IMG/VR virus record: IMGVR_UViG_3300006201_000010
Location: 1 to 64,000 of that record
Source of the DNA: a virus
Taxonomy: Duplodnaviria; Caudoviricetes
Direction: 5' to 3' (one strand)
DNA: 64,000 nucleotides
Below are positions 1 through 64,000 of the stretch, one piece after another (the stretch's first letter is position 1; each line of letters begins with the position of its first letter). Under the pieces are notes generated by a model. It was not told where the DNA came from, made no database searches, and saw only the letters and a program-made list of their open reading frames with translations. The position numbers and the translations under genes were made by a program.

Positions 1-18
1 CATTTATTCCTCTCTTCC

Positions 19-41
19 CCCCCCCCGACGCGCGGGTGGGG
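19..41 (-). other. GC hairpin downstream of DGR variable region 1; one arm is a G10 tract (17-26)
   Basis: Minus strand CCCCACCCG-cgcgt-CGGGGGGGG: 9-bp stem with one mismatch, 5-nt loop, 26 nt after the VR end. Confidence 0.65.
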
Positions 42-49
42 ATTGTAGA

Positions 50-979
50 TTATGCGATTGTGAAGCGGGGGCGAAGGTAGTCCTCGCTGACCGCGTCGCC
101 GTTGTCCGCACGGCCATTGTCGCCCACAAAGCAGAAGTACCCAGCCGAGGCTACGTCACGCAGCCAGTAATATTCGCTGTTAATCAAGTCAGCAGTATTT
201 AAGCGGAATATCGGAAGTTGGTTTTTAGCAGTACCTGTATCAAAACCGCTTGAAGACCAAATAGTTCCGCCAAAAACTTCCATTTCCGACATAAGAACCG
301 CCTGAACGTCAACCCATGCCCAACTTGACGAAGCACCTGTAGCCTGCCCGAAGCGATTATATCGAGCACTATCTACTGCCGAAGATACAAGTTCTTTAAT
401 CGTTTGTAAGTGCGAGCCAAAAATATCATATAATTGCTCATTAATCGTACCGTTCGGATTGCCTGCGGTTGCTATAGGTCCAAGGATTGTTGTGTGCATT
501 TTTGAACCCTTATATCCGCCAGATGTTGTGGTGCTATTATTCATAGGCTGACAGTCACCAAAGTTTCTATCAGGAATTAAATCTAAGTGATTTTTCTTAT
601 ATGTGTAATAGTTACCCCAATGGCAGTTAAACCCTGCGATTTTGACAATATCTGTACCGCTATTATCACAATCGTCGCCAACCACTTTTACTACGCGAGG
701 CATTTTAATAAAATCGCCTATGTACAAATCCTCGAAAGGCGCAAAACCGTTTGTGCCCGCTATTCTGTCGTACAGCGATCCGTCGTTAAAGTACGACGTT
801 ATGTCCTTGCCACGGTAAATCGAGTTATGAAAACCCGCCGTATTAAGGTCTGCCGTATTAAGGATTGCATTAAACAGTTCTGCAAATTCAATCCTTTTTG
901 TTCCCTCTTCGCCGTCGTGAACTATTGACTGGTTCTTGGAAGGAACACCCTTTTGTAAGTCTTTGATGGTTATACCCAT
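50..979 (-). CDS. DUF6273-like C-type-lectin-fold tail/receptor-binding protein; DGR target 1
   Basis: HNSIYRGK...DLYIGD N-terminus and YWLRDV...FC.V...G.A....A......LRPRF C-terminus typical of Firmicutes phage DGR targets; last gene of the tail fibre module in the window. Confidence 0.8.
   Translation of the reverse strand: MGITIKDLQKGVPSKNQSIVHDGEEGTKRIEFAELFNAILNTADLNTAGFHNSIYRGKDITSYFNDGSLYDRIAGTNGFAPFEDLYIGDFIKMPRVVKVVGDDCDNSGTDIVKIAGFNCHWGNYYTYKKNHLDLIPDRNFGDCQPMNNSTTTSGGYKGSKMHTTILGPIATAGNPNGTINEQLYDIFGSHLQTIKELVSSAVDSARYNRFGQATGASSSWAWVDVQAVLMSEMEVFGGTIWSSSGFDTGTAKNQLPIFRLNTADLINSEYYWLRDVASAGYFCFVGDNGRADNGDAVSEDYLRPRFTIA
68..151 (-). repeat. DGR variable region VR1
   Basis: 67/84 nt identical to 48078-48161; all 17 differences are at codon positions 1 or 2. 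Confidence 0.85.
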
Positions 980-1001
980 AAAAATAAATCTCCTTATTTT
1001 T

Positions 1002-1559
1002 TTATTTGATTTTTAATTTAAAGTTATATTGAATATTGTTACCACTGTCGTCAACGAGCATTTCCTCGTTCGACGTGTAGAGCGGTGCAGATAAGCCCTT
1101 ACCGCTTACACAAGCGTTATAAATATCGTCAACCGTTAAGCCATTGCATTCGGGAATTTCTATCGGCTTAACAAACCAAGGAAGATTGTTCCAGTTTGTT
1201 ACACTGTCACCAATTTTGGCAGAATTATCATCTATGACATAGCCGATAACCCCATTCTCAAGTATAGGGTTTTTTTCTTGCCATTCTTTAAGGCTTGCCC
1301 GGACAATAAACGGCTTTTCTTCTTTAGGCGGCTCGTCGTCTTTGCTGACCATTTTGACATATTTCTTTTCTATGTCGTTCCAGTAATAAAACTCGTTGGC
1401 TGTAGTGTCTATGTACACTAAATTGCCTTTACCTGTGGCGGGAAATTCCGCAACAGATTTTGCTTGAACTACTGCGTTGTAAATAACTGTTGTGTTGCTA
1501 CCGCCACCCGACCCGCCACCACCACCCGCAATGGGGAATGAATAAGGAATTAGAACCAT
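1002..1559 (-). CDS. Tail-associated protein with Mtd_N/hyaluronidase-N-like motif
   Basis: W..KNPIL.NG.IGY..D....KIGD.VTNWNNLPW motif; Gly-rich N-terminus; located in the fibre module. Confidence 0.6.
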   Translation of the reverse strand: MVLIPYSFPIAGGGGGSGGGSNTTVIYNAVVQAKSVAEFPATGKGNLVYIDTTANEFYYWNDIEKKYVKMVSKDDEPPKEEKPFIVRASLKEWQEKNPILENGVIGYVIDDNSAKIGDSVTNWNNLPWFVKPIEIPECNGLTVDDIYNACVSGKGLSAPLYTSNEEMLVDDSGNNIQYNFKLKIK

Positions 1560-1846
1560 AATTGTTGCACCTCTACTTCGCCTGTGCCTTTTATGTAAAG
1601 CGTTTTAGCCTTGGCTTGACCGTTAAATCCGTCACGTTCGTTTATTACGCAAACCTGAGCATAGCCGTTTGAAATCTTAATAGACGTATCTTCCGAAACC
1701 GTATCTTCAAACGATACATAAATATCGCCACCTGAAAAGTTTTTTACGAGATACTGACCGCCGTATGTGTCAAATTCTAATTCCGAAACACCACCCGTAA
1801 GTTGTATTCTTTTTACACGTTGTATGGGTTGATTGTTTTTTGCCAT
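1550..1846 (-). CDS. Hypothetical tail-module protein
   Basis: 98 aa ORF with RBS (GGAG), coupled to the next gene. Confidence 0.6.
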   Translation of the reverse strand: MAKNNQPIQRVKRIQLTGGVSELEFDTYGGQYLVKNFSGGDIYVSFEDTVSEDTSIKISNGYAQVCVINERDGFNGQAKAKTLYIKGTGEVEVQQLWF

Positions 1847-1877
1847 ATTCGGTATTCTCCTTTGATTATTTTTATAA

Positions 1878-3011
1878 TTAAGAAATATGAACTTTTATGG
1901 TTGCCTGTAAAAGCTCTCCGTCAACTTCCAAATATTCACCGTCACTGGTTTCAATGGGCACACTCAAGTTGCCTTTTAATATAAGCATCGCAAAATCTTC
2001 AAGCCGCACACAATCATTACTTAAAAGCGGTTTAGACGATTTTATGTTCGCATCGGGGTTGTAACGCGGAATTGCGCCCGCAAGCGGGGTTTCGCTAACT
2101 ACCGCATCGCCAAGGTTGGCACCTGTAACACCTTGGGGAATTTCAAAATCTAAAACCGCGTTCTGTGCTGTACCTGAATTCTTAACCTTAGCGGGTTTAT
2201 CGGGCGCAACCGTAGTTACCGAACCTATTTCAAGACTTGTATTTTTACCCTGATATGCTACTGTATATATTGTTGAAGTTGAATTATCGGTGTATATTGT
2301 TACTGTCTTAGACCAAAGGAATTTGCCTTGCGTAAGTGTGGGCGGAATGAATGACGACCAGTCGCCTTCGGGGGGCGCAGCACCTGAATCACTTACCGCA
2401 TAATTTATTGTTGTGGTTGAAATACCTATGCCGTTATAACCAACTGAATAATATACCGCGTCCGTGCCGTCTGTGTAGTTGATTTTTATTCGCGTCCAGA
2501 GAAATGTGTTTACCTTAACGGTGGGAATTGTTTTTGTCCAAGCTGTGGTGTCGGCGGGAATGTCTGTACCGCTCGTTGTGCGCTGATAGTCAATCTCTGT
2601 TGATTTAACACCAACGCCAGTTACACCGCCCGCACCTACCGCATACGAAACAACCTGTGCACCGTCGGTATATGTAAGCGTTATTCTTGTCCACAGAAAG
2701 TCGCCCGGCTTAACTGTTGGAATAGTTCCGCTCCACCCTTCTTCGGGGGGTGTGGTTACGTCAGGTTTTGTTGTGATATAGTCTATTGTGGTTGACGATA
2801 TACCTCTACCAGACGCAAGTTCCATCCAGTAATTTTCCCAGTTCTCGTCGATTGTGGGGCGGACATTTATGCTACTTTTTTTAGCAATATAAGTGCCGAA
2901 ATTGTGTGTAACAATGTTGAGCTTTTGGTAAACGGTTTTTGCTTCCCATTTACCGCGCGCTACGGGTACCACAATTCCAAGTTCGCGTTGGTCAATGACT
3001 GTTGAACCCAT
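1878..3011 (-). CDS. Tail fibre-like protein with three ~60-aa internal repeats
   Basis: Repeats of G(I/V).ST.I.Y...W..T.P....G.FLW.....YTD; start moved to 3011 because of AGGAGG RBS. Confidence 0.7.
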   Translation of the reverse strand: MGSTVIDQRELGIVVPVARGKWEAKTVYQKLNIVTHNFGTYIAKKSSINVRPTIDENWENYWMELASGRGISSTTIDYITTKPDVTTPPEEGWSGTIPTVKPGDFLWTRITLTYTDGAQVVSYAVGAGGVTGVGVKSTEIDYQRTTSGTDIPADTTAWTKTIPTVKVNTFLWTRIKINYTDGTDAVYYSVGYNGIGISTTTINYAVSDSGAAPPEGDWSSFIPPTLTQGKFLWSKTVTIYTDNSTSTIYTVAYQGKNTSLEIGSVTTVAPDKPAKVKNSGTAQNAVLDFEIPQGVTGANLGDAVVSETPLAGAIPRYNPDANIKSSKPLLSNDCVRLEDFAMLILKGNLSVPIETSDGEYLEVDGELLQATIKVHIS

Positions 3012-3054
3012 TAAAGAAATACCTCCTATTTTTTTAGTTTTATTGAAAAATAAT

Positions 3055-3140
3055 AAAAGGCTATAAGCAGACAAAACCTTTTGATTCTGTAACTGCTTAT
3101 AGCCCCTTTTGGCTTTCCCTATCGTCCATTTACGATAAGA
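3055..3140 (-). ncRNA. Recurrent structured RNA element, copy A
   Basis: Hairpin (loop AAATGG) + AAAGCC + AAAAGGGGCTAT...ATAGCCTTTT stem; same architecture as copies B and C. Confidence 0.6.
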
Positions 3141-3173
3141 TAAGTATTAAGTTGTACATGCATGGTTCGACGA

Positions 3174-3482
3174 CTATATCGACCAAGAACCGTTCTGCAT
3201 AATAATTCCGTTGTTTATATCTTGCGAGTACCAAACACTGACCGTTTTTCCTACAGCTAACGCAGATACTGGCATTCTTGAATTATACGGCAATGTAATA
3301 GCCTTTTCGTCAAAAGGAAAATGCACCTTAACCGTTTTTTCTGTAGTGTTGGGCGGTTCTGCCACTATCATTTTTCTTGCTTTTATGGCCGCCCTTACGA
3401 CTGGGTGATTTTCTATAACTTCGCTTACGAAGTCTGTAAGCATATGTTTAAACGCTTCGGCTTCTTTTAATTTATCACTCAT
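3174..3482 (-). CDS. Small baseplate/tail protein (hypothetical)
   Basis: ORF; likely start MSDKLK at 3482, just after the upstream stop. Confidence 0.55.
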   Translation of the reverse strand: MSDKLKEAEAFKHMLTDFVSEVIENHPVVRAAIKARKMIVAEPPNTTEKTVKVHFPFDEKAITLPYNSRMPVSALAVGKTVSVWYSQDINNGIIMQNGSWSI

Positions 3483-3492
3483 AATTATTCTA

Positions 3493-4797
3493 TCATATTC
3501 CTTGCGATAAGTCCAAATCTTTAACCGTAACTTTCGGAAAATCATTTGTCGAGGTTGCGGTAATACTCATACTGCCCGACGAAGAAAGCGGAAGGCTGTA
3601 TGACTGTATTAAATGCCTTTCTAATCCGCCGCCCTGCTTATCTGACCTAAGTACCGATATAATGTTGTTTTCGCGTAAATGGAAAAGCTGGGGGCACGAA
3701 ATCGTAATTGATTTTTGTAATACCGTCTTCTGTTTTAAATACTGGCTTGTAAGGTCGCGGCATTGCTCTACCGAGTAGCAAGTATTTGAGCTTTCAAAAT
3801 AGGTCTTCTTGCCTATAAGGTTTGCATTTGTGTCGCTTGCCGGGTCAAGGTTTGTTGCTCGTGCGCCAACCATAGCCTCGTCCAAAGTTTCACCGAAAAC
3901 GATAATATCGTTAAAGACATTTGTCGGTTTTGCGCTTTCGGAAATAGAAAACGTTGTCTTCCCGCCTTTTACTGTGAACGTCCACAAAACGGGTTTAGTC
4001 ATATCGTTAATATCTTCCTGCGATGCGTCAACTCTTAATGCGCCTGTTTCGTCATAGCCTATCCAACTAACAAGTAAAGTATTCAGGTCAAGCAAGACGT
4101 TTGAATACGCACCGCCTGACGACGTTGTAACGGTGTGCGGCGCAAGGCACATAGGCACGATTTGTCCGTTAATTGTAATGGTGCGGTTGTTGTAAAAGCT
4201 CGTAAATATAGGCTGCACACTGTCTATCATTTCCGCCTTATTTTTGGTTTCCTTGTGAGTAAACTTCGATAGACGCAGAATTCCAGCCATTGCCTCAAAA
4301 ATATTCGTTCTGTTTAAGATTTCGTATGTGTTTTCGAGTTTGCCGAAAAGAGATCCGTCAAGATATGCCCATTTGTCAACCAGTGAATATGACGATTTTC
4401 TGCTGTTGGGTTTTAATTCGAGTTTAGGGTCGTCGAAATAAAACACGCCTTGCGATAAATAGAAATCTTGTTCGCTCTGCAAGCGGATTCCCATTGATAA
4501 TCTTACCTTGTTACCGAACCATATCTTGTTGACCGCATAATCAAATGCGCCGTCAAGATTTTCAAATGTTACACTCGCCTTTCTGCGCTGCCCATTGTTT
4601 AAGGAAACGCTAAGCGAGCCGTCCTGAATAAATGCTCTACTGTCGGCGTAACCACCGTAACCGCGCTTAAAGTTATTATCAAGCGCGAATGCTACGGTGT
4701 TGTCCGGGTTAAGAAATTCAAGTTTGGTCAGTTTTTTGTATCGTTCGGGATATTCAACTTCCCGAAGGTATTGCTGGTATGGTGTTAATGTTGCCAT
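3493..4797 (-). CDS. Tail protein (baseplate hub/Tal-like, DUF5048-like)
   Basis: Position after the distal tail gene; NNGQRRKASVTF and GVFY motifs seen in this family. Confidence 0.65.
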   Translation of the reverse strand: MATLTPYQQYLREVEYPERYKKLTKLEFLNPDNTVAFALDNNFKRGYGGYADSRAFIQDGSLSVSLNNGQRRKASVTFENLDGAFDYAVNKIWFGNKVRLSMGIRLQSEQDFYLSQGVFYFDDPKLELKPNSRKSSYSLVDKWAYLDGSLFGKLENTYEILNRTNIFEAMAGILRLSKFTHKETKNKAEMIDSVQPIFTSFYNNRTITINGQIVPMCLAPHTVTTSSGGAYSNVLLDLNTLLVSWIGYDETGALRVDASQEDINDMTKPVLWTFTVKGGKTTFSISESAKPTNVFNDIIVFGETLDEAMVGARATNLDPASDTNANLIGKKTYFESSNTCYSVEQCRDLTSQYLKQKTVLQKSITISCPQLFHLRENNIISVLRSDKQGGGLERHLIQSYSLPLSSSGSMSITATSTNDFPKVTVKDLDLSQGI

Positions 4798-4803
4798 GCG
4801 GGT

Positions 4804-7629
4804 TTAGTCCTCGTCTGTGGTATTCTTTATTACCTTAGCTGTCAATATACCGAATTTACCCTCGTCTTTCTCTGCCGAATCGGGTAATTCAAATGTGGGC
4901 GCACTCATAACCTTTGGTGTCTTAGCAATAAGGACTTCCCTATCCTCGCCACCGAGAGCAAATGTTGTTCCGTTGTAAGGTAAAGGATATTTTGCAATAA
5001 GTTGACCAGTTGTTAAATCTACGTCGAAATCTACGCCAAGAACATCCTCGTCAACACGCCAGCCAACGTCTGTTGAAAGCTGAATAATTGTTACCTCACT
5101 TGCGTCGCCTATCTCTACCCAAGGCAAGGATATTTTCTTTTGCATTTGACGAGTTTTAAGGTTGGGCTCCATAGTAACAGCACCGTTCGTGTGTACCATT
5201 CTTATATGCCCTTCCATATCACGCATAAACAGTGTGTATGTGGTCGTTGAAAGGTCTTTGAGTTCTCTTTCAAGCTCTATACTGTCGTAGTACTCATCGT
5301 CGCTCACAATACCTATAAGGGCTTGCAGTGTGCCACTGTCATAATTCTGCACCGAACCCATTCTTGTCGGATAGCGCGTAAAATTCGCGGTTAGAGAGGG
5401 TGAATTGTTGTTTGATACAGAACCTTGCGAAATGTTGTACTCAAATATGTATTGCTTTACAACGTGATAAGCCTCGTCTTCTTCGCTGTATTCCGTAGCC
5501 AACAAGCTATAATTTTTAAATCTCGGCGATATAGTTTTTTCTATTTCGACTGAAGACATAAGCGCGCCATTGTTATCGTAGGCAAATAAATGATAGCGGT
5601 AGCTTTTGCCGCTCACAATACCAAAGTCTTTAAGGCGCGTAACGAGTGAACTTGTTTTAGCAATCACTTTTAATTCACTGCTACCTTCTTCTTGTCTATA
5701 TATACGGAACCCCCTATTTGTTGAAACAGTACCTATACCACCCTCAATATTGTAAGTGAAGTTTGCTGTCATATATAGTTGGTAGGTTTCGCTATTCCAA
5801 GACGGCTCAAACGTTGCGCCGCCACCTGCTCGTAATTCGTTCAAAATCGTATCGCCATTACCCTGAATTACGGAAATACAATCGCACCCTGCACCATTCT
5901 CGCCACCGTCTATCATTACGGAAGTAATCGCGTCCTGCGTGTACCGCACCGACGTTCTGGTCCAGTCTAACAACCTGTCGCCTTCGTATGAAAAAGCGTA
6001 AATATCTGTAGGCGTTATTAAAAGGGCGGTTTCTGAGTTGTCTGCTGCGATATTTAATTCGGCTTGAACATTGCTGCCGTTTGAGTTAAGAATATTTATC
6101 GCAATAAAGTTGCCTGTAACGTCTGAGTAGTCGTCTGCTATATCTATTACCCTGATATAGTACCCGACAAATTCTTCATCGTCCCACTGCTCTCTAATTT
6201 CGCAAATATACCCTTCTTCTGTAACGCACAAATCGCCGTTTTGGGGTGGCGGGTTAGTCGGCGTAAATTCGTTTAACGTTAAGTCATATCTTTGCTGTCC
6301 TACGCTTAAATCGTCGTAAGGGTAGTTCCAAGTATATTTGATTTTAGGGGAAATTCTTGACGCGGTTATTCTGCCGTTATTTATATTCAAGAAATTGCCC
6401 TTGGGGGTAGCGTCATTTATTCTACCCTTCCATAAGACAGCCCACGGTCCCGTGAAGTTCATAGGGTTGTCTGTAACCTGATTCCAAGTTATTGTTGTAT
6501 TTGCGGGTAACGTAACCGAGCCATTAGCCAGTGTATAAGTCCCGCTGGCGCGCGCCGGGATAATAGTTGCATTATCAAGCACATCCCACGCAAGACCGAC
6601 ACTGTTCTCCGAGCGGTAATATTCTGCTGAAAATGAACCTGAATAAACGTCGGCTGTATAGCTCACGCTAAATCCAACCCAGCCCGAACTGATTTGTATG
6701 CCTGATTCTGTTTCAACCGTACAGCGCACTGCATAGTCTGTGTTGTTGAATAAGCCGTCGAGTTCGTAGGCAAGCACTGACGTATAAATGTTGCCCGTGT
6801 CCGCTAAGTGGTTACTTCTATCGTGCCCGTCAGCAAGTTCCCACCGTACCCACTTAATCGCATCGTCTTGTGCTTGACTATAATCTGCCGTAAACTCTGC
6901 AAATGCAGTATTCAATGTTTCGCCGTCATTTACGCTTAACTGCAGTGTGGGGTGTGTCCTTGTAATTATTGCTGATTCTGAAATCTGTTGTACGAAGTCA
7001 ACGCCAAAATCGGCATTATATTGAGGCTGGTCGCCCCAAATTCTTATTGCATTTTCGGGCGCGGTGCCGTTTGCATTAAAGCCCGCAGTAGTAAGAACTA
7101 TGCGTTTTGTGTTGCCTTCTCGTGTTTCAATCCACCCAACGCCGTTTGTAAAGCTGTAATAGAATGTTATGCTGTCGTAATCTTCGTTTACTGCAAAATA
7201 GACCGCGCCGTTAGCGTACTCGTCGCTGTACTGATCCATAAGGAAATAATACATTTTGCCTCTTTGTGGCGCGGTGAGAGGTATTGAAACTACGCTATTT
7301 TGCGCTTTAAACCATTGTGTAATTCTAAACTTATAATCGTTGCCGTCTGCCAGTCCGAATTCACTTGCCCAAGTTCCGCCTGATATGTAAGAAAAGTAAA
7401 CAGATTTACCGCGTTGGTCGGTACCGTTAAAGGGGCACCTTGTTGTTAAATAACCTGTCGATTTAATAAAATTAGACTGTGCGTTGTTGGCGTACATATC
7501 AATTTGAAAGCCTTGTAACGCGCTATTGCCGTTTACTTGCCATTGAATATTTACTTGGTCGCTCGCCGAAATCGTACCGCTGTTTGTAAATGTTGACGGT
7601 ATTATTTGATTAGGCTCGTAAATCGCCAT
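4804..7629 (-). CDS. Large tail protein (distal tail/FN3-like beta-rich)
   Basis: 941 aa, directly after tape measure; FN3-like FRIYR...DFGIVSGKSYRYHL motif. Confidence 0.65.
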   Translation of the reverse strand: MAIYEPNQIIPSTFTNSGTISASDQVNIQWQVNGNSALQGFQIDMYANNAQSNFIKSTGYLTTRCPFNGTDQRGKSVYFSYISGGTWASEFGLADGNDYKFRITQWFKAQNSVVSIPLTAPQRGKMYYFLMDQYSDEYANGAVYFAVNEDYDSITFYYSFTNGVGWIETREGNTKRIVLTTAGFNANGTAPENAIRIWGDQPQYNADFGVDFVQQISESAIITRTHPTLQLSVNDGETLNTAFAEFTADYSQAQDDAIKWVRWELADGHDRSNHLADTGNIYTSVLAYELDGLFNNTDYAVRCTVETESGIQISSGWVGFSVSYTADVYSGSFSAEYYRSENSVGLAWDVLDNATIIPARASGTYTLANGSVTLPANTTITWNQVTDNPMNFTGPWAVLWKGRINDATPKGNFLNINNGRITASRISPKIKYTWNYPYDDLSVGQQRYDLTLNEFTPTNPPPQNGDLCVTEEGYICEIREQWDDEEFVGYYIRVIDIADDYSDVTGNFIAINILNSNGSNVQAELNIAADNSETALLITPTDIYAFSYEGDRLLDWTRTSVRYTQDAITSVMIDGGENGAGCDCISVIQGNGDTILNELRAGGGATFEPSWNSETYQLYMTANFTYNIEGGIGTVSTNRGFRIYRQEEGSSELKVIAKTSSLVTRLKDFGIVSGKSYRYHLFAYDNNGALMSSVEIEKTISPRFKNYSLLATEYSEEDEAYHVVKQYIFEYNISQGSVSNNNSPSLTANFTRYPTRMGSVQNYDSGTLQALIGIVSDDEYYDSIELERELKDLSTTTYTLFMRDMEGHIRMVHTNGAVTMEPNLKTRQMQKKISLPWVEIGDASEVTIIQLSTDVGWRVDEDVLGVDFDVDLTTGQLIAKYPLPYNGTTFALGGEDREVLIAKTPKVMSAPTFELPDSAEKDEGKFGILTAKVIKNTTDED

Positions 7630-7654
7630 AATTCTCTGCTCCTTTTCTTATTAG

Positions 7655-10600
7655 TTATTTGTTAGGAATAATCTTTGCAAGCGAAAACAAGTCCGCTACG
7701 GTCATTGTCTTTGCGTCTTGGCTGACAGTCATTCCGTTTACAATTACTTGACCGCTATTATCGACACTATTATTGGTATTACCGAAGTTGCTCTGTGCCA
7801 TCGGCGATTGACTGTACTTATGAGCTTTCTCGAACATAATTCCCATATTATTTACATACTTATCCCATTCAGCATTCCGTCTGGGCGAAAGTATCATTGA
7901 GGTAAGGTCAGGGTCGTTTACGGTTTCGGGACGGCTGGTGGGTTTTGCCATATAGCCTGCTCCCCCAGCAATACCACCACTATCGAATGTGCCATAAACG
8001 CTTGTAACGGTCTTTTTTAATGCTTCAAAGTTTGTGTTCTTGGTGTCGTTCCAGAATGAACCCCAACCGTCAAGTGCTCTTAATTTGACGATACCGCCGT
8101 CAAGATTGCCGTATATTTCACCATTGTAGCCGAATATTGCTCTATCGCCTAAGCCTAATGCTTCAACGGCTTGTTTGAGTATTTCGTTGTTTATTTCGCC
8201 AGCGTTTTCTACGTTGTAATCTACGCCCGCCCATTTAACATTGCCATTGTCGCCTACTTTGCTTTTATTGATACCTCTGCCTTCCGCGCCTTTAAGGACG
8301 ACGATTTTATCTTTGGCAATATCAACGTCGCTCTTTTGCTGTGGTTGATTCAACGAAGGTGTAGTTTGAGTAATTGAGGGAATCGGCGTGTAATCGCCCG
8401 GCTCTGTTTTAATCGGTTGAGTAACGTCAACTTTGGTTACTTCTTTTATTGCACCGACTATATCAGTGAAGAAACTCGGCAATTCGCCAGTATAGGTCCT
8501 TATATCAAAGGCAACACCTAAAATACTATCCGCAACACCCGATATGCTGCCCGCAACACCATTAAGTCCGCCAGCGAAACCTGCCATTTCACCAGCAAAA
8601 CCTGCCATTTCACCAGCATAATCAGTGTTCAACAGCAAGTAGGGAGCAACCTCATTGAGAATTCCTATTACTTCGTCGTTTGTGGTTTGACCAGATTCAA
8701 GCAACTCAATAATTTTGTTGTAGGCAGCCTCTTGAAGATTTTGCTGTGCCTTTAATAAACTTGCCTCCGCGCTCTCTATTTTGTCTTCGGCTTCGGCGAT
8801 TTTCTTTTCGTCAGTCTGCCATTCCCACTGCCCAGTTGCAGTATTAAAACGTCTAACGGTGGCTTCGTTTTTGGCGTTTTCAAGGGCTTGTTGCGCCTCT
8901 AATACTTCTTTTTGGGCTTCTAATACAGAGAGCTTTTTTTCTTCCCATTCGTTGCTTGATTTTTCGGCATCACGCAACGCTTTGAGTTTGTCGATAAGGT
9001 CGCCGTAAAGACTTGTAACTTTTGAAATATCGTTCGCCCATTCTTCGACATGCGCCTTATATTTTCCAATATAACCTGAAAGCCCTTCGTTTATGAATGC
9101 GATTATAGCGTTCTTTTGCTCGTCAGTGTACTCGGTAGTTTCTTGGATTATTTTCTTTAACTGGTCATAGGAATCGCCTGCCTCTGCCGACGTGCCCATA
9201 GCACCGTAATAAAGACTGGAAAGTGTTTCGTTGTTAAGGACTTGCGCCTTTGCGAATAAATCAAGTGTGCTACCCTCAATATCTTCAATATCTTTAAGGG
9301 TACTTTCCATATCGTTCGCAACGTCACGAACCCCAGACCACGCTTTATGAAGTTCCTTATATTTACTACTACTTTTGCCGTTTTTAGCGGCTTCCACTTC
9401 AAGGGCGTTAGAGAGTTTGTCTTGCCAGTCACGCAAAAGGTCAAGGTTTTCTTGCGAATAGCCGATTTGTATTGTATCGTCGTTTACAAACTTATCGTAA
9501 CCCTTTATCCCGGCATAATCGAATGAATCTTTCAAGTCCTTCATTTCGTTTTTATCGCCGTTGCCCATTGTGTTATCAATGGCATTGCCGAGATATTCTT
9601 TTGCGTCTTCTAATTGCTTTTGTGCATCTTCGTAATCGCTTTGCGCTTTCAGCGCAGCCGCAGTACGGACTGATTCGGTATACTGATTAACCGAACTTGT
9701 TAAATCGTCATAACCAACGCGCAATGAAGTCAGATAATCGTTTTCAACGCCGTAGCTTTCTCTTAATTCGTTTGACAACTTAATTAAGTTGTTTAAAGCG
9801 TCTGTACGTTCTTCTTCGCTTGCAGAAGTATCACCCAAAACGTCTGCATACATTTCCAAGGACGCTATATTGTCCTGTAAGGCTTCATTGGCTTCATTCA
9901 GGGCTTCTACTGCGTCATTTATTGTTTCAATCGCTTGTACGGCTTCTTCTGTGGTTGCCTTTATTTCTTCACGGGCCGCGTCCGCGTTATCATTACAACA
10001 AGCTATGATTGCTTGAATAATCTCAATAACAGCTGTAACAGCAAGCAAAATCCAGCCTATAATGGGCACAGAGGCTAATAATGATTTAATGCTTGCAGCA
10101 ACGGCTTTAAAGCTCGCCGCAAGACCTGTATTCGCTGTTGTTAAGCCGAGCGAAGTCATTATTTCCGCACCCTGCGCTGCGGTTAATGTTCCAGATGCAA
10201 CAGCTTCTTGAATTGTGGCTTGTAATTTCGCTCTTTTCTTTGCGGACAGTTTAGTTAAGGCGTTTGAAAGACCCGCCTCTGTTATAATCTGCTTGGCTTG
10301 CGCCCCTGTTACCTTACCGCTCGCCGCAGCAGCAGCAATATCTTGTACAACTTGCTGTTTTTGCTTTGAAGTAAGTTTCGCAATAGCGGTAGCATCGGAA
10401 ATTGTTGCGGTTTTATTCTTTATTAAAGCGGAAGAATATGCGTTTACTCTTGCTGCTGCCTCTGACATTGCTTTATGGCGTAATGCCGCGCCCAAAGTGA
10501 AAGCGGCTACCGTAACTACTGGCAGTAATAAGTGCGCTTTGTCGAGAGCGTCCGCAAAGGTTAAAAGCCCGCTCGCCGCGTCGACAAAAAGTTTCTTAAT

Positions 10601-12445
10601 GGTTAATATGTCTTGTGCGCCGTTTAAAAACTCTTGCCATTGTGCATTAAGGGAATTCAACTTTGCGGTGTATGTGTCGAGATAATCTTCGTTCTGCAAC
10701 ATTGAATAGCCGTCTGAGCCATCCATATTCGAGAGCGACGCTTTAACTTCTTCCATATTCCCTAAAAGGGCTATGAAGTAGTTTTTACGGAATGTGTTTG
10801 CTGTTGTGTAAACGCCAGCGAGGTCGTCGTAGATTTCTTCCAAGTCACCCGCGAGAGCGTCTTTAAGTGCAGAGCCGTCCTCTGTATCAAAGTAGGCATC
10901 GAGCTTATCCGCCTGCTCAACTGTCAAGTGTTGTATTTCGTCGGAAACCGCATACCAAACGTCAAGTATGCTTGCGGCACCTTTCTTGTACTCAGCAACA
11001 ACGTCCGCAACATTATCAGATAATGACGCAAATACATTTAGTGCGCTGGATTTGCTTGAATACTGAATTAACGAGTTGAGCGCAGTACCAAGGTTTTCAC
11101 CGCTACGCCCAGTCGCCGCAGACAAAGCGGTAATTAAAGCGATTGATTCCTCTAACGTTAGATTTGCATTCGCCGCAGATGAACCCATACGTTGTAAGGC
11201 AGTTAAAAGTTTGTCAGTTGTAACAGCAGCATTATCCTGAGTAATATTTAGTTTATCAATAACGCTTTCGAGTTCGCTTGCTTCAATTTTATACTGCGTT
11301 AAAATTGCAATAAGACCCGCGCTTGCGTTAGTTGCATCCAATTCAGCCGTATTAAGACCGAGCAGAGCCGCTTCTGTGGCTTTTATCGTATCTTCCCAAG
11401 AAAGACCTGTACGCGCAAAATCAAGGGCGATAGCCTGTACATTTTCAAATGTCTGTCCATAATCTTGTGCCAAGCCATAAAGCGCACTTGATATTTCCTC
11501 GTCGGCAAGACCGGGCATTACACGCTGGAATGCAATAACTGTATCTTCAGTTTTTACAAGAGTTTCATTGAGCGTGGAAATAGCACCCGTTATTGCCTGT
11601 AAGGGCTTCATAACGAGCGTTGCTGATAATTGCCATACTAAGAATTTTTTAATAAGGGAAGTTATACTGTCGCCGCTCTTGTTTACTGCGGCAGTATTTC
11701 TCTCTACCGTCGTTGTCTGCTGTTCAGTTTCAACGCGAGTTGTAGCAACGCTTGTAGATAAATTATTGTAGCCGTTCGCAAGCTCGCGTATTTTAAGCAA
11801 CATTGCTTCGTTCGCGGTTGCGCCGTTCTTTAACTTACTGTTATAATTTTCCAGCGTTGTAAGTGCACTCTGCGTTTCAGTTTTAAGACTGTCAAACGTC
11901 CCAGCGGGGTACTGCTTTTCAAGCGACTTGATAGTTGAAAGCAAGTCAGCATATTTCTTCTGTAAGCCGTTTACTTGCGACTGTAATGTCGTAGCAGACT
12001 TAGTGTTATTATCTTGCGCCTTTTTAAGACGTTCTTGTGCTGACTGTAAGTTGACAGCTGTTATCTGTGTTTGCTTTTGGGACTTTGTAAGACGCTCTTG
12101 GGCGATAGCCAGATTTACGGACGCGGTTTGAGTAAGTATCTTTGCTTTCGCTAACCTTTCCTCTGCCGTTTGAAGATTTACAGTCGTTATCTGCGTTTTA
12201 ATTTGCGCCTGAGTAAGTCTTTCGTTCTCTATGGCTTGCTTAGCAGTCTTCCCGGCAAGTCTGTCCGACTGGTCCGCCAAAGTCTTAAATTTCGCAGTAA
12301 GAGCTTCTATATCGGAAGTAAGTTTATTATTTATTGTAACAGTAGATAAAGACTGGGCAATATCTCTAATCTTGCCTTCTAATTCACCAAGCCCCTGTTC
12401 GGCTTTCTTTTTTTGTATATCTACTGAAAGAATAATTTTTGCCAT
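7655..12445 (-). CDS. Tail tape measure protein
   Basis: 1596 aa, Ala/Leu-rich coiled coil, TP901-family-like core (FARTG...ALLGLNTAELD), TM-like segments. Confidence 0.92.
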   Translation of the reverse strand: MAKIILSVDIQKKKAEQGLGELEGKIRDIAQSLSTVTINNKLTSDIEALTAKFKTLADQSDRLAGKTAKQAIENERLTQAQIKTQITTVNLQTAEERLAKAKILTQTASVNLAIAQERLTKSQKQTQITAVNLQSAQERLKKAQDNNTKSATTLQSQVNGLQKKYADLLSTIKSLEKQYPAGTFDSLKTETQSALTTLENYNSKLKNGATANEAMLLKIRELANGYNNLSTSVATTRVETEQQTTTVERNTAAVNKSGDSITSLIKKFLVWQLSATLVMKPLQAITGAISTLNETLVKTEDTVIAFQRVMPGLADEEISSALYGLAQDYGQTFENVQAIALDFARTGLSWEDTIKATEAALLGLNTAELDATNASAGLIAILTQYKIEASELESVIDKLNITQDNAAVTTDKLLTALQRMGSSAANANLTLEESIALITALSAATGRSGENLGTALNSLIQYSSKSSALNVFASLSDNVADVVAEYKKGAASILDVWYAVSDEIQHLTVEQADKLDAYFDTEDGSALKDALAGDLEEIYDDLAGVYTTANTFRKNYFIALLGNMEEVKASLSNMDGSDGYSMLQNEDYLDTYTAKLNSLNAQWQEFLNGAQDILTIKKLFVDAASGLLTFADALDKAHLLLPVVTVAAFTLGAALRHKAMSEAAARVNAYSSALIKNKTATISDATAIAKLTSKQKQQVVQDIAAAAASGKVTGAQAKQIITEAGLSNALTKLSAKKRAKLQATIQEAVASGTLTAAQGAEIMTSLGLTTANTGLAASFKAVAASIKSLLASVPIIGWILLAVTAVIEIIQAIIACCNDNADAAREEIKATTEEAVQAIETINDAVEALNEANEALQDNIASLEMYADVLGDTSASEEERTDALNNLIKLSNELRESYGVENDYLTSLRVGYDDLTSSVNQYTESVRTAAALKAQSDYEDAQKQLEDAKEYLGNAIDNTMGNGDKNEMKDLKDSFDYAGIKGYDKFVNDDTIQIGYSQENLDLLRDWQDKLSNALEVEAAKNGKSSSKYKELHKAWSGVRDVANDMESTLKDIEDIEGSTLDLFAKAQVLNNETLSSLYYGAMGTSAEAGDSYDQLKKIIQETTEYTDEQKNAIIAFINEGLSGYIGKYKAHVEEWANDISKVTSLYGDLIDKLKALRDAEKSSNEWEEKKLSVLEAQKEVLEAQQALENAKNEATVRRFNTATGQWEWQTDEKKIAEAEDKIESAEASLLKAQQNLQEAAYNKIIELLESGQTTNDEVIGILNEVAPYLLLNTDYAGEMAGFAGEMAGFAGGLNGVAGSISGVADSILGVAFDIRTYTGELPSFFTDIVGAIKEVTKVDVTQPIKTEPGDYTPIPSITQTTPSLNQPQQKSDVDIAKDKIVVLKGAEGRGINKSKVGDNGNVKWAGVDYNVENAGEINNEILKQAVEALGLGDRAIFGYNGEIYGNLDGGIVKLRALDGWGSFWNDTKNTNFEALKKTVTSVYGTFDSGGIAGGAGYMAKPTSRPETVNDPDLTSMILSPRRNAEWDKYVNNMGIMFEKAHKYSQSPMAQSNFGNTNNSVDNSGQVIVNGMTVSQDAKTMTVADLFSLAKIIPNK
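8571..8618 (-). repeat. 21-bp tandem repeat in the tape measure gene (YAGEMAG FAGEMAG FAG)
   Basis: GCTGGTGAAATGGCAGGTTT occurs twice, 21 nt apart, plus a partial third copy. Confidence 0.85.
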
Positions 12446-12471
12446 AAACTAACTCTCTTAATTGCTAAAAT

Positions 12472-12549
12472 AAAAGGCTATGAATACCACACCACTGCAG
12501 TACTCATAGCCCCTTTTGGCTCTTGCCGTTGCCCACTTGCAACGGCGAT
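12472..12549 (-). ncRNA. Recurrent structured RNA element, copy B
   Basis: 12485-12549 is a 65-bp exact repeat of 25816-25880; two hairpins followed by a U-tract. Confidence 0.65.
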
Positions 12550-12590
12550 ATGGTTACGACTAAATTATGTAGTCGATTGTATTCAAAAAA

Positions 12591-13130
12591 TTAAAATGAA
12601 GTTTCGTTACCGTCTGCTGTAATTTGCCCGGTCTGAATAACGTTCAAATCTTTATCAGCGTTATTCATACCACCAACGAATGATATTTCAGCTTGCTTGC
12701 CCTGTATCATATCGGTAACAAAATTGTCCCAGAAAGGGCGGGGCGGTATCTTCCGCTTGCCGACATACCACTGATACCCTTTACCAAGTTCAATTACTCG
12801 TATAAGGTCGTCGTTGTCGATTTCTTCGTCATAAAGTGAGTGCTCACCAGTCGGCACATAACCGAATATAAGCGTGTTATCAACTACCGTTGCGCCGATA
12901 TTCTCGTCCGAGTTGAGCGGCGTACCGTATGAAGGGTTCTCGCTTCTTCTTAAATATACTTTGGGGTCATACATTGCATAAACGTCTAATTCGATATGTT
13001 GTTTTAAAGCCGCTGTCATATCGGAAGAAACGGCGTTTAAGCCTGCGCTTACTGCCTTACCTATTCTCGGCGTTAAAACTTCAAAATCGTTTGTTATGCT
13101 CTCTATGCCCAATATAGTAAAGTCCAACAT
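12591..13130 (-). CDS. Tail completion/HK97 gp10-like protein
   Basis: VY..Y.PK.Y.R and C-terminal PRPFW motifs; tail module position. Confidence 0.55.
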   Translation of the reverse strand: MLDFTILGIESITNDFEVLTPRIGKAVSAGLNAVSSDMTAALKQHIELDVYAMYDPKVYLRRSENPSYGTPLNSDENIGATVVDNTLIFGYVPTGEHSLYDEEIDNDDLIRVIELGKGYQWYVGKRKIPPRPFWDNFVTDMIQGKQAEISFVGGMNNADKDLNVIQTGQITADGNETSF

Positions 13131-13145
13131 AATTGCACCTGCTGA

Positions 13146-13895
13146 TTATGCGGGGCGTTGTTGAATTCGCCATGCACTTCTATCTGTAAAAAACAGTTCA
13201 AACCTTTCACAGAATGGTTGACCTTGCGTTACTCGAATTATTTCACGCACGGTAACTTCTTTGTCTGTGCGGTGTAAACTTTCAAGGAATGATTCCGAGC
13301 CTTTTCTGCACGCGCTTGTTATCGTCCTATACATAACAATAACTTCGCTCATTTTGACGGTAGAATCGAGCGTATAATCGCCGTACAATTCTTCCGCTTT
13401 GTCGCGGTTCTTTTTATACATAACGTCAAGTATTCCGCTTTTAATGCTTGAGCAAACGGAAAAATACTGTCCGTCAACTACCACATTTTTATCTTTATTC
13501 GTGCCGACATATATTGTATAGCCGAGCTTTTCGGTTACTCTCTTGAATTCTATCAAGCGTCGACTACAGCAGATAAACCTATCAAATATTACTTGTCGTT
13601 CGTATATACGCACTCTGCGCGGTTTTCCGTTCTTCTCACCCATTAAGGTTGAGCAAAAGAAATCACCCTTTACCACTAAACTTTTTGGAATATCACTTAT
13701 CTGTGTTTCGTTAATATCGAGAAAGTCTTCTACTATAAGATTTTCGGGAAGTTTCTTTACCTTACTTCCCCTTAAACTTAAAAAGCCGTGTACAATCAGG
13801 TTGTCGGGCAGATACTCGATTTCGCTTTCAGTCAAATCAAGGCTACCGCCGTCTTTTTCCATTAACTCATATATCGTATCAATAGAATTCACCAT
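13146..13895 (-). CDS. Accessory protein with N-terminal LRR-like repeats
   Basis: Three ~20-aa repeats (L.L....I..LP.NL.V.G.L); own RBS; GC hairpin upstream at about 13920-13948. Confidence 0.6.
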   Translation of the reverse strand: MVNSIDTIYELMEKDGGSLDLTESEIEYLPDNLIVHGFLSLRGSKVKKLPENLIVEDFLDINETQISDIPKSLVVKGDFFCSTLMGEKNGKPRRVRIYERQVIFDRFICCSRRLIEFKRVTEKLGYTIYVGTNKDKNVVVDGQYFSVCSSIKSGILDVMYKKNRDKAEELYGDYTLDSTVKMSEVIVMYRTITSACRKGSESFLESLHRTDKEVTVREIIRVTQGQPFCERFELFFTDRSAWRIQQRPA

Positions 13896-13977
13896 TTTGC
13901 CACGCTTATTTTATCCTATGCCCCCGACCAAACGCATTCAGCCGGGGGAAGGATAATTATTTTTTTTCTTAGACTAC

Positions 13978-15111
13978 TTAGGCAGCCTGAACTACGACCT
14001 TGCAAACCGCCGAAACGGACTCGTTTGCCGAAAGGGTAATGTTCATTTCGGTTTCGCCTGCGGTTACGCCCGTAACTACGCCGTCTTCGTCAACCTTAGC
14101 AATCTCCGTTGCGGGTGCGGGTTCTTCCTCACCGTCTTCACTCGCCGCCGATATTGCTTGCTTAATCGCAAATACAAGGTCGGAATAGTCGGGGGTAACG
14201 ATGGAATTGTCGGGCATTACATAGTAAACGGGGGTCTGAACTTTGCCGCCTACCTTTACTACCACCTTACCGCGCATAACTATAAGGTCTTTGACTGCCT
14301 GCGTTGTGTCGCCGCAAGGTACATAAACCATATAGCCGAATACGCTCTGGTCTTTTGCGCATTCCGAGCATTCCGTGTCGGTTTCGTCGTAAGCCAACGC
14401 CGAGAAACTCCACGTCGTGTTTGCGTTTGTGGTCTGCGAACCGTCAACGCCTGCGTCGCCGTCAATGAACTGCGCACGAGGAATGAATGCGTACAAGTAA
14501 CCCGCAAGCGAGCTGTTCTTGTCCGAATTGCCCTGCGCCTGATATACAGCCATCTTGACCATAACGCGCGCTACGACGGGCGAGAATGTCGTAGGAATGG
14601 AAAGTTCCTGAGCACTTGCAACTTCAACGTAGTAAAGTACGCAATAGGTCTTGCCTTCTTCTGCAACAAAGCCCTGAATTTCTCTCGATTTGGGGCCAAC
14701 GCCGTAGTTCTTGCCGTCGTTGCCGACATAGCACGAATAATACTCGTTGTCAACGCTTTCACCGTAAGCCGAAACGGGCTTTCTCGAAACGACAAGTTTA
14801 GAGTCTTTCGCTACGATATTCTCTCTGAAAGGAACCGTACCGTTATATCTGAGCGTGCCACCCGTTGCAAGCTGTCTTGCTTCAAGCGAGAAGTCTGCCG
14901 CCGTAACTTCGCCCTTAAATGCGGACGAATCGGGAATGTTGATAACTACGGGCGCGCCGATACCTGCACGGATTTCGCCTGCGTTACACGAAGTGCTTAA
15001 CTTGGACGAGTCAATCTTGTTGGTGTAACCTATCAAATCGCCCGTCTTAACGTCGTGTGCCCACATATCTGCGGTGCCCTTAACATACAATGACGAATTG
15101 TTTAATTTCAT
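13978..15111 (-). CDS. Major tail protein with C-terminal Ig-like (Big_2) domain
   Basis: IAKVDEDGVVTGVTAGETEM.ITL Big_2 signature; position in the tail module. Confidence 0.75.
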   Translation of the reverse strand: MKLNNSSLYVKGTADMWAHDVKTGDLIGYTNKIDSSKLSTSCNAGEIRAGIGAPVVINIPDSSAFKGEVTAADFSLEARQLATGGTLRYNGTVPFRENIVAKDSKLVVSRKPVSAYGESVDNEYYSCYVGNDGKNYGVGPKSREIQGFVAEEGKTYCVLYYVEVASAQELSIPTTFSPVVARVMVKMAVYQAQGNSDKNSSLAGYLYAFIPRAQFIDGDAGVDGSQTTNANTTWSFSALAYDETDTECSECAKDQSVFGYMVYVPCGDTTQAVKDLIVMRGKVVVKVGGKVQTPVYYVMPDNSIVTPDYSDLVFAIKQAISAASEDGEEEPAPATEIAKVDEDGVVTGVTAGETEMNITLSANESVSAVCKVVVQAA

Positions 15112-15148
15112 ATTTTATCTGCTCCTTATAATTTTTGGTTTCGTCTTT

Positions 15149-16000
15149 TTAATTACCGTCTTTGCCGACGATTTTATCCAAATCGCCTAAGCCAGAAAGT
15201 TTTCCACGCATTTCGCCGAAAGAAATAAGTGCCGCCGATCCGTTCTCGTTTCTATCGAAACACCACGACGGGAAAGGATTGCCTTTACTGAATTTAACCA
15301 TTCCGCTTAATTCCGCTTGTCCGAACATATCAAATCGTTTTCCGCGCTCTATTGCTTGTCTTCTTCGCTCAAACTGTAATACTGTCCATTCGTTCAAGTC
15401 TTTCTCTTGCAGAAGGCTTTGGTAGGCTACCGATGCAATCATAGTGTCTGTGTCGATTTTTAATTCGCTCGCACCTTTGGCTGCTAAGTCTTCTTCGGCT
15501 CTTACGAGGTCGGGGTTGTCGCTTTCGTCTGGAAGTTCAATCCCGTTTTGTGTTGCCAGCATAGGTCGAATATCAATATCGAAATCGTCTGGCGTAATTT
15601 CGACGGTGTTTCCGTCTTGTGTAACAACTACTTTGTCAAGAATTCTTTTGTTGCCAGTTTCGGTGTAGATTGTTTTGAGAGCGTCTTCTCTTTTGTATTT
15701 GAGCCGCAATGATAAATACAAAAATCTGATTATTCTCTCAAAGAAACCTATCGAACTTCCCGTCGCAAATAAGCTATCGTAGTCGATAGCCCACATTGCG
15801 GTAAGAAACGGCATACTCAAATACTCAAACGATAAGTTAGATAAACTCGTCATTCGGATTGCCAGCGCATTCCTTACGTCCAAAAATTCTTCGTAGTGTT
15901 CCATTTTTATGGGGTAGAATTTGAGCTTTTTCCAAGTCAGGGGTTCACCCTTTCTTATGCTTGCTCGCATTTCCCATGACATTGCTGTTTCATTGCCCAT
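15149..16000 (-). CDS. Tail-module protein (possible assembly chaperone)
   Basis: 283 aa ORF just upstream of the major tail gene, resembling SPbeta-like tail-region proteins. Confidence 0.5.
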   Translation of the reverse strand: MGNETAMSWEMRASIRKGEPLTWKKLKFYPIKMEHYEEFLDVRNALAIRMTSLSNLSFEYLSMPFLTAMWAIDYDSLFATGSSIGFFERIIRFLYLSLRLKYKREDALKTIYTETGNKRILDKVVVTQDGNTVEITPDDFDIDIRPMLATQNGIELPDESDNPDLVRAEEDLAAKGASELKIDTDTMIASVAYQSLLQEKDLNEWTVLQFERRRQAIERGKRFDMFGQAELSGMVKFSKGNPFPSWCFDRNENGSAALISFGEMRGKLSGLGDLDKIVGKDGN

Positions 16001-16045
16001 TATTTGTTCTCCTGCAATTATTTTGCAATGCTATATATCAACGCG

Positions 16046-16261
16046 CTAACCGCGCGATTGACGCAGTGTACAACTCTTTGCATACTCAGAGTTGATTGTT
16101 TCACCCTTCGTCGGGCAGTACCTTTGTAAAGGGCACATATACTCATTTACAAGCGTATCAGGGTCGGCGGTGTTAATGTCAACCCCTTCGTCCACCATTT
16201 TCTTACAAATGAATGGCTTTCTTCTGTCCTTTTTTACTCGTACCGCATTCGGGCATAACAT
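16046..16261 (-). CDS. Small Cys-rich hypothetical protein
   Basis: 71 aa, five Cys, RBS AGGAA. Confidence 0.55.
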   Translation of the reverse strand: MLCPNAVRVKKDRRKPFICKKMVDEGVDINTADPDTLVNEYMCPLQRYCPTKGETINSEYAKSCTLRQSRG

Positions 16262-16283
16262 AGTCTATTTTTTCCTTTTAATT

Positions 16284-17603
16284 TTAAAGTCCTTCGAGTA
16301 TCAACTCAAAAGATATGAATTGTCCCTCGCATTCTGCTGTTACTTTCAAGGGCGTATTGTCTGCGCCGATGCAGTAAATCGTTAATGCGTTATCGTCAAT
16401 AGTCGCTTTGTAGTTCTTCTTATTTGCACCAGAGAACGACCAAGAAACTACTTTATCTGTCTGCTGTGCATTCTCGAAGTATGCAGCAGTAACTGTAATG
16501 CTTTCATACTGCTCTACCGCCGACGGCACAACGCTCATAAACGCCACATACGGTTTAAAGTTGGTTTCCTTGACAACCAACTCGGCTGTCGCCGATATTG
16601 CCGTATTTTGCGCCATTCTCGCGGTAATTTGAACGTTTCCGACCCCTTTACCTAAAACAACACCGTCCGCGTCGACTTCGGCAATATCTGTGTCCGAACT
16701 TTCCCACAGCCAAGTAACCGGGTATTCGTCCGTAGGCTCTACCGCCTTATCGTCTTTAATGAATACGGCGGCAAGTTTAGTGGTTGAGTTTTGGTTCAAT
16801 TCGCTTTCGCCGATTATGTCAGCTTTAAAGGACCTTAACTTTCCGCCAGCAATTCGATTTTCAATATCGTCATTTTCTGTCGGCTCTTGAATGCGCAGAG
16901 AGAAGTTTAAGACGTGTGAACTGTCGTAATCGCCAGTAAATTCTTGTATGAAGTCTGTAAAGCCAGTTACCTTAAAGGCTTTGCTACCGAGAATTATTAT
17001 GCGGTCCGTATTCAGTTCGCGCTTAGTAACTTCGTTAAGCTGGCACATTGCATTGAAATAGCCATTGAGAAGTACTTGGTCGCTCGGCGCAACGTTATCG
17101 TTGCCTTGCATAGCCACTTTATCTATTACTAACGGCTCAGTCTTTATATTGCCGTAATAATCGTAGTAGTTAAATGAAGAATTGCAACGTCTGATTATTG
17201 CCGTAGCTTGCGCGCCCGAAATGTTTGACGGGTTAGCACATATCCAGATATTGCCCATTGTTTCAACCTTTGCGCCTATCGGGAAGTACTCAATCTCTTT
17301 ATCTTCAAATAGAACCGTTTTGTAATCATCTATTTGCGTTGTTACGCTTGAGTTTGAGCGAACGTCTGGTAAACGTATATAGGTTGTTGTCCATTCGTAG
17401 AAGTCTTCCAGTAAGCCCTGTACCTGCGCCTCTACGAAGTCGCTTGAATATTTTGCGCGCGCTTCGGTAAATTGCTGTGTACGAATAGCGAGATACTGCC
17501 CTTGTCTATCAACATATTTTTTAGGCACATTAGTCTTGCCTTGCGGTATTCCACCGCCTTGCAATATTGCGCCCTGTATGTATTTTTCGCTATCGTTTGC
17601 CAT
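16284..17603 (-). CDS. Head-closure/neck protein with Ig-like domains
   Basis: C-terminal WESSDTDIAEVDADGVVLGKGVGNVQITA Big_2 motif; neck module position. Confidence 0.6.
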   Translation of the reverse strand: MANDSEKYIQGAILQGGGIPQGKTNVPKKYVDRQGQYLAIRTQQFTEARAKYSSDFVEAQVQGLLEDFYEWTTTYIRLPDVRSNSSVTTQIDDYKTVLFEDKEIEYFPIGAKVETMGNIWICANPSNISGAQATAIIRRCNSSFNYYDYYGNIKTEPLVIDKVAMQGNDNVAPSDQVLLNGYFNAMCQLNEVTKRELNTDRIIILGSKAFKVTGFTDFIQEFTGDYDSSHVLNFSLRIQEPTENDDIENRIAGGKLRSFKADIIGESELNQNSTTKLAAVFIKDDKAVEPTDEYPVTWLWESSDTDIAEVDADGVVLGKGVGNVQITARMAQNTAISATAELVVKETNFKPYVAFMSVVPSAVEQYESITVTAAYFENAQQTDKVVSWSFSGANKKNYKATIDDNALTIYCIGADNTPLKVTAECEGQFISFELILEGL

Positions 17604-17626
17604 AAGGTACCTCCACGCTTTGCTGT

Positions 17627-18334
17627 TTAACCGAATTGACCATTTCCAAGGCGCGGACCGTTATTCTTTATGGGTTCATTTTGCGTATTGCTCTTTACTT
17701 CCAAACCGAGAGTAACTCTGCGCCCGAAATTGCTCTTACCGTCGCCCAAAAGTAGGGTTCCGCAATCGGGGTGTTTTTGGCGGTTGAAATAGAATGTACC
17801 GACACCGCCCATATCTATTCCGTGGAAAGCCTCTATAATGGCTTGTTCCATAGCGAATAGTCTTGAATACGATTCGTTAAGTTTTGTGTTAGCTTCTTGC
17901 GTGTTATGTGTCCATATATCGAACGTTACTGCCAGCTGGACGTGTAAATCGTCAGATGCTATCGTTCTGCCCATATACACATAAATGCGCGTTTGAGCCA
18001 CCTGCTCAACGCCCGGCGCAAAAGGCTGGGGAATAAGTCTGTATCCCTTCTTATCGTCCGCAGGTTCATCAGGCTTATCGGGGTTAAACAGTACTTGCTT
18101 TTTCTGCTGTGGGGTAGGTAAAGGGTTGTCTATCGGACGCGCACCGTCGTAATAAAGATATTTCCACAGGCGCACCCTTGCGCGCTTGTTATCGTCCTTG
18201 GGTTCGTATGTACCGTCGGGCATATCTAAAAGGTAGTCCATTACTCTGCGGGGTATCTCGTCCGTATCGGACAAGTCGTAAAACCCGCCGTAAATTTTAT
18301 CGTATGGATACCATTGCGATTCAATCGTTGCCAT
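17627..18334 (-). CDS. Neck/tail-terminator-like protein
   Basis: Position; VTFDIWTH motif. Confidence 0.5.
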   Translation of the reverse strand: MATIESQWYPYDKIYGGFYDLSDTDEIPRRVMDYLLDMPDGTYEPKDDNKRARVRLWKYLYYDGARPIDNPLPTPQQKKQVLFNPDKPDEPADDKKGYRLIPQPFAPGVEQVAQTRIYVYMGRTIASDDLHVQLAVTFDIWTHNTQEANTKLNESYSRLFAMEQAIIEAFHGIDMGGVGTFYFNRQKHPDCGTLLLGDGKSNFGRRVTLGLEVKSNTQNEPIKNNGPRLGNGQFG

Positions 18335-18339
18335 ATCTC

Positions 18340-18567
18340 TTAACCCTTTCTATATAAATGAACTTTGCCAGTCCACAGATAGACGAATATGTGCTCGAAT
18401 AACCAGCCCGCAATATCACCGCATACAAGTGAAATTTCGCCGTCGTCCTTAACCTTTACTTTAAAGCAAGGCAGCACAACCCAGCCAACGCAATCCGCGT
18501 CAATGTCTTTAGTTATTTCGTCGTCCACCTTTGGTCCGTCAAAAAGCTCGTCAATTTCGTTGTTCAT
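18340..18567 (-). CDS. Hypothetical protein
   Basis: 75 aa ORF coupled to neighbours. Confidence 0.55.
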   Translation of the reverse strand: MNNEIDELFDGPKVDDEITKDIDADCVGWVVLPCFKVKVKDDGEISLVCGDIAGWLFEHIFVYLWTGKVHLYRKG

Positions 18568-18569
18568 AT

Positions 18570-19208
18570 TTATGATTTCTTCTCGCTCACAAATTTCTTC
18601 GTTTCCGCGTTACTTGCTTGCGTTTCAAGTTTGCCTGCGGCAACTTGAAGTTTCGCTATGTCAGCACCGCGCTGTTGAAGTTGCTCGGTTGCTTGCTTTA
18701 AGCTCGAAGTCAACGCTTTAAGGTTATCGGGGGTAGAAAGCAAATTCACGCCCGCAAGGAAACGTTCAAGCGCATCGTTCCTTGTCGCTTTAAGGTTAAA
18801 GATTTTTATGTCAAGCAATTTCTTTAATTCCTTGTAATCGGCAAGCAAATCGAAAATAATATGTTTAACTTCGGTATTGCCCTTAAACCGTTCGAGTTGG
18901 TTCATAGGGTGTACCTTGGCGTATTCGTCGTAATCTCTTGTGCTGAAATTATCGGGAACTTCAACACGCAAATAATGTCTTAAAAACAACTGCATGAGAA
19001 AGAGTTGTTTCTTTTGGGGGTTTTCTTCCCAAAGTTGCGGAAGGGTTATAACTTCGTCGCTTTGAATTTTCTGCGCCGAAATCTCGACAGGTTCCAACAC
19101 GGATTCGGCAACTGCCTCTGCGAACGCCATTTTATCTTCAAGCGGAATGTACGTCGCCGCGCCCTTAATAAGTTCTTCCGTTATTTCAAATTTCTTTTTT
19201 TGTGCCAT
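18570..19208 (-). CDS. Hypothetical protein
   Basis: 212 aa ORF with RBS GGAG. Confidence 0.65.
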   Translation of the reverse strand: MAQKKKFEITEELIKGAATYIPLEDKMAFAEAVAESVLEPVEISAQKIQSDEVITLPQLWEENPQKKQLFLMQLFLRHYLRVEVPDNFSTRDYDEYAKVHPMNQLERFKGNTEVKHIIFDLLADYKELKKLLDIKIFNLKATRNDALERFLAGVNLLSTPDNLKALTSSLKQATEQLQQRGADIAKLQVAAGKLETQASNAETKKFVSEKKS

Positions 19209-19251
19209 AATGGGTATCTCCTTTCCAGTTCCGAATTATGTTTTTTAAAAT

Positions 19252-19980
19252 TTATATTAACCCCGATGACGGGAGTATTTTTCTGATTGCAAGGTTTCTT
19301 TCCAAAGCTCTCATTGCGCTGTTGAGGTCGCTTTTGTACCGGGCAAGACGTTCAGTATCCGTCTTTTCCTTGTTCGCCCTGTTCTGCTCGCTGAATGACC
19401 TATCTTCCACTTTTGAAACATTTGAAAGCCAGTCATTGTTAAAGCGCGTCTGCCATACAACTTGGAAACAAAGCCCAAGTATTCGCATTATTTCAACGGA
19501 AAGGTCTTCTTTAAAGTAACCGTCCGTGTAGAAGTCCATATTGAATACGGTACCTTTGGGTATCGGGTTTTCTGCACTGGCCGTAAAAGTAATTATGCCG
19601 TTTTCGCTATCGTATTTTACAAGATCCATCGGCGTTAGAATTACACGTTCGCGCTTATCGATGGTTTCTATTTTACAACTGAAAAGTTCGTAGCCTGCGC
19701 CGTTCTCTAATGCAACGTTTGTTTCTTCCGTAATGTCTTCTTCGAGTATATATTTTGTGCTGCCGTATATCGGCTCAATAAGTTTCGGTGAATCGGGTGT
19801 ACCCATTAAATAGGGTATCATTCCGCTTGGTGTAGTAAAGTTAGGAATAGCGGCTTGCAGATATGACCACATACGGCGAGCATAAAGCGGCATATTCTCT
19901 CTTGCTAAAGCGTCGAGATTTATGTCGTCGATAAGAATACTGCAGTATTGAGTTATAACTTTTAAAATGGGTGTCGCCAT
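19252..19980 (-). CDS. Head-tail adaptor-like protein
   Basis: Position after the capsid genes; C-terminal FS...+AN.......motif like SPbeta-type adaptors. Confidence 0.5.
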   Translation of the reverse strand: MATPILKVITQYCSILIDDINLDALARENMPLYARRMWSYLQAAIPNFTTPSGMIPYLMGTPDSPKLIEPIYGSTKYILEEDITEETNVALENGAGYELFSCKIETIDKRERVILTPMDLVKYDSENGIITFTASAENPIPKGTVFNMDFYTDGYFKEDLSVEIMRILGLCFQVVWQTRFNNDWLSNVSKVEDRSFSEQNRANKEKTDTERLARYKSDLNSAMRALERNLAIRKILPSSGLI

Positions 19981-20047
19981 AATTATTTCCCTTTATATTG
20001 GGTTGTTTCGGGTGGGGCATTGCGCCCCACCTTTAACAACGCTTTAG

Positions 20048-20512
20048 TTAAATGTTTGTAGTGGTTGTGTAGGACGCGACGGGCGTTGCCTGCTGTTCCG
20101 TTTTATCTTCTGTTGCGTTCGCCACTTCACCAGCAATGAGTTGGGGTAAATCGCGGTTAATATTGATAAGATTTACTGCTTCTTTTATATAATCAGTCCA
20201 GTAAGACTTATCGTAGGTAATACCTTTTTCGGCGCACATATCTTTAATATCGTTGAGTACGTCTTTGAGTTTCAGGGTGCCAGTTTTCTTGTCCGACACG
20301 CTCTTAAACGCCACTTCCGCCGCGCCAACCAACGGCATAACCTGTTGTGCTATTTCCGCCATTGTCTGAACGACGTTGACGGACTTACCGCTTTGCTTCT
20401 TTTTGATTATGGCTCTTATAACCAGAACCACATAAAGAATGGCAAGAAGGCAGCCACCGACTATGATTGCAATATCTTTAATCGCCATAATTATTTCGAT
20501 GACCTCCTTCAT
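20048..20512 (-). CDS. Holin (LL-H-like)
   Basis: N-terminal TM helix followed by basic patch; V.AAE...G..K motif. Confidence 0.6.
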   Translation of the reverse strand: MKEVIEIIMAIKDIAIIVGGCLLAILYVVLVIRAIIKKKQSGKSVNVVQTMAEIAQQVMPLVGAAEVAFKSVSDKKTGTLKLKDVLNDIKDMCAEKGITYDKSYWTDYIKEAVNLININRDLPQLIAGEVANATEDKTEQQATPVASYTTTTNI

Positions 20513-20874
20513 TAGTAGTTATTCACGGAACCACCAACGCCGGGGGTGCCAACGGTTGCGTCCGCTACTTCCTCCCCTGCTGTTGTTTCTTGAGGCACGC
20601 TTTCACTGAGTTCGTCGCTCGCGGGCAATTCGTCCGCAACTTCTTCTATGTATTCGCCGAGAACTTTCAACTTAGCAACTTCCTCTACGGTAAGTCCGTT
20701 GTTGGGGTTTTCGGAAAGCACATAGTCAACGAATCTCTTTGTCTTTTCTTCGTCATAACCGTGGGACTGTGCGAACGCTACCGCGTCGCTTTCCACTACG
20801 GTCTGGCCGTTTTCCTTTTTTGCCACAAGCTCGTTATAAGCCTGCAACAGTTCCTGCTCTTTTACTTTAAGCAT
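20512..20874 (-). CDS. Hypothetical acidic protein
   Basis: Start moved to ATG 20874, next to the upstream stop. Confidence 0.55.
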   Translation of the reverse strand: MLKVKEQELLQAYNELVAKKENGQTVVESDAVAFAQSHGYDEEKTKRFVDYVLSENPNNGLTVEEVAKLKVLGEYIEEVADELPASDELSESVPQETTAGEEVADATVGTPGVGGSVNNY

Positions 20875-20876
20875 TA

Positions 20877-21596
20877 TTAAGTTCCTCCTGTTGATAATAA
20901 ATTGATAATCCACTCGCGCGTTATGGGTATCGAGAATAATACGACTAAAATTAAGCCGACTAAAATCACCCATTTTAACGCTTTAACGATTGCAGTTGAT
21001 ACTGTCCCCAAACCATCGAAGAAACTTTTTACGCCGTCAAAGAATAAAAGCATTGAAAGAATAAATGCGTTAGGCACATAAGAGTATTTCATCTTAGTGA
21101 GTTTATCTTTGTACAGTTCCCACTTAGCTTGCTTATTGCGCGCTTTGTGGTCAGCCTTTTGCTCTTTATTGAATTGCTTTTGCTCTCTTTTAAGGCGGTC
21201 AGCTTCCGCATTCAAAACGATAAGTTTATTCCTTATCTCTTGCTTACGAACCTTATTATCCGCCTCTTGTTCTTGGACTTGCAGAGATGCCGTTTCTGCT
21301 TGAACTTCAAGGGCTTTGTCCGCAATATCGGCAAGGCTTTCAGCGTGTTTCTCGACAATTTTCTCGTCGGTAATTTTCACCTTTGCCTTTTCCAGAATAT
21401 TGCTTTGTACGCTACCGACAACCGAAGAAAACCCTACGTTTGCCGTTCCGTTCGGTTCGACCAACGCCTTGGGGTGATCCGTTACCACAACAGATAATTC
21501 TTCCGTTTCGGTTTCGGGTATGATTTCGTCGGTTTGCTCGACAACGTTTTCTTGCGCGTCAAAGTCCTGCGCCAACTTCTCTAAGTCCATTGCCAT
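20877..21596 (-). CDS. Coiled-coil membrane protein
   Basis: Coiled coil plus two C-terminal hydrophobic segments. Confidence 0.6.
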   Translation of the reverse strand: MAMDLEKLAQDFDAQENVVEQTDEIIPETETEELSVVVTDHPKALVEPNGTANVGFSSVVGSVQSNILEKAKVKITDEKIVEKHAESLADIADKALEVQAETASLQVQEQEADNKVRKQEIRNKLIVLNAEADRLKREQKQFNKEQKADHKARNKQAKWELYKDKLTKMKYSYVPNAFILSMLLFFDGVKSFFDGLGTVSTAIVKALKWVILVGLILVVLFSIPITREWIINLLSTGGT

Positions 21597-21613
21597 GTTT
21601 GTTTCCTCTTGCT

Positions 21614-22336
21614 TTATTCGGAAAGTTTTCTACCCATATCTTTCAATATCGGTGTAAACATTCCGTCGGGGTCTGTTTTCTTTGAAAGGTTATTAAGTAC
21701 TTTAACCGTATCGGGGTGAATACGGTTATCGCCGTCTTCGTATGCCGAAATAAATAACTTGGCAACTATGCGCTGGTGGCTTTCGCAAAGTTTAGGAAAG
21801 ATTTCGTAAAGTACCTTTACGTCAAGGTCCAACAGCTTATAGTACATATCCGCCGAGAGCAATTCTCCCTCTTTGTAGTCAAGTCTGTAACGGCTGCGTT
21901 CTTCGTCTGTGAGTCCGTTAATTACGATAAGTTCACGTCTGCGCATAAGTTTATCAACCTTAGCGTCTATACCCTGAAAGAATTCCTTTTTGGGAATGTC
22001 TAAGGTTCCACCTACGCGGTTTATCTGTCCGAGTTTGCCGAGAGTTAAAACTGACGTATCTGAAACTGCATCCATATAGAGCAATGTTACATATTCGTCC
22101 TTTTTAATTTCGACTACGGGCTGTTCACCTTGCGACTTAATGTATGCCGCAACTGCGTCCTGAGCTGCTTTCTCGCTAACACTTTTTACAAGTGCTTCGA
22201 CTTCTGCTGCTGTATATGTCTTTTCTTCCTTTTTCTTGGAAGGATTTTCCTGTTCCGTTACTTCGGGGGATTCGCCGTCCGTAACTTTCAGTTCTTCGTT
22301 CTCGTTGTTTTCGGTTTTGGTTGCTGATTTTGCCAT
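21614..22336 (-). CDS. Head-module hypothetical protein
   Basis: 240 aa, directly after the capsid gene. Confidence 0.6.
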   Translation of the reverse strand: MAKSATKTENNENEELKVTDGESPEVTEQENPSKKKEEKTYTAAEVEALVKSVSEKAAQDAVAAYIKSQGEQPVVEIKKDEYVTLLYMDAVSDTSVLTLGKLGQINRVGGTLDIPKKEFFQGIDAKVDKLMRRRELIVINGLTDEERSRYRLDYKEGELLSADMYYKLLDLDVKVLYEIFPKLCESHQRIVAKLFISAYEDGDNRIHPDTVKVLNNLSKKTDPDGMFTPILKDMGRKLSE

Positions 22337-22387
22337 TTTCTTTACACACTCCTTTCAGATTTAATTATTTGACAAATATTTCTGTCA

Positions 22388-22410
22388 GCAGGGCAGAAAT
22401 TCCGCCCTGC
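22388..22410 (-). terminator. Hairpin after the major capsid gene
   Basis: GCAGGGC...GCCCTGC inverted repeat; weak U-tail. Confidence 0.4.
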
Positions 22411-22433
22411 TTCCAGTTTTAACCTTAATGCTA

Positions 22434-23672
22434 TTAGGCAACGTTCTTGATAAGACCGACCTTGCTTGCGAACATAGGCGCAATGTCAAACATTGCTTCC
22501 ATGTTGATTTCAAGCGTGAAGTCTTCCGTCTTGCTGGGTTCTGCCGTAAGGGTGATAGGATGACCCTCTGCATATACGCCATACATAGGCTTGTTGCCTT
22601 CGCCGCCCTTTGCAACCATATAGATTTCGTCCGTAGGGAAAATCTTGGTGAGCAAGTTGTTCTGTGTACCGGGTACAAGTACGGGACGAATCGGGCAAAG
22701 GTCAACGCCGCCAACGTTACCGAGATGACCCTGCGTAGTCCACTTCTCGCCCAAGCCGTACTGCATACCGAGAATTGCGCCGCCCGTACCGTCGGTGGGA
22801 ACTACCTTGCTTAAAGCGGTGCGCGCACCGAAAGCCAAAAGGTCGTTTGCATCTACGCCGTTCGCCGCCGAAAGGTCGTCGATAAGGTTGTTCCAGTTGT
22901 CGGACGTGTAGGACGAATAAGTGAGCTTTTTGGGCATATACTTCTGATTCTCTTTTGCGGTTTTGAGTGCAAAAGCAAACTTCGCATATACCTTGTTCCA
23001 AAGACCGCGAATCATTGCGTTGTAGTAATCACCCGCGTCGCCCTCGAACATTTGAGTCCACTTAATCTGGGTAATTGCCGCCGTTGCCTTGGGGGTAAGC
23101 GTAATCGTCTTATTGTTAAGACGGCTGATGGTAACGTTGTTAAAGCTACCTACGCTTGTATCCTCGAAGATAACAACGTCGTTGGACTTGATTTCGATTT
23201 CTTTGTAGCCGAATGCGGGGGCAGATTCCCACTGCATAAGACCGCCCATACTTATATCGTCGAATACGCGGAAAAGCAAAGGCGTAAGAATATCTCTGTC
23301 AAGCGCGGACATTGTGCGCAGGAATACGGGGTCCCTCATAAGCGACAAGTCGCTCTTGACTTCACCGATATTCGCGGGCATTTCCTGACCGCTTGCTTTG
23401 TACGCTTGAGCCGCGCAGAATAAGAGTTTCTTATCCCTGAATGCTTTTGAGAAAGACGCATAGTCAACGTTCTGTGCTGCAAGACGGGAATTGTATTTTT
23501 CCAAATTCATCTTGTTTTCGTTTATTGATTTACCGATATACTCGCAAACGACGAGTCTGCCCGTAGCGACCAAATCTCTGCGGTTGATTTCTGCACCGCA
23601 GACCTTGATTTTGGTGTCGCTGGTGTTAGAGGCTTCAAATACGTCGTTAGGAATGCAATTTAATTTCAACAT
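22434..23672 (-). CDS. Major capsid protein
   Basis: 412 aa, follows protease/scaffold and decoration-like genes, size and motifs fit an HK97-fold capsid of SPbeta-like phages. Confidence 0.75.
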   Translation of the reverse strand: MLKLNCIPNDVFEASNTSDTKIKVCGAEINRRDLVATGRLVVCEYIGKSINENKMNLEKYNSRLAAQNVDYASFSKAFRDKKLLFCAAQAYKASGQEMPANIGEVKSDLSLMRDPVFLRTMSALDRDILTPLLFRVFDDISMGGLMQWESAPAFGYKEIEIKSNDVVIFEDTSVGSFNNVTISRLNNKTITLTPKATAAITQIKWTQMFEGDAGDYYNAMIRGLWNKVYAKFAFALKTAKENQKYMPKKLTYSSYTSDNWNNLIDDLSAANGVDANDLLAFGARTALSKVVPTDGTGGAILGMQYGLGEKWTTQGHLGNVGGVDLCPIRPVLVPGTQNNLLTKIFPTDEIYMVAKGGEGNKPMYGVYAEGHPITLTAEPSKTEDFTLEINMEAMFDIAPMFASKVGLIKNVA

Positions 23673-23690
23673 TTCTGTTATCCTCCTTCC

Positions 23691-24359
23691 TTAATTACCT
23701 GCGCCCGGTTCGCCTGCGCCACCGTTAGCGGGACTTGCTTGTGTGCCGCCTGCCGTTACTGCTGCTCTGCAAACGAGTAAGCGATACTTGGTACCCCAGT
23801 CTGCGGAACCTTCGGTTACACCGAGTTCGCCGAGTATCTTGAAGTAAACTTCACCGCCCGAAGTGGGTGCGGCTGCCGCAGCAACAAGTCTGCCGTCCTT
23901 TATGGTTGCGAACTTGTGCGTATCGTCTGCGGGTGCGGTTGCAAAGTTACCTTTTCCGAGGAAGTATTGCTTACCTACGAAAAGTTCTTTGAAATCGCCG
24001 CGTTCGCCTGCGGGAAGTCCTATGCCGAGCGTGTTTCTGCCCTCGACCCATACGTTGCCGTTGCCGTCAACTGCTCTGTTGCGAGCGTAGTTGTTAAACG
24101 CATAGATACCCGTTGCGTCGCCCGTATTGCCGCCCACTTTACCGTTTGCGGCTGCGATATAGTTCCAGTCGTTGCCGTTCTTATACTTCGCAACTTCGTA
24201 GCCTTCGTTTTCCGTAAGAGAGTGCTGTACGCAAAGCATACCCGAACTGCAGTCTTCGGGAACGAGTTTTTCGTCGTCAAGTTTATTGAATTTACCCGAA
24301 GTGTTTTTAACGCCGTCGGGAATGGCAACTTCAAATAATGTTTCTTTAATGAATGACAT
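23691..24359 (-). CDS. Capsid decoration/cement-like protein
   Basis: Between scaffold and capsid genes; Gly/Ala-rich. Confidence 0.5.
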   Translation of the reverse strand: MSFIKETLFEVAIPDGVKNTSGKFNKLDDEKLVPEDCSSGMLCVQHSLTENEGYEVAKYKNGNDWNYIAAANGKVGGNTGDATGIYAFNNYARNRAVDGNGNVWVEGRNTLGIGLPAGERGDFKELFVGKQYFLGKGNFATAPADDTHKFATIKDGRLVAAAAAPTSGGEVYFKILGELGVTEGSADWGTKYRLLVCRAAVTAGGTQASPANGGAGEPGAGN

Positions 24360-24377
24360 TTTTGTTCTCCTTATTTA

Positions 24378-25793
24378 TTATTTCATTACTCTGGATATTG
24401 CGCCCAGAATGCCTTCGTTCGCTTTCTGCGGTTCGCCGATGGGCTGTTCCCAAGCGAAGGTCTTTTTCTCGCTGGCGGTCTTGATTTCTGCCTGTGCTTT
24501 CTGATACTTAATTTGTTCTTCCATACACAAAGCGTCAACGTCCCTTGCCGCTATGCTTGCGCCGATAAACTTGCCTTCCGCGTCAACCAAGTTTGTGTAC
24601 TTGTCTTCTGCTGCGGCAGTAAGCAAGTTTGCACAAATTTCTTCTTTGAATTTGCAGTCTTCGGGGCGGTCCGCGTTAATCTGAGCAAGGCGCGCTTTGA
24701 TAGCCGTCGTTGCCTCGTCGCGTCTGCGAACCTTTTCCGCTGCCTGCATAGTTTCCAAAGCGGTTGTCGCCGTCTGACACGTCTTGTGTTCGTCCTCGTA
24801 CTTCTTTTCAAGCTCTGCGCAACGTGCCTGTAAACTTTCGGTAATCATTGCGACGGGAAGTTCTATTTTAAGTCCCCCCTCGTTCGCAAAAAGAATTACG
24901 GGGGTGATTTCCGATTTGCTACCGCAAATTATTTCGCCGTTTTCGCTTTTTGCCGACGAAAGGAAAAATTCGCCCTTTTCCGAAAGCAACACAACATTTT
25001 CGTCTTGCACCGCAAGAACCTTAAAGCCGGGGAATTTGCCGTCTAAGTCTTTGACTTTCAACTTATTCATGCTGTCTGTTCCTTCCTTTTTTAAATTTTT
25101 ATTGTTTTGAGTTTGCGGCTCACTATTATCTACCTGCTCGTAAGAGGCAGCTCTTATTTTGAGTTGTTCCAGCTCGCCTATACTTGCAGAAAGTTTTCTG
25201 ATATTTGCACCTGCGAATGCGGGCGGCACGTCAGTACCCAGAATTGTTACACCGACTATGCGATATTCTTCTTCGTACTCAACACCGTCAACAATGCGGT
25301 TTTTGTAAACGTCAGCCTCAATACTGACATTCATTTGCCCACCGTTACGCTCAATTTCGTCAATGAGTTCACGGTTGTAGAAATACCACAGCGTACCGAT
25401 AGCAACTATCCAGTTCTTGCCGTCAATATTTTCAATGTGAGGGTTAAACTTGCCGTCTTCCGTTTCCTTTATCCAGCCTGCGGGGTGCTCACAGTTCGCG
25501 CCGATATATGACGGGTAGAGCTTTCCAGTCTTCGGATCTCTTACCATTTCAAAATCGTGCCCGTTTGCAATCTTTCCGTTAATTACTGAATAGAGAATAG
25601 GAATTTCGGCAACGTCGTTTAAATGGTCTTCTATGTGTTCAAACAACCAGTTATTTCTGCATACTGTGTCATTTAAAAGCATTAAAACGACTTTGCGCAA
25701 CATAGGGTTTGAAGTTTCGCAAAGTTTAAGCTGACCGTCTAATATACGGTGAATAGGTTTTTCGATAGGTTCGTCCATAGTGTTACCTCTCAA
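24378..25793 (-). CDS. Prohead protease/scaffold fusion
   Basis: Protease-like N-terminus (NVSIE...GVTILG..V.PAF.GA) and coiled-coil C-terminus; real start may be 25778. Confidence 0.65.
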   Translation of the reverse strand: MRGNTMDEPIEKPIHRILDGQLKLCETSNPMLRKVVLMLLNDTVCRNNWLFEHIEDHLNDVAEIPILYSVINGKIANGHDFEMVRDPKTGKLYPSYIGANCEHPAGWIKETEDGKFNPHIENIDGKNWIVAIGTLWYFYNRELIDEIERNGGQMNVSIEADVYKNRIVDGVEYEEEYRIVGVTILGTDVPPAFAGANIRKLSASIGELEQLKIRAASYEQVDNSEPQTQNNKNLKKEGTDSMNKLKVKDLDGKFPGFKVLAVQDENVVLLSEKGEFFLSSAKSENGEIICGSKSEITPVILFANEGGLKIELPVAMITESLQARCAELEKKYEDEHKTCQTATTALETMQAAEKVRRRDEATTAIKARLAQINADRPEDCKFKEEICANLLTAAAEDKYTNLVDAEGKFIGASIAARDVDALCMEEQIKYQKAQAEIKTASEKKTFAWEQPIGEPQKANEGILGAISRVMK

Positions 25794-25803
25794 AAAATGA
25801 ATT

Positions 25804-25880
25804 AAGGGCTACGGGTACCACACCACTGCAGTACTCATAGCCCCTTTTGGCTCTTGCCGTTGCCCACTTGCAACGGCGAT
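25804..25880 (-). ncRNA. Recurrent structured RNA element, copy C
   Basis: 65 bp identical to copy B; the distal stem strand differs but mostly keeps pairing. Confidence 0.65.
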
Positions 25881-25888
25881 TATTTATT

Positions 25889-25963
25889 TGGTTGCAGAAG
25901 GCGGACTCGAACCACCAACCTCTGGGTTATGAACCCAGCAAGCTACCATTGCTCTACTCTGCG
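25889..25963 (-). tRNA. tRNA-fMet (CAT), initiator type
   Basis: Cloverleaf CGCAGAG...TTCTGCA-A-CCA, C1:A72 mismatch, anticodon stem CTGGG/CCCAG with three G-C pairs, GTTCGA T-loop. Confidence 0.93.
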
Positions 25964-25990
25964 ATATTGGCGGGCGCAAGCCCGCATATA

Positions 25991-26161
25991 TTATTGATTA
26001 TTTATTTTTACTGTCGCAACCAGCTTTTTGCTGACCTCAAACACTTTAATACCGTCTTTTGAAGAATGCACTTCTATGTGATTCCCTCTTTTAAGCGCGG
26101 CATTAGCTGCCTTTTCTATGCTTGGGTTTTTCATAACTTCTTGCAAATCATTCATTGCCAT
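25991..26161 (-). CDS. Small basic hypothetical protein
   Basis: Start overlaps portal end; GNHIEVHSSKDGIKVFEV. Confidence 0.55.
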   Translation of the reverse strand: MAMNDLQEVMKNPSIEKAANAALKRGNHIEVHSSKDGIKVFEVSKKLVATVKINNQ

Positions 26162-28031
26162 CGGTACTTTCACCCTCGCTTTGTTTCTGCACCTTAGTTT
26201 CTTCAACTTCTTGCTCAGTCTTCTGTGGTGCACCCGTCTGTTTTGGTGTTGCCGACTGGTCGCTCGCCGACTGTGTATATGAAGTTTTAGGCGGTATTAA
26301 GTAATCGAGTAAGCCACTTTCCTTAACCGCTCTGCTCATTGAGAGTTTATCAAGGATTGACTGTCCGTCAAGGGCCGCAAGCACAAACCACGCCGAAAGG
26401 TCGCCTATGTTTAACTGTTTCATTGCGTCTGCACGCATTGTAGCTTCCGCGTATATATCGCCAAACATTTGGAAGTGCCACTCATATTCAAGATTAAGAC
26501 TCTCGAATAAGTGGTTGACCATATTTTCAAGCGTTCTATATATACAGATAGGGAATTGCGCTTCGAGCTTTGCGGAATACTGCGATATGCCTTGGTGCGG
26601 GTTCTCGTTTGCAGGAATTAGTGCGGTCAGCCCCGCCTTTTCCATTACATACGAATTGAAACTCGAAGAAATATCGTTTGCGTTTGCCGCCTCTGCGTAA
26701 TCGTGGCTCTTAATGTTTTGTACTGGTGCCGTAAAGAACGCCGTACCACCCGTGTTGGAATTTGCCATAAGCATATTCCAGTAAATTTCAAACAGCTTTC
26801 GAGAGTCTAAGGAAAGACTGAAAGCGTCTTCTTCGGACGCACCGTCATTTTGACTGCGGTAAGGAATTTCGCCAGTAAAGATTTTAACGAGCGGGTTCAC
26901 AACTATGCTGAGCTGTGCCGCCTCGAAGTCCGCTTGCTGTGTAAATGACTGCATAAGTCCCGACATAGGCGGCGCAATGATAGGTGTTGTATCGTCTATC
27001 TCGAACGTCCACACGCGGTCAATAGGTAACGTAACATCGTATGCCCAGCGTCCGTTCTGCATAAACATTTTTGGGTTGCCTGCGCCGCTACTGTTTACAT
27101 TGTCGATATGCAGACAATATTTGCGGTTGCCGACTTCTATATTGCAAGTTCTGTCGGAAAGCTCGGTTGCACCATCTGTGGGTTGACCGCCAATTTTTTG
27201 ACATTCGCTTGCGTAAACGAAAGCACGGCTTTTCTTCTCGTCTTTCTTCTTTTGGAAGATTGCATCGAAGTCTTCCATATACGGTTCAAACAGGTCGCCG
27301 TATTGCCGCCAGTCTGTACCGGGCTGAAGAAAGTACATTAAGTTGAAAGAGATTGTATATTTGGTTATGTTGTTAAAGCCTATGATTTTACACCACTCTT
27401 GAGGAAGTTGTTGGTAAAACATATACTTAACTTTATTGTGTGAGCGGTCTATATTGTGCCGCAGTATGTAAAATGATTTGCCGAATATGTTTGACTGTCC
27501 GTTTGCTTGATGCCCAAGTTGTTCAACTTTGACCGCTTTCTCGATTTTATCAACTAAACGGAATTCGCGCCAGAATTCGTCAGACTTTGCGCTGTCCTTT
27601 TCGAGATACTGGGGAATCGTGAAATGACGATAGGTTAATATGTCGGCATATAGTTTAGTTATTTTGAAGTACGGATAGACCGTAAACCTTAACGCCTGCG
27701 ATATTTGCTGTAATTGCTTTTCACTTGACTGCGGTGCCGTTAAGAATTCGCCGAGTTCGGCTTTGCTGTAATCGGCAGGAAGTGGCGAAATAGTTTTTAC
27801 ACGTTGGTTCTGAATGCTCGCTTGATTTGCCATAGCGCGCCCCGCCCTTGTAAACGCGGAATAAATCGCGTCGTTGGGCAGAGAGCCAAACTTAGCCGCA
27901 AGTTGGTGAAACCGCTCTAATGTGTCGGCGGTATATGAAGTTTTAGGCTTGGGGGGCGGTGTATCTTGCGGTGCAGGTAATGTAACCGTTTGACCGCTCG
28001 CACCTCTCGTCCCTTTCTTTTTATTTCCCAC
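26148..28031 (-). CDS. Portal protein
   Basis: 627 aa between terminase and protease; acidic C-terminal tail. Confidence 0.7.
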   Translation of the reverse strand: MGNKKKGTRGASGQTVTLPAPQDTPPPKPKTSYTADTLERFHQLAAKFGSLPNDAIYSAFTRAGRAMANQASIQNQRVKTISPLPADYSKAELGEFLTAPQSSEKQLQQISQALRFTVYPYFKITKLYADILTYRHFTIPQYLEKDSAKSDEFWREFRLVDKIEKAVKVEQLGHQANGQSNIFGKSFYILRHNIDRSHNKVKYMFYQQLPQEWCKIIGFNNITKYTISFNLMYFLQPGTDWRQYGDLFEPYMEDFDAIFQKKKDEKKSRAFVYASECQKIGGQPTDGATELSDRTCNIEVGNRKYCLHIDNVNSSGAGNPKMFMQNGRWAYDVTLPIDRVWTFEIDDTTPIIAPPMSGLMQSFTQQADFEAAQLSIVVNPLVKIFTGEIPYRSQNDGASEEDAFSLSLDSRKLFEIYWNMLMANSNTGGTAFFTAPVQNIKSHDYAEAANANDISSSFNSYVMEKAGLTALIPANENPHQGISQYSAKLEAQFPICIYRTLENMVNHLFESLNLEYEWHFQMFGDIYAEATMRADAMKQLNIGDLSAWFVLAALDGQSILDKLSMSRAVKESGLLDYLIPPKTSYTQSASDQSATPKQTGAPQKTEQEVEETKVQKQSEGESTDGNE

Positions 28032-28060
28032 TTGCGTCCTCGTATTTATTTACTTATGGA

Positions 28061-28423
28061 TTACTGCTTTTTCTTTTTGGCTTTGGGTTTAGTGTTGTCG
28101 TTATTACTATTATTATTGATTTTTTCCTGCTCGGCGGCGAGTTCTTTCTCAACGTTGTCAAGGAAATTATTCAAATAGTTTGTATAAGATTGTTGGTTCT
28201 TTTGAATGGCTGCACTGTTTACTGCGTACTTGCAACCGAGCAACCATTCGTGTTCTTCTCTTGAAAGTTGGTCTTCGGGAACCTTTACAAAATCTTCGCC
28301 CGGCTTAGTGTCGGTATATAAAAGTAAATACTGCATGTGGCTCGGTATAAACGAATACTTTACACCTTTCGGCACTTCAAGGGTTCGCCCCGCATAGAGC
28401 TTAAATTTTTTTACTCTCGGCAT
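28061..28423 (-). CDS. Hypothetical protein
   Basis: TAATG overlap with the terminase stop gives start 28423. Confidence 0.55.
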   Translation of the reverse strand: MPRVKKFKLYAGRTLEVPKGVKYSFIPSHMQYLLLYTDTKPGEDFVKVPEDQLSREEHEWLLGCKYAVNSAAIQKNQQSYTNYLNNFLDNVEKELAAEQEKINNNSNNDNTKPKAKKKKQ

Positions 28424-30264
28424 TATTTTCTTCCACCAGTCCTTAAACCTAAAAGCCTGTTCCTTTCCGATGCTATTGTTGTTGGCGCACCGCCGACACC
28501 TATCGAACCGCCGCTGCGCACCTTTGCGATTTCGTCTTCCCAAGAACTCTTGCGCTTGTAGTTCGCGCTCTTTAATTTACCTTCAAGGATCTGCGCCATT
28601 CTTAACCCGTACTTTAAAGCTGACCAGTCGTCGCGTTGTACCGCTTTTGACTTCCTTTCTTCCTTTACGGTTGTACCTGCGGTTGATGCGCGCAGGTTTT
28701 GAATTTGCTGGCAGAGTTCGTCGGTTTTCTTGTAGGGAATAACTATTCTGGAATCTGCAAAATTGTCTTTTATATTGTGCTTGAGTTTGTACTGTTCAAT
28801 GCCGTCGTAAATATTTACGGTGAGCAATTCAACATTGCCTTGCTCAAACTCAATCTGTGCATAGCGTATCATTTCCGCATCTTCGTCATGAGAGCCGCGA
28901 GTACCCGCTTTTAAGGGATATATGACGGGCAATGCGTGTGGCTGTTCGAGTTCACGATAGCGCATGTGCTCATAACAGCAGAGCGGTAACGAGCCGTCAT
29001 TCGTGGGTTTCATAAGTTCTTCTATGACACTTTTGCCGTAGGCTTGTGCGTCGATAACAAGATATGTCGTGCCCGCCGAATTGCAACAATATTTGCGCCA
29101 TAACGCTTTAAGTTTCATAGCTTGGTGGTAGTCGGTTGCGGGCGGCGCATAACTGTCCACATATACCACTTGCTTTCTGTACTTGTCGCGCTTATGTACT
29201 TGCGTATATTTTGTAAGTTTGATTACAGTGTCGGCGCACTTTGCGTTTTTAGCACCGTCTTCATAAGATACGTCGTGCGCCACAATGTAGATAACTTCAG
29301 GGTCGCCGCAATGACTATCTTCCATAGCAAGCAGTTTACGGCTTTTAGAAAGCGTTTCGTCGGTTACTATCGGGTTATCACTCGAACCCGTATATGTACC
29401 GCTCATTTGGCGCAAGAAGTCGTCAATTGTCATTGTTCGGCGAAGGTCTTCAACGTATGAGATACTTCGTATGTTTGTTATGACTGAGATTTCCCAGCTC
29501 ATATCAATTACAAGCGCAAGTCCCATTTCGCCGCTTATCATTTGCTGTAAAAAGTTATTATGGTATTTATAATACGCTGCATTGAGCCTACTGCTCGCGT
29601 TCGTGATTATCTTAATCTTGTTGTTAATATGTACGGGGTCAGGCATTTTATTGACGGACCGCGTTAAACGATTTGTAGGTAATACCTTACTTTCAAAATC
29701 GTTAAAGTCGAATTTCGGGTCGGTTTCCTGTCCGATTTCTTCCGCATTCAACTGCGAGCAGTTACCGCCCTGAATTGCACCAATGGCAAGTTCCGAACCA
29801 TATATCGTGATAATCTTGAATAGGTCTTTTGTTTCCGATTTGATTATCCAGCAACTTGCAAGCGCGGGGTAATTCTTTTCGATTTGGTGGAATGCTGTTG
29901 CCGCGAGTTCCGCACCTTGTTTAAGTGACGGTGCGTAGTATCTGATAACTTCACCCGGCGACAATACACCATCTATCATATCCGACAGCATAATGCAGTA
30001 CGTTTTGGTTATGCCACGCGGACCAGTAATCATTGTTTTTTGGTTTCGCGCAAACGCTCTTAATATAAGACGTTGCGGAAGTTCCAAAGAATAATCGGAA
30101 TTATCGCTTTCGATTATGTCAAGAAAGTAATCGGGGTACCAGCGAAAAAATGAAATAAGAAGTGCCGACGATTCTTGGTTTATGCTTTCATAGTCAAATG
30201 CTTGCTGGGTGTCCTTGTCTATCCAGCGTCCCATTTGCTTGCTGTAAGTCTTTCCAGTCGGCAT
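28423..30264 (-). CDS. Terminase large subunit
   Basis: Walker A-like GPRGITKT, Walker B-like AEEIG, RNase H-like HDVS...VIDAQAYG and DDWSALKY. Confidence 0.85.
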   Translation of the reverse strand: MPTGKTYSKQMGRWIDKDTQQAFDYESINQESSALLISFFRWYPDYFLDIIESDNSDYSLELPQRLILRAFARNQKTMITGPRGITKTYCIMLSDMIDGVLSPGEVIRYYAPSLKQGAELAATAFHQIEKNYPALASCWIIKSETKDLFKIITIYGSELAIGAIQGGNCSQLNAEEIGQETDPKFDFNDFESKVLPTNRLTRSVNKMPDPVHINNKIKIITNASSRLNAAYYKYHNNFLQQMISGEMGLALVIDMSWEISVITNIRSISYVEDLRRTMTIDDFLRQMSGTYTGSSDNPIVTDETLSKSRKLLAMEDSHCGDPEVIYIVAHDVSYEDGAKNAKCADTVIKLTKYTQVHKRDKYRKQVVYVDSYAPPATDYHQAMKLKALWRKYCCNSAGTTYLVIDAQAYGKSVIEELMKPTNDGSLPLCCYEHMRYRELEQPHALPVIYPLKAGTRGSHDEDAEMIRYAQIEFEQGNVELLTVNIYDGIEQYKLKHNIKDNFADSRIVIPYKKTDELCQQIQNLRASTAGTTVKEERKSKAVQRDDWSALKYGLRMAQILEGKLKSANYKRKSSWEDEIAKVRSGGSIGVGGAPTTIASERNRLLGLRTGGRK

Positions 30265-31355
30265 TATTCTTCACCGCCGTCGCTGTTACTGCCATTCTTT
30301 CTTATCGGGGTTAAGTTCGCATACTTTTTACGTTTCTTCTCGTCGTCTGTTTCTTCCGACGAGAATTCCCCAAGTTCGTCGTCAACCGTCAATTCAGCAG
30401 GCAACTCATAGACTGCTGCAAGGTCAGCGTTCTGTCTTACACAGTTGTACATTTTAAGCATTGACTGGTCTAACACGTCAAGAGTGTAGTTGTATTTACG
30501 TTTGCGCAATAGATTTTTGTCTATTGCCGCTATGGTATCTGCAAGGTTAAGGAATTTTCCATCAGCCATTAACCCTGCACGTTCGAGCGCAACAACCCAC
30601 GCATCGGGTCTAAAATGCTCAACAGGCTTCTCGTCTTTTTTGCGCATACTCTCGGCTGCGAGAGTTTTATCTATCATATCGGTTAGAGTTTTTGCGCCCG
30701 TAAAGTTACCCTTTTCGATTAGCTTATCTAACTTTAAACTCCACTTTGCAACGTTCATAAGAGCGTTTTCTTGTTGAAGTGTTAAGGTCTGCCCCTTAAA
30801 ACTGCTTTCACGCGCCTCATAAAGACGGTCAAGTTCATCGTAATCTTCACTGGTCTTCCAGTCAGGGTTTGTGCCCCACTTCGCTCTTTGTTCGGGCGTG
30901 CCGGGAAGTTTACTGAGCTTTGCGCGCTCGTTGACGATATGTTTTACGAAATCTTTCTCGGTTAAATCTTTACCGAAGATTTCGCGCATATTTGTAACGC
31001 CGTCAAAAAAGGTAAGTATCTTTCTACCCTTGCGGTCTTCCTTTTTCTCGGAAAGGCAGTTAATATAGGTTATCCAAGGGTCTTTGCAAGTATCGAAATC
31101 TTTAATGTCTTCAAGTACAATCGGCTTGCAGGGCACATTCAGCGCGGCGCAAGCGTGGAAAAGTGCAATGTATCTTCCTTCGGTGTGAGCCAGCTTTTCA
31201 TAAAAGTCTTGTTCACAGCTAATGCAAAGGTGGCTAAGTCCATTCACGCTAAAAGACGCAGAAACCTGCCGACAGTTATCTTCTGTCAGTTCTGCGCCGC
31301 AGCAATGGCAATATTCGGTTGTCGAAAAGTTTCTCTCACTCTCATTGTTTGACAT
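30264..31355 (-). CDS. Terminase small subunit-like protein with N-terminal zinc finger
   Basis: CxxC...CxxC N-terminus; directly upstream of and overlapping TerL. Confidence 0.55.
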   Translation of the reverse strand: MSNNESERNFSTTEYCHCCGAELTEDNCRQVSASFSVNGLSHLCISCEQDFYEKLAHTEGRYIALFHACAALNVPCKPIVLEDIKDFDTCKDPWITYINCLSEKKEDRKGRKILTFFDGVTNMREIFGKDLTEKDFVKHIVNERAKLSKLPGTPEQRAKWGTNPDWKTSEDYDELDRLYEARESSFKGQTLTLQQENALMNVAKWSLKLDKLIEKGNFTGAKTLTDMIDKTLAAESMRKKDEKPVEHFRPDAWVVALERAGLMADGKFLNLADTIAAIDKNLLRKRKYNYTLDVLDQSMLKMYNCVRQNADLAAVYELPAELTVDDELGEFSSEETDDEKKRKKYANLTPIRKNGSNSDGGEE

Positions 31356-31357
31356 AG

Positions 31358-31388
31358 AAAAACGCCGTACAGCATTGCTATACGGCGT
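31358..31388 (-). terminator. Intrinsic terminator in the late-operon leader
   Basis: ACGCCGTATAGC-aat-GCTGTACGGCGT followed by TTTTCT, just before ATG 31355. Confidence 0.6.
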
Positions 31389-31533
31389 GAATTCACAAAA
31401 ACAAGTAAACGGAAAGATAGCAACACTGAATAATCAATGTTTGTAGCCAACTGCTTTGCAACGCATTCGCGGGTGGAAAATACATTCCGATTTACTGCAT
31501 TAGTATGTTGTTGAAAATATTTAATTTTATTAT

Positions 31534-31562
31534 ATATTATCAACATTTATTTTTTTTGTCAA
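31534..31562 (-). promoter_or_regulatory. Sigma-A-type promoter of the late operon
   Basis: TTGACA-17-TAATAT; inverted repeat TTTCCTAAA...TTTAGGAAA just upstream (about 31570-31598). Confidence 0.6.
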
Positions 31563-31602
31563 TAGAATTTTTCCTAAATTCTTGCACATTTTAGGAAATT
31601 TT

Positions 31603-31827
31603 TTAATTTTTCTTGACTTTCCAAATAGTTTCGGACTCAATTTTATTCTTTTGTCCACACCGTTCGCAGGTAATTGTGACGCTACCTCCGTTCTCTTTTG
31701 TTGAAATTTCGACTGAACGTCCGTGCCGGGCGGTGGTTATTTTTCCGTCAGCTTGTATGTAAGCTAATATATTCGAGCACGGTTTTTCATTTAACTTTCC
31801 GCAACACCTTATTGCTATTTTTCCCAC
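31603..31827 (-). CDS. Com-like zinc-ribbon protein
   Basis: C-terminal ITCERCGQKN, N-terminal Cys pair; GTG start with AAGGGG RBS. Confidence 0.5.
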   Translation of the reverse strand: MGKIAIRCCGKLNEKPCSNILAYIQADGKITTARHGRSVEISTKENGGSVTITCERCGQKNKIESETIWKVKKN

Positions 31828-31929
31828 GATAGCCCCCCTTATATGGCGCAAATAACGCAAAATTCAAGAATAAAAGCTATTACTGTTGTTATTGATAAGA
31901 CAGACTTTATTTTTCTTAACATTGACTTT

Positions 31930-32460
31930 TTAAACCTCCCTGATATGGCACCAAGGCGTAGGTGCTTGCGTGATATTTGCACCGCAACGAACCGATTCGA
32001 GCGGACTATCATTCAACTTATATTTGCACTTTCCGCATTTTTGCTTTTTGTTCGGGCAACGGTGCTTAAATTGCCCAAGGGTCATAGGTTTATCAAGTAT
32101 AGTAAGTTCTGATACGTTCCAAGCATAATTGAAAGGATGCTTGTCACTCTTTTCAAGCTCTTTGATTTTATCGCAAATGAAACTGAGCGGGACCTTGCCG
32201 TTTATGATTTCAAACTTCAATGACTGGTTAGGACTTGCAGGTATTCCTTCGCTGATATATGGCGCGGAATCGCCGTCCTTGATATGAAATAAACGCGGCG
32301 GAATGCCATCAACTTTGAATGTTTCGTGCCTACTGCAGTATGCGTAAACCTTAAACGGCGGTTTGAGATAATGACGAATTACCCACGGAATATCCTTGAT
32401 TTCCCCGTCAATTAGCCCCTTGATTATTTCTATCGGTAAACACAAAAGTATATTGTCCAT
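31930..32460 (-). CDS. Degenerate ASCH/PUA-like protein
   Basis: Shares PFKVY.Y, FICDK, +SEL....P..L.+F and AP..W..+ blocks with 43729-44283 but lacks GxKTxExR. Confidence 0.55.
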   Translation of the reverse strand: MDNILLCLPIEIIKGLIDGEIKDIPWVIRHYLKPPFKVYAYCSRHETFKVDGIPPRLFHIKDGDSAPYISEGIPASPNQSLKFEIINGKVPLSFICDKIKELEKSDKHPFNYAWNVSELTILDKPMTLGQFKHRCPNKKQKCGKCKYKLNDSPLESVRCGANITQAPTPWCHIREV

Positions 32461-32463
32461 AAG

Positions 32464-32655
32464 CTATTCACCCTTCTTGGTTTTATACGCATCGTCGTCT
32501 ATCTTTAAGAATATGGGGTTGCAGAATTGTAACCGTGTTCCGTCTTGCTCTATATAAGCGCAAACAGTAGTCGAAAGAATTTGAACTATGTAAACGACAT
32601 TGTTTGTCTGTTTATCTATTGCCTTAATTCTCACTTTCTGCCTCCGTTGGCTCAC
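32464..32655 (-). CDS. Hypothetical protein
   Basis: 63 aa ORF in operon context. Confidence 0.4.
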   Translation of the reverse strand: MSQRRQKVRIKAIDKQTNNVVYIVQILSTTVCAYIEQDGTRLQFCNPIFLKIDDDAYKTKKGE

Positions 32656-33025
32656 AATTCTTATCTGTAAAAGTTATCTTTCTCTTTAGACGTTGCCAGA
32701 GCGTTAATTTTTCCTCTACTTTCCCTGTTCCTGTAATAATCTTGCACGGTAGCCCTATAATGGACTGTAATACGTCTTCAACGTCGTCAATAAGCACCTG
32801 CCCTTGTTTGTGCCTGTAAGAACTTCCAAGCTCTATCCCCCTTGATACGCAAGAGTATATACTTAATGGTGTAGGTATGTTTCGTTTTAAACGTTTAGCC
32901 ATTTGTTCTATGAACTTACAGCGTTCGCGGCTCGCGCAAACAATAATGAGTTGGTCTTTTTCTGCCTCTTTTATAAGCTCGGTGGTCTTCCCTTTACCCC
33001 TGCGCCATATAATAAATTTACTCAC
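32624..33025 (-). CDS. Small P-loop NTPase-like protein
   Basis: RRGKGKTT Walker A-like and VLIDD Walker B-like motifs. Confidence 0.55.
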   Translation of the reverse strand: MSKFIIWRRGKGKTTELIKEAEKDQLIIVCASRERCKFIEQMAKRLKRNIPTPLSIYSCVSRGIELGSSYRHKQGQVLIDDVEDVLQSIIGLPCKIITGTGKVEEKLTLWQRLKRKITFTDKNCEPTEAESEN

Positions 33026-33026
33026 T

Positions 33027-33263
33027 TTAATCTTCCTCCGTATTAAAAGGGTCTGTTTCGTTTTTGTCAGCTTTTTTCTTGCATTTGGTTTCTATAATTT
33101 CAAAGTCCAAGAAACTTAATATCGGCACAGTCAAAAACCATAAATAGTTCATATTCCCGAACCATATCGAAAGGAATACACTCATTGCGATAAACGCAAG
33201 ATTTGTAATGCACCAGCAGATGATATATGCTATTTTCAATTCAGTTTCTCCTTGGGAATACAC
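33027..33263 (-). CDS. Small membrane protein
   Basis: Two hydrophobic segments. Confidence 0.5.
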   Translation of the reverse strand: MYSQGETELKIAYIICWCITNLAFIAMSVFLSIWFGNMNYLWFLTVPILSFLDFEIIETKCKKKADKNETDPFNTEED

Positions 33264-33646
33264 TCAGTGATTTTTGCACCACACTGGGGACAGAAGTGCA
33301 TATTGTGACTTTTTGGTGTTCCACCTTCCATTAAGGTCCAAGCCTCGCCGCACTTATCGCATACCCAAGCCTTATCTTCGTCGCTGTTGCCCATAACTGT
33401 TTCTATGTAGTTGCAGGTTTCGCGCTTTTCGTAGCCTTCCTCTATTACAGCCTTAGCCAGAAAAGGAATGAATGCTTGTTCAAGAATATCGTTTATTACC
33501 ACAGCCGATTTATCGTCCAAGTAATGTTCCTTACCTTCGCCGTCAGTGAATACGGGTTCAACGTTTGCGGAATTACTTTTCTCAAACATAAAGTTGTGTA
33601 GTTCTGCAATAGCTTTTTCTTTCTTCTTATCTTTAATACTGCTCAC
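33236..33646 (-). CDS. Zinc-ribbon protein
   Basis: WVCDKCG...FCPQCGA. Confidence 0.6.
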   Translation of the reverse strand: MSSIKDKKKEKAIAELHNFMFEKSNSANVEPVFTDGEGKEHYLDDKSAVVINDILEQAFIPFLAKAVIEEGYEKRETCNYIETVMGNSDEDKAWVCDKCGEAWTLMEGGTPKSHNMHFCPQCGAKITECIPKEKLN

Positions 33647-33648
33647 AA

Positions 33649-33807
33649 TTATTCCTCCGTTTTTATTTTGCGGTAGTTCCGCTTATACAGACCGTTGGCA
33701 AGCGTTGTGCTGTCGCACTGTCTGAAATTGATACCCATAATCTCGGTTATGTCCTTGACCAGTTCTTCAATTTCCTGCTCGCTCTGCTCGTCTATAATTT
33801 CTTCCAT
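33649..33807 (-). CDS. Small acidic hypothetical protein (52 aa, not in the ORF track)
   Basis: RBS AGGAGAGG, ATG at 33807; MEEIIDEQSEQEIEELVKD... Confidence 0.5.
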   Translation of the reverse strand: MEEIIDEQSEQEIEELVKDITEIMGINFRQCDSTTLANGLYKRNYRKIKTEE

Positions 33808-33819
33808 AGCCTCTCCTTT

Positions 33820-34530
33820 TCAATTAAGTAAATCAAATATACTCACTTGCGCGGTTTCCTGCTCGAACCACTTTGTCCCTTTCTTGAAGTAGCCTTTTGA
33901 AATCTCAAAACCTATGTATCTTCGTTTAAGTTTATGACAAGCAATTCTGAGCGATTGAGAACCAGCGAAAGGGTCAAGAATCAAGTCGCCTTCTTTGGTA
34001 TAGTGGTTGAGCAACATAGTCCAAAGCTGGGTCGGTTTTTGCGTGGGATGAAAGCGGTAGTCCTTATTCGCCATATCGCCTTGTAGCATTCCGTTAAACA
34101 TATAGTGGAATACTCGCGCCACACCTTGACTGCACCACGCAAGTTCACAATCGCTAAAACTGTTCCGTAGTTTATCGTCGCAACGCTTGTCCCATACTAC
34201 CCAAGACTTCGTTACTGGAAGAACGTCTGTATAGTAGTTGCCACCGAAAAGAATTTGATTACCCGAAAGCTCAAATATCAGGTCGAAAAACTCTTTCCCG
34301 ATTCTCTCGTTGTCCCAAAGATTATCTTTGCAAGTGTAGTCCCGGCGCGTTGCCGCAGCCTTACCCGCTATCGCCACGCCGTTCGTATATGTCATTGTTC
34401 CGACACCTATTCCGTAGGGCGGATCGGTTATGCACCAGTCGGCTTTTATGCCTTGCTCTTTCATAAGTTGCATACCGACCTTACAGTCCAAGTTGTAGCA
34501 CTGGTTTACTTCGAGTTTCAACTTACACAC
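33820..34530 (-). CDS. DNA methyltransferase, N4-C/N6-A (beta class)
   Basis: Motif IV TDPPY before motif I DPFAGS; HPTQKP; C-terminal QVSIF. Confidence 0.88.
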   Translation of the reverse strand: MCKLKLEVNQCYNLDCKVGMQLMKEQGIKADWCITDPPYGIGVGTMTYTNGVAIAGKAAATRRDYTCKDNLWDNERIGKEFFDLIFELSGNQILFGGNYYTDVLPVTKSWVVWDKRCDDKLRNSFSDCELAWCSQGVARVFHYMFNGMLQGDMANKDYRFHPTQKPTQLWTMLLNHYTKEGDLILDPFAGSQSLRIACHKLKRRYIGFEISKGYFKKGTKWFEQETAQVSIFDLLN

Positions 34531-34643
34531 ACTGAACCTCGCTCTGCGCTATCGCTTGGGCGGTGGTCGCAATTACCTTTCGGCTTGTAATGCCCCCCCC
34601 CCGTCGGGCTTATGTCGATTTTAATGTACTGATTTTGTTTCAT
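34518..34643 (-). CDS. 41-aa leader ORF containing G10 (34593-34602), ending over the MTase start region
   Basis: MKQNQYIKIDISPTGGGHYK...VCVS*; stop TGA overlaps an in-frame TTG of the MTase. Confidence 0.45.
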   Translation of the reverse strand: MKQNQYIKIDISPTGGGHYKPKGNCDHRPSDSAERGSVCVS

Positions 34644-34654
34644 TCTTTTACGCT

Positions 34655-35712
34655 TTAATATTTAATAAAGTCCTTACCAAAAACCTTGTTAATTTCGTCA
34701 ATGCAGTGCGCCATTCCCAAGCCGCCACCTGCGGGTTTCCAAAAGCCGTCCGAATCATACGCTCCGCCATCCATGCAATATTCATACTGACGCGGGTGAG
34801 TGCGCTTTAATCGCTGAAAACGCCCCTCACCTTTTTCCTCATACGCCCCGAACGCACAGTAGACGCACCCGGTTCTATGACAACCAGTAGTACAAAGTTT
34901 GCCACAGCCGTCGCATAGCGTACTGCCGTACAAATTGCCGTCCGCCCCACGCGTTACAACTTCGCCGTAAACGCTTGCTATCGGCAAATCGTAACGCTTT
35001 ATGTATTCTAAAACGTCTTGTTCAGTCCAAAAGCTCATCGGTTTGCTCTTTGGCTTTTTGCTATTGAATGCGTTGCAGCCAGACTGTAACCAAGCCGTGC
35101 GTCTTAACATACTTTCTTCGGTCATTGTTGCCAGTATCGGCTTTTTCTTTAAATGACTTAATGGCTTTTTCTTCATTTCGCCGCAACAGCGGTGTGAAAT
35201 CAAGAAGTCCATATCAAGCAAGGGTTTCCACTTTGAGAAGTCGTACCTTTTGCTAAAGAAACCCCCAGTCCCCAACAGTTGCCTTACTCTGACCGGGTAA
35301 TTCTCCTGTGAGTTCGTAGTAGTGCTTGAAATAGCTGCCCCCCCCCCGCAATACAAAGTCTGGAATTATAAACACGCTCCGCAACTTCCTTGCCTATAAA
35401 GGGGTATCCGTATGTTTTTATAACTTCGTCAAAACGCATTTTAGGGCGCATAACTGTCACATTATCAAACGACTTTGCAAACTGTCTTACTTCGGGGTAT
35501 TCAAGCCCAGTATCGCAGAATACAGCCTCTACGTCGGGAAATATTCTACGCGCTATATGTAAAAGCACTGTGCTATCTTTGCCGCCAGAAAAGGACACAT
35601 AAACCTGCCCTTTAAATTTGAAGTACCATTCCATTATTCGTGTTTGCGTTATTGCAACCTTACGGTGAAACGGCGCGGCTTGTAATTCTTTAAGAAGTTC
35701 TATTGTAGGCAT
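34655..35712 (-). pseudogene. PAPS-reductase-family (DndC/SspD-like PP-loop) protein, frameshifted at G10 (35338-35347); probably phase-variable
   Basis: N-half SFSGGKDS and DTGLEYPE; C-half CCGEMKKKP and RTGCVYC in another frame; G8 or G11 restores a 351-352 aa ORF. Confidence 0.8.
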
Positions 35713-35715
35713 TCT

Positions 35716-36156
35716 CTATCCTTTTGGTTTGTCACCCTCGCTCGGAATTGAAATTCCAAGTTTCTCAAAATAAAACTCTACTTTATGGGGATTTGGCACC
35801 ACCAGTCCAAATCTGACCGCATTCTTGTATGTAACGCTGTCGCGCATTAAAACGCTCGGAAACCGCTCTATGTTTTTGCGGAAATTCTCCAAAGTTGAAC
35901 TTCCTTTATAATGGTTGCAACTGCGACAAGCGGGCAAATAATTTGACATTACGTCTAATTCTTCAGCGGTCTTGTGTTGGCGGTAACAATCAAAGCACCG
36001 CGCCATAGGCACAATGTGGTCAACCTGCATATCTTTTAAGGCGATTTCACAACCGCAGTAAGCACAGTGTCCGCCACATTTGTCGTAAACTTCCTGACGT
36101 TCCGACTTTGTTAATTGCTTGCGCTTGGGTGGATTGTAATCGTTTATGATAGGCAT
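35716..36156 (-). CDS. HNH endonuclease
   Basis: CAYCG...VDHIVP...N..PACRSCNHYK. Confidence 0.9.
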   Translation of the reverse strand: MPIINDYNPPKRKQLTKSERQEVYDKCGGHCAYCGCEIALKDMQVDHIVPMARCFDCYRQHKTAEELDVMSNYLPACRSCNHYKGSSTLENFRKNIERFPSVLMRDSVTYKNAVRFGLVVPNPHKVEFYFEKLGISIPSEGDKPKG

Positions 36157-36863
36157 TACTTACCCTCTTTTAATGCTTGGATAGTTTTCTCGCATTCTTC
36201 TCTCGTTTTATACAAGTCACAACCTTGAATCTTGTGAGAGTCGCTCCCTTTCTTATCTTTTACCCATGCACAAGTAATAAGTTCGTAGCTAAAATCACTA
36301 TCATGCTTAATAACTATTGAGCCATCGCTGTATTTTTTAATATGAGCGTCAATTTGTGTTACCGTCGCTTCCACAATCTCATATTCTCTTTCGCCTAACA
36401 CTGTTCCATAACCATTGCAAGTAGGACAATTAAGCTCGCAATCTAACGTCGCATTATTAGCACTTTCAACTTTCGCCTTGACTTTTTTGTTGCCGTTACA
36501 GGTAGGACAAACGACACGTTTTGTCACGTCCTTACGGTAATAGACAGTATCGCCAATATCAAAAGCTAAACCGAGTTCCGTAAACCATTTTGCTTTGAGT
36601 TTTTCATATTGAACTTCTTCGGATTTGGCAAGTTCAGATTCGCGCTCTTGCAATTTGAGTTCCTTTTCCCTTAAAGATTTCTCGCGCTCATTTAATAGTT
36701 TTTCTACTCTTGCATTGTTTTCGCTTGCACCTTGAATATTCTTATATTCATTTACAAATGCTTTGCGTAAAAATTCTTCAAACTTGCCAGAAGCCTTGTC
36801 TATGATTTCTTCAACTTCTGGATAATTCGGTTCTTTTTCATAATCATAATCGCAATAACTCAT
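36156..36863 (-). CDS. Protein with DnaJ-like CxxCxGxG zinc finger
   Basis: CPTCNGNK and CPTCNGYG. Confidence 0.6.
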   Translation of the reverse strand: MSYCDYDYEKEPNYPEVEEIIDKASGKFEEFLRKAFVNEYKNIQGASENNARVEKLLNEREKSLREKELKLQERESELAKSEEVQYEKLKAKWFTELGLAFDIGDTVYYRKDVTKRVVCPTCNGNKKVKAKVESANNATLDCELNCPTCNGYGTVLGEREYEIVEATVTQIDAHIKKYSDGSIVIKHDSDFSYELITCAWVKDKKGSDSHKIQGCDLYKTREECEKTIQALKEGK

Positions 36864-37252
36864 TATTTGTTCCCCTTTAATTCTTTTAAGCGTGCTTCAG
36901 CTTGGTCCTTTTCGGTAAAAACTGATTTACCGAAGTCTTCAAGCCTGAATGAGCGCAAACTGTTTGACGATGCCGTTTTTGCATTTTGACAGTCTATAAA
37001 TAAAATCTTTCTTCCGTCACAATGGAAACCCCAGCATTCAAGTTCTTCAATTTGCCACTTCCCGAAGACCTTTTTATGGGTGTAAAGCGTATCGTGAATC
37101 GCGCACGGCAATTCAAACGCTTGTCCGTTTTCGAGCTTGTCTTCTAACTCTGCAAGACGATTACAAATATCTGCATTGTCAACCCCTTCTTCGGGTTCTG
37201 CATATTCGCCTTTATAATCTGTCGTTACTCTATATCTTGTTAATCTTTCCAT
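36863..37252 (-). CDS. Conserved phage hypothetical protein
   Basis: MERLT...RLAELEDK.E.G...ELPC family pattern. Confidence 0.6.
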   Translation of the reverse strand: MERLTRYRVTTDYKGEYAEPEEGVDNADICNRLAELEDKLENGQAFELPCAIHDTLYTHKKVFGKWQIEELECWGFHCDGRKILFIDCQNAKTASSNSLRSFRLEDFGKSVFTEKDQAEARLKELKGNK

Positions 37253-37269
37253 AATTACCTCTATCGCTT

Positions 37270-37728
37270 TTAGAATGGAATATCGCCGTCCGGGTCGGGT
37301 TCGTAGTCCGCGCTCTTACCGCTTAAACCGCCGTCCATAATCGGCATTGTTCCGTCCCCGCGTGCGATTATTTGAATGAATTCGAGTTTTACCTCGTAAT
37401 AGTTCCGTTTATGTCCCGTGGCTTGCGATATGTACGACGACTTGTCTAAAACGCCGTAAACAAACACAGTATCAAACTCTTTAAGTTGACTTACAACCGC
37501 CGCCAGCGGGTGGTTATCCCATAGTCCAAAGTTCATTAACTGTCGTTGCCACTTGTCTTCTTCGAGCTTGCGGGATGCGCCGTTCGCTCTAAAAACGAGC
37601 TTGTGCGCATTTGTGTATGCGCTCGGTTCAGATATTGTCAGGACGTCGCCGTTTTGGTTGCTAAGCACCGTTCCAACGCCCATAACAATCGTTCTGCGCC
37701 ACTTGTCTTTATGTTTTATGAAGGACAT
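37270..37728 (-). CDS. Divergent single-stranded DNA-binding protein
   Basis: OB-like body (DTVFVYGVL...SY) with acidic tail ending DIPF. Confidence 0.6.
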   Translation of the reverse strand: MSFIKHKDKWRRTIVMGVGTVLSNQNGDVLTISEPSAYTNAHKLVFRANGASRKLEEDKWQRQLMNFGLWDNHPLAAVVSQLKEFDTVFVYGVLDKSSYISQATGHKRNYYEVKLEFIQIIARGDGTMPIMDGGLSGKSADYEPDPDGDIPF

Positions 37729-48056: not shown

Positions 48057-48824
48057 TTAGATACCGATTTGGAAATGGGGGCGAAGGTAGTACTCGCCGT
48101 CCGCGCTGTCGTAGTCCGCATAGCCATCGCTGTACACATCGCAGAAGTACACAGCCGAGGCAACCGAGCGAGTCCACTGCCATCTGCCGTACTCTCCGTC
48201 ACGGCAACCCGCAATGCGGTTGCGCCAGTCCTCTTTATAGAGTTCAAACTGTTCGCCCTCCTCGTACATTGCATGAATCTTTCTGCCGTGCAATTCAAAC
48301 TCCGACGGAATGAATACTTTGTCTTCCAAGAATTCTCCGTTGCCTACGTCAATTTTGGTCGGAATTATGTATTTTGCAAGGTCGTCGGGTAGCAACGCAA
48401 GGAAGTCTTCGTTGAGCCACTTGCGAGCAAGTGTCTTTGCATATCCCCCTTTAGTGGTACAACTTTTGTTCATTGCAATTCGCCCGTCGCCGTCGTTTGT
48501 ACCATACAAATCTAAAAGATTAAGAATAACCGCGTTGTCTTTTCTGTGAGTAATTTGTACCGTATAAAACTCACCGTTTTTTAAGGTAATATTCTTTTTT
48601 GCGCCTAAACCTAAAGCCTTTCCACTCTTAGTTTTTAAAATCTCAATAATCTCGTCCCAACTCTTACTGTTAAGGTCTATGGCAATAGCGGGTAGTGGAT
48701 GGTTTACCTCTATGAGCTTACTGCAGGTAGGACACTTTATTGCTGGGATAATATCCGACTCGTCAAATTCCATTGCTGTAAGACAGCCATTACATGTTGT
48801 TACATTCCCTGTGATTACTTTCAT
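48057..48824 (-). CDS. Zinc-ribbon + DUF6273-like C-type-lectin-fold protein; DGR target 2 (early region)
   Basis: N-terminal CxxC...CxxC; W.+...R.WLN..F...LP; KVFIPSEFEL; WTRSV...FC.V...G.A....A....YLRPHF. Confidence 0.8.
   Translation of the reverse strand: MKVITGNVTTCNGCLTAMEFDESDIIPAIKCPTCSKLIEVNHPLPAIAIDLNSKSWDEIIEILKTKSGKALGLGAKKNITLKNGEFYTVQITHRKDNAVILNLLDLYGTNDGDGRIAMNKSCTTKGGYAKTLARKWLNEDFLALLPDDLAKYIIPTKIDVGNGEFLEDKVFIPSEFELHGRKIHAMYEEGEQFELYKEDWRNRIAGCRDGEYGRWQWTRSVASAVYFCDVYSDGYADYDSADGEYYLRPHFQIGI
48078..48161 (-). repeat. DGR variable region VR2
   Basis: Shares all 28 third-codon bases with VR1; flanks are not alignable. Confidence 0.85.
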
Positions 48825-49795
48825 AAATTCTCCTTGTTAAAGTAAATTTCCCTTATTGTTTTTCCGTCCTTGCGCGGCACATAGTCCATGAATTCGCAAG
48901 TTCGGAATAGAATTCTGTTGTTGCACCACCGTTGCAAATCTCTTATGATTTGCGGGGCGGTATTTTTGCGGTAAATTCTTATGTCGGGCAAAAAACCCAG
49001 TTTTCTCACAGCTTGCACACGGTAAAGGTCTTGCTCTATCGTTGTGTTGAAATTTGTTAGTATGTAAACGATTTGCTTACTGTCGCCACCACCAACAATC
49101 TCTTTGTAAACCGAAAGACCTTTAATGATTGCCTTTTCGTTTTTCATAAAGTCGAAAGCGAAGTGCGTCCGCTTTGCCTTAATCTTTTTTAAGAGGTCGG
49201 CAACTTCTCGCGTAATAAATCTCGCATCGAGTCCTTGGTTGAAATTCACGTTCGCCTTACTATCTGCGAGCTGTTGCAGAAGTTCCATTCGGTCTTTGCA
49301 AGCAAGCAGGTTTGCGTCAAGCAGTTCAATATTTTTCTGCCCTTTCCAAAACTCTGACAAATCAGCAACCTTTTGACTGCATATTCCCTCTTTCTTGCTC
49401 ACAATGCAGAAGTCACAGTTGTTACAGCAACCCCGTGTAAGAAAGCCGTAAGCGGTATCCTTAGTGAGTTCGGGGTATAGACTGTAATCGGGGTAAATGT
49501 GTTCTATCTCGTCGGGTAGCACGGGGTCGCGGTCTTTATGGTAAACTTCTTTTCCGTTCTCAACCGTTATTGCAAAACCAGTTCCGCCGTAAACTATTTC
49601 GTCGGCTTGTAAGCAGGAAATCGGCATTTCCGAATACTCGTCGCCAAAAACCTTGCTGACATAGATTTTGTCGTAATGTTTTAAAGGCAATACAAACTCT
49701 ACCGAATCGCCACGCGCCTTGTGCCACGCTGATATTTTCATTAAGGGCAGGTTCGGGAAGTTATGACTATCAACGTCGAATAAACCGATATTCAT
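48821..49795 (-). CDS. Radical SAM protein
   Basis: TRGCCNNCDFC (CxxxCxxC); FPNLPLMKISAWHK phage family N-terminus. Confidence 0.85.
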   Translation of the reverse strand: MNIGLFDVDSHNFPNLPLMKISAWHKARGDSVEFVLPLKHYDKIYVSKVFGDEYSEMPISCLQADEIVYGGTGFAITVENGKEVYHKDRDPVLPDEIEHIYPDYSLYPELTKDTAYGFLTRGCCNNCDFCIVSKKEGICSQKVADLSEFWKGQKNIELLDANLLACKDRMELLQQLADSKANVNFNQGLDARFITREVADLLKKIKAKRTHFAFDFMKNEKAIIKGLSVYKEIVGGGDSKQIVYILTNFNTTIEQDLYRVQAVRKLGFLPDIRIYRKNTAPQIIRDLQRWCNNRILFRTCEFMDYVPRKDGKTIREIYFNKENL

Positions 49796-50427
49796 TAACT
49801 TTCGTCCTTTTTATTTCCGAGCAGTAAGGTTAAACCGTTTGCACCTGCCAGTTTCAAAAACTGTTCCGATGCTTGTCTGTTCTTTAAGGTTTCTTTTATA
49901 CGGGGCATTGCTTTTAAAAATCTGCCCTTTTCAAATACCCTGCTTTCGTTGTCCATTGCCGCAATTTCTCTCAACCCCGATATGTTTACACAATAGGCTT
50001 TAATTTCTTCCGACAGCTCGGACCAGATTTTACTCAACTTTGCCGTTCCGCGCCGATAGCTTTCGTCGCCGTACCTCAAATCACAGCTTGCGTCGTGAGT
50101 TTCATACAATACGCTTACTAACTCTGCCCAAAGTTCTTCGTCGGTCTTTTTGTTCGCGTTTACGAGCTTATCCACCTCGTCAAGAATGTTCTTTATTTTG
50201 GGTGCAAAGTCGGACGTTTTTATTGCATTACTGACAGATTGGAATACTACCTCTCGCGGGTAATCTTTCAAAGTGTCGTACCAGTAAGCAATAAGCAACC
50301 TGCCTTCTTCTTCGCTTTGAAAATTGTACGCATTCTCAAAGTTTGTTCTTATGAGCATTATGAGCTGAGGAATATCTGTTTTTTTAAGGTTTGCCATCGT
50401 TGTTTTCTGTACCGTCGTCGTCCGCAT
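49795..50427 (-). CDS. Replicative helicase loader/inhibitor (G39P-like)
   Basis: Follows the initiator; W...L.DY.......++......FAP.I pattern. Confidence 0.6.
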   Translation of the reverse strand: MRTTTVQKTTMANLKKTDIPQLIMLIRTNFENAYNFQSEEEGRLLIAYWYDTLKDYPREVVFQSVSNAIKTSDFAPKIKNILDEVDKLVNANKKTDEELWAELVSVLYETHDASCDLRYGDESYRRGTAKLSKIWSELSEEIKAYCVNISGLREIAAMDNESRVFEKGRFLKAMPRIKETLKNRQASEQFLKLAGANGLTLLLGNKKDES

Positions 50428-51247
50428 CTTCTTCTGCGGCGGCTTGGTTAAATAGGTTTTTTAATATATCAGTACCACGCTCTCGCGCTGCACCTTTACC
50501 TTTCTTCGTGGAAGGGTTCTCTTTAAAGTCGTTATAATAACCTGTAAGAATTTTCTTATAGTTCTTACAAATCCACCCAAGGTTTTTTGCGAAAGGTCTG
50601 TCCTGTAAGAATGTTTTGCTGTCTTCATAGAATTGAGCAAGTAAGGTAAAGTCTATATCTGAAACTGTACCGTCATACCCGTCAACTGTTATGTTGAACC
50701 TTTCGCAAAACTCTTTCATTCCCACAATCTCGTCGCCTATACGCGCGGGCGCGGGGGGGATAATATCTATATCTTCATCTGCATCTCTATCTGCCTCTAT
50801 TGGAATTTGGTTTGAATTTGGTTGTAATTTTTCCAACCCGTCCCCTGTTCCAAGTTCAGCATTTTGTTTCTGTCTTCGCTTATAAACGTTGTTATATGTT
50901 TCACTTCCGATTGAACCTGCGGCTTGCGGCAAGAACCCGTCGCCGTCATTTTTTTCAATTAAAAGCCCTTGTATCCGAAGATAATTTATCGTTACGCGAA
51001 CGTTTTCTTCGTCTTCGTCCAGCTTGTTAGCCATTTCAGCTTCAAACGTTTCTTCGATTCCCTCGTAGATTAAATATCCGTTACACTCAATACTTAAAAG
51101 CATAAGTTTCAAGTAGATAATCGTGTATGTATCTCCGCCTGCAATACGGCGCAACTTCTTAATGCGCGCGTCGCGGAAAAAGTGTCTGTCGAGCTTTAAC
51201 CAGTAGTACCTTTTGTTGTTAATCTCGTTTCCGTGTGCCATACACAC
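50384..51247 (-). CDS. Phage replisome organiser/replication initiator
   Basis: RYYWLKL...FF.D..IK.LR...GGD.Y..IYLK++L N-terminal domain. Confidence 0.88.
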   Translation of the reverse strand: MCMAHGNEINNKRYYWLKLDRHFFRDARIKKLRRIAGGDTYTIIYLKLMLLSIECNGYLIYEGIEETFEAEMANKLDEDEENVRVTINYLRIQGLLIEKNDGDGFLPQAAGSIGSETYNNVYKRRQKQNAELGTGDGLEKLQPNSNQIPIEADRDADEDIDIIPPAPARIGDEIVGMKEFCERFNITVDGYDGTVSDIDFTLLAQFYEDSKTFLQDRPFAKNLGWICKNYKKILTGYYNDFKENPSTKKGKGAARERGTDILKNLFNQAAAEEDADDDGTENNDGKP

Positions 51248-51368
51248 CTCAAAATTCGTTATTTGGTCGCGGGAAATGCCCCTTTTTCGCGTTTTTCAGC
51301 GGACCGCGACTATTTACCCGCCAAAACCCTTCGTGTCGTAAAGGGGCATTTAAACGCTTAGTTGTTGA

Positions 51369-52472
51369 TTAGTTCTTCTTGTTGAAAAAGGCATCTTCAA
51401 CGGTCTGCTGACCTTTGGTAGATTTGCCTGTTTTCTTGCCTTTCGCCGGGGACTGCTCTGCGCCGTCGGTTTCCGAACCACTTTCTTCGTCTTCGTTGTC
51501 AACGCCTGCTCTCTCAGCCATAGCCGCGATTTCTTCGTCGTTGGGTTCGCCGTCGATAACGATAACGTCGCCAAGGCTTTCTTCGTTCTCGTTTCTGCTG
51601 TCGGAATAATGAATAGGCGCGTCGGGTGAAAGTTCTTCTCTGAAACCGCCGTCCGATTCGTATGCTTTCTGGAAGTCAACGGACATTACGCCCCATTTAC
51701 CGATAAGCTGGCGAATCATAGTCTTTCTCGCCATTCCGTCGAAATCAACGTACCAGAAAGAGCTGTACTTCCAAGCGTCTTCGGGCGGATATTTACCTGC
51801 AAGGTAGTCTTCATATGATACACGCGCAACCTTGGGGTTGTTTGACTTAACCGCGTCGAGCTTGAATGCCTTGCTGTATCTTGCAGCGTGCTGTAACATT
51901 TTCTTCTTTGACCAGTAGATAGCCTTGAAGAAACCGCCGTGCGCTGCGTTGTAACGGAAGAATGCGTAATAGCCGACTGTGGGAGTCTTCTCGCGCTGTT
52001 CGTCGTCTTCAATGGGTCTGAATTCATAAACTTCGTTTATGTTGTCGATTTTTACGACTTCGCCCTCTTTGATTTCAACGACGTTTAACTGCTCGTAATA
52101 GCCCGACCTTTCCGCAAGCTGTACATAACCTTTCCAGCCAAGGACGAAAGTTGCAACCGTGCGGTCATTCTTCTTGTCCTCGAAAGGTAATATGTAGCAG
52201 TGCCCGATAGAAGGCGACATAGAGAGCTTTAAGGCGTTTGCCAAAAGTCCTGCGCTTACAACCGTCGGGAAGTCGCATTTCTGCAACTGGGGATTGACCG
52301 CTACTGCCGAGGAAATGCTACTTATAAACTTTCCCGCCTCGTTCTCGTTACCTATCATTGAAACGATAGAGTTCTTGTTTTCAACCTTCTGCAACCACGC
52401 CGAGAAACGCTTGGGCTGTTCCTGCGGGGCGGGTTGCTGTTGAAGACTTGTTAAAGTGTTCTTACCTGCCAT
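51369..52472 (-). CDS. recT: RecT-family recombinase
   Basis: NP.L..C...++...L....LKLS......YI+PF...A.F.LGWKGYVQLA.RSG; MARKT. Confidence 0.92.
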   Translation of the reverse strand: MAGKNTLTSLQQQPAPQEQPKRFSAWLQKVENKNSIVSMIGNENEAGKFISSISSAVAVNPQLQKCDFPTVVSAGLLANALKLSMSPSIGHCYILPFEDKKNDRTVATFVLGWKGYVQLAERSGYYEQLNVVEIKEGEVVKIDNINEVYEFRPIEDDEQREKTPTVGYYAFFRYNAAHGGFFKAIYWSKKKMLQHAARYSKAFKLDAVKSNNPKVARVSYEDYLAGKYPPEDAWKYSSFWYVDFDGMARKTMIRQLIGKWGVMSVDFQKAYESDGGFREELSPDAPIHYSDSRNENEESLGDVIVIDGEPNDEEIAAMAERAGVDNEDEESGSETDGAEQSPAKGKKTGKSTKGQQTVEDAFFNKKN

Positions 52473-52494
52473 AATGATTTATTCTCCTTAATTT

Positions 52495-53283
52495 TTAGTC
52501 TTCGATTTTTCTGTACTCAATGTTGTTTTCATTGAGGAATGCAGCCAGTTTCTGGAAGTCTTCCGCCGAACCCTTAACTTCAAAACGAATGGTGATTTCG
52601 GTTTCTTCTTCGCCGTCGCTCGTTGCTGTTTTCTGTGCCGCATTCAGTTCCGCAACCTTAGCGCGGTCAGCTTTAAGCCTTTTGTTTTCTTCTATCGTCT
52701 GCGCCAGATTTAAGGTGCGGAAATAGAAAAGTTTCAAGCCGTCCGTATCGTTCGCGCCGAGCGAATCAATGACCGTTAAGTCCTCGCGGATCTTCGCTAT
52801 TTTTTTGTCGATAGCCTTTGTTACTGCCTTGATTTTTGAAGTAGCGTTATACCACTTGGTGTCTTCGATTTTTTCGTAAGGAACGAGGTCTGCAAGGTCG
52901 CCGATAACTTCGTTAAAGTACTTAACTATCTCGGCTTTCTTTTCTGCTTTTACCTTGTTTTCGGCGGTTGTGATTATTTCGCCGATTCTGTCGGTAGCTT
53001 TCGTTACCGCCGCAATTACTTCGTTTACTTCTTCGGTAAACTTATCAAGCGGCGCGGTATAGACTTTCTTAATCTCTAAACGCTTTGAATTCAAAGTCTT
53101 AATGAAATTGTTCAACGCGGTTCTGTCTTCCTTTGCCTGCGAAATATCGTCGCCGTATTCTGCGTTCAGATAACGGGGCAGAATTTCGTTTACCTGAGCC
53201 ATAAGCTCTTTGTTGTTCCAAGCTATCATTGCGGGAATGAGCTTGCTCACGTCGTCCTTTAAGATAAGTTCGAGTTGTGACAT
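52495..53283 (-). CDS. DUF1351-family protein
   Basis: Between YqaJ and RecT; AK.DR..LN..R.EIKK.Y..P...F. Confidence 0.75.
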   Translation of the reverse strand: MSQLELILKDDVSKLIPAMIAWNNKELMAQVNEILPRYLNAEYGDDISQAKEDRTALNNFIKTLNSKRLEIKKVYTAPLDKFTEEVNEVIAAVTKATDRIGEIITTAENKVKAEKKAEIVKYFNEVIGDLADLVPYEKIEDTKWYNATSKIKAVTKAIDKKIAKIREDLTVIDSLGANDTDGLKLFYFRTLNLAQTIEENKRLKADRAKVAELNAAQKTATSDGEEETEITIRFEVKGSAEDFQKLAAFLNENNIEYRKIED

Positions 53284-53319
53284 AGAAATATCTCCTTAAT
53301 AATTTTTAATTATTTTTTT

Positions 53320-54003
53320 TTAAATCGGGGGTAATTTAAGGGGCGGTTCTTTTTTTGCTATCACATATTGCCAGAATTCGTCTTCCGCCTTTTCAAGCAC
53401 TTTGATACTTTCTTCTTCACTGCGTTCAAACTTATATTCTCGTTCCGTGATAACAAGTTTTTTCTTGCCATTCTCGTCGAGCGAATAACTTTTAAAGCGC
53501 ACCTTTAATATGTAAAAGTCCCAGCCTGTCGTACTCAGATAATGAAGTATTTGACAGTAATAGTAGTCTGGTATTTTGTCGTCCCACTGCTCCCAAGCCT
53601 TTCGGCTGTTCGGCTCAGTATGCTTGATTTCAAGTCCACCCTTGCGCCCGGTGGCTTTTTCAATAAGCCCACCGTCAACCGATGCGAATCGGTGTCCGCG
53701 TTTGAATACTGTGTCCTTATAGTCAACGAATTCATATTCGTCCGCATGCTCAATAGCGAATAACTGTGCAATAGGGTCTTCCGCCAAAGAACCTTCTTCC
53801 ATTCGTTTGTTGGTTTTAAATGACGACTGCACCAAGCCAACCTTTTCTTTCCAAAGGTCTGTGTTCTTTTTCCAAGGGCTTAACCCAAGAACCGCCGCCG
53901 CGTCGCTACCGCCTATCCCTTTTGTGCGAAGCGCGTACCATTCGGGCGACTTATATTTGATTTTTAATTCTTCAACTACCTTTTCCATTTCTTTACCTGA
54001 CAC
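53320..54003 (-). CDS. YqaJ-like viral exonuclease
   Basis: W...R..GIGGSDAAAVLGLSPW; ASVDG; LEIK; QILHY. Confidence 0.92.
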   Translation of the reverse strand: MSGKEMEKVVEELKIKYKSPEWYALRTKGIGGSDAAAVLGLSPWKKNTDLWKEKVGLVQSSFKTNKRMEEGSLAEDPIAQLFAIEHADEYEFVDYKDTVFKRGHRFASVDGGLIEKATGRKGGLEIKHTEPNSRKAWEQWDDKIPDYYYCQILHYLSTTGWDFYILKVRFKSYSLDENGKKKLVITEREYKFERSEEESIKVLEKAEDEFWQYVIAKKEPPLKLPPI

Positions 54004-54260
54004 GCAATTCCAGTGCTTTCGGCTTCCATAAGTCCGTAATTGTGCCAGAATTCATCCCACCATTCGGTTGAAAGTCCACCCTTTGAAAAGTGCTCAAAGG
54101 CTCTATGCGGTGCTTGGTTAGCTATATAATCAAGGCTCTTGTGCCTTGCTTCAATGGCGGTATATACCGCACTACTGATAGGCTTTCTTCTTGTTTTAAT
54201 CTTAATGGTGGGCTGCTTGATTATTTTTACAAAAATTATTTGAAACATTGTTTTGCTCAC
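53976..54260 (-). CDS. Hypothetical protein
   Basis: 94 aa ORF. Confidence 0.4.
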   Translation of the reverse strand: MSKTMFQIIFVKIIKQPTIKIKTRRKPISSAVYTAIEARHKSLDYIANQAPHRAFEHFSKGGLSTEWWDEFWHNYGLMEAESTGIACQVKKWKR

Positions 54261-54270
54261 TTGAAAGTTT

Positions 54271-55272
54271 TTATTTTATGCCGCTATCGGCACCCTGATT
54301 AAAGAGGTTAATCTGTGTACCCCCCCCCGCGACTCTCTTTTTGATAATGGGAATGTATTCGGGGGAAAGTTCTATGAGAATGAAATCTCTGCCGTTTTCC
54401 TTTGCTACTTCGCCAGTAGTCCCACTGCCTGCAAACGGGTCAAGCACCGTTCCGCCCACTCTACTGCCCGCAAGAATGCAGGGTTTGATTAAGTCTTTCG
54501 GGAATGTTGCGAAGTGTGCACCTTTGAATGGTTTAGTGGTTACGTCCCAAACGTCGCGTTTGCGCCGTGTGGGTCTGAAATCGTAAGCGTGTCCACTCTT
54601 TGTTCTGTAAAACTTATCGGGGTTCTCGGTGTATTTCTTACCGCCGTATCGAGGTAATTTTTCACCAGTCTGTTCCGTCGGCTCTTTAAAACGTTTTGAC
54701 GTATAGTCAACAACTGGTTCTTCAATAGCCTTGTAATCGAAGTAGTAATGCGCCGATTTTGAAAGCAAGAAAATGTATTCGTGCGATTTGGTACAGCGGT
54801 CCGTAACGCTTTCAGGCATAGGGTTTGGTTTGTGCCAAATTATGTCCTGCCGTAAATACCAGCCGTCCGCCCTTAGTGCAAGAGCAAGCAACCAAGGAAT
54901 ACCCATTAAGTCTTTCGGTTTCATTCCAAGAGAAGAAGGCTTTATAAGTTCGTGCTTATGTGTTCCGAGAATGCCTTTGTTTGTTGCTTGTATCTTTGCA
55001 AGCGGAGTCGTTTGTCCTTTACCTTTTCCGCTACCCGCGTAACTGTCCGCTATGTTGACCCATAATGTGCCGTCAGACTTTAAAACGCGCCGAACTTCGC
55101 GGAATATATCAACGAGCTTTTCTATGTACTCGTCAACCGTCTTTTCAAGCCCGATTTGCCCCTCTACGCCGTAATCTCTCAACTGAAAGTATGGCGGTGA
55201 GGTTACACAGCAATCAACGCTGTTTGACGGTATAGTTTTAAGTTTTTCAAGAGCTTCGCCTTGTATAATCAC
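54271..55272 (-). CDS. DNA methyltransferase, N4-C type (beta class), with in-frame G9 (54320-54328) before C-terminal QINLF
   Basis: TSPPY, HFATFP, DPFAGSGTT. Confidence 0.9.
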   Translation of the reverse strand: MIIQGEALEKLKTIPSNSVDCCVTSPPYFQLRDYGVEGQIGLEKTVDEYIEKLVDIFREVRRVLKSDGTLWVNIADSYAGSGKGKGQTTPLAKIQATNKGILGTHKHELIKPSSLGMKPKDLMGIPWLLALALRADGWYLRQDIIWHKPNPMPESVTDRCTKSHEYIFLLSKSAHYYFDYKAIEEPVVDYTSKRFKEPTEQTGEKLPRYGGKKYTENPDKFYRTKSGHAYDFRPTRRKRDVWDVTTKPFKGAHFATFPKDLIKPCILAGSRVGGTVLDPFAGSGTTGEVAKENGRDFILIELSPEYIPIIKKRVAGGGTQINLFNQGADSGIK

Positions 55273-57074
55273 GCAGCCACCTTTTTCTTGCGCTTTCCCT
55301 GCGCCGACGCGGTTTTATCGAATTCCAGATTAAGGTCTTTCATTGTCGGTATATTGTTATCAACTACCGCAAGTTCAGGTACATTCGCTTTAACGAGAGC
55401 CGTAGCAACGGGCGGACATACCGCATTTCCGAGCCTTGCAATTTGTTTGGATTTGTTGTACGCTTTGCCGATTTTACTTTCTATGTCAATGCAGTAATCA
55501 GCGGGGAAGCCTTGGGTGAGTTTCAGTTCTTCGGGTTCAAGCATTCTCATTCCAACGTCGGAAATAAAATACTGTACGCCATTGATTTCAAAAATGAGAA
55601 GTTCGTCCTCGGCTATGTTGTAACCTGCATAGTTGTTCAGTAATTCGCGGACCTCGTTCCACTTTCCGAGATTTTTCGTATCGCCAACTTTCTGCAGATA
55701 AGTGCTTACTAATACTTCGTGTCCTTTCGCTGTTACCGTAGGGAATTGCTCTCTCAAATCAGAGCATCCCATGTGATTACGCAATACACATAAATGCTGT
55801 TCGACGAGATAGTGACGAGGCTCAACCGTTACTGTCGGCAGTGGTTTATCGGGACTGCTTGCGTGGTCTGCGCCGCCGTAATAGTGCACGATATTTGCCG
55901 TCATAAGGTGTTCGTGATTTGTGCCCGTAACAGTGGGTGCGGGTTCACTCATACTGCTACCCCTTCCGTCTGCGCCGTCGCCGTATCTGCTTGAAAGGTT
56001 GACAGAAACCAGCGCATTATGGTCAACCCCCGTTACAGTCGGAGCAGGTTCGTTTATGTCTGCCCCTTTCTGGTGCTCACCGCTGAAATGTTTCGCCAGA
56101 TATTTAGCCGCAAACTTGGGTTCGATAAGGTAATGGTGATTTGCCGAAGTTTGCGTCGACATAGGCTTGTTCGGGTCTTGCGCCGTATTCGAGTAGTTCA
56201 TTTCCATAATGAACGGCTGAGGGCTTTTAATTACAAACTTATCAAGTCCGCGCGCGATTCTGCGCAATGTGTTGACCGCAAGCCCTTTCTTTCTGTCGAA
56301 AATTGAGGGACATTTTAGCAGCCAGTTAATACAGTCGGCGGCTGTTCTGTAAGGCTCTAAGCCCTCACTCTCGCCGTGTGTAGGCGCGGGCCACACGATA
56401 GGCTTTTTGTCGCAACGAGCAATAAGGTAGAAACGCTTTCTTATTGTGGGCGCGCCGTAATCGCAGGCTTTAAGCACTTTCCATTCGACTTCGTAACCGA
56501 GCGCGCGCAGTTGCTCAACAAATCTGTTGAATGTCTGCCCGGCGCGTTTTTTATCGGGTTCAAACTGCTGCTGTTCTGCCGAAAGCACTTCGCCTTTTTC
56601 GGCGGTTATGTACTTAGTTTTGCCTCCCACTTTTATGATTTCTTTTACACAGCGTCCATTTACGCGAATAGGCTTTAAGGGTCCCCAAGTCGTAAATTCT
56701 TCGACGTTTTCAAGAATGATTACACGGGGACGGACCATTCCAGCCCATTTGAGCGCAATCCACGCAAGACCGCGTATATTCTTCTTGACGGGCGTATTAC
56801 CTTTCGCTTTGGAAAAGTGGGTGCAGTCGGGCGAAAGCCACATAAGACCTACGGATCGCCCTTGCGTAATTTCTTTCGGGTTTACACCCCACACGTCTTC
56901 CATAAGGTGTTGCGTGTAAGGGTGATTAACTCCGTGCATTGCTATTGCATCGGGGTTGTGGTTTATCGCAACGTCAACAGGCACACCGAGCGCAAGTTCT
57001 ATTCCCGTGCTTGCGCCGCCGCCGCCAGCGAAGTTGTCAACTATCATTTCACGCAGAAGGTTGTCTTGATACAT
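55269..57074 (-). CDS. dcm: Large C5-cytosine methyltransferase with repeated variable-region modules
   Basis: DNFAGGGG, SPDCTHFS, ENVEEF, TIRKR, GNAV; five P.(P/S)T(V/Q)T modules. Confidence 0.88.
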   Translation of the reverse strand: MYQDNLLREMIVDNFAGGGGASTGIELALGVPVDVAINHNPDAIAMHGVNHPYTQHLMEDVWGVNPKEITQGRSVGLMWLSPDCTHFSKAKGNTPVKKNIRGLAWIALKWAGMVRPRVIILENVEEFTTWGPLKPIRVNGRCVKEIIKVGGKTKYITAEKGEVLSAEQQQFEPDKKRAGQTFNRFVEQLRALGYEVEWKVLKACDYGAPTIRKRFYLIARCDKKPIVWPAPTHGESEGLEPYRTAADCINWLLKCPSIFDRKKGLAVNTLRRIARGLDKFVIKSPQPFIMEMNYSNTAQDPNKPMSTQTSANHHYLIEPKFAAKYLAKHFSGEHQKGADINEPAPTVTGVDHNALVSVNLSSRYGDGADGRGSSMSEPAPTVTGTNHEHLMTANIVHYYGGADHASSPDKPLPTVTVEPRHYLVEQHLCVLRNHMGCSDLREQFPTVTAKGHEVLVSTYLQKVGDTKNLGKWNEVRELLNNYAGYNIAEDELLIFEINGVQYFISDVGMRMLEPEELKLTQGFPADYCIDIESKIGKAYNKSKQIARLGNAVCPPVATALVKANVPELAVVDNNIPTMKDLNLEFDKTASAQGKRKKKVAA

Positions 57075-57078
57075 AGCA

Positions 57079-57747
57079 TTACCCCCAAATCAACCTATCT
57101 TGTCTGAAATCGTCGCCCATAATCTTGCGAAGGCTACCTTTCATAAAGACCCTTATTCCGCGCTTGTCGGCTTGCTCAACGATTCGGGTTATCCATTCCT
57201 TTTGCGGAATAATCTTACCTTTGCGGTTGCCTGTTTCCGCGCCGATTATAAGCTGACGCGTTCTACCCAAAATCGAAGACAAGTCAAGCGGTTCAAGTAT
57301 CGGCTCAATGCTAAGGAAGTCCGTTATCTCGTCTTCACCAAGCGCGTCGACCTGCGACTGCATTGTTATGGTCTTTCCGATAAAGAGCGGAAGTTTGCCT
57401 CCGTACTTCTTGCAGAATTCGTCCTGCTTTTTGTTGAATATGGCAATGTCGGTTTTGGTTAAAGCTATGTACTTGTGCTGAGGGAATAACTGCATTGCGA
57501 GCAGTACTTCTTCAAGCCATTCGTCCTTCCAAGTGCCTATGTCAGACATGCTGTCAATGAATATGCGCTTGGGCTTTTTGCTTTTAAGTTTCTTTAACTG
57601 TTCGGGTCTGTATTCGGGGCAAGCCCAGTTTTTTACATAATGGAAACGCTTATTCATAACATTGCCATAGCAGTATTTACAGCCATTCGGACAGCCCATT
57701 ACGGGGTTTACGGTGCTATCGCACCAGTCGATTTTAGTTTTGTTCAT
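57079..57747 (-). CDS. DUF5131 (gp37/gp68) family protein
   Basis: TKIDWCDSTVNPVMGCPNGCKYCY; FLSIEPIL; IIGAETG. Confidence 0.85.
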   Translation of the reverse strand: MNKTKIDWCDSTVNPVMGCPNGCKYCYGNVMNKRFHYVKNWACPEYRPEQLKKLKSKKPKRIFIDSMSDIGTWKDEWLEEVLLAMQLFPQHKYIALTKTDIAIFNKKQDEFCKKYGGKLPLFIGKTITMQSQVDALGEDEITDFLSIEPILEPLDLSSILGRTRQLIIGAETGNRKGKIIPQKEWITRIVEQADKRGIRVFMKGSLRKIMGDDFRQDRLIWG

Positions 57748-57768
57748 AAGTTTTCTTCTCGTTCCTTT

Positions 57769-57981
57769 TTAGAGTTTTGAGATCCGCAGAGCGGACGGCT
57801 TATATTGCCCGTTCCGTTGCGCAGTTCTCATACAGGTGTAACAGCAATAGCACTTTTGACCGTCCTTATAGACGTAATCCGCCCAGTTAAGGCGACAAAA
57901 CTTCTTACCACACGTCGGGCAAGTTTTTGTCATAAGGTCAACGCATCTTGTTGTTGCTTTTTTGGTCTTGGGCTTTTTCAA
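57769..57981 (-). CDS. Small zinc-finger protein
   Basis: CPTCGK...YCCYTC. Confidence 0.6.
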   Translation of the reverse strand: MKKPKTKKATTRCVDLMTKTCPTCGKKFCRLNWADYVYKDGQKCYCCYTCMRTAQRNGQYKPSALRISKL

Positions 57982-58655
57982 TTCAGTCCCCCATTGTTAT
58001 GTTCTAAGATTTCTTCAACGACTTCGTTCATTTCTTCTTCGCTGTCAACTGCATAGAGTGTAGAAATTGACACTTCGTATGCGATGCGATTTTCGATTCC
58101 GCTGTCAGTTGCTTTCTGATATTCGCGGCTTTGTATGCGCCCCACTACGACTATTCTGTCGCCGACTTCGAGCTTATCAACAAAGTTCGCGTTTCTGCCC
58201 CACGCTATGGCGGGTATGTAATCTGATTTTCCGTAAGAGCGGTTGACCGCAATTAAGAGGTCTGCGATTTCACGGTTCAGCGGTGTAATGCGGTAAACGG
58301 GCGGCTTGCAGATATAACCAGCAAGAATGATTTGGTTCGGGTTCTTACTGGTAGGCTCGTCCAAAAGTTCACGCACAAAGAATGTAAGGCAGAGCCTTGT
58401 TTTTCCGTCTATGATTTTGTTGTACGAGCGGAATTGCCCTACCGCGCAAATCTGCGCCCCCCCCCGTAACGTTTCAAGGTTTACAAGCCTTTCGGAAATC
58501 GTAACAGGCAAATTGTCCGTCTGCCCCGAAAGGCGCGGTACCTTTACGGTCATTTCGTAAAACTTTTCGCCGCGTTCTTCGTGAGAGAGTTTAGGTTCGC
58601 CGTCGATTTCGCCGCAAATGTACGCTCTGTTAGTTTTGTCTTTTAAGTTTTCCAT
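57978..58655 (-). CDS. ssb: Tandem-OB single-stranded DNA-binding protein (Clostridial type), with in-frame G9 (58457-58465)
   Basis: PRLSG..D.LP...GQFRSYN; RSYGKSDYIP.IAWGRNA; GRIQSREY. Confidence 0.9.
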   Translation of the reverse strand: MENLKDKTNRAYICGEIDGEPKLSHEERGEKFYEMTVKVPRLSGQTDNLPVTISERLVNLETLRGGAQICAVGQFRSYNKIIDGKTRLCLTFFVRELLDEPTSKNPNQIILAGYICKPPVYRITPLNREIADLLIAVNRSYGKSDYIPAIAWGRNANFVDKLEVGDRIVVVGRIQSREYQKATDSGIENRIAYEVSISTLYAVDSEEEMNEVVEEILEHNNGGLN

Positions 58656-58683
58656 AGGTTTTTATGTTCCTCCAAAAATATTG

Positions 58684-59506
58684 TCAAATAGTGAATAATG
58701 ATATTTGCCCGCCCGACGAAATATTGTTCAGTCGGTCTTTGGCTATCTTTGCCCACTTGGGATCTATCTCAAAACCCAAGTAGTTTAGTCCTAAATTCTT
58801 TGCCGCTACGCAGGTTGTACCGCTCCCGGCGAAAGGGTCAAATATGAGTGCCCCCCCCCCCGCAAGCGTGCTGTAAATGCCTTGTTACGAGCGGTAGCGG
58901 TTTAATCGTCGGGTGCTCAAATTTATCTTTATCGCCCTTGTTTGCGCCCGATACAAACCACTTGCTTTTGAATTCATATCCGTCATTGAGTGGTACGCCC
59001 TTTTCGCGGAAGAAAAGGCAGTATTCAATATCGGGTAGCCAACTGTTATTTGTCTGCGGCGTAGGGTTTGTTTTGTTCCAAGTTAAGAGTTCAAACAAAC
59101 AGCCCTTTTGGTCAATGAAGTATTTCATTATGTCGAGCAGTTGTAACTTACTGCACCAAATGAAAACATTTATCTTTTTGAGCACTCGGCAGAATTCGTC
59201 GAGAATTGCATAGTCAATTCCATTTTCAATGGACTGTCCTTCTTGCTCGCGTTCTCCCCTTTTGGCTTGCTTTAACATTTCGCCGTAAGTCATTCCATTT
59301 AAAGCGGCGCGCGAATCGTCGTACCCCATAAGCCTTAACCGTTTCTTGGCTGTTCTCTCGCCAAGTTCACTGCTACCACTACCGCCTTGTTGATACAGGT
59401 AAGGTATATCCGTGTAAATACAGTCAATACTCTTATCGGGAATGCGCTTTATGGCTTCGTATGCGTCAACGCATTGTATTGAGTTTTCTTCAAAGGGTCC
59501 TATCAT
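58684..59506 (-). pseudogene. DNA methyltransferase (beta class), frameshifted at G11 (58851-58861); probably phase-variable
   Basis: N-part TDIPY, HPTIKP; other frame continues ALIFDPFAGSGTT...GFEID...QISLFTI*; G10 gives 273 aa. Confidence 0.88.
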
Positions 59507-59790
59507 ACGCAAGCGGTAGCAACTTTGTAAAATTTAAGGTTCTGTTCGGAATAGGTAAATTTAACGTCAATTCCCTTTTTCTTCATTCTCTCGACAATCT
59601 CGTCAGGACCGTGGCGGCGAATTAAAGTCTTTATGTACTGCTCGGTTGTTCCGAGATATTCAGCCAACTTCGCACAAGTCAAGTTCTTTTCAAGCGGAGA
59701 GAAACTGCAACACTCGCCCTTTTTGCAAGGACGCACCGAGGGTTCACAGTTTACAATGTGCTGGCAGTTCCAGCATAAGTTTCCTTCCAT
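59503..59790 (-). CDS. Cys-rich HTH-like hypothetical protein
   Basis: CWNC..C..C..C and LAEYLGTTEQYI. Confidence 0.55.
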   Translation of the reverse strand: MEGNLCWNCQHIVNCEPSVRPCKKGECCSFSPLEKNLTCAKLAEYLGTTEQYIKTLIRRHGPDEIVERMKKKGIDVKFTYSEQNLKFYKVATACV

Positions 59791-59795
59791 TGCAA

Positions 59796-60215
59796 CTAAA
59801 CCCCCGTTCCAGACTTCGGCACCTCGTCGTCAATGTCATTTTCCATAAACGGTTCGTAAGTGTCTTTGAAGAATTCGCCGAGCTTGATTTTCATTTGACC
59901 GTCGCGCCCAGCCTTTTTGTCCATAGTGCGAATGGTTTTTAAAAGGTTAAACACATGCTTGTACAAATGCGTAGTTACGGTGTCCGATTCTTCTTTCGTG
60001 CAAACATAATAACCGCCTTCATACGAGCCTATAACCTTTTCGAGTTCACCGCTATTGCGGATTTCCCGAATGTGTACACGCAGCGTGCGTTTAGACATAC
60101 CAAACATTGCGCTCAAATCTTTTGCGCTGATGGCATTTTCCTTGCCGACGTGATTTTTCAGCTCGTCATAAAGACGGTAAGTGATACTTTCGTGGTGTTT
60201 AGTTTTAATCCCCAT
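59796..60215 (-). CDS. Winged-helix DNA-binding protein
   Basis: AISAKDLSAMFGMSKRTLR..IREIR...GGYY. Confidence 0.65.
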   Translation of the reverse strand: MGIKTKHHESITYRLYDELKNHVGKENAISAKDLSAMFGMSKRTLRVHIREIRNSGELEKVIGSYEGGYYVCTKEESDTVTTHLYKHVFNLLKTIRTMDKKAGRDGQMKIKLGEFFKDTYEPFMENDIDDEVPKSGTGV

Positions 60216-60254
60216 ATTGTCAATCCTTTTAATAGTTTCTTTTGATTACCGCGC

Positions 60255-60452
60255 TTAGTCGTTCTCGGCGAGATAATCAATGCTTACCCCAAGCACATTT
60301 GAAATAGATTTCGCTATCACAAGAGAAGGTACTTTGTAACCGCTCTCAAAATTGCAGTAAGCAGGCTGAGAAACACCTATTGCTCTGGCTACTTCTCTTT
60401 GAGTTAAGCCTTTCTTTTCTCTTGCTGTTTTAAGTCTGTCGGAAACAGCCAT
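60255..60452 (-). CDS. Cro-like XRE regulator
   Basis: LK.AR..KGLTQ.EVA..IGVSQ..Y...E.G...PS; first gene of the lytic operon. Confidence 0.88.
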   Translation of the reverse strand: MAVSDRLKTAREKKGLTQREVARAIGVSQPAYCNFESGYKVPSLVIAKSISNVLGVSIDYLAEND

Positions 60453-60485
60453 TTTTTTGAACTTCCTCCTTTAAAATGTGCTTTT

Positions 60486-60503
60486 GATAACCTATCGGTT
60501 ATT
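60486..60503. promoter_or_regulatory. Operator (GATAACC-N4-GGTTATT)
   Basis: Near-palindrome overlapping the -35 of the rightward promoter. Confidence 0.6.
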
Positions 60504-60530
60504 GACAAGTAGGGACTTTTGTGGTAAAAT
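60502..60530 (+). promoter_or_regulatory. Rightward (repressor/lysogenic) promoter
   Basis: TTGACA-17-TAAAAT. Confidence 0.7.
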
Positions 60531-60628
60531 ACTTTCGCTACAAAGAATTATCAAAAAAGCCTACTTGCCAATAAACTGCCCCCACTTTGCGTTTTCGGGG
60601 GTGGTAGGTTTTGGTTATCGTCTTTTTT

Positions 60629-60644
60629 GATAACCTTGGTTATC
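60629..60644. promoter_or_regulatory. Operator (GATAACC-TT-GGTTATC)
   Basis: Perfect inverted half-sites over the +1 region of the leftward promoter; extra half-site at 60613-60619. Confidence 0.7.
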
Positions 60645-60673
60645 ATTATATAGGAACTTTCCTGCATTGTCAA
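60645..60673 (-). promoter_or_regulatory. Leftward lytic promoter
   Basis: Perfect TTGACA-17-TATAAT. Confidence 0.8.
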
Positions 60674-60720
60674 CTATTTTTGCAGGAAATTTTCTAAATT
60701 ATTTTTTTAGGAGAATTACT

Positions 60721-61137
60721 ATGGATAAAGCAACTGAAATCATTATTGAACTTATGACACAACGCGGACTTTCCGCCCGCCAGTTAGAATCGTCGGCTAA
60801 TTTATCGAATGCAAGCATTCAGGCGTGGAAAAGCGGAAAGGCACGCCCCTCGGTAGATGCACTTGTTAAGCTGTCGGACTACTTTGGTGTATCGGTTGAC
60901 TTCCTTTTGGGTCACGAAGTGCAAGAAAAAAAGTCGTCCCTTACGGAACGACCTGCTTATGATATTGCCGAAAAGTTTGTTAGCGAGTTCGGCTCACTGC
61001 TCTCGGAAAAGAATTTTATAGACTTCACAAAGCTCTACAATGTAATGAACGAGAACCAGAAGACGTTTTTACTTGCCAGAACGATAGGAATGTTGAATGG
61101 GCAAGGTATAAATACTCAAGCCATTGTCGGCTACTAA
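60721..61137 (+). CDS. CI-like XRE repressor
   Basis: GLSARQL...A.LS...I..WKSGK..PSVD.L.KLSDYFGVSVDFLLG; AGGAG RBS. Confidence 0.85.
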   Translation: MDKATEIIIELMTQRGLSARQLESSANLSNASIQAWKSGKARPSVDALVKLSDYFGVSVDFLLGHEVQEKKSSLTERPAYDIAEKFVSEFGSLLSEKNFIDFTKLYNVMNENQKTFLLARTIGMLNGQGINTQAIVGY

Positions 61138-61158
61138 TTTTTAACGGGGGTAAAAAGT

Positions 61159-61794
61159 ATGAAATCTATGTTTAAGAAATTGTTAATTGTTGCTTTTGCT
61201 GTGCTGTCGGCTACTCTTACACTCTTATTTGCTGGCTGTACAGACAATGACGATAGCTTGCAAGCTGAATTTGCCAAGTACCTTTCACTCGATAAGAAAA
61301 ACGGCACCTACGCAATGAATTCGGAAACAAAGGTTAGCCTTTTCTCTTTCGATATGACGGACGATACGCTTCCGAAGTTCTGCATTGAATTTAATATTGA
61401 AGATAAGCCCCTTTCTGAATGGCTCGAACTGTCAAACGAGAAAAGAAAGGGTGACTTGAAAGCTATCGCGGTGTCGGCGCAGAACTTTATTGTGTTGAAA
61501 GATTATAGCAACCGTTGTCAGATATACATTTCGGTCATATACAGTCCCGGCACGCAGTCCATATACGATTTGAACAAGGATACGCTGTACGTTCCGAATT
61601 GTGACAGTATTTTTTCGGAAATGTACAAAACCTACTCTACTTGCAGTCTAAATGAAGTAAGGGAAAGACCTACTGGACCCGACTGGCTCGCAAATAGAAA
61701 CATTAAAGGTTCAAGCGACCTTGAATCAATGTGGGTTTATGTAAGTAATGGCGCACTGAAAATATCAGGCGAATCCAAATCGACAGCTGTTTAA
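61159..61794 (+). CDS. Lipoprotein (candidate superinfection exclusion)
   Basis: Signal peptide with lipobox LFAG-C; between repressor and integrase. Confidence 0.65.
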   Translation: MKSMFKKLLIVAFAVLSATLTLLFAGCTDNDDSLQAEFAKYLSLDKKNGTYAMNSETKVSLFSFDMTDDTLPKFCIEFNIEDKPLSEWLELSNEKRKGDLKAIAVSAQNFIVLKDYSNRCQIYISVIYSPGTQSIYDLNKDTLYVPNCDSIFSEMYKTYSTCSLNEVRERPTGPDWLANRNIKGSSDLESMWVYVSNGALKISGESKSTAV

Positions 61795-61882
61795 ACTACC
61801 CCACCGCCGTGCTTTATTGAGCCGATTACTCGATTAAAGTATAATTTCCCTTACGAATTTATTTTTGGAGGAAATTATACAA

Positions 61883-63241
61883 ATGAACCAATTTATCAAA
61901 GACTGCTTATCGAACATTGCCAAAAATTCGGAAGCCATTTCTGCCGCCTCGCAGGGCATAAACACAGCCGTCATAGCTATTTTAGGCTATACTGCCGGGC
62001 AACAGGACGCGCAAGACTTTGGTGGTATCTTTAATGCAGCAGAATCGTTAAACTCTTTTACTCAGGTAGAGAATGGGTCGCAAAATATCGTTTCGGTAAA
62101 ACCTTTAATTGAGGTGATAAAAGAAATGATAATTGAACTCAAACTCAAAGGCTCAGTCCGCGAACGTGAAAACGGGCTGATTGAATTCCGTAACCAACAA
62201 CTCGGTTCGACTTACGGGAGGGACGAAAATGAAATAAAAGAAAAGTTATTAAGGAAAATTCGGGCACTGAAAAGCCACAGAAAATTACCGCAACAGCAAA
62301 ATAAGAAAAAATTCCCTTTACTCTCGGAATTCTATACGCAACGCTACTTGCCTTATAAACAGAGCCAAAAGCGAGCAGAAAACACTTTAAAGGGAATTGA
62401 GTACAACTATAAGTACATAATTGAGCAAGGCTTTGATAAGCCACTCAACGAGTACACGGCGAAAGACATTAAGGACTTCCTTTTTGCGATAGATAAGACA
62501 AGGAAACGCCAGATTATTCAGGGAATGCTCAACAACCTTTTCAAATACGCAGTGTCGGAATCGCTCTTAACGGTAAACCCCTGCACCGCCATTGAAAAAA
62601 TGGAGCATGATACGAATATGGGCACGTCCTTTTCATTTGTCGAGCAAGCGCGATATTTCAAAAGGCTTTTTGCGGACGAGAAAATCAACTACCAGCTTAA
62701 ATGCTATTATATTTTTACATATTTGGTCGGCAGTCGAAGAAATGAGGGTCTTGACGTTATTTTTTTGGACGCGGATATGGAAGAAAAGCTCTTAAAAGTG
62801 AACGGCACCAAAACCGACGGATCGCTTAGACAAATTCCTTTATTTCCGTTCGTTGAAAAACTGCTCTCTACTCTTACCCCCAACAAGAAAGGTCGTTACT
62901 TCCCTTTTACCGAGCGGGCCGCAGATGGTGTGTTCAGTAAGTTTATGAAAGAATTAGGAATGGACCATAAACTTCACGACCTGCGCCACTCGTTCGGCAC
63001 TATTCAAATCTGCTGTAATAAAATAGACGTTAAAACCGTTTCGCTTTGGATGGGGCATTCCAACATTGAAACTACTTTAAAGTACTATACCCACCCTGAG
63101 CAACTCGATAAGGCGACTTTTTTACGCGGCGATTTGTCGGAAGACGAGAAAACGGTCATTTATAAGGGTAAATATGCCGAAATACTGCAGTTGATAGATA
63201 GTTTTCTAACCGCTCATACCCAAAATATACCCAAAAAATAA
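61883..63241 (+). CDS. int: Tyrosine integrase
   Basis: Catalytic R (GSRRNE), K (GTKT), HDLRH, MGHS, YY; GGAGG RBS. Confidence 0.93.
   Translation: MNQFIKDCLSNIAKNSEAISAASQGINTAVIAILGYTAGQQDAQDFGGIFNAAESLNSFTQVENGSQNIVSVKPLIEVIKEMIIELKLKGSVRERENGLIEFRNQQLGSTYGRDENEIKEKLLRKIRALKSHRKLPQQQNKKKFPLLSEFYTQRYLPYKQSQKRAENTLKGIEYNYKYIIEQGFDKPLNEYTAKDIKDFLFAIDKTRKRQIIQGMLNNLFKYAVSESLLTVNPCTAIEKMEHDTNMGTSFSFVEQARYFKRLFADEKINYQLKCYYIFTYLVGSRRNEGLDVIFLDADMEEKLLKVNGTKTDGSLRQIPLFPFVEKLLSTLTPNKKGRYFPFTERAADGVFSKFMKELGMDHKLHDLRHSFGTIQICCNKIDVKTVSLWMGHSNIETTLKYYTHPEQLDKATFLRGDLSEDEKTVIYKGKYAEILQLIDSFLTAHTQNIPKK
63217..63236 (+). repeat. Integrase arm-type sites (left)
   Basis: TACCCAAAA twice with 11-bp period, in the last integrase codons. 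Confidence 0.65.
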
Positions 63242-63332
63242 CGAAAAATCCCCCGATTTATCGTGTTCGGGGTGTTCCAAAACACGGAATCGGGGGACAA
63301 AACAATATCAAAAATATTGAATTTTACTGATT

Positions 63333-63391
63333 TGGCGCGGAGAAGAGGATTTGAACCTCCGGACGGGTATTAGCCGTCACACGATTTCCAA
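63333..63391 (-). other. att core: 3' half of tRNA-Ser(GGA), starting in the anticodon loop
   Basis: TTGGAAATCGTG-variable arm-GGAGGTTCAAATCCTCT-TCTCCGCG-CCA; no tRNA 5' half upstream. Confidence 0.85.
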
Positions 63392-63491
63392 ACATACCGC
63401 ATTTTTGGGCTATTTTAGCCTATTTTTGCCCTATTGAATAGGGTTTTTGAAATTTTGAATACGGAATTTGCAAAAACAGCCCGAAAATGGC

Positions 63492-63520
63492 TTGCCTTTT
63501 TTCTCGGCTTTAAGTACAAT
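63492..63520 (+). promoter_or_regulatory. Promoter of tRNA-Ser
   Basis: TTGCCT-17-TACAAT, 11 nt upstream of the tRNA. Confidence 0.6.
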
Positions 63521-63531
63521 GTTAGAGTAAT

Positions 63532-63619
63532 GCAGAGATGGCTGAGCGGTTTAAGGCGCACGATTGGAAATCGTGAGAGGTGAAAGCCTTCGGGGGTTCA
63601 AATCCCCCTTTCCGCGCCA
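63532..63619 (+). tRNA. tRNA-Ser (GGA)
   Basis: 88-nt class II cloverleaf, CACGA-TTGGAAA-TCGTG anticodon arm, long variable arm, encoded CCA; A3:C70 mismatch. Confidence 0.88.
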
Positions 63620-63672
63620 TATTTAACAAAATACTTTAAAAATCAAGCAGTTTTACCAACACACGATTTTCG

Positions 63673-63692
63673 TACCCATTTTGTACCCAAAG
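63673..63692 (+). repeat. Integrase arm-type sites (right)
   Basis: TACCCATTT and TACCCAAAG with 11-bp period, same orientation as the left pair. Confidence 0.6.
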
Positions 63693-63705
63693 TTTAACGA
63701 TAGAC

Positions 63706-63733
63706 AAAATCGGCTCATTTGAGCCGATTTTTT
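63706..63733. terminator. Bidirectional intrinsic terminator
   Basis: AAAATCGGCTC-att-(T)GAGCCGATTTTTT. Confidence 0.7.
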
Positions 63734-63831
63734 TCATTACAGCGACAGAAAAATGAATAATCGCCGCACGATTAGGCGCGACGACTATCCGAGAGAATAT
63801 ATGACAACCTTGGGGGATATGGGTATGCAGA

Positions 63832-63999
63832 TTATCTTAAATGCAGCAAGAGTTTATTTAGAACTTCTGTGGACGGCTTTTCTTTGTCCATTTCGTAAGC
63901 GAGAATATCTTCCTGCGGTATGTCTGTAATCTTTGACAGGGTTTCAACCGAGAAATGCTTTTGCTGGCGCAGAGTACGCAGTTTTAAAGCCAGCGGCGA
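63832..63999 (-). CDS. XRE-family HTH protein, 3' part (runs off the window)
   Basis: ...LKLRTLRQQKHFSVETLSKITDIPQEDILAYEMDKEKPSTEVLNKLL...*. Confidence 0.7.
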   Translation of the reverse strand, partial: SPLALKLRTLRQQKHFSVETLSKITDIPQEDILAYEMDKEKPSTEVLNKLLLHLR

Positions 64000-64000
64000 C

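Follow-up and report, generated by a model that had tools for sequence, protein, structure and literature searches.

Six length-variable poly-G tracts in and near DNA-modification and replication genes of a phage genome: candidate slipped-strand contingency loci

Six poly-G tracts (T2 to T7) in the early region of a phage genome are genuinely hypermutable, far more numerous than chance allows, and variable in length in nature. The sequence analyzed (the window) is 64,000 nt and forms the first part of an 85,792-bp IMG/VR virus record (IMGVR_UViG_3300006201_000010). Coordinates are those of the window, and the tracts and the genes and ORFs described with them are on the minus strand. We consider it likely that T2-T7 are slipped-strand (simple-sequence-repeat) contingency loci that switch the reading frame of modification and replication genes. 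During DNA replication, runs of 9 to 11 G would frequently lengthen or shorten by one G, and each such change would shift the downstream reading frame; the switching is probably reversible within short periods. By analogy with known systems, progeny may then carry differing DNA-modification patterns as a hedge against host restriction and modification-dependent defenses. If so, the phage would balance restriction-modification against type IV restriction by combinatorial methylation. Frame switches of this type have been described before, in bacteria and in a small number of phages.

An earlier note made from the sequence had listed seven runs of at least nine G, the G always being on the coding strand, and had put the chance expectation at about 0.1; all of this was reproduced. 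The runs, numbered T1 to T7 with lengths in parentheses, are at 17-26 (10), 34593-34602 (10), 35338-35347 (10), 43268-43278 (11), 54320-54328 (9), 58457-58465 (9), and 58851-58861 (11). They read as poly-C on the plus strand and therefore as poly-G on the coding (minus) strand. By chance, C would form 0.08-0.11 runs of at least 9 and G would form 0.02-0.05, i.e., ~0.1 against the seven observed. The rest of the 85,792-bp record, beyond the 64-kb window, contains no C run of at least 9. Over the whole record, the C-run histogram consists of two runs of length 6, two of 9, three of 10, and two of 11, with none of length 7 or 8, and the longest G run on the plus strand is 7. Of the glycine codons, GGG is used least (10.3%) and GGT/GGC are preferred, and GGGGGGGGG is used at 0 of 10 other Gly-Gly-Gly sites. 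No poly-G tract was found in the phage structural and tail genes. Overlong repeats in or just before genes, which mark simple-sequence-repeat contingency loci, are present as six G9-11 runs. On the Pfam-supported gene assignments, the claims that five runs lie inside or just upstream of modification genes (T2, T3, T4, T5, and T7) and that three split a gene exactly at the tract (T3, T4, and T7, with profile matches on both pieces) are therefore correct. Within the early region alone, the enrichment in N6_N4/C5 methyltransferase genes is marginal (4/6 tracts in 29% of the sequence, binomial p ~0.06). The link between poly-G and methyltransferases was also seen in unrelated Clostridia prophages, where 10-11 of 16 G8-12 tracts are in MT-A70, Dam, N6_N4, C5, or ParB_N genes.

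The loci were compared among near-identical (pro)phages using assembled contigs from ENA, JGI, NCBI, and Logan, which represent hundreds of public assemblies and many samples; all assemblies are short-read (SPAdes or Logan), with consensus contigs at 5-67x coverage. With 60/60 identical flanks, tract lengths were 9-12 at T2, 8-11 at T3, 7, 9, 10, or 11 at T4, 9-13 at T5, 8-9 at T6, and 8-12 at T7. Repeat number differs between otherwise identical genomes at all six sites, and in-frame and out-of-frame states both occur, in tens to hundreds of contigs. The alignment of relatives that the earlier note had proposed thus revealed length polymorphism at T2-T7: the tracts are hypermutable in otherwise identical phages, and a given gene exists in nature in an ON as well as an OFF form. 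In an indel census of 259 kb of alignments at ≥97% identity, T2-T7 were the only multi-allelic sites, and a control G7 run at 50753-50759 was constant in 10 loci. Predicted in-frame lengths match whole called genes of 273, 351/352, and 486/487 aa. The T3, T4, and T5 tracts are kept in variant alleles with flanks 87-95% identical.

Lengths from 7 to 13 on identical flanks, in contigs of 5-67x from many studies and assemblers, make it extremely unlikely that each site has a single true in-frame length and that the frameshifts are homopolymer errors of sequencing or assembly. The use of short-read assemblies throughout, the error-prone nature of G runs of at least 10, and the fact that T1 is unique to the record and 17 nt from the contig end would fit such errors, but identical frameshifted proteins recur in 40-110 contigs. 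In the source sample, Logan contigs end exactly at T3, T5, and the diversity-generating retroelement (DGR) variable region, a faint hint of length heterogeneity within the sample, though homopolymer read errors could also cause such breaks; at T2 and T4, the Logan re-assembly of that sample gave the same lengths as the record. Four out of four runs of one study concur on G9 at T7; instability is thus not high enough to make all samples differ. Nor can errors create tracts or account for their conserved codon positions in diverged relatives.

At three tracts, slippage would turn a gene ON or OFF. T7 (58851-58861, G11, OFF in the window) splits an N6_N4 DNA methyltransferase gene (58684-59506, C terminus QISLFTI), the first methyltransferase of the early operon, with PF01555 on both pieces (profile positions 1-179 before the tract and 182-220 after). 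A whole protein (P0001) is 99% identical to this methyltransferase. On 60/60 identical flanks, the gene is ON with G10 (L009, L020, and L022; 273 aa), and the other lengths are G8 (L016), G9 (L023), G11 (window, L017, and L021), and G12 (L019). Contigs with 272-274-aa forms number ~173 vs ~170 with frameshifted forms. T3 (35338-35347, G10, OFF in the window) splits a gene of the PAPS-reductase/PP-loop family (34655-35712) with PF01507 on both pieces, the PAPS_reduct profile matching at positions 2-51 before the tract and 81-172 after. The gene is whole with G8 (L027, 351 aa) or G11 (L029, 352 aa; L030, 379 aa) and split with G9 or G10; whole forms were counted in 28 contigs vs ~130 for split N-terminal pieces. 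T4 (43268-43278, G11, OFF in the window) splits a C5 cytosine DNA methyltransferase gene (42268-43759), with PF00145 on both pieces and the ENV and QRRR motifs on either side of the tract. The frame is kept with G7 (L030, 486 aa) and G10 (run X7) and lost with G9 (L025, L026, and L028) and G11 (window and L029), with 13 contigs for the 486/487-aa forms vs ~59 for broken forms. Slippage at T7, T3, and T4 would thus switch, respectively, an N6/N4 methyltransferase, a PP-loop (PAPS-reductase-like) gene, and a C5 methyltransferase.

The halves of the split genes are under purifying selection. Against diverged alleles, dN/dS on either side of the T3, T4, and T7 tracts is 0.05-0.14: 0.07 and 0.05 for the N- and C-terminal parts of the T3 gene (vs L030), 0.14 for the part of the T4 gene 3' of the tract (vs L028), and 0.06 and 0.05 for the N- and C-terminal parts of the T7 methyltransferase (vs L014), so that all three genes have been kept functional over evolution. 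Such values downstream of the tracts argue against the view that the tracts are neutral mutational hotspots in dispensable genes, with the methyltransferases as accessory cargo being lost and the ON/OFF mix as drift. The T3 and T4 genes are ON in ~18% of contigs, below the 1/3 expected by free drift among three frames, which fits dispensable or costly genes under loss, as do irreversible deletions in some lineages (~650 bp with the N-terminal half of the T7 methyltransferase in L015, L018, and L024; the T4 gene in L027). Most of the sampled copies are probably prophages with silent early genes, judging from L017, L018, and L021, and this would also suit drift. At T7, however, lengths peak at the in-frame G10 with ~50% of contigs ON, and relatives of ~70% identity have the tract at the same codon, as G9 or G10. 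One synonymous change to GGT/GGC would lock the frame, yet none has occurred, and unrelated prophages likewise show tracts in the genes of four further methyltransferase families. We regard neutral hotspots as unlikely overall and slipped-strand switching as the better account of these genes.

T2 (34593-34602, G10) is inside a 41-codon leader ORF (34518-34643; MKQNQYIKIDISPT-GGG...) that overlaps the start of an N6_N4 DNA methyltransferase gene (33820-34530; 236 aa; PF01555, E 8.8e-22; C terminus QVSIFDLLN). The tract precedes the GTG start codon of this gene by 62 nt. The leader ORF with its tract occurs also in the diverged L030 allele. On identical flanks, lengths are G9 in L026, L027, L028, L030, and runs X2 and X7, G10 in the window and L025, G11 in L029, and G12 in L031. 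With G9 or G12, the leader ORF ends at a TAA 2 nt past the methyltransferase GTG start; with G10, it ends at a TGA 10 nt past this start; and with G11, it ends ~45 nt upstream of it. We saw no sigma-70-like promoter at the tract. Tract length would thus determine where the leader ORF terminates relative to the methyltransferase start codon and probably sets the translational coupling of the two.

Slippage at the two remaining tracts would alter a product. T5 (54320-54328, G9, in frame) is 3' of the catalytic domain of a 333-aa N6_N4 DNA methyltransferase (54271-55272; PF01555, E 7.8e-55, residues 19-312). Its length is G9-G13 across L015-L024, and the three frames give three classes of C-terminal tail (..TQINLFNQGADSGIK, ..YTD, and ..VHRLTSLIRVPIAA), each in dozens of contigs, the products of 320-323, 331-332, 333-334, and 335 aa being present in 7-132 contigs each. 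A QINLF motif, which resembles a beta-clamp-binding motif, is present in one T5 frame only. Slippage would swap the tail and leave the methyltransferase itself intact, so that the earlier reading of T5 as a switch of a modification gene stands as to the gene and its variable length but not as to turning off the enzyme. T6 (58457-58465, G9, in frame) is likewise a genuine variable tract, but its gene is not a modification gene: it encodes a 225-aa SSB-family protein with two OB-like repeats (57978-58655; PF00436 on residues 107-200), the tract being in the first OB repeat. G8 in L019 cuts the gene into 71 + 132 aa, and the homologous site in relatives of ~70% identity has G10 (L011 and L013) or G11 (L014). 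Contigs with 224/225-aa forms number ~215 vs ~204 with the 132-aa C-terminal piece. T6 length would determine whether SSB carries both OB repeats or is truncated ahead of the second.

RNA polymerase is known to slip on runs of at least nine identical bases. If the tracts were programmed sites of transcriptional slippage or of ribosomal frameshifting, OFF alleles could give some full-length enzyme or fixed product ratios, with DNA length tuning the ratio. That T5 and T6 give alternative products and not null alleles, and that the out-of-frame G10 is the commonest T3 state, would agree with this. Transcriptional slippage is, however, best documented for A/T runs, and the wide variation in DNA length itself would be left unexplained; we judge this explanation highly improbable. 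Slippage of this type could coexist with contingency loci as leakiness.

T1 (17-26, G10) does not belong to the switch set. It forms the 3' arm of a hairpin that follows the stop of a DGR target gene (50-979). In eight relatives (L032-L039), the place reads GGGTGGGGTA, so G10 is private to this record; the window differs by three substitutions with unchanged length, 17 nt from the contig end. The eight relatives have CCCCACCC-GCGCGTC-GGGTGGGG-TA with a perfect 8-bp stem, and the CCCCACCC/GGGTGGGG stem is followed by a 178-aa ORF and then an RVT_1 gene. A variable-repeat-like repeat is present at 55-154 and 48065-48164, and an equivalent hairpin accompanies the second DGR target. DGR target-site hairpins are GC-rich stem-loops just 3' of the variable repeat, near avd/reverse transcriptase, and T1 is so placed. 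It is a candidate arm of such a hairpin, and its listing among the poly-G switches was abandoned, as the tract is not conserved.

The carrier is a temperate siphovirus-like phage. Its host lives in the mouse gut and is an uncultured Clostridia bacterium (Christensenellales-like) with a small genome. The phage is integrated in contigs L017, L018, and L021 and is widespread as a prophage. By gene order, the early lytic operon contains all the genes with T2-T7 and points away from a CI-like repressor gene; these genes should therefore be silent in lysogens. The region also has methyltransferase genes without a tract: two N6_N4 genes at 40517-41290 (PF01555, E 1.4e-29) and 41552-42346 (PF01555, E 1.1e-31; C terminus QLSLFTE), and a C5 gene at 55269-57074 (601 aa; PF00145, E 6.5e-28). 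No restriction gene adjoins the PF01555/PF00145 enzymes, their neighbors being SSB, DUF5131, RecT/YqaJ, HNH, and PAPS_reduct. The note had also invoked phasevarions and a variable host methylome in lysogens. The former label names the wrong family, these being orphan phage methyltransferases and not mod, hsdM, or hsdS of a host restriction-modification system, and the latter is unlikely as stated because the tract genes are in the early lytic operon. A phasevarion-like role, with prophage methyltransferases expressed and switching that varies host methylome and gene expression, is accordingly doubtful in the extreme: no tract gene belongs to a restriction-modification system, and the operon should be silent, although integrated copies of the phage are widespread and prophage-encoded methyltransferases can alter host phenotype, S. 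aureus PamA being an example given in PMC13076061.

Bacterial phasevarions (Type III mod, Type I hsd, and Campylobacter cj0031) are similar in that repeat frameshifting turns a DNA methyltransferase ON or OFF, which alters methylation of a fixed motif (PMC4889913, PMC13076061). They differ in being chromosomal restriction-system genes that rewire host expression, whereas the genes here are orphan PF01555/PF00145 genes in a lytic operon. Campylobacter Fletchervirus phages, as described by Sorensen et al. (2021, Cell Rep 35:109214), have coding runs of 7-11 G and phenotypic subpopulations; those phages are virulent, their tracts affect receptor-binding proteins, and their host is itself poly-G phase-variable, whereas the genes with tracts described here are early ones for DNA modification and replication. 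Bordetella phage BPP-1 (Liu et al. 2004) is, according to bioRxiv 10.1101/2025.10.21.683753, also temperate, with a poly-G in a methylase gene and a DGR; in that account, it has a single tract, noted without further study, and its host is proteobacterial. Phage T2 agt shares a mononucleotide repeat in a phage DNA-modification gene: +1/-1 frameshifts in its A9 repeat turn modification off and then on again, a reversible switch that trades TgvAB against McrBC (McrA/BC) sensitivity, with reversion ~1000-fold above a point mutant (Gomez, Barrick and Waters, bioRxiv 10.1101/2025.10.21.683753). It is a glucosyltransferase gene with an A9 repeat in a virulent coliphage, whereas here a temperate phage of Clostridia has G9-11 runs in genes for methyltransferases and a PP-loop protein, at six loci in one genome; reversion was measured for agt, and the evidence for switching here is natural polymorphism. 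Phage T2 agt provides the experimental precedent for the modification-switch logic. The methylated substrate that matters here is most likely the phage genome.

The IMG/VR record is 85,792 bp long, scored as complete by CheckV and listed as linear, and the window covers its initial 64 kb. The seven runs of 9 to 11 G claimed in the earlier note (T1 to T7) were each found as described, and all are poly-C on the plus strand and poly-G on the strand bearing nearly all genes of the region. Across the whole record, C runs were counted as two of length 6, none of length 7 or 8, two of length 9, three of length 10, and two of length 11, well above the approximately 0.1 runs of at least 9 expected under a base-composition or first-order model. 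The longest G run on the plus strand of the record was 7, and a search of its last 22 kb for further long runs returned none.

The early operon of this temperate phage spans 33.8-60.2 kb; a CI-like repressor and an integrase gene, from which it diverges, lie at 60.7-63.2 kb. The operon encodes replication and recombination proteins (RecT/YqaJ, a replisome organiser, a G39P-like loader, and two SSBs), HNH, GIY-YIG, and VRR-NUC nucleases, a DUF5131 (radical-SAM-like) protein, a PAPS-reductase (PP-loop) protein, and seven DNA methyltransferases, five of them N6_N4 (PF01555) and two C5 (PF00145). At T7 (58851-58861, G11) the first N6_N4 enzyme is broken directly before the FDPFAGSGTT SAM-binding motif, with profile position 179 on one side and 182 on the other, and its gene is out of frame (OFF), the in-frame (ON) length being G10. 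An SSB gene carries T6 (58457-58465, G9) in the first of its two OB-like repeats and is in frame, G9 being the in-frame length, and T5 (54320-54328, G9) is in frame past the catalytic domain of an N6_N4 enzyme. T4 (43268-43278, G11) interrupts a C5 enzyme, with the ENV motif on one side and QRRR on the other, and is OFF, with G7 and G10 in frame; T3 (35338-35347, G10) splits the PAPS-reductase gene and is OFF, with G8 and G11 in frame. T2 (34593-34602, G10) lies in a 41-codon leader ORF upstream of a third N6_N4 enzyme, and an in-frame length does not apply; relative to the GTG start of the methyltransferase, the leader stop falls 2 nt past it with G9 or G12, 10 nt past it with G10, and about 45 nt before it with G11. 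The leader ORF was also present around T2 in the diverged allele L030. T2 was considered as a promoter-spacer switch and set aside, as a simple consensus scan (weak evidence) gave no sigma-70-like promoter across the tract. The base 5' of all six conserved tracts on the coding strand is C (34603, 35348, 43279, 54329, 58466, and 58862; GC or AC, often TGC-Gn), compared with about 27% expected by chance, and the TGC-Gn context was also seen at 8 of 16 poly-G tracts of unrelated Clostridia prophages.

Relatives were obtained using exact-protein look-ups of three invariant neighbour proteins, each indexed in about 200-230 blocks of the protein collection, which yielded 25 loci from ENA (SPAdes), JGI, NCBI MAGs, and Logan. 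At least nine studies, on mouse gut or related samples, contained the phage. Among 50,697 GenBank phage records, no cultured relative was found, and the sole DNA match, near-identical or distant, was 374 bp to Bacillus phage phi105; an IMG/VR search for related loci with the 601-aa C5 methyltransferase as query gave no match. A YopX-like gene (47121..47582) is variably present among near-identical phages, several loci lacking it, and in the Logan run assemblies X2 and X7 just 9 letters stand in place of a 463-bp stretch (window 47124-47588). In the late (structural) operon, a direct repeat of 81 nt with 94% identity occupies intergenic positions (12469-12549 and 25800-25880). Contigs of the circular form carry TROVE/Ro60-like and RtcB genes on the arm past the integrase (L015:1-4567; beyond 64 kb in the record), and the same arm holds a gene of the Acb2/Tad1-hairpin family (anti-CBASS/Thoeris sponge family). 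Related contigs L032-L038 encode a 652-aa Dam/DUF4942 methyltransferase; together with the Acb2/Tad1-hairpin gene, this gives the phage an eighth methyltransferase and counter-defence cargo.

T1 (17-26), which the earlier note had counted among the switches, was excluded. It lies past the stop codon of a DUF6273 gene (50..979), which shares a 100-nt 3' repeat, 78% identical, with a second DUF6273 gene at 48057-48824 (55-154 and 48065-48164, respectively). Eight related contigs have a 178-aa avd-like ORF and an RVT_1 reverse transcriptase after the target gene (L032:6581-9484), and at the place of T1 they read CCCCACCC-GCGCGTC-GGGTGGGG-TA, a perfect hairpin without a G tract; an equivalent GC-rich hairpin, CTCACACC-CTTGC-GGTGTGAG, is found at the second DUF6273 target. 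This arrangement fits a diversity-generating retroelement (DGR) with two targets. At T1 the window differs from the relatives by three substitutions (T, T, and A to G) without a change of length, 17 nt from the contig end, so T1 is the 3' arm of a DGR target-site hairpin; its G10 form is unique to this record and may be a contig-end error. The contig of the window ends at the ATG of the avd-like gene, and the DGR cassette of about 2.5 kb is missing from it. Switching of the downstream avd-like gene by T1 was rejected, since the relatives have no tract at that place.

For T2 to T7, tract lengths were compared between assembled contigs with 60/60 identical bases on each side. Lengths at T7 were G8 (L016), G9 (L023), G10 (L009, L020, and L022), G11 (window, L017, and L021), and G12 (L019); at T6, mostly G9, with G8 in L019; at T5, G9 through G13; at T4, G7 (L030), G9 (L025, L026, and L028), G10 (run X7), and G11 (window and L029); at T3, G8 (L027), G9 (L025), G10 (window, L026, L028, L031, and runs X2, X3, and X7), and G11 (L029 and L030); and at T2, G9 (six), G10 (two), G11, and G12. 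The predicted in-frame length always coincided with a whole public gene call (T7, 273 aa; T3, 351, 352, or 379 aa; T4, 486 aa). A second frameshift in the PAPS-reductase gene, where one alternative frame looked more protein-like, was ruled out by the whole G8 and G11 genes of 351/352 aa and is also contradicted by frame conservation in L030. An indel census over 259 kb of alignments at ≥97% identity found these six as the only multi-allelic sites, and a G7 run at 50753-50759 was constant in length across ten loci. ON/OFF polymorphism at the same sites in related phages, as the earlier note had anticipated, was thus seen at T3, T4, and T7 with identical flanks, and the length differences between assembled contigs establish T2 to T7, at the level of sequence comparison, as real hypermutable switches.

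Sequencing error cannot explain the differences in tract length: consensus contigs with 5-67x coverage show lengths from 7 to 13, the same frameshifted protein recurs exactly in up to 110 contigs, four runs of one study are all G9 at the T7 site, and the record agrees at T2 and T4 with the independent Logan assembly of its probable source run, X1. The Logan contigs of X1 bridge T2 and T4 and stop exactly at T3 (35338-35347), at T5 (54320-54328), and at the second DGR variable region (48058-48181); a branching assembly graph from within-sample heterogeneity, which together with the switching rate is what defines phase variation, would give such breaks, a hint only, as homopolymer read errors could give the same.

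Exact protein forms were then looked up in a collection of 15 billion proteins, with cluster membership taken among the matches listed (15 per cluster) and counts referring to contigs, not independent samples. For T7, about 173 contigs had the in-frame form of 272-274 aa, about 117 had 232/233 aa, and about 53 had 221/222 aa (approximately 50% in frame, mode G10). The in-frame share was about 18% both for T3 (28 contigs at 351/352 aa and about 130 with split N-terminal pieces) and for T4 (13 at 486/487 aa and about 59 with other forms). For T6, about 215 contigs had the in-frame protein of 224/225 aa and about 204 the 132-aa C-terminal piece (approximately 50% in frame). T6 had been considered as a stable in-frame control, being G9 in 10 of 11 long contigs, and was dropped in view of the split form in about 200 contigs. 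T5 showed no ON/OFF switch, with products of 320-323 aa (132 contigs), 331-332 aa (39), 333-334 aa (49), and 335 aa (7). The modification-switch interpretation of the earlier note was retained in part, for genuine hypermutable switches, given the length polymorphism, and given up for ON/OFF switching of modification at T5, which changes a tail only, and at T6, which lies in an SSB.

The T5 tails end, by frame, in ..TQINLFNQGADSGIK, ..YTD, or ..VHRLTSLIRVPIAA. The bacterial beta-clamp-binding pentapeptide is QL[SD]LF, and four of the five N6_N4 enzymes have C-termini that resemble it in sequence, QVSIF (33820-33850), QLSLF (41552-41580), QINLF (54271-54320), and QISLF (58687-58715); homologues of the T7 enzyme retain GQxSLF at the C-terminus. 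T5 alters solely the clamp-motif-like tail of its own enzyme and so offers a natural experiment for asking if phage methyltransferases travel with the sliding clamp.

In relatives at about 70% protein identity, the same T7 codon has a G run (G9 or G10), as does the T6 site (G10 or G11); most other homologues have ATQPNDIVLDPF and no run at the T7 site. T3, T4, and T5 are kept in variant alleles with flanks 87-95% identical. Between the window and diverged alleles, dN/dS was 0.06 before and 0.05 after the tract for the T7 methyltransferase, 0.07 and 0.05 for the PAPS-reductase gene, and 0.14 for the part of the C5 methyltransferase after the tract. The G runs stay uninterrupted though one synonymous change would lock the frame, and because GGG, at 10.3%, is used least of the glycine codons here and none of ten other Gly-Gly-Gly tripeptides is encoded by nine G's, the uninterrupted runs are taken to be maintained. 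A reading of the tracts as neutral hotspots in dispensable genes keeps some weight, since irreversible losses occur (a deletion of about 650 bp ending at T7 in L015, L018, and L024, and deletion of the T4 gene in L027) and T3 and T4 are mostly OFF. The deletion at T7 (window 58862-59508; L015:8606-9064) removes the N-terminal half of the methyltransferase, joins ..CCGCTTGC straight to the G tract, and looks like an event between short CGCTTGC repeats.

Among the loci read, bacterial contigs as long as 285 kb hold integrated copies, which adjoin the 452-aa integrase. The best matches to a flanking homoserine dehydrogenase, at 73-75% identity, are in the family of a 'Candidatus Coproplasma' MAG (genomes of 1.2-2.6 Mb), and the closest DUF5131 homologues (55-60% identity) come from mouse- and rabbit-gut MAGs of Christensenella, Clostridia, and Eubacterium; these two lines of homology place the host, to family-level neighbourhood, among uncultured Christensenellales-like Clostridia. 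Five Christensenellales-like genomes had 3-12 tracts of at least G9 per 1.6-2.2 Mb, compared with six in 86 kb for the phage. Among 62 prophage loci chosen solely by a DUF5131 homologue and scored for G/C runs of at least 8, 11 carried 18 runs; one run was common to two loci that overlap on the same contig, and of the 16 distinct tracts examined, ten or eleven fall in MT-A70, Dam, N6_N4, C5, or ParB_N genes, so the association of tracts with methyltransferases reaches well past this phage.

The switching is best explained by slipped-strand mispairing at the G runs, as known from contingency loci of bacteria, and the simplest account of G on the coding strand would be that Gly-Gly-Gly loops are tolerated compared with Pro-Pro-Pro. 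We tentatively propose, at a little short of an even chance, that gut-Clostridia temperate phages have poly-G switching of methyltransferases as a general, undescribed strategy, in which a battery of independent switches would generate many methylation 'phasotypes' per burst, with finer control through the beta-clamp-binding tail at T5, an extra OB domain on the SSB at T6, and translational coupling by way of the leader ORF at T2. We infer bet-hedging as the purpose of switching. If switching is adaptive, one gut prophage would give progeny with many DNA-modification patterns, which would help explain how temperate phages survive the diverse restriction and modification-dependent defences of the gut. 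Frameshifted methyltransferase genes in viromes should neither be discarded as pseudogenes nor 'corrected' as homopolymer errors. Public mouse-gut data contain the phage in abundance, and as nature offers both states of every switch, the idea is directly testable.

The term phasevarion, used in the earlier note, does not suit these enzymes, which are orphan phage methyltransferases of a lytic operon outside any host restriction system, and PamA of S. aureus (PMC13076061) offers only a distant analogy for the idea of a varying lysogen methylome. No description of poly-G-switched methyltransferases in gut or Clostridia phages was found in the literature searched, most subscription journals lying outside the search. 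The closest experimental precedent is the A9 repeat in agt of phage T2, which reverts about 1000-fold faster than a point mutant and whose switching is a trade-off between TgvAB and McrA/BC restriction (bioRxiv 10.1101/2025.10.21.683753). Two poly-G cases are cited in the same source: a tract within a methylase gene of BPP-1, itself a DGR phage (Liu et al. 2004), and the tracts of Campylobacter phage receptor-binding proteins. Relative to these precedents, the new features are the number of independent switches per genome, their concentration on the methyltransferase battery of a Clostridia phage, the non-binary uses at tracts T5, T6, and T2, and the recording of both states at population scale.

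Follow-up and report, generated by a model that had tools for sequence, protein, structure and literature searches.

A hypervariable lectin-fold protein encoded among the early genes of a phage: a probable second, remote DGR target

Introduction

Nearly all phage DGR targets that are understood are receptor-binding proteins. The canonical case is Mtd of Bordetella phage BPP-1, which forms trimers at the tip of the tail fibre and is encoded next to its cassette; its fold is of the C-type-lectin type, its VR is C-terminal, and a GC-rich IMH and a hairpin come after the VR. For many phage DGRs, targets that do not adjoin the cassette but lie within 50 kb have been found (Wu et al., 2018). DGRs with two DUF6273 targets have also been described, namely those of nd4/nd12, with the target tgt2 (PMC10743442), Lelie/CP11 (PMC11792537) and Toutatisvirus (bioRxiv 10.1101/2024.10.15.618418). 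In these gut Firmicute phages, a single TR serves two DUF6273 proteins, in which the VR is C-terminal and lies in a C-lec-like domain. The second VR gene of Toutatisvirus is a core gene located 17.5 kb from the TR, and tgt2 of nd4/nd12 lies within the cassette, its products having been read as receptor-binding proteins. Another example is the second DGR target of Quimbyvirus (ORF 80/84), which is a distal C-type lectin surrounded by four methyltransferases, and for which a non-structural role in phage-host conflict has been proposed (Benler et al., 2021, PMC8008677). Outside phages, the C-lec sensors of bacterial conflict systems (PMC10907252) provide a precedent for cytoplasmic binding domains diversified by DGRs, although these sensors are cellular and fused to signalling or effector domains, and the likeness to the protein treated here is one of description.

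Closest to the present locus is that of Roseburia phage Shimadzu (LR596903.1), in which a TR at 19582–19710 matches both VR1, in the tail-fibre gene orf22, and VR2, in orf43. The changes from TR to VR2 are all at adenines. The gene orf43 overlaps an upstream DNA methyltransferase gene and precedes Erf; it is reported as being of 'unknown function', and its VR2 carried mutations in 2% of the reads from virions and in 47% of those from mouse viromes (Cornuault et al., bioRxiv 10.1101/575076).

The DNA analysed here (the window) comprises bases 1–64000 of a linear IMG/VR virus record of 85,792 bp (85.8 kb). An earlier note had singled out a gene at 48057..48824 of the minus strand, hereafter target 2, as a DGR target placed among early genes. 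As in Mtd, the VR of its product is C-terminal and part of a C-type-lectin-like domain, with a GC-rich IMH and a hairpin downstream; between the two proteins, however, there was neither a sequence match nor a significant fold match. It shares with the Quimbyvirus target, to which it is likened by description, a distal position outside the structural module with methyltransferases around, although the latter belongs to a Bacteroides phage and lies on the opposite strand. For the nd4/nd12, Lelie/CP11 and Toutatisvirus targets, no report mentions a zinc ribbon or a location within a replication operon. Four features distinguish target 2: the fusion to a zinc ribbon, the overlap with a radical SAM gene, a separation of 48 kb between the two targets and a cassette that is missing from the record. 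The idea of a non-structural role in phage-host conflict is not new, as it was proposed for Quimbyvirus by Benler et al. (2021).

Hypervariability of the two repeats

Target 2 (P0001) encodes 255 aa, with an N-terminal zinc ribbon, a DUF6273 domain and a C-terminal variable region. This region corresponds to VR2, a variable repeat of 85 nt at 48077..48161 (minus strand), whose variable codons are those of residues 225–246 (48087–48152). A second 85-nt repeat with the same invariant scaffold, VR1, is found at 67..151 (minus strand), at the end of target 1 (P0002; 50..979, minus strand), a gene that closes the tail module and gives a weak DUF6273 match. The two repeats differ at 17 positions, nine of them in the first codon position, eight in the second and none in the third, and the 90 nt upstream of each are only 33% identical.

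The same residues vary in nature. In a collection of 5.8 billion proteins, the 90% cluster of target 2 has 225 members; among the 16 of these that were read, a pair differs on average at 11.3 positions inside residues 225–247 versus 0.125 outside. Indeed, outside residues 225–246 the 16 proteins are identical save for one substitution, and inside them all differ. A second target 2 cluster (85% identity) shows the same pattern, and in the target 1 cluster (64 members) variation falls at the positions homologous to those of VR2. At the DNA level, a second IMG/VR sample (contigs L003 and L010) has 18 mismatches to the window in 64 nt of VR2 versus 3 in the surrounding ~3.9 kb, its target 2 protein being 100% identical outside the VR. 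The earlier note had named a VR invariant across related phages as what would speak against its reading; the VR is instead hypervariable. A search with the DNA pattern of the VR scaffold returned only the L003 contig among viral contigs, and two chance matches among metagenome contigs.

The type of variation is also restricted. At the ten fully variable positions, Lys, Glu, Gln, Met and Trp account for none of 390 residues, and this is the set that NNC/NNT codons cannot encode. The other variable positions show only the residue sets expected of codons with a single adenine, such as E/V/G or D/G/V. All the variation at the VRs, which affects some 17 codons, fits A-only mutagenesis of AAY, GAG and GAC codons, and the VR2 alleles read are all in frame, full length and rich in Tyr, Gly, Asp, Ser and Asn, like binding sites. 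NNC/NNT-restricted variation confined to the VR is the DGR signature, and there is little doubt that target 2 is a genuine DGR target. The claim of the earlier note is upheld in this form, as a naturally diversified target of DGR type, the label being drawn from the pattern of variation in a record that holds no TR or RT.

The elements that flank the repeats agree with this assignment. VR2 ends in a GC-rich 3' block (CTTCGCCCCC; 48077..48086, minus strand) that is IMH-like and identical in VR1, VR2 and L003. The 50-nt gap after the target 2 stop codon contains a hairpin with a 9-bp stem and a 5-nt loop (48032..48054, minus strand), with a DNA folding energy of -9.1 kcal/mol (z -3.4) that none of 200 shuffles equalled. 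As no T-run accompanies it on the coding strand, this hairpin resembles the target-recognition hairpins of DGRs rather than a terminator. Downstream of VR1 lies a GC-rich imperfect hairpin (16..42, minus strand) of -11.7 kcal/mol but with a z of only -0.5. Both VRs thus have a GC-rich IMH at the 3' end and a hairpin downstream, that of VR1 being the weaker.

A different origin of the diversity, by recombination between VR1 and VR2 or by another hypermutation process, would accommodate a record with no TR or RT, as well as the L003 allele of VR2 (6080–6310), in which three third codon positions have changed (GGC to GGG and TAC to TAT among them) in a way not accounted for by template adenines; these changes may be ordinary point mutations or non-A errors of the RT. 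However, dozens of distinct alleles could not arise by exchange between two copies, only the first two positions of fixed codons vary, giving residue sets that are exactly those of an AAY/GAG/GAC template, and homologous systems have TRs with A-only changes. Such an origin is therefore very improbable.

Architecture of the target 2 protein

The zinc ribbon claimed by the earlier note is present at the N-terminus, with four cysteines (48702..48824, minus strand; residues 1–41, or more narrowly about 7–39). It is conserved, with two CxxC knuckles on beta-hairpins formed by C11, C14, C31 and C34. The rest of the protein, from about residue 61 to 255, is a DUF6273 (C-type-lectin-like) domain (48060..48644, minus strand), which matches PF19789 above the gathering score and resembles solved DUF6273 or C-lec domains in its fold. 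Hydropathy agrees with the earlier note's claim that signal peptide and TM segment are missing: no hydrophobic, TM or signal-like segment was found in target 2, the maximum Kyte-Doolittle mean over 19 residues being 0.71, a figure that speaks to hydropathy only. Nor was any trimerisation or virion-anchoring domain recognised. The structure prediction called for by the earlier note gave a model of middling quality, with a pLDDT of 68.9 for the whole protein that falls below 50 throughout the VR. With the whole model, Foldseek found no significant match in the PDB, and a profile search had 0 hits among PDB sequences; the structural neighbours in BFVD include tail-collar fibre and receptor-binding proteins. 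Similarity to structural proteins went no further than the domain, involving the DUF6273 parts of tail or Hoc-like proteins.

The family is large, and its combination with a zinc ribbon is rare. A profile search of 1.84 billion representatives detected 6,147 DUF6273-type proteins (E <= 0.001), and in only about 12 clusters at 50% identity did the match start in the zinc ribbon. A 'DUF6273/zinc-ribbon' cluster in Bacillota was seen in the ESM Atlas, which is a lead only. The domain also occurs in up to 12 repeats in giant proteins (P0179, of 3,973 aa, P0181, P0184 and others), and in the ENA protein P0022 it is combined with glutamyl-tRNA-synthetase domains. A scan of genome contigs with the target 2 family detected no relative, and megablast of the target 2 region and the tail end against GenBank phages gave no match.

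Early-operon context

A perfect sigma-70 consensus promoter (60645..60673, minus strand; identified by its match to the consensus only) faces the early operon and is divergent from an HTH repressor gene (60667–61137, plus strand). The minus-strand genes that follow it encode an SSB-like protein, two DNA methyltransferases, a RecE-like exonuclease, phrog_674, RecT and a replisome organiser, and then a G39P-like helicase loader, a radical SAM protein, target 2, a product of unknown function, YopX and a Holliday-junction resolvase; three more DNA methyltransferases lie further downstream. The placement of target 2 among early genes, as first read, is thus confirmed, and some 48 kb separate it from target 1 in the tail module.

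The radical SAM gene (P0003; 48821..49795, minus strand) belongs to PHROG 9298 (2.4e-99) and encodes a CX3CX2C motif. Its stop codon overlaps the start of target 2 as ATGA, with an AAGGAG ribosome-binding site upstream. The coupling that the earlier note had pointed out is therefore real in this phage, but it is lineage-specific, being absent from the three comparator phages described below. A conserved functional pair of radical SAM protein and target 2 was considered and rejected: PHROG 9298 members are common in Clostridium, Bacteroides and archaeal viruses that have no DUF6273 protein, and this, together with their absence from the comparators, indicates that the coupling is local.

Several side observations concern the surrounding DNA. 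Five DNA methyltransferase genes are found in a 20-kb early region (blocks 40517–43425 and 54271–57074). Divergence from the sister sample L010 is strongest in the first of these blocks (40.0–43.9 kb) and in phrog_674 (52.5–53.4 kb), which suggests mosaic exchange; the methyltransferase block 54271–57074 has 1 mismatch to L010. An 81-nt direct repeat (12469–12549 and 25800–25880), 94% identical and intergenic, is located upstream of the tape-measure and head modules; the earlier note read it as a possible structured RNA. Beyond the integrase gene (61865–63241), positions 64001–85792 of the record make up 22 kb of mostly plus-strand ORFs with no RT or TR, and the record ends with a second tyrosine-recombinase-like ORF (84800–85726). 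This stretch may represent another element or flanking host DNA.

The same layout in other phages

Small DUF6273 DGR targets in the early region recur in at least three other phages. Over the domain, the orf43 product of Shimadzu is 35% identical to target 2; it too is small and DUF6273-like and has its VR at the C-terminus, and its gene, located in the early region, overlaps an upstream DNA-modification gene. In that phage, the TR is common to orf43 and to a tail-fibre target that adjoins the avd-TR-RT cassette, and diversification of VR2 has been shown experimentally. Differences also exist, since orf43 has no zinc ribbon and the gene upstream encodes a DNA methyltransferase, not a radical SAM protein; furthermore, orf43 lies 14 kb from its cassette versus ~48 kb here, with both TR and RT present in the record. 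In Dulem virus 34, RT, TR and VR1 occupy 20.7–22.6 kb, and VR2, at 36.2 kb, belongs to a small DUF6273 gene whose immediate upstream neighbour encodes an MboIIA-type methyltransferase. The third phage, G002 (IMGVR_UViG_3300045988_156964), is a complete 61-kb genome with direct terminal repeats. Its small DUF6273 gene is flanked by methyltransferase fragments on one side and by phrog_674/RecT on the other, an order syntenic with the window; 44 kb away, a second VR is part of a protein that is at least 523 aa long. The two genes of G002 (loci L011:9926–10582 and C1:57913–58036) end in matching VR-like repeats that are 79% identical. A zinc ribbon was found in none of the three small targets of Shimadzu, Dulem virus 34 and G002.

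As a further observation, the gene directly upstream of the small early DUF6273 target encodes a SAM-dependent enzyme in all four phages, often with an overlap: a radical SAM protein here (48821–49795) and DNA methyltransferases in the others (L007, 7460–7801; L011, 9459–9923; L014, 5148–5957). This may be due to chance, given the density of methyltransferase genes, and two of the phages are related.

The missing avd-TR-RT cassette

No RT was detected in the 85.8-kb record, either as a PF00078 match or by tblastn with the RTs of Shimadzu and Taranis, and tblastn with the Shimadzu Avd had no hit. When the entire record was scanned for a TR with position weights, only VR1 and VR2 and no third copy came up, so the case for A-to-N changes in this phage is indirect. 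The cause may lie at the left end of the record. The tail module runs from the tape measure through the tail proteins and the host-specificity fibre to target 1, which is last, and the record stops 49 nt after the target 1 stop codon, on the ATG of the next gene (1..3, minus strand; cut by the record end), with its ribosome-binding site upstream (GAGAGGAA). Of 23 GTDB genomes that possess a target 1 homologue, 10 or more have Avd and a DGR-type RT located 0.3–1.8 kb downstream of it, and the order is the same in Shimadzu and Dulem virus 34. Since the record ends where its homologues carry the cassette, this has probably been cut off just left of the record start, and is not absent from the phage. 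Hypervariable repeats are known to break assemblies (Benler et al., 2021, PMC8008677). The TR would be expected left of the record start, its coding sense translating roughly as ASAENFCNVNNNGNANNNNADNENNLRP. The only queries used in tblastn for a lysis gene, two endolysins and a single holin-like protein, found none in the record. Contigs of up to 346 kb are known to carry proteins of the target 1 and target 2 clusters; the viral contigs scanned gave no match to target 1 or to the tail-fibre gene.

A true absence or loss of the cassette is possible as well, because the complete relative G002 has both VR genes and no RT; neither RT nor TR was found in that genome. The VR genes of G002 are possibly orphan DGR targets, served in trans or relict. 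Similarly, some Toutatisviruses have been reported to possess both targets but no DGR (preprint, bioRxiv 10.1101/2024.10.15.618418). These cases lend some weight to the view that target 2 is a hitch-hiker, its VR2 being rewritten only because it shares the IMH and hairpin of VR1, with variation of little or no benefit; in some lineages VR2 would no longer be rewritten, the cassette having been lost, and the job of the protein would be independent of variation. Data from Shimadzu point the same way, since selection on VR2 is weaker than on VR1 (bioRxiv 10.1101/575076) and VR2 alleles were nearly unselected in the mouse experiments. Against this, homologues of target 2 at only 35–50% identity keep the VR-bearing architecture, the conserved Cys and the core residues, the alleles are in frame, full length and of binding-site composition, and the arrangement persists in several phage lineages. 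Taken together, the hitch-hiker explanation appears improbable.

The pairing of the two targets has also been considered as a general feature and rejected, as five genomes with target 1 homologues have no second target of the zinc-ribbon/DUF6273 type.

Possible roles of target 2

The explanation favoured here, with modest confidence, is that target 2 is a second, remote DGR target that acts as a soluble variable binder in the infected cell and is most likely not part of the virion. In the proposed mechanism, RNA from a single TR would be reverse-transcribed with adenine-specific errors, and the mutagenised cDNA would home to either VR and replace it. About 17 residues on the exposed C-terminal surface of the DUF6273 binding domain would be redrawn in this way. 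Because target 2 is translated from the early operon, it is most likely made together with the replication, recombination and DNA-modification proteins, and the variable binder would then be present inside the cell along with the early gene products.

The non-virion, intracellular role as such is given about an even chance. Both the gene position and the lack of a signal peptide are compatible with incorporation into the virion, given that virion proteins also lack signal peptides and TM segments, so that their absence does not separate a cytoplasmic from a virion protein. Moreover, the DUF6273 proteins with an assigned role are all virion-bound or secreted (tentaclins, tail fibres, the N-terminal domain of an IgA peptidase and giant multi-repeat proteins).

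For these same reasons (all role-assigned relatives extracellular, and a missing signal peptide that is uninformative for a virion protein), some credence is kept for target 2 as a virion-associated or released accessory protein for receptor binding or adhesion, encoded off the late module. The zinc ribbon would dock to the tail or capsid, and diversification would widen adsorption, as in Mtd, the tentaclins and 'tgt2'. All DUF6273/C-lec DGR targets that have been interpreted functionally are surface binders, the published work on Toutatisvirus and on nd4/nd12 favours a receptor-binding role, and the VR scaffold is exactly that of the tail-module target; the tail-collar fibre and receptor-binding neighbours in BFVD fit as well. 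On the other hand, target 2 is translationally coupled in an early operon, with 48 kb between it and the tail genes, its early placement recurs in four phage lineages, and no trimerisation or virion-anchoring domain is recognisable in it. In addition, when Shimadzu isolates were selected for infectivity, VR1 alleles became fixed and those of VR2 did not (bioRxiv 10.1101/575076). An accessory virion protein is therefore regarded as possible but rather unlikely. Receptor-blocking superinfection exclusion of the T5 Llp type was also considered, and is unlikely on account of the missing export signal and of the independent variation of VR1 and VR2.

As for what an intracellular binder might do, target 2 had no hit to defence or anti-defence families in PADLOC, NCBIfam or other Pfam families, and its neighbours had none in PADLOC; no DGR targeting a known anti-defence protein was reported in a 2026 cohort study. 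The anti-defence idea for target 2 is circumstantial and rests on its neighbourhood only. A broader proposal, still doubtful, is that gut Firmicute phages keep an early, cytoplasmic, DGR-diversified lectin-fold binder directly 3' of a SAM-dependent DNA-modification enzyme as an adaptable factor for counter-defence or host takeover. Such a binder would neutralise variable host defence proteins or retarget the neighbouring modification enzyme.

Biological significance

The locus adds a well-documented member to the set of early-region DGR targets, with hundreds of natural alleles, a fusion to a zinc ribbon and a placement that recurs in several lineages. The cultivable Shimadzu/Roseburia system offers a direct route to testing the intracellular idea. 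If a class of non-structural targets in the early region does exist, phages would use programmed hypermutation inside the cell too; and, were the binder to act in counter-defence, it would constitute an 'antibody-like' intracellular weapon that evolves in real time.
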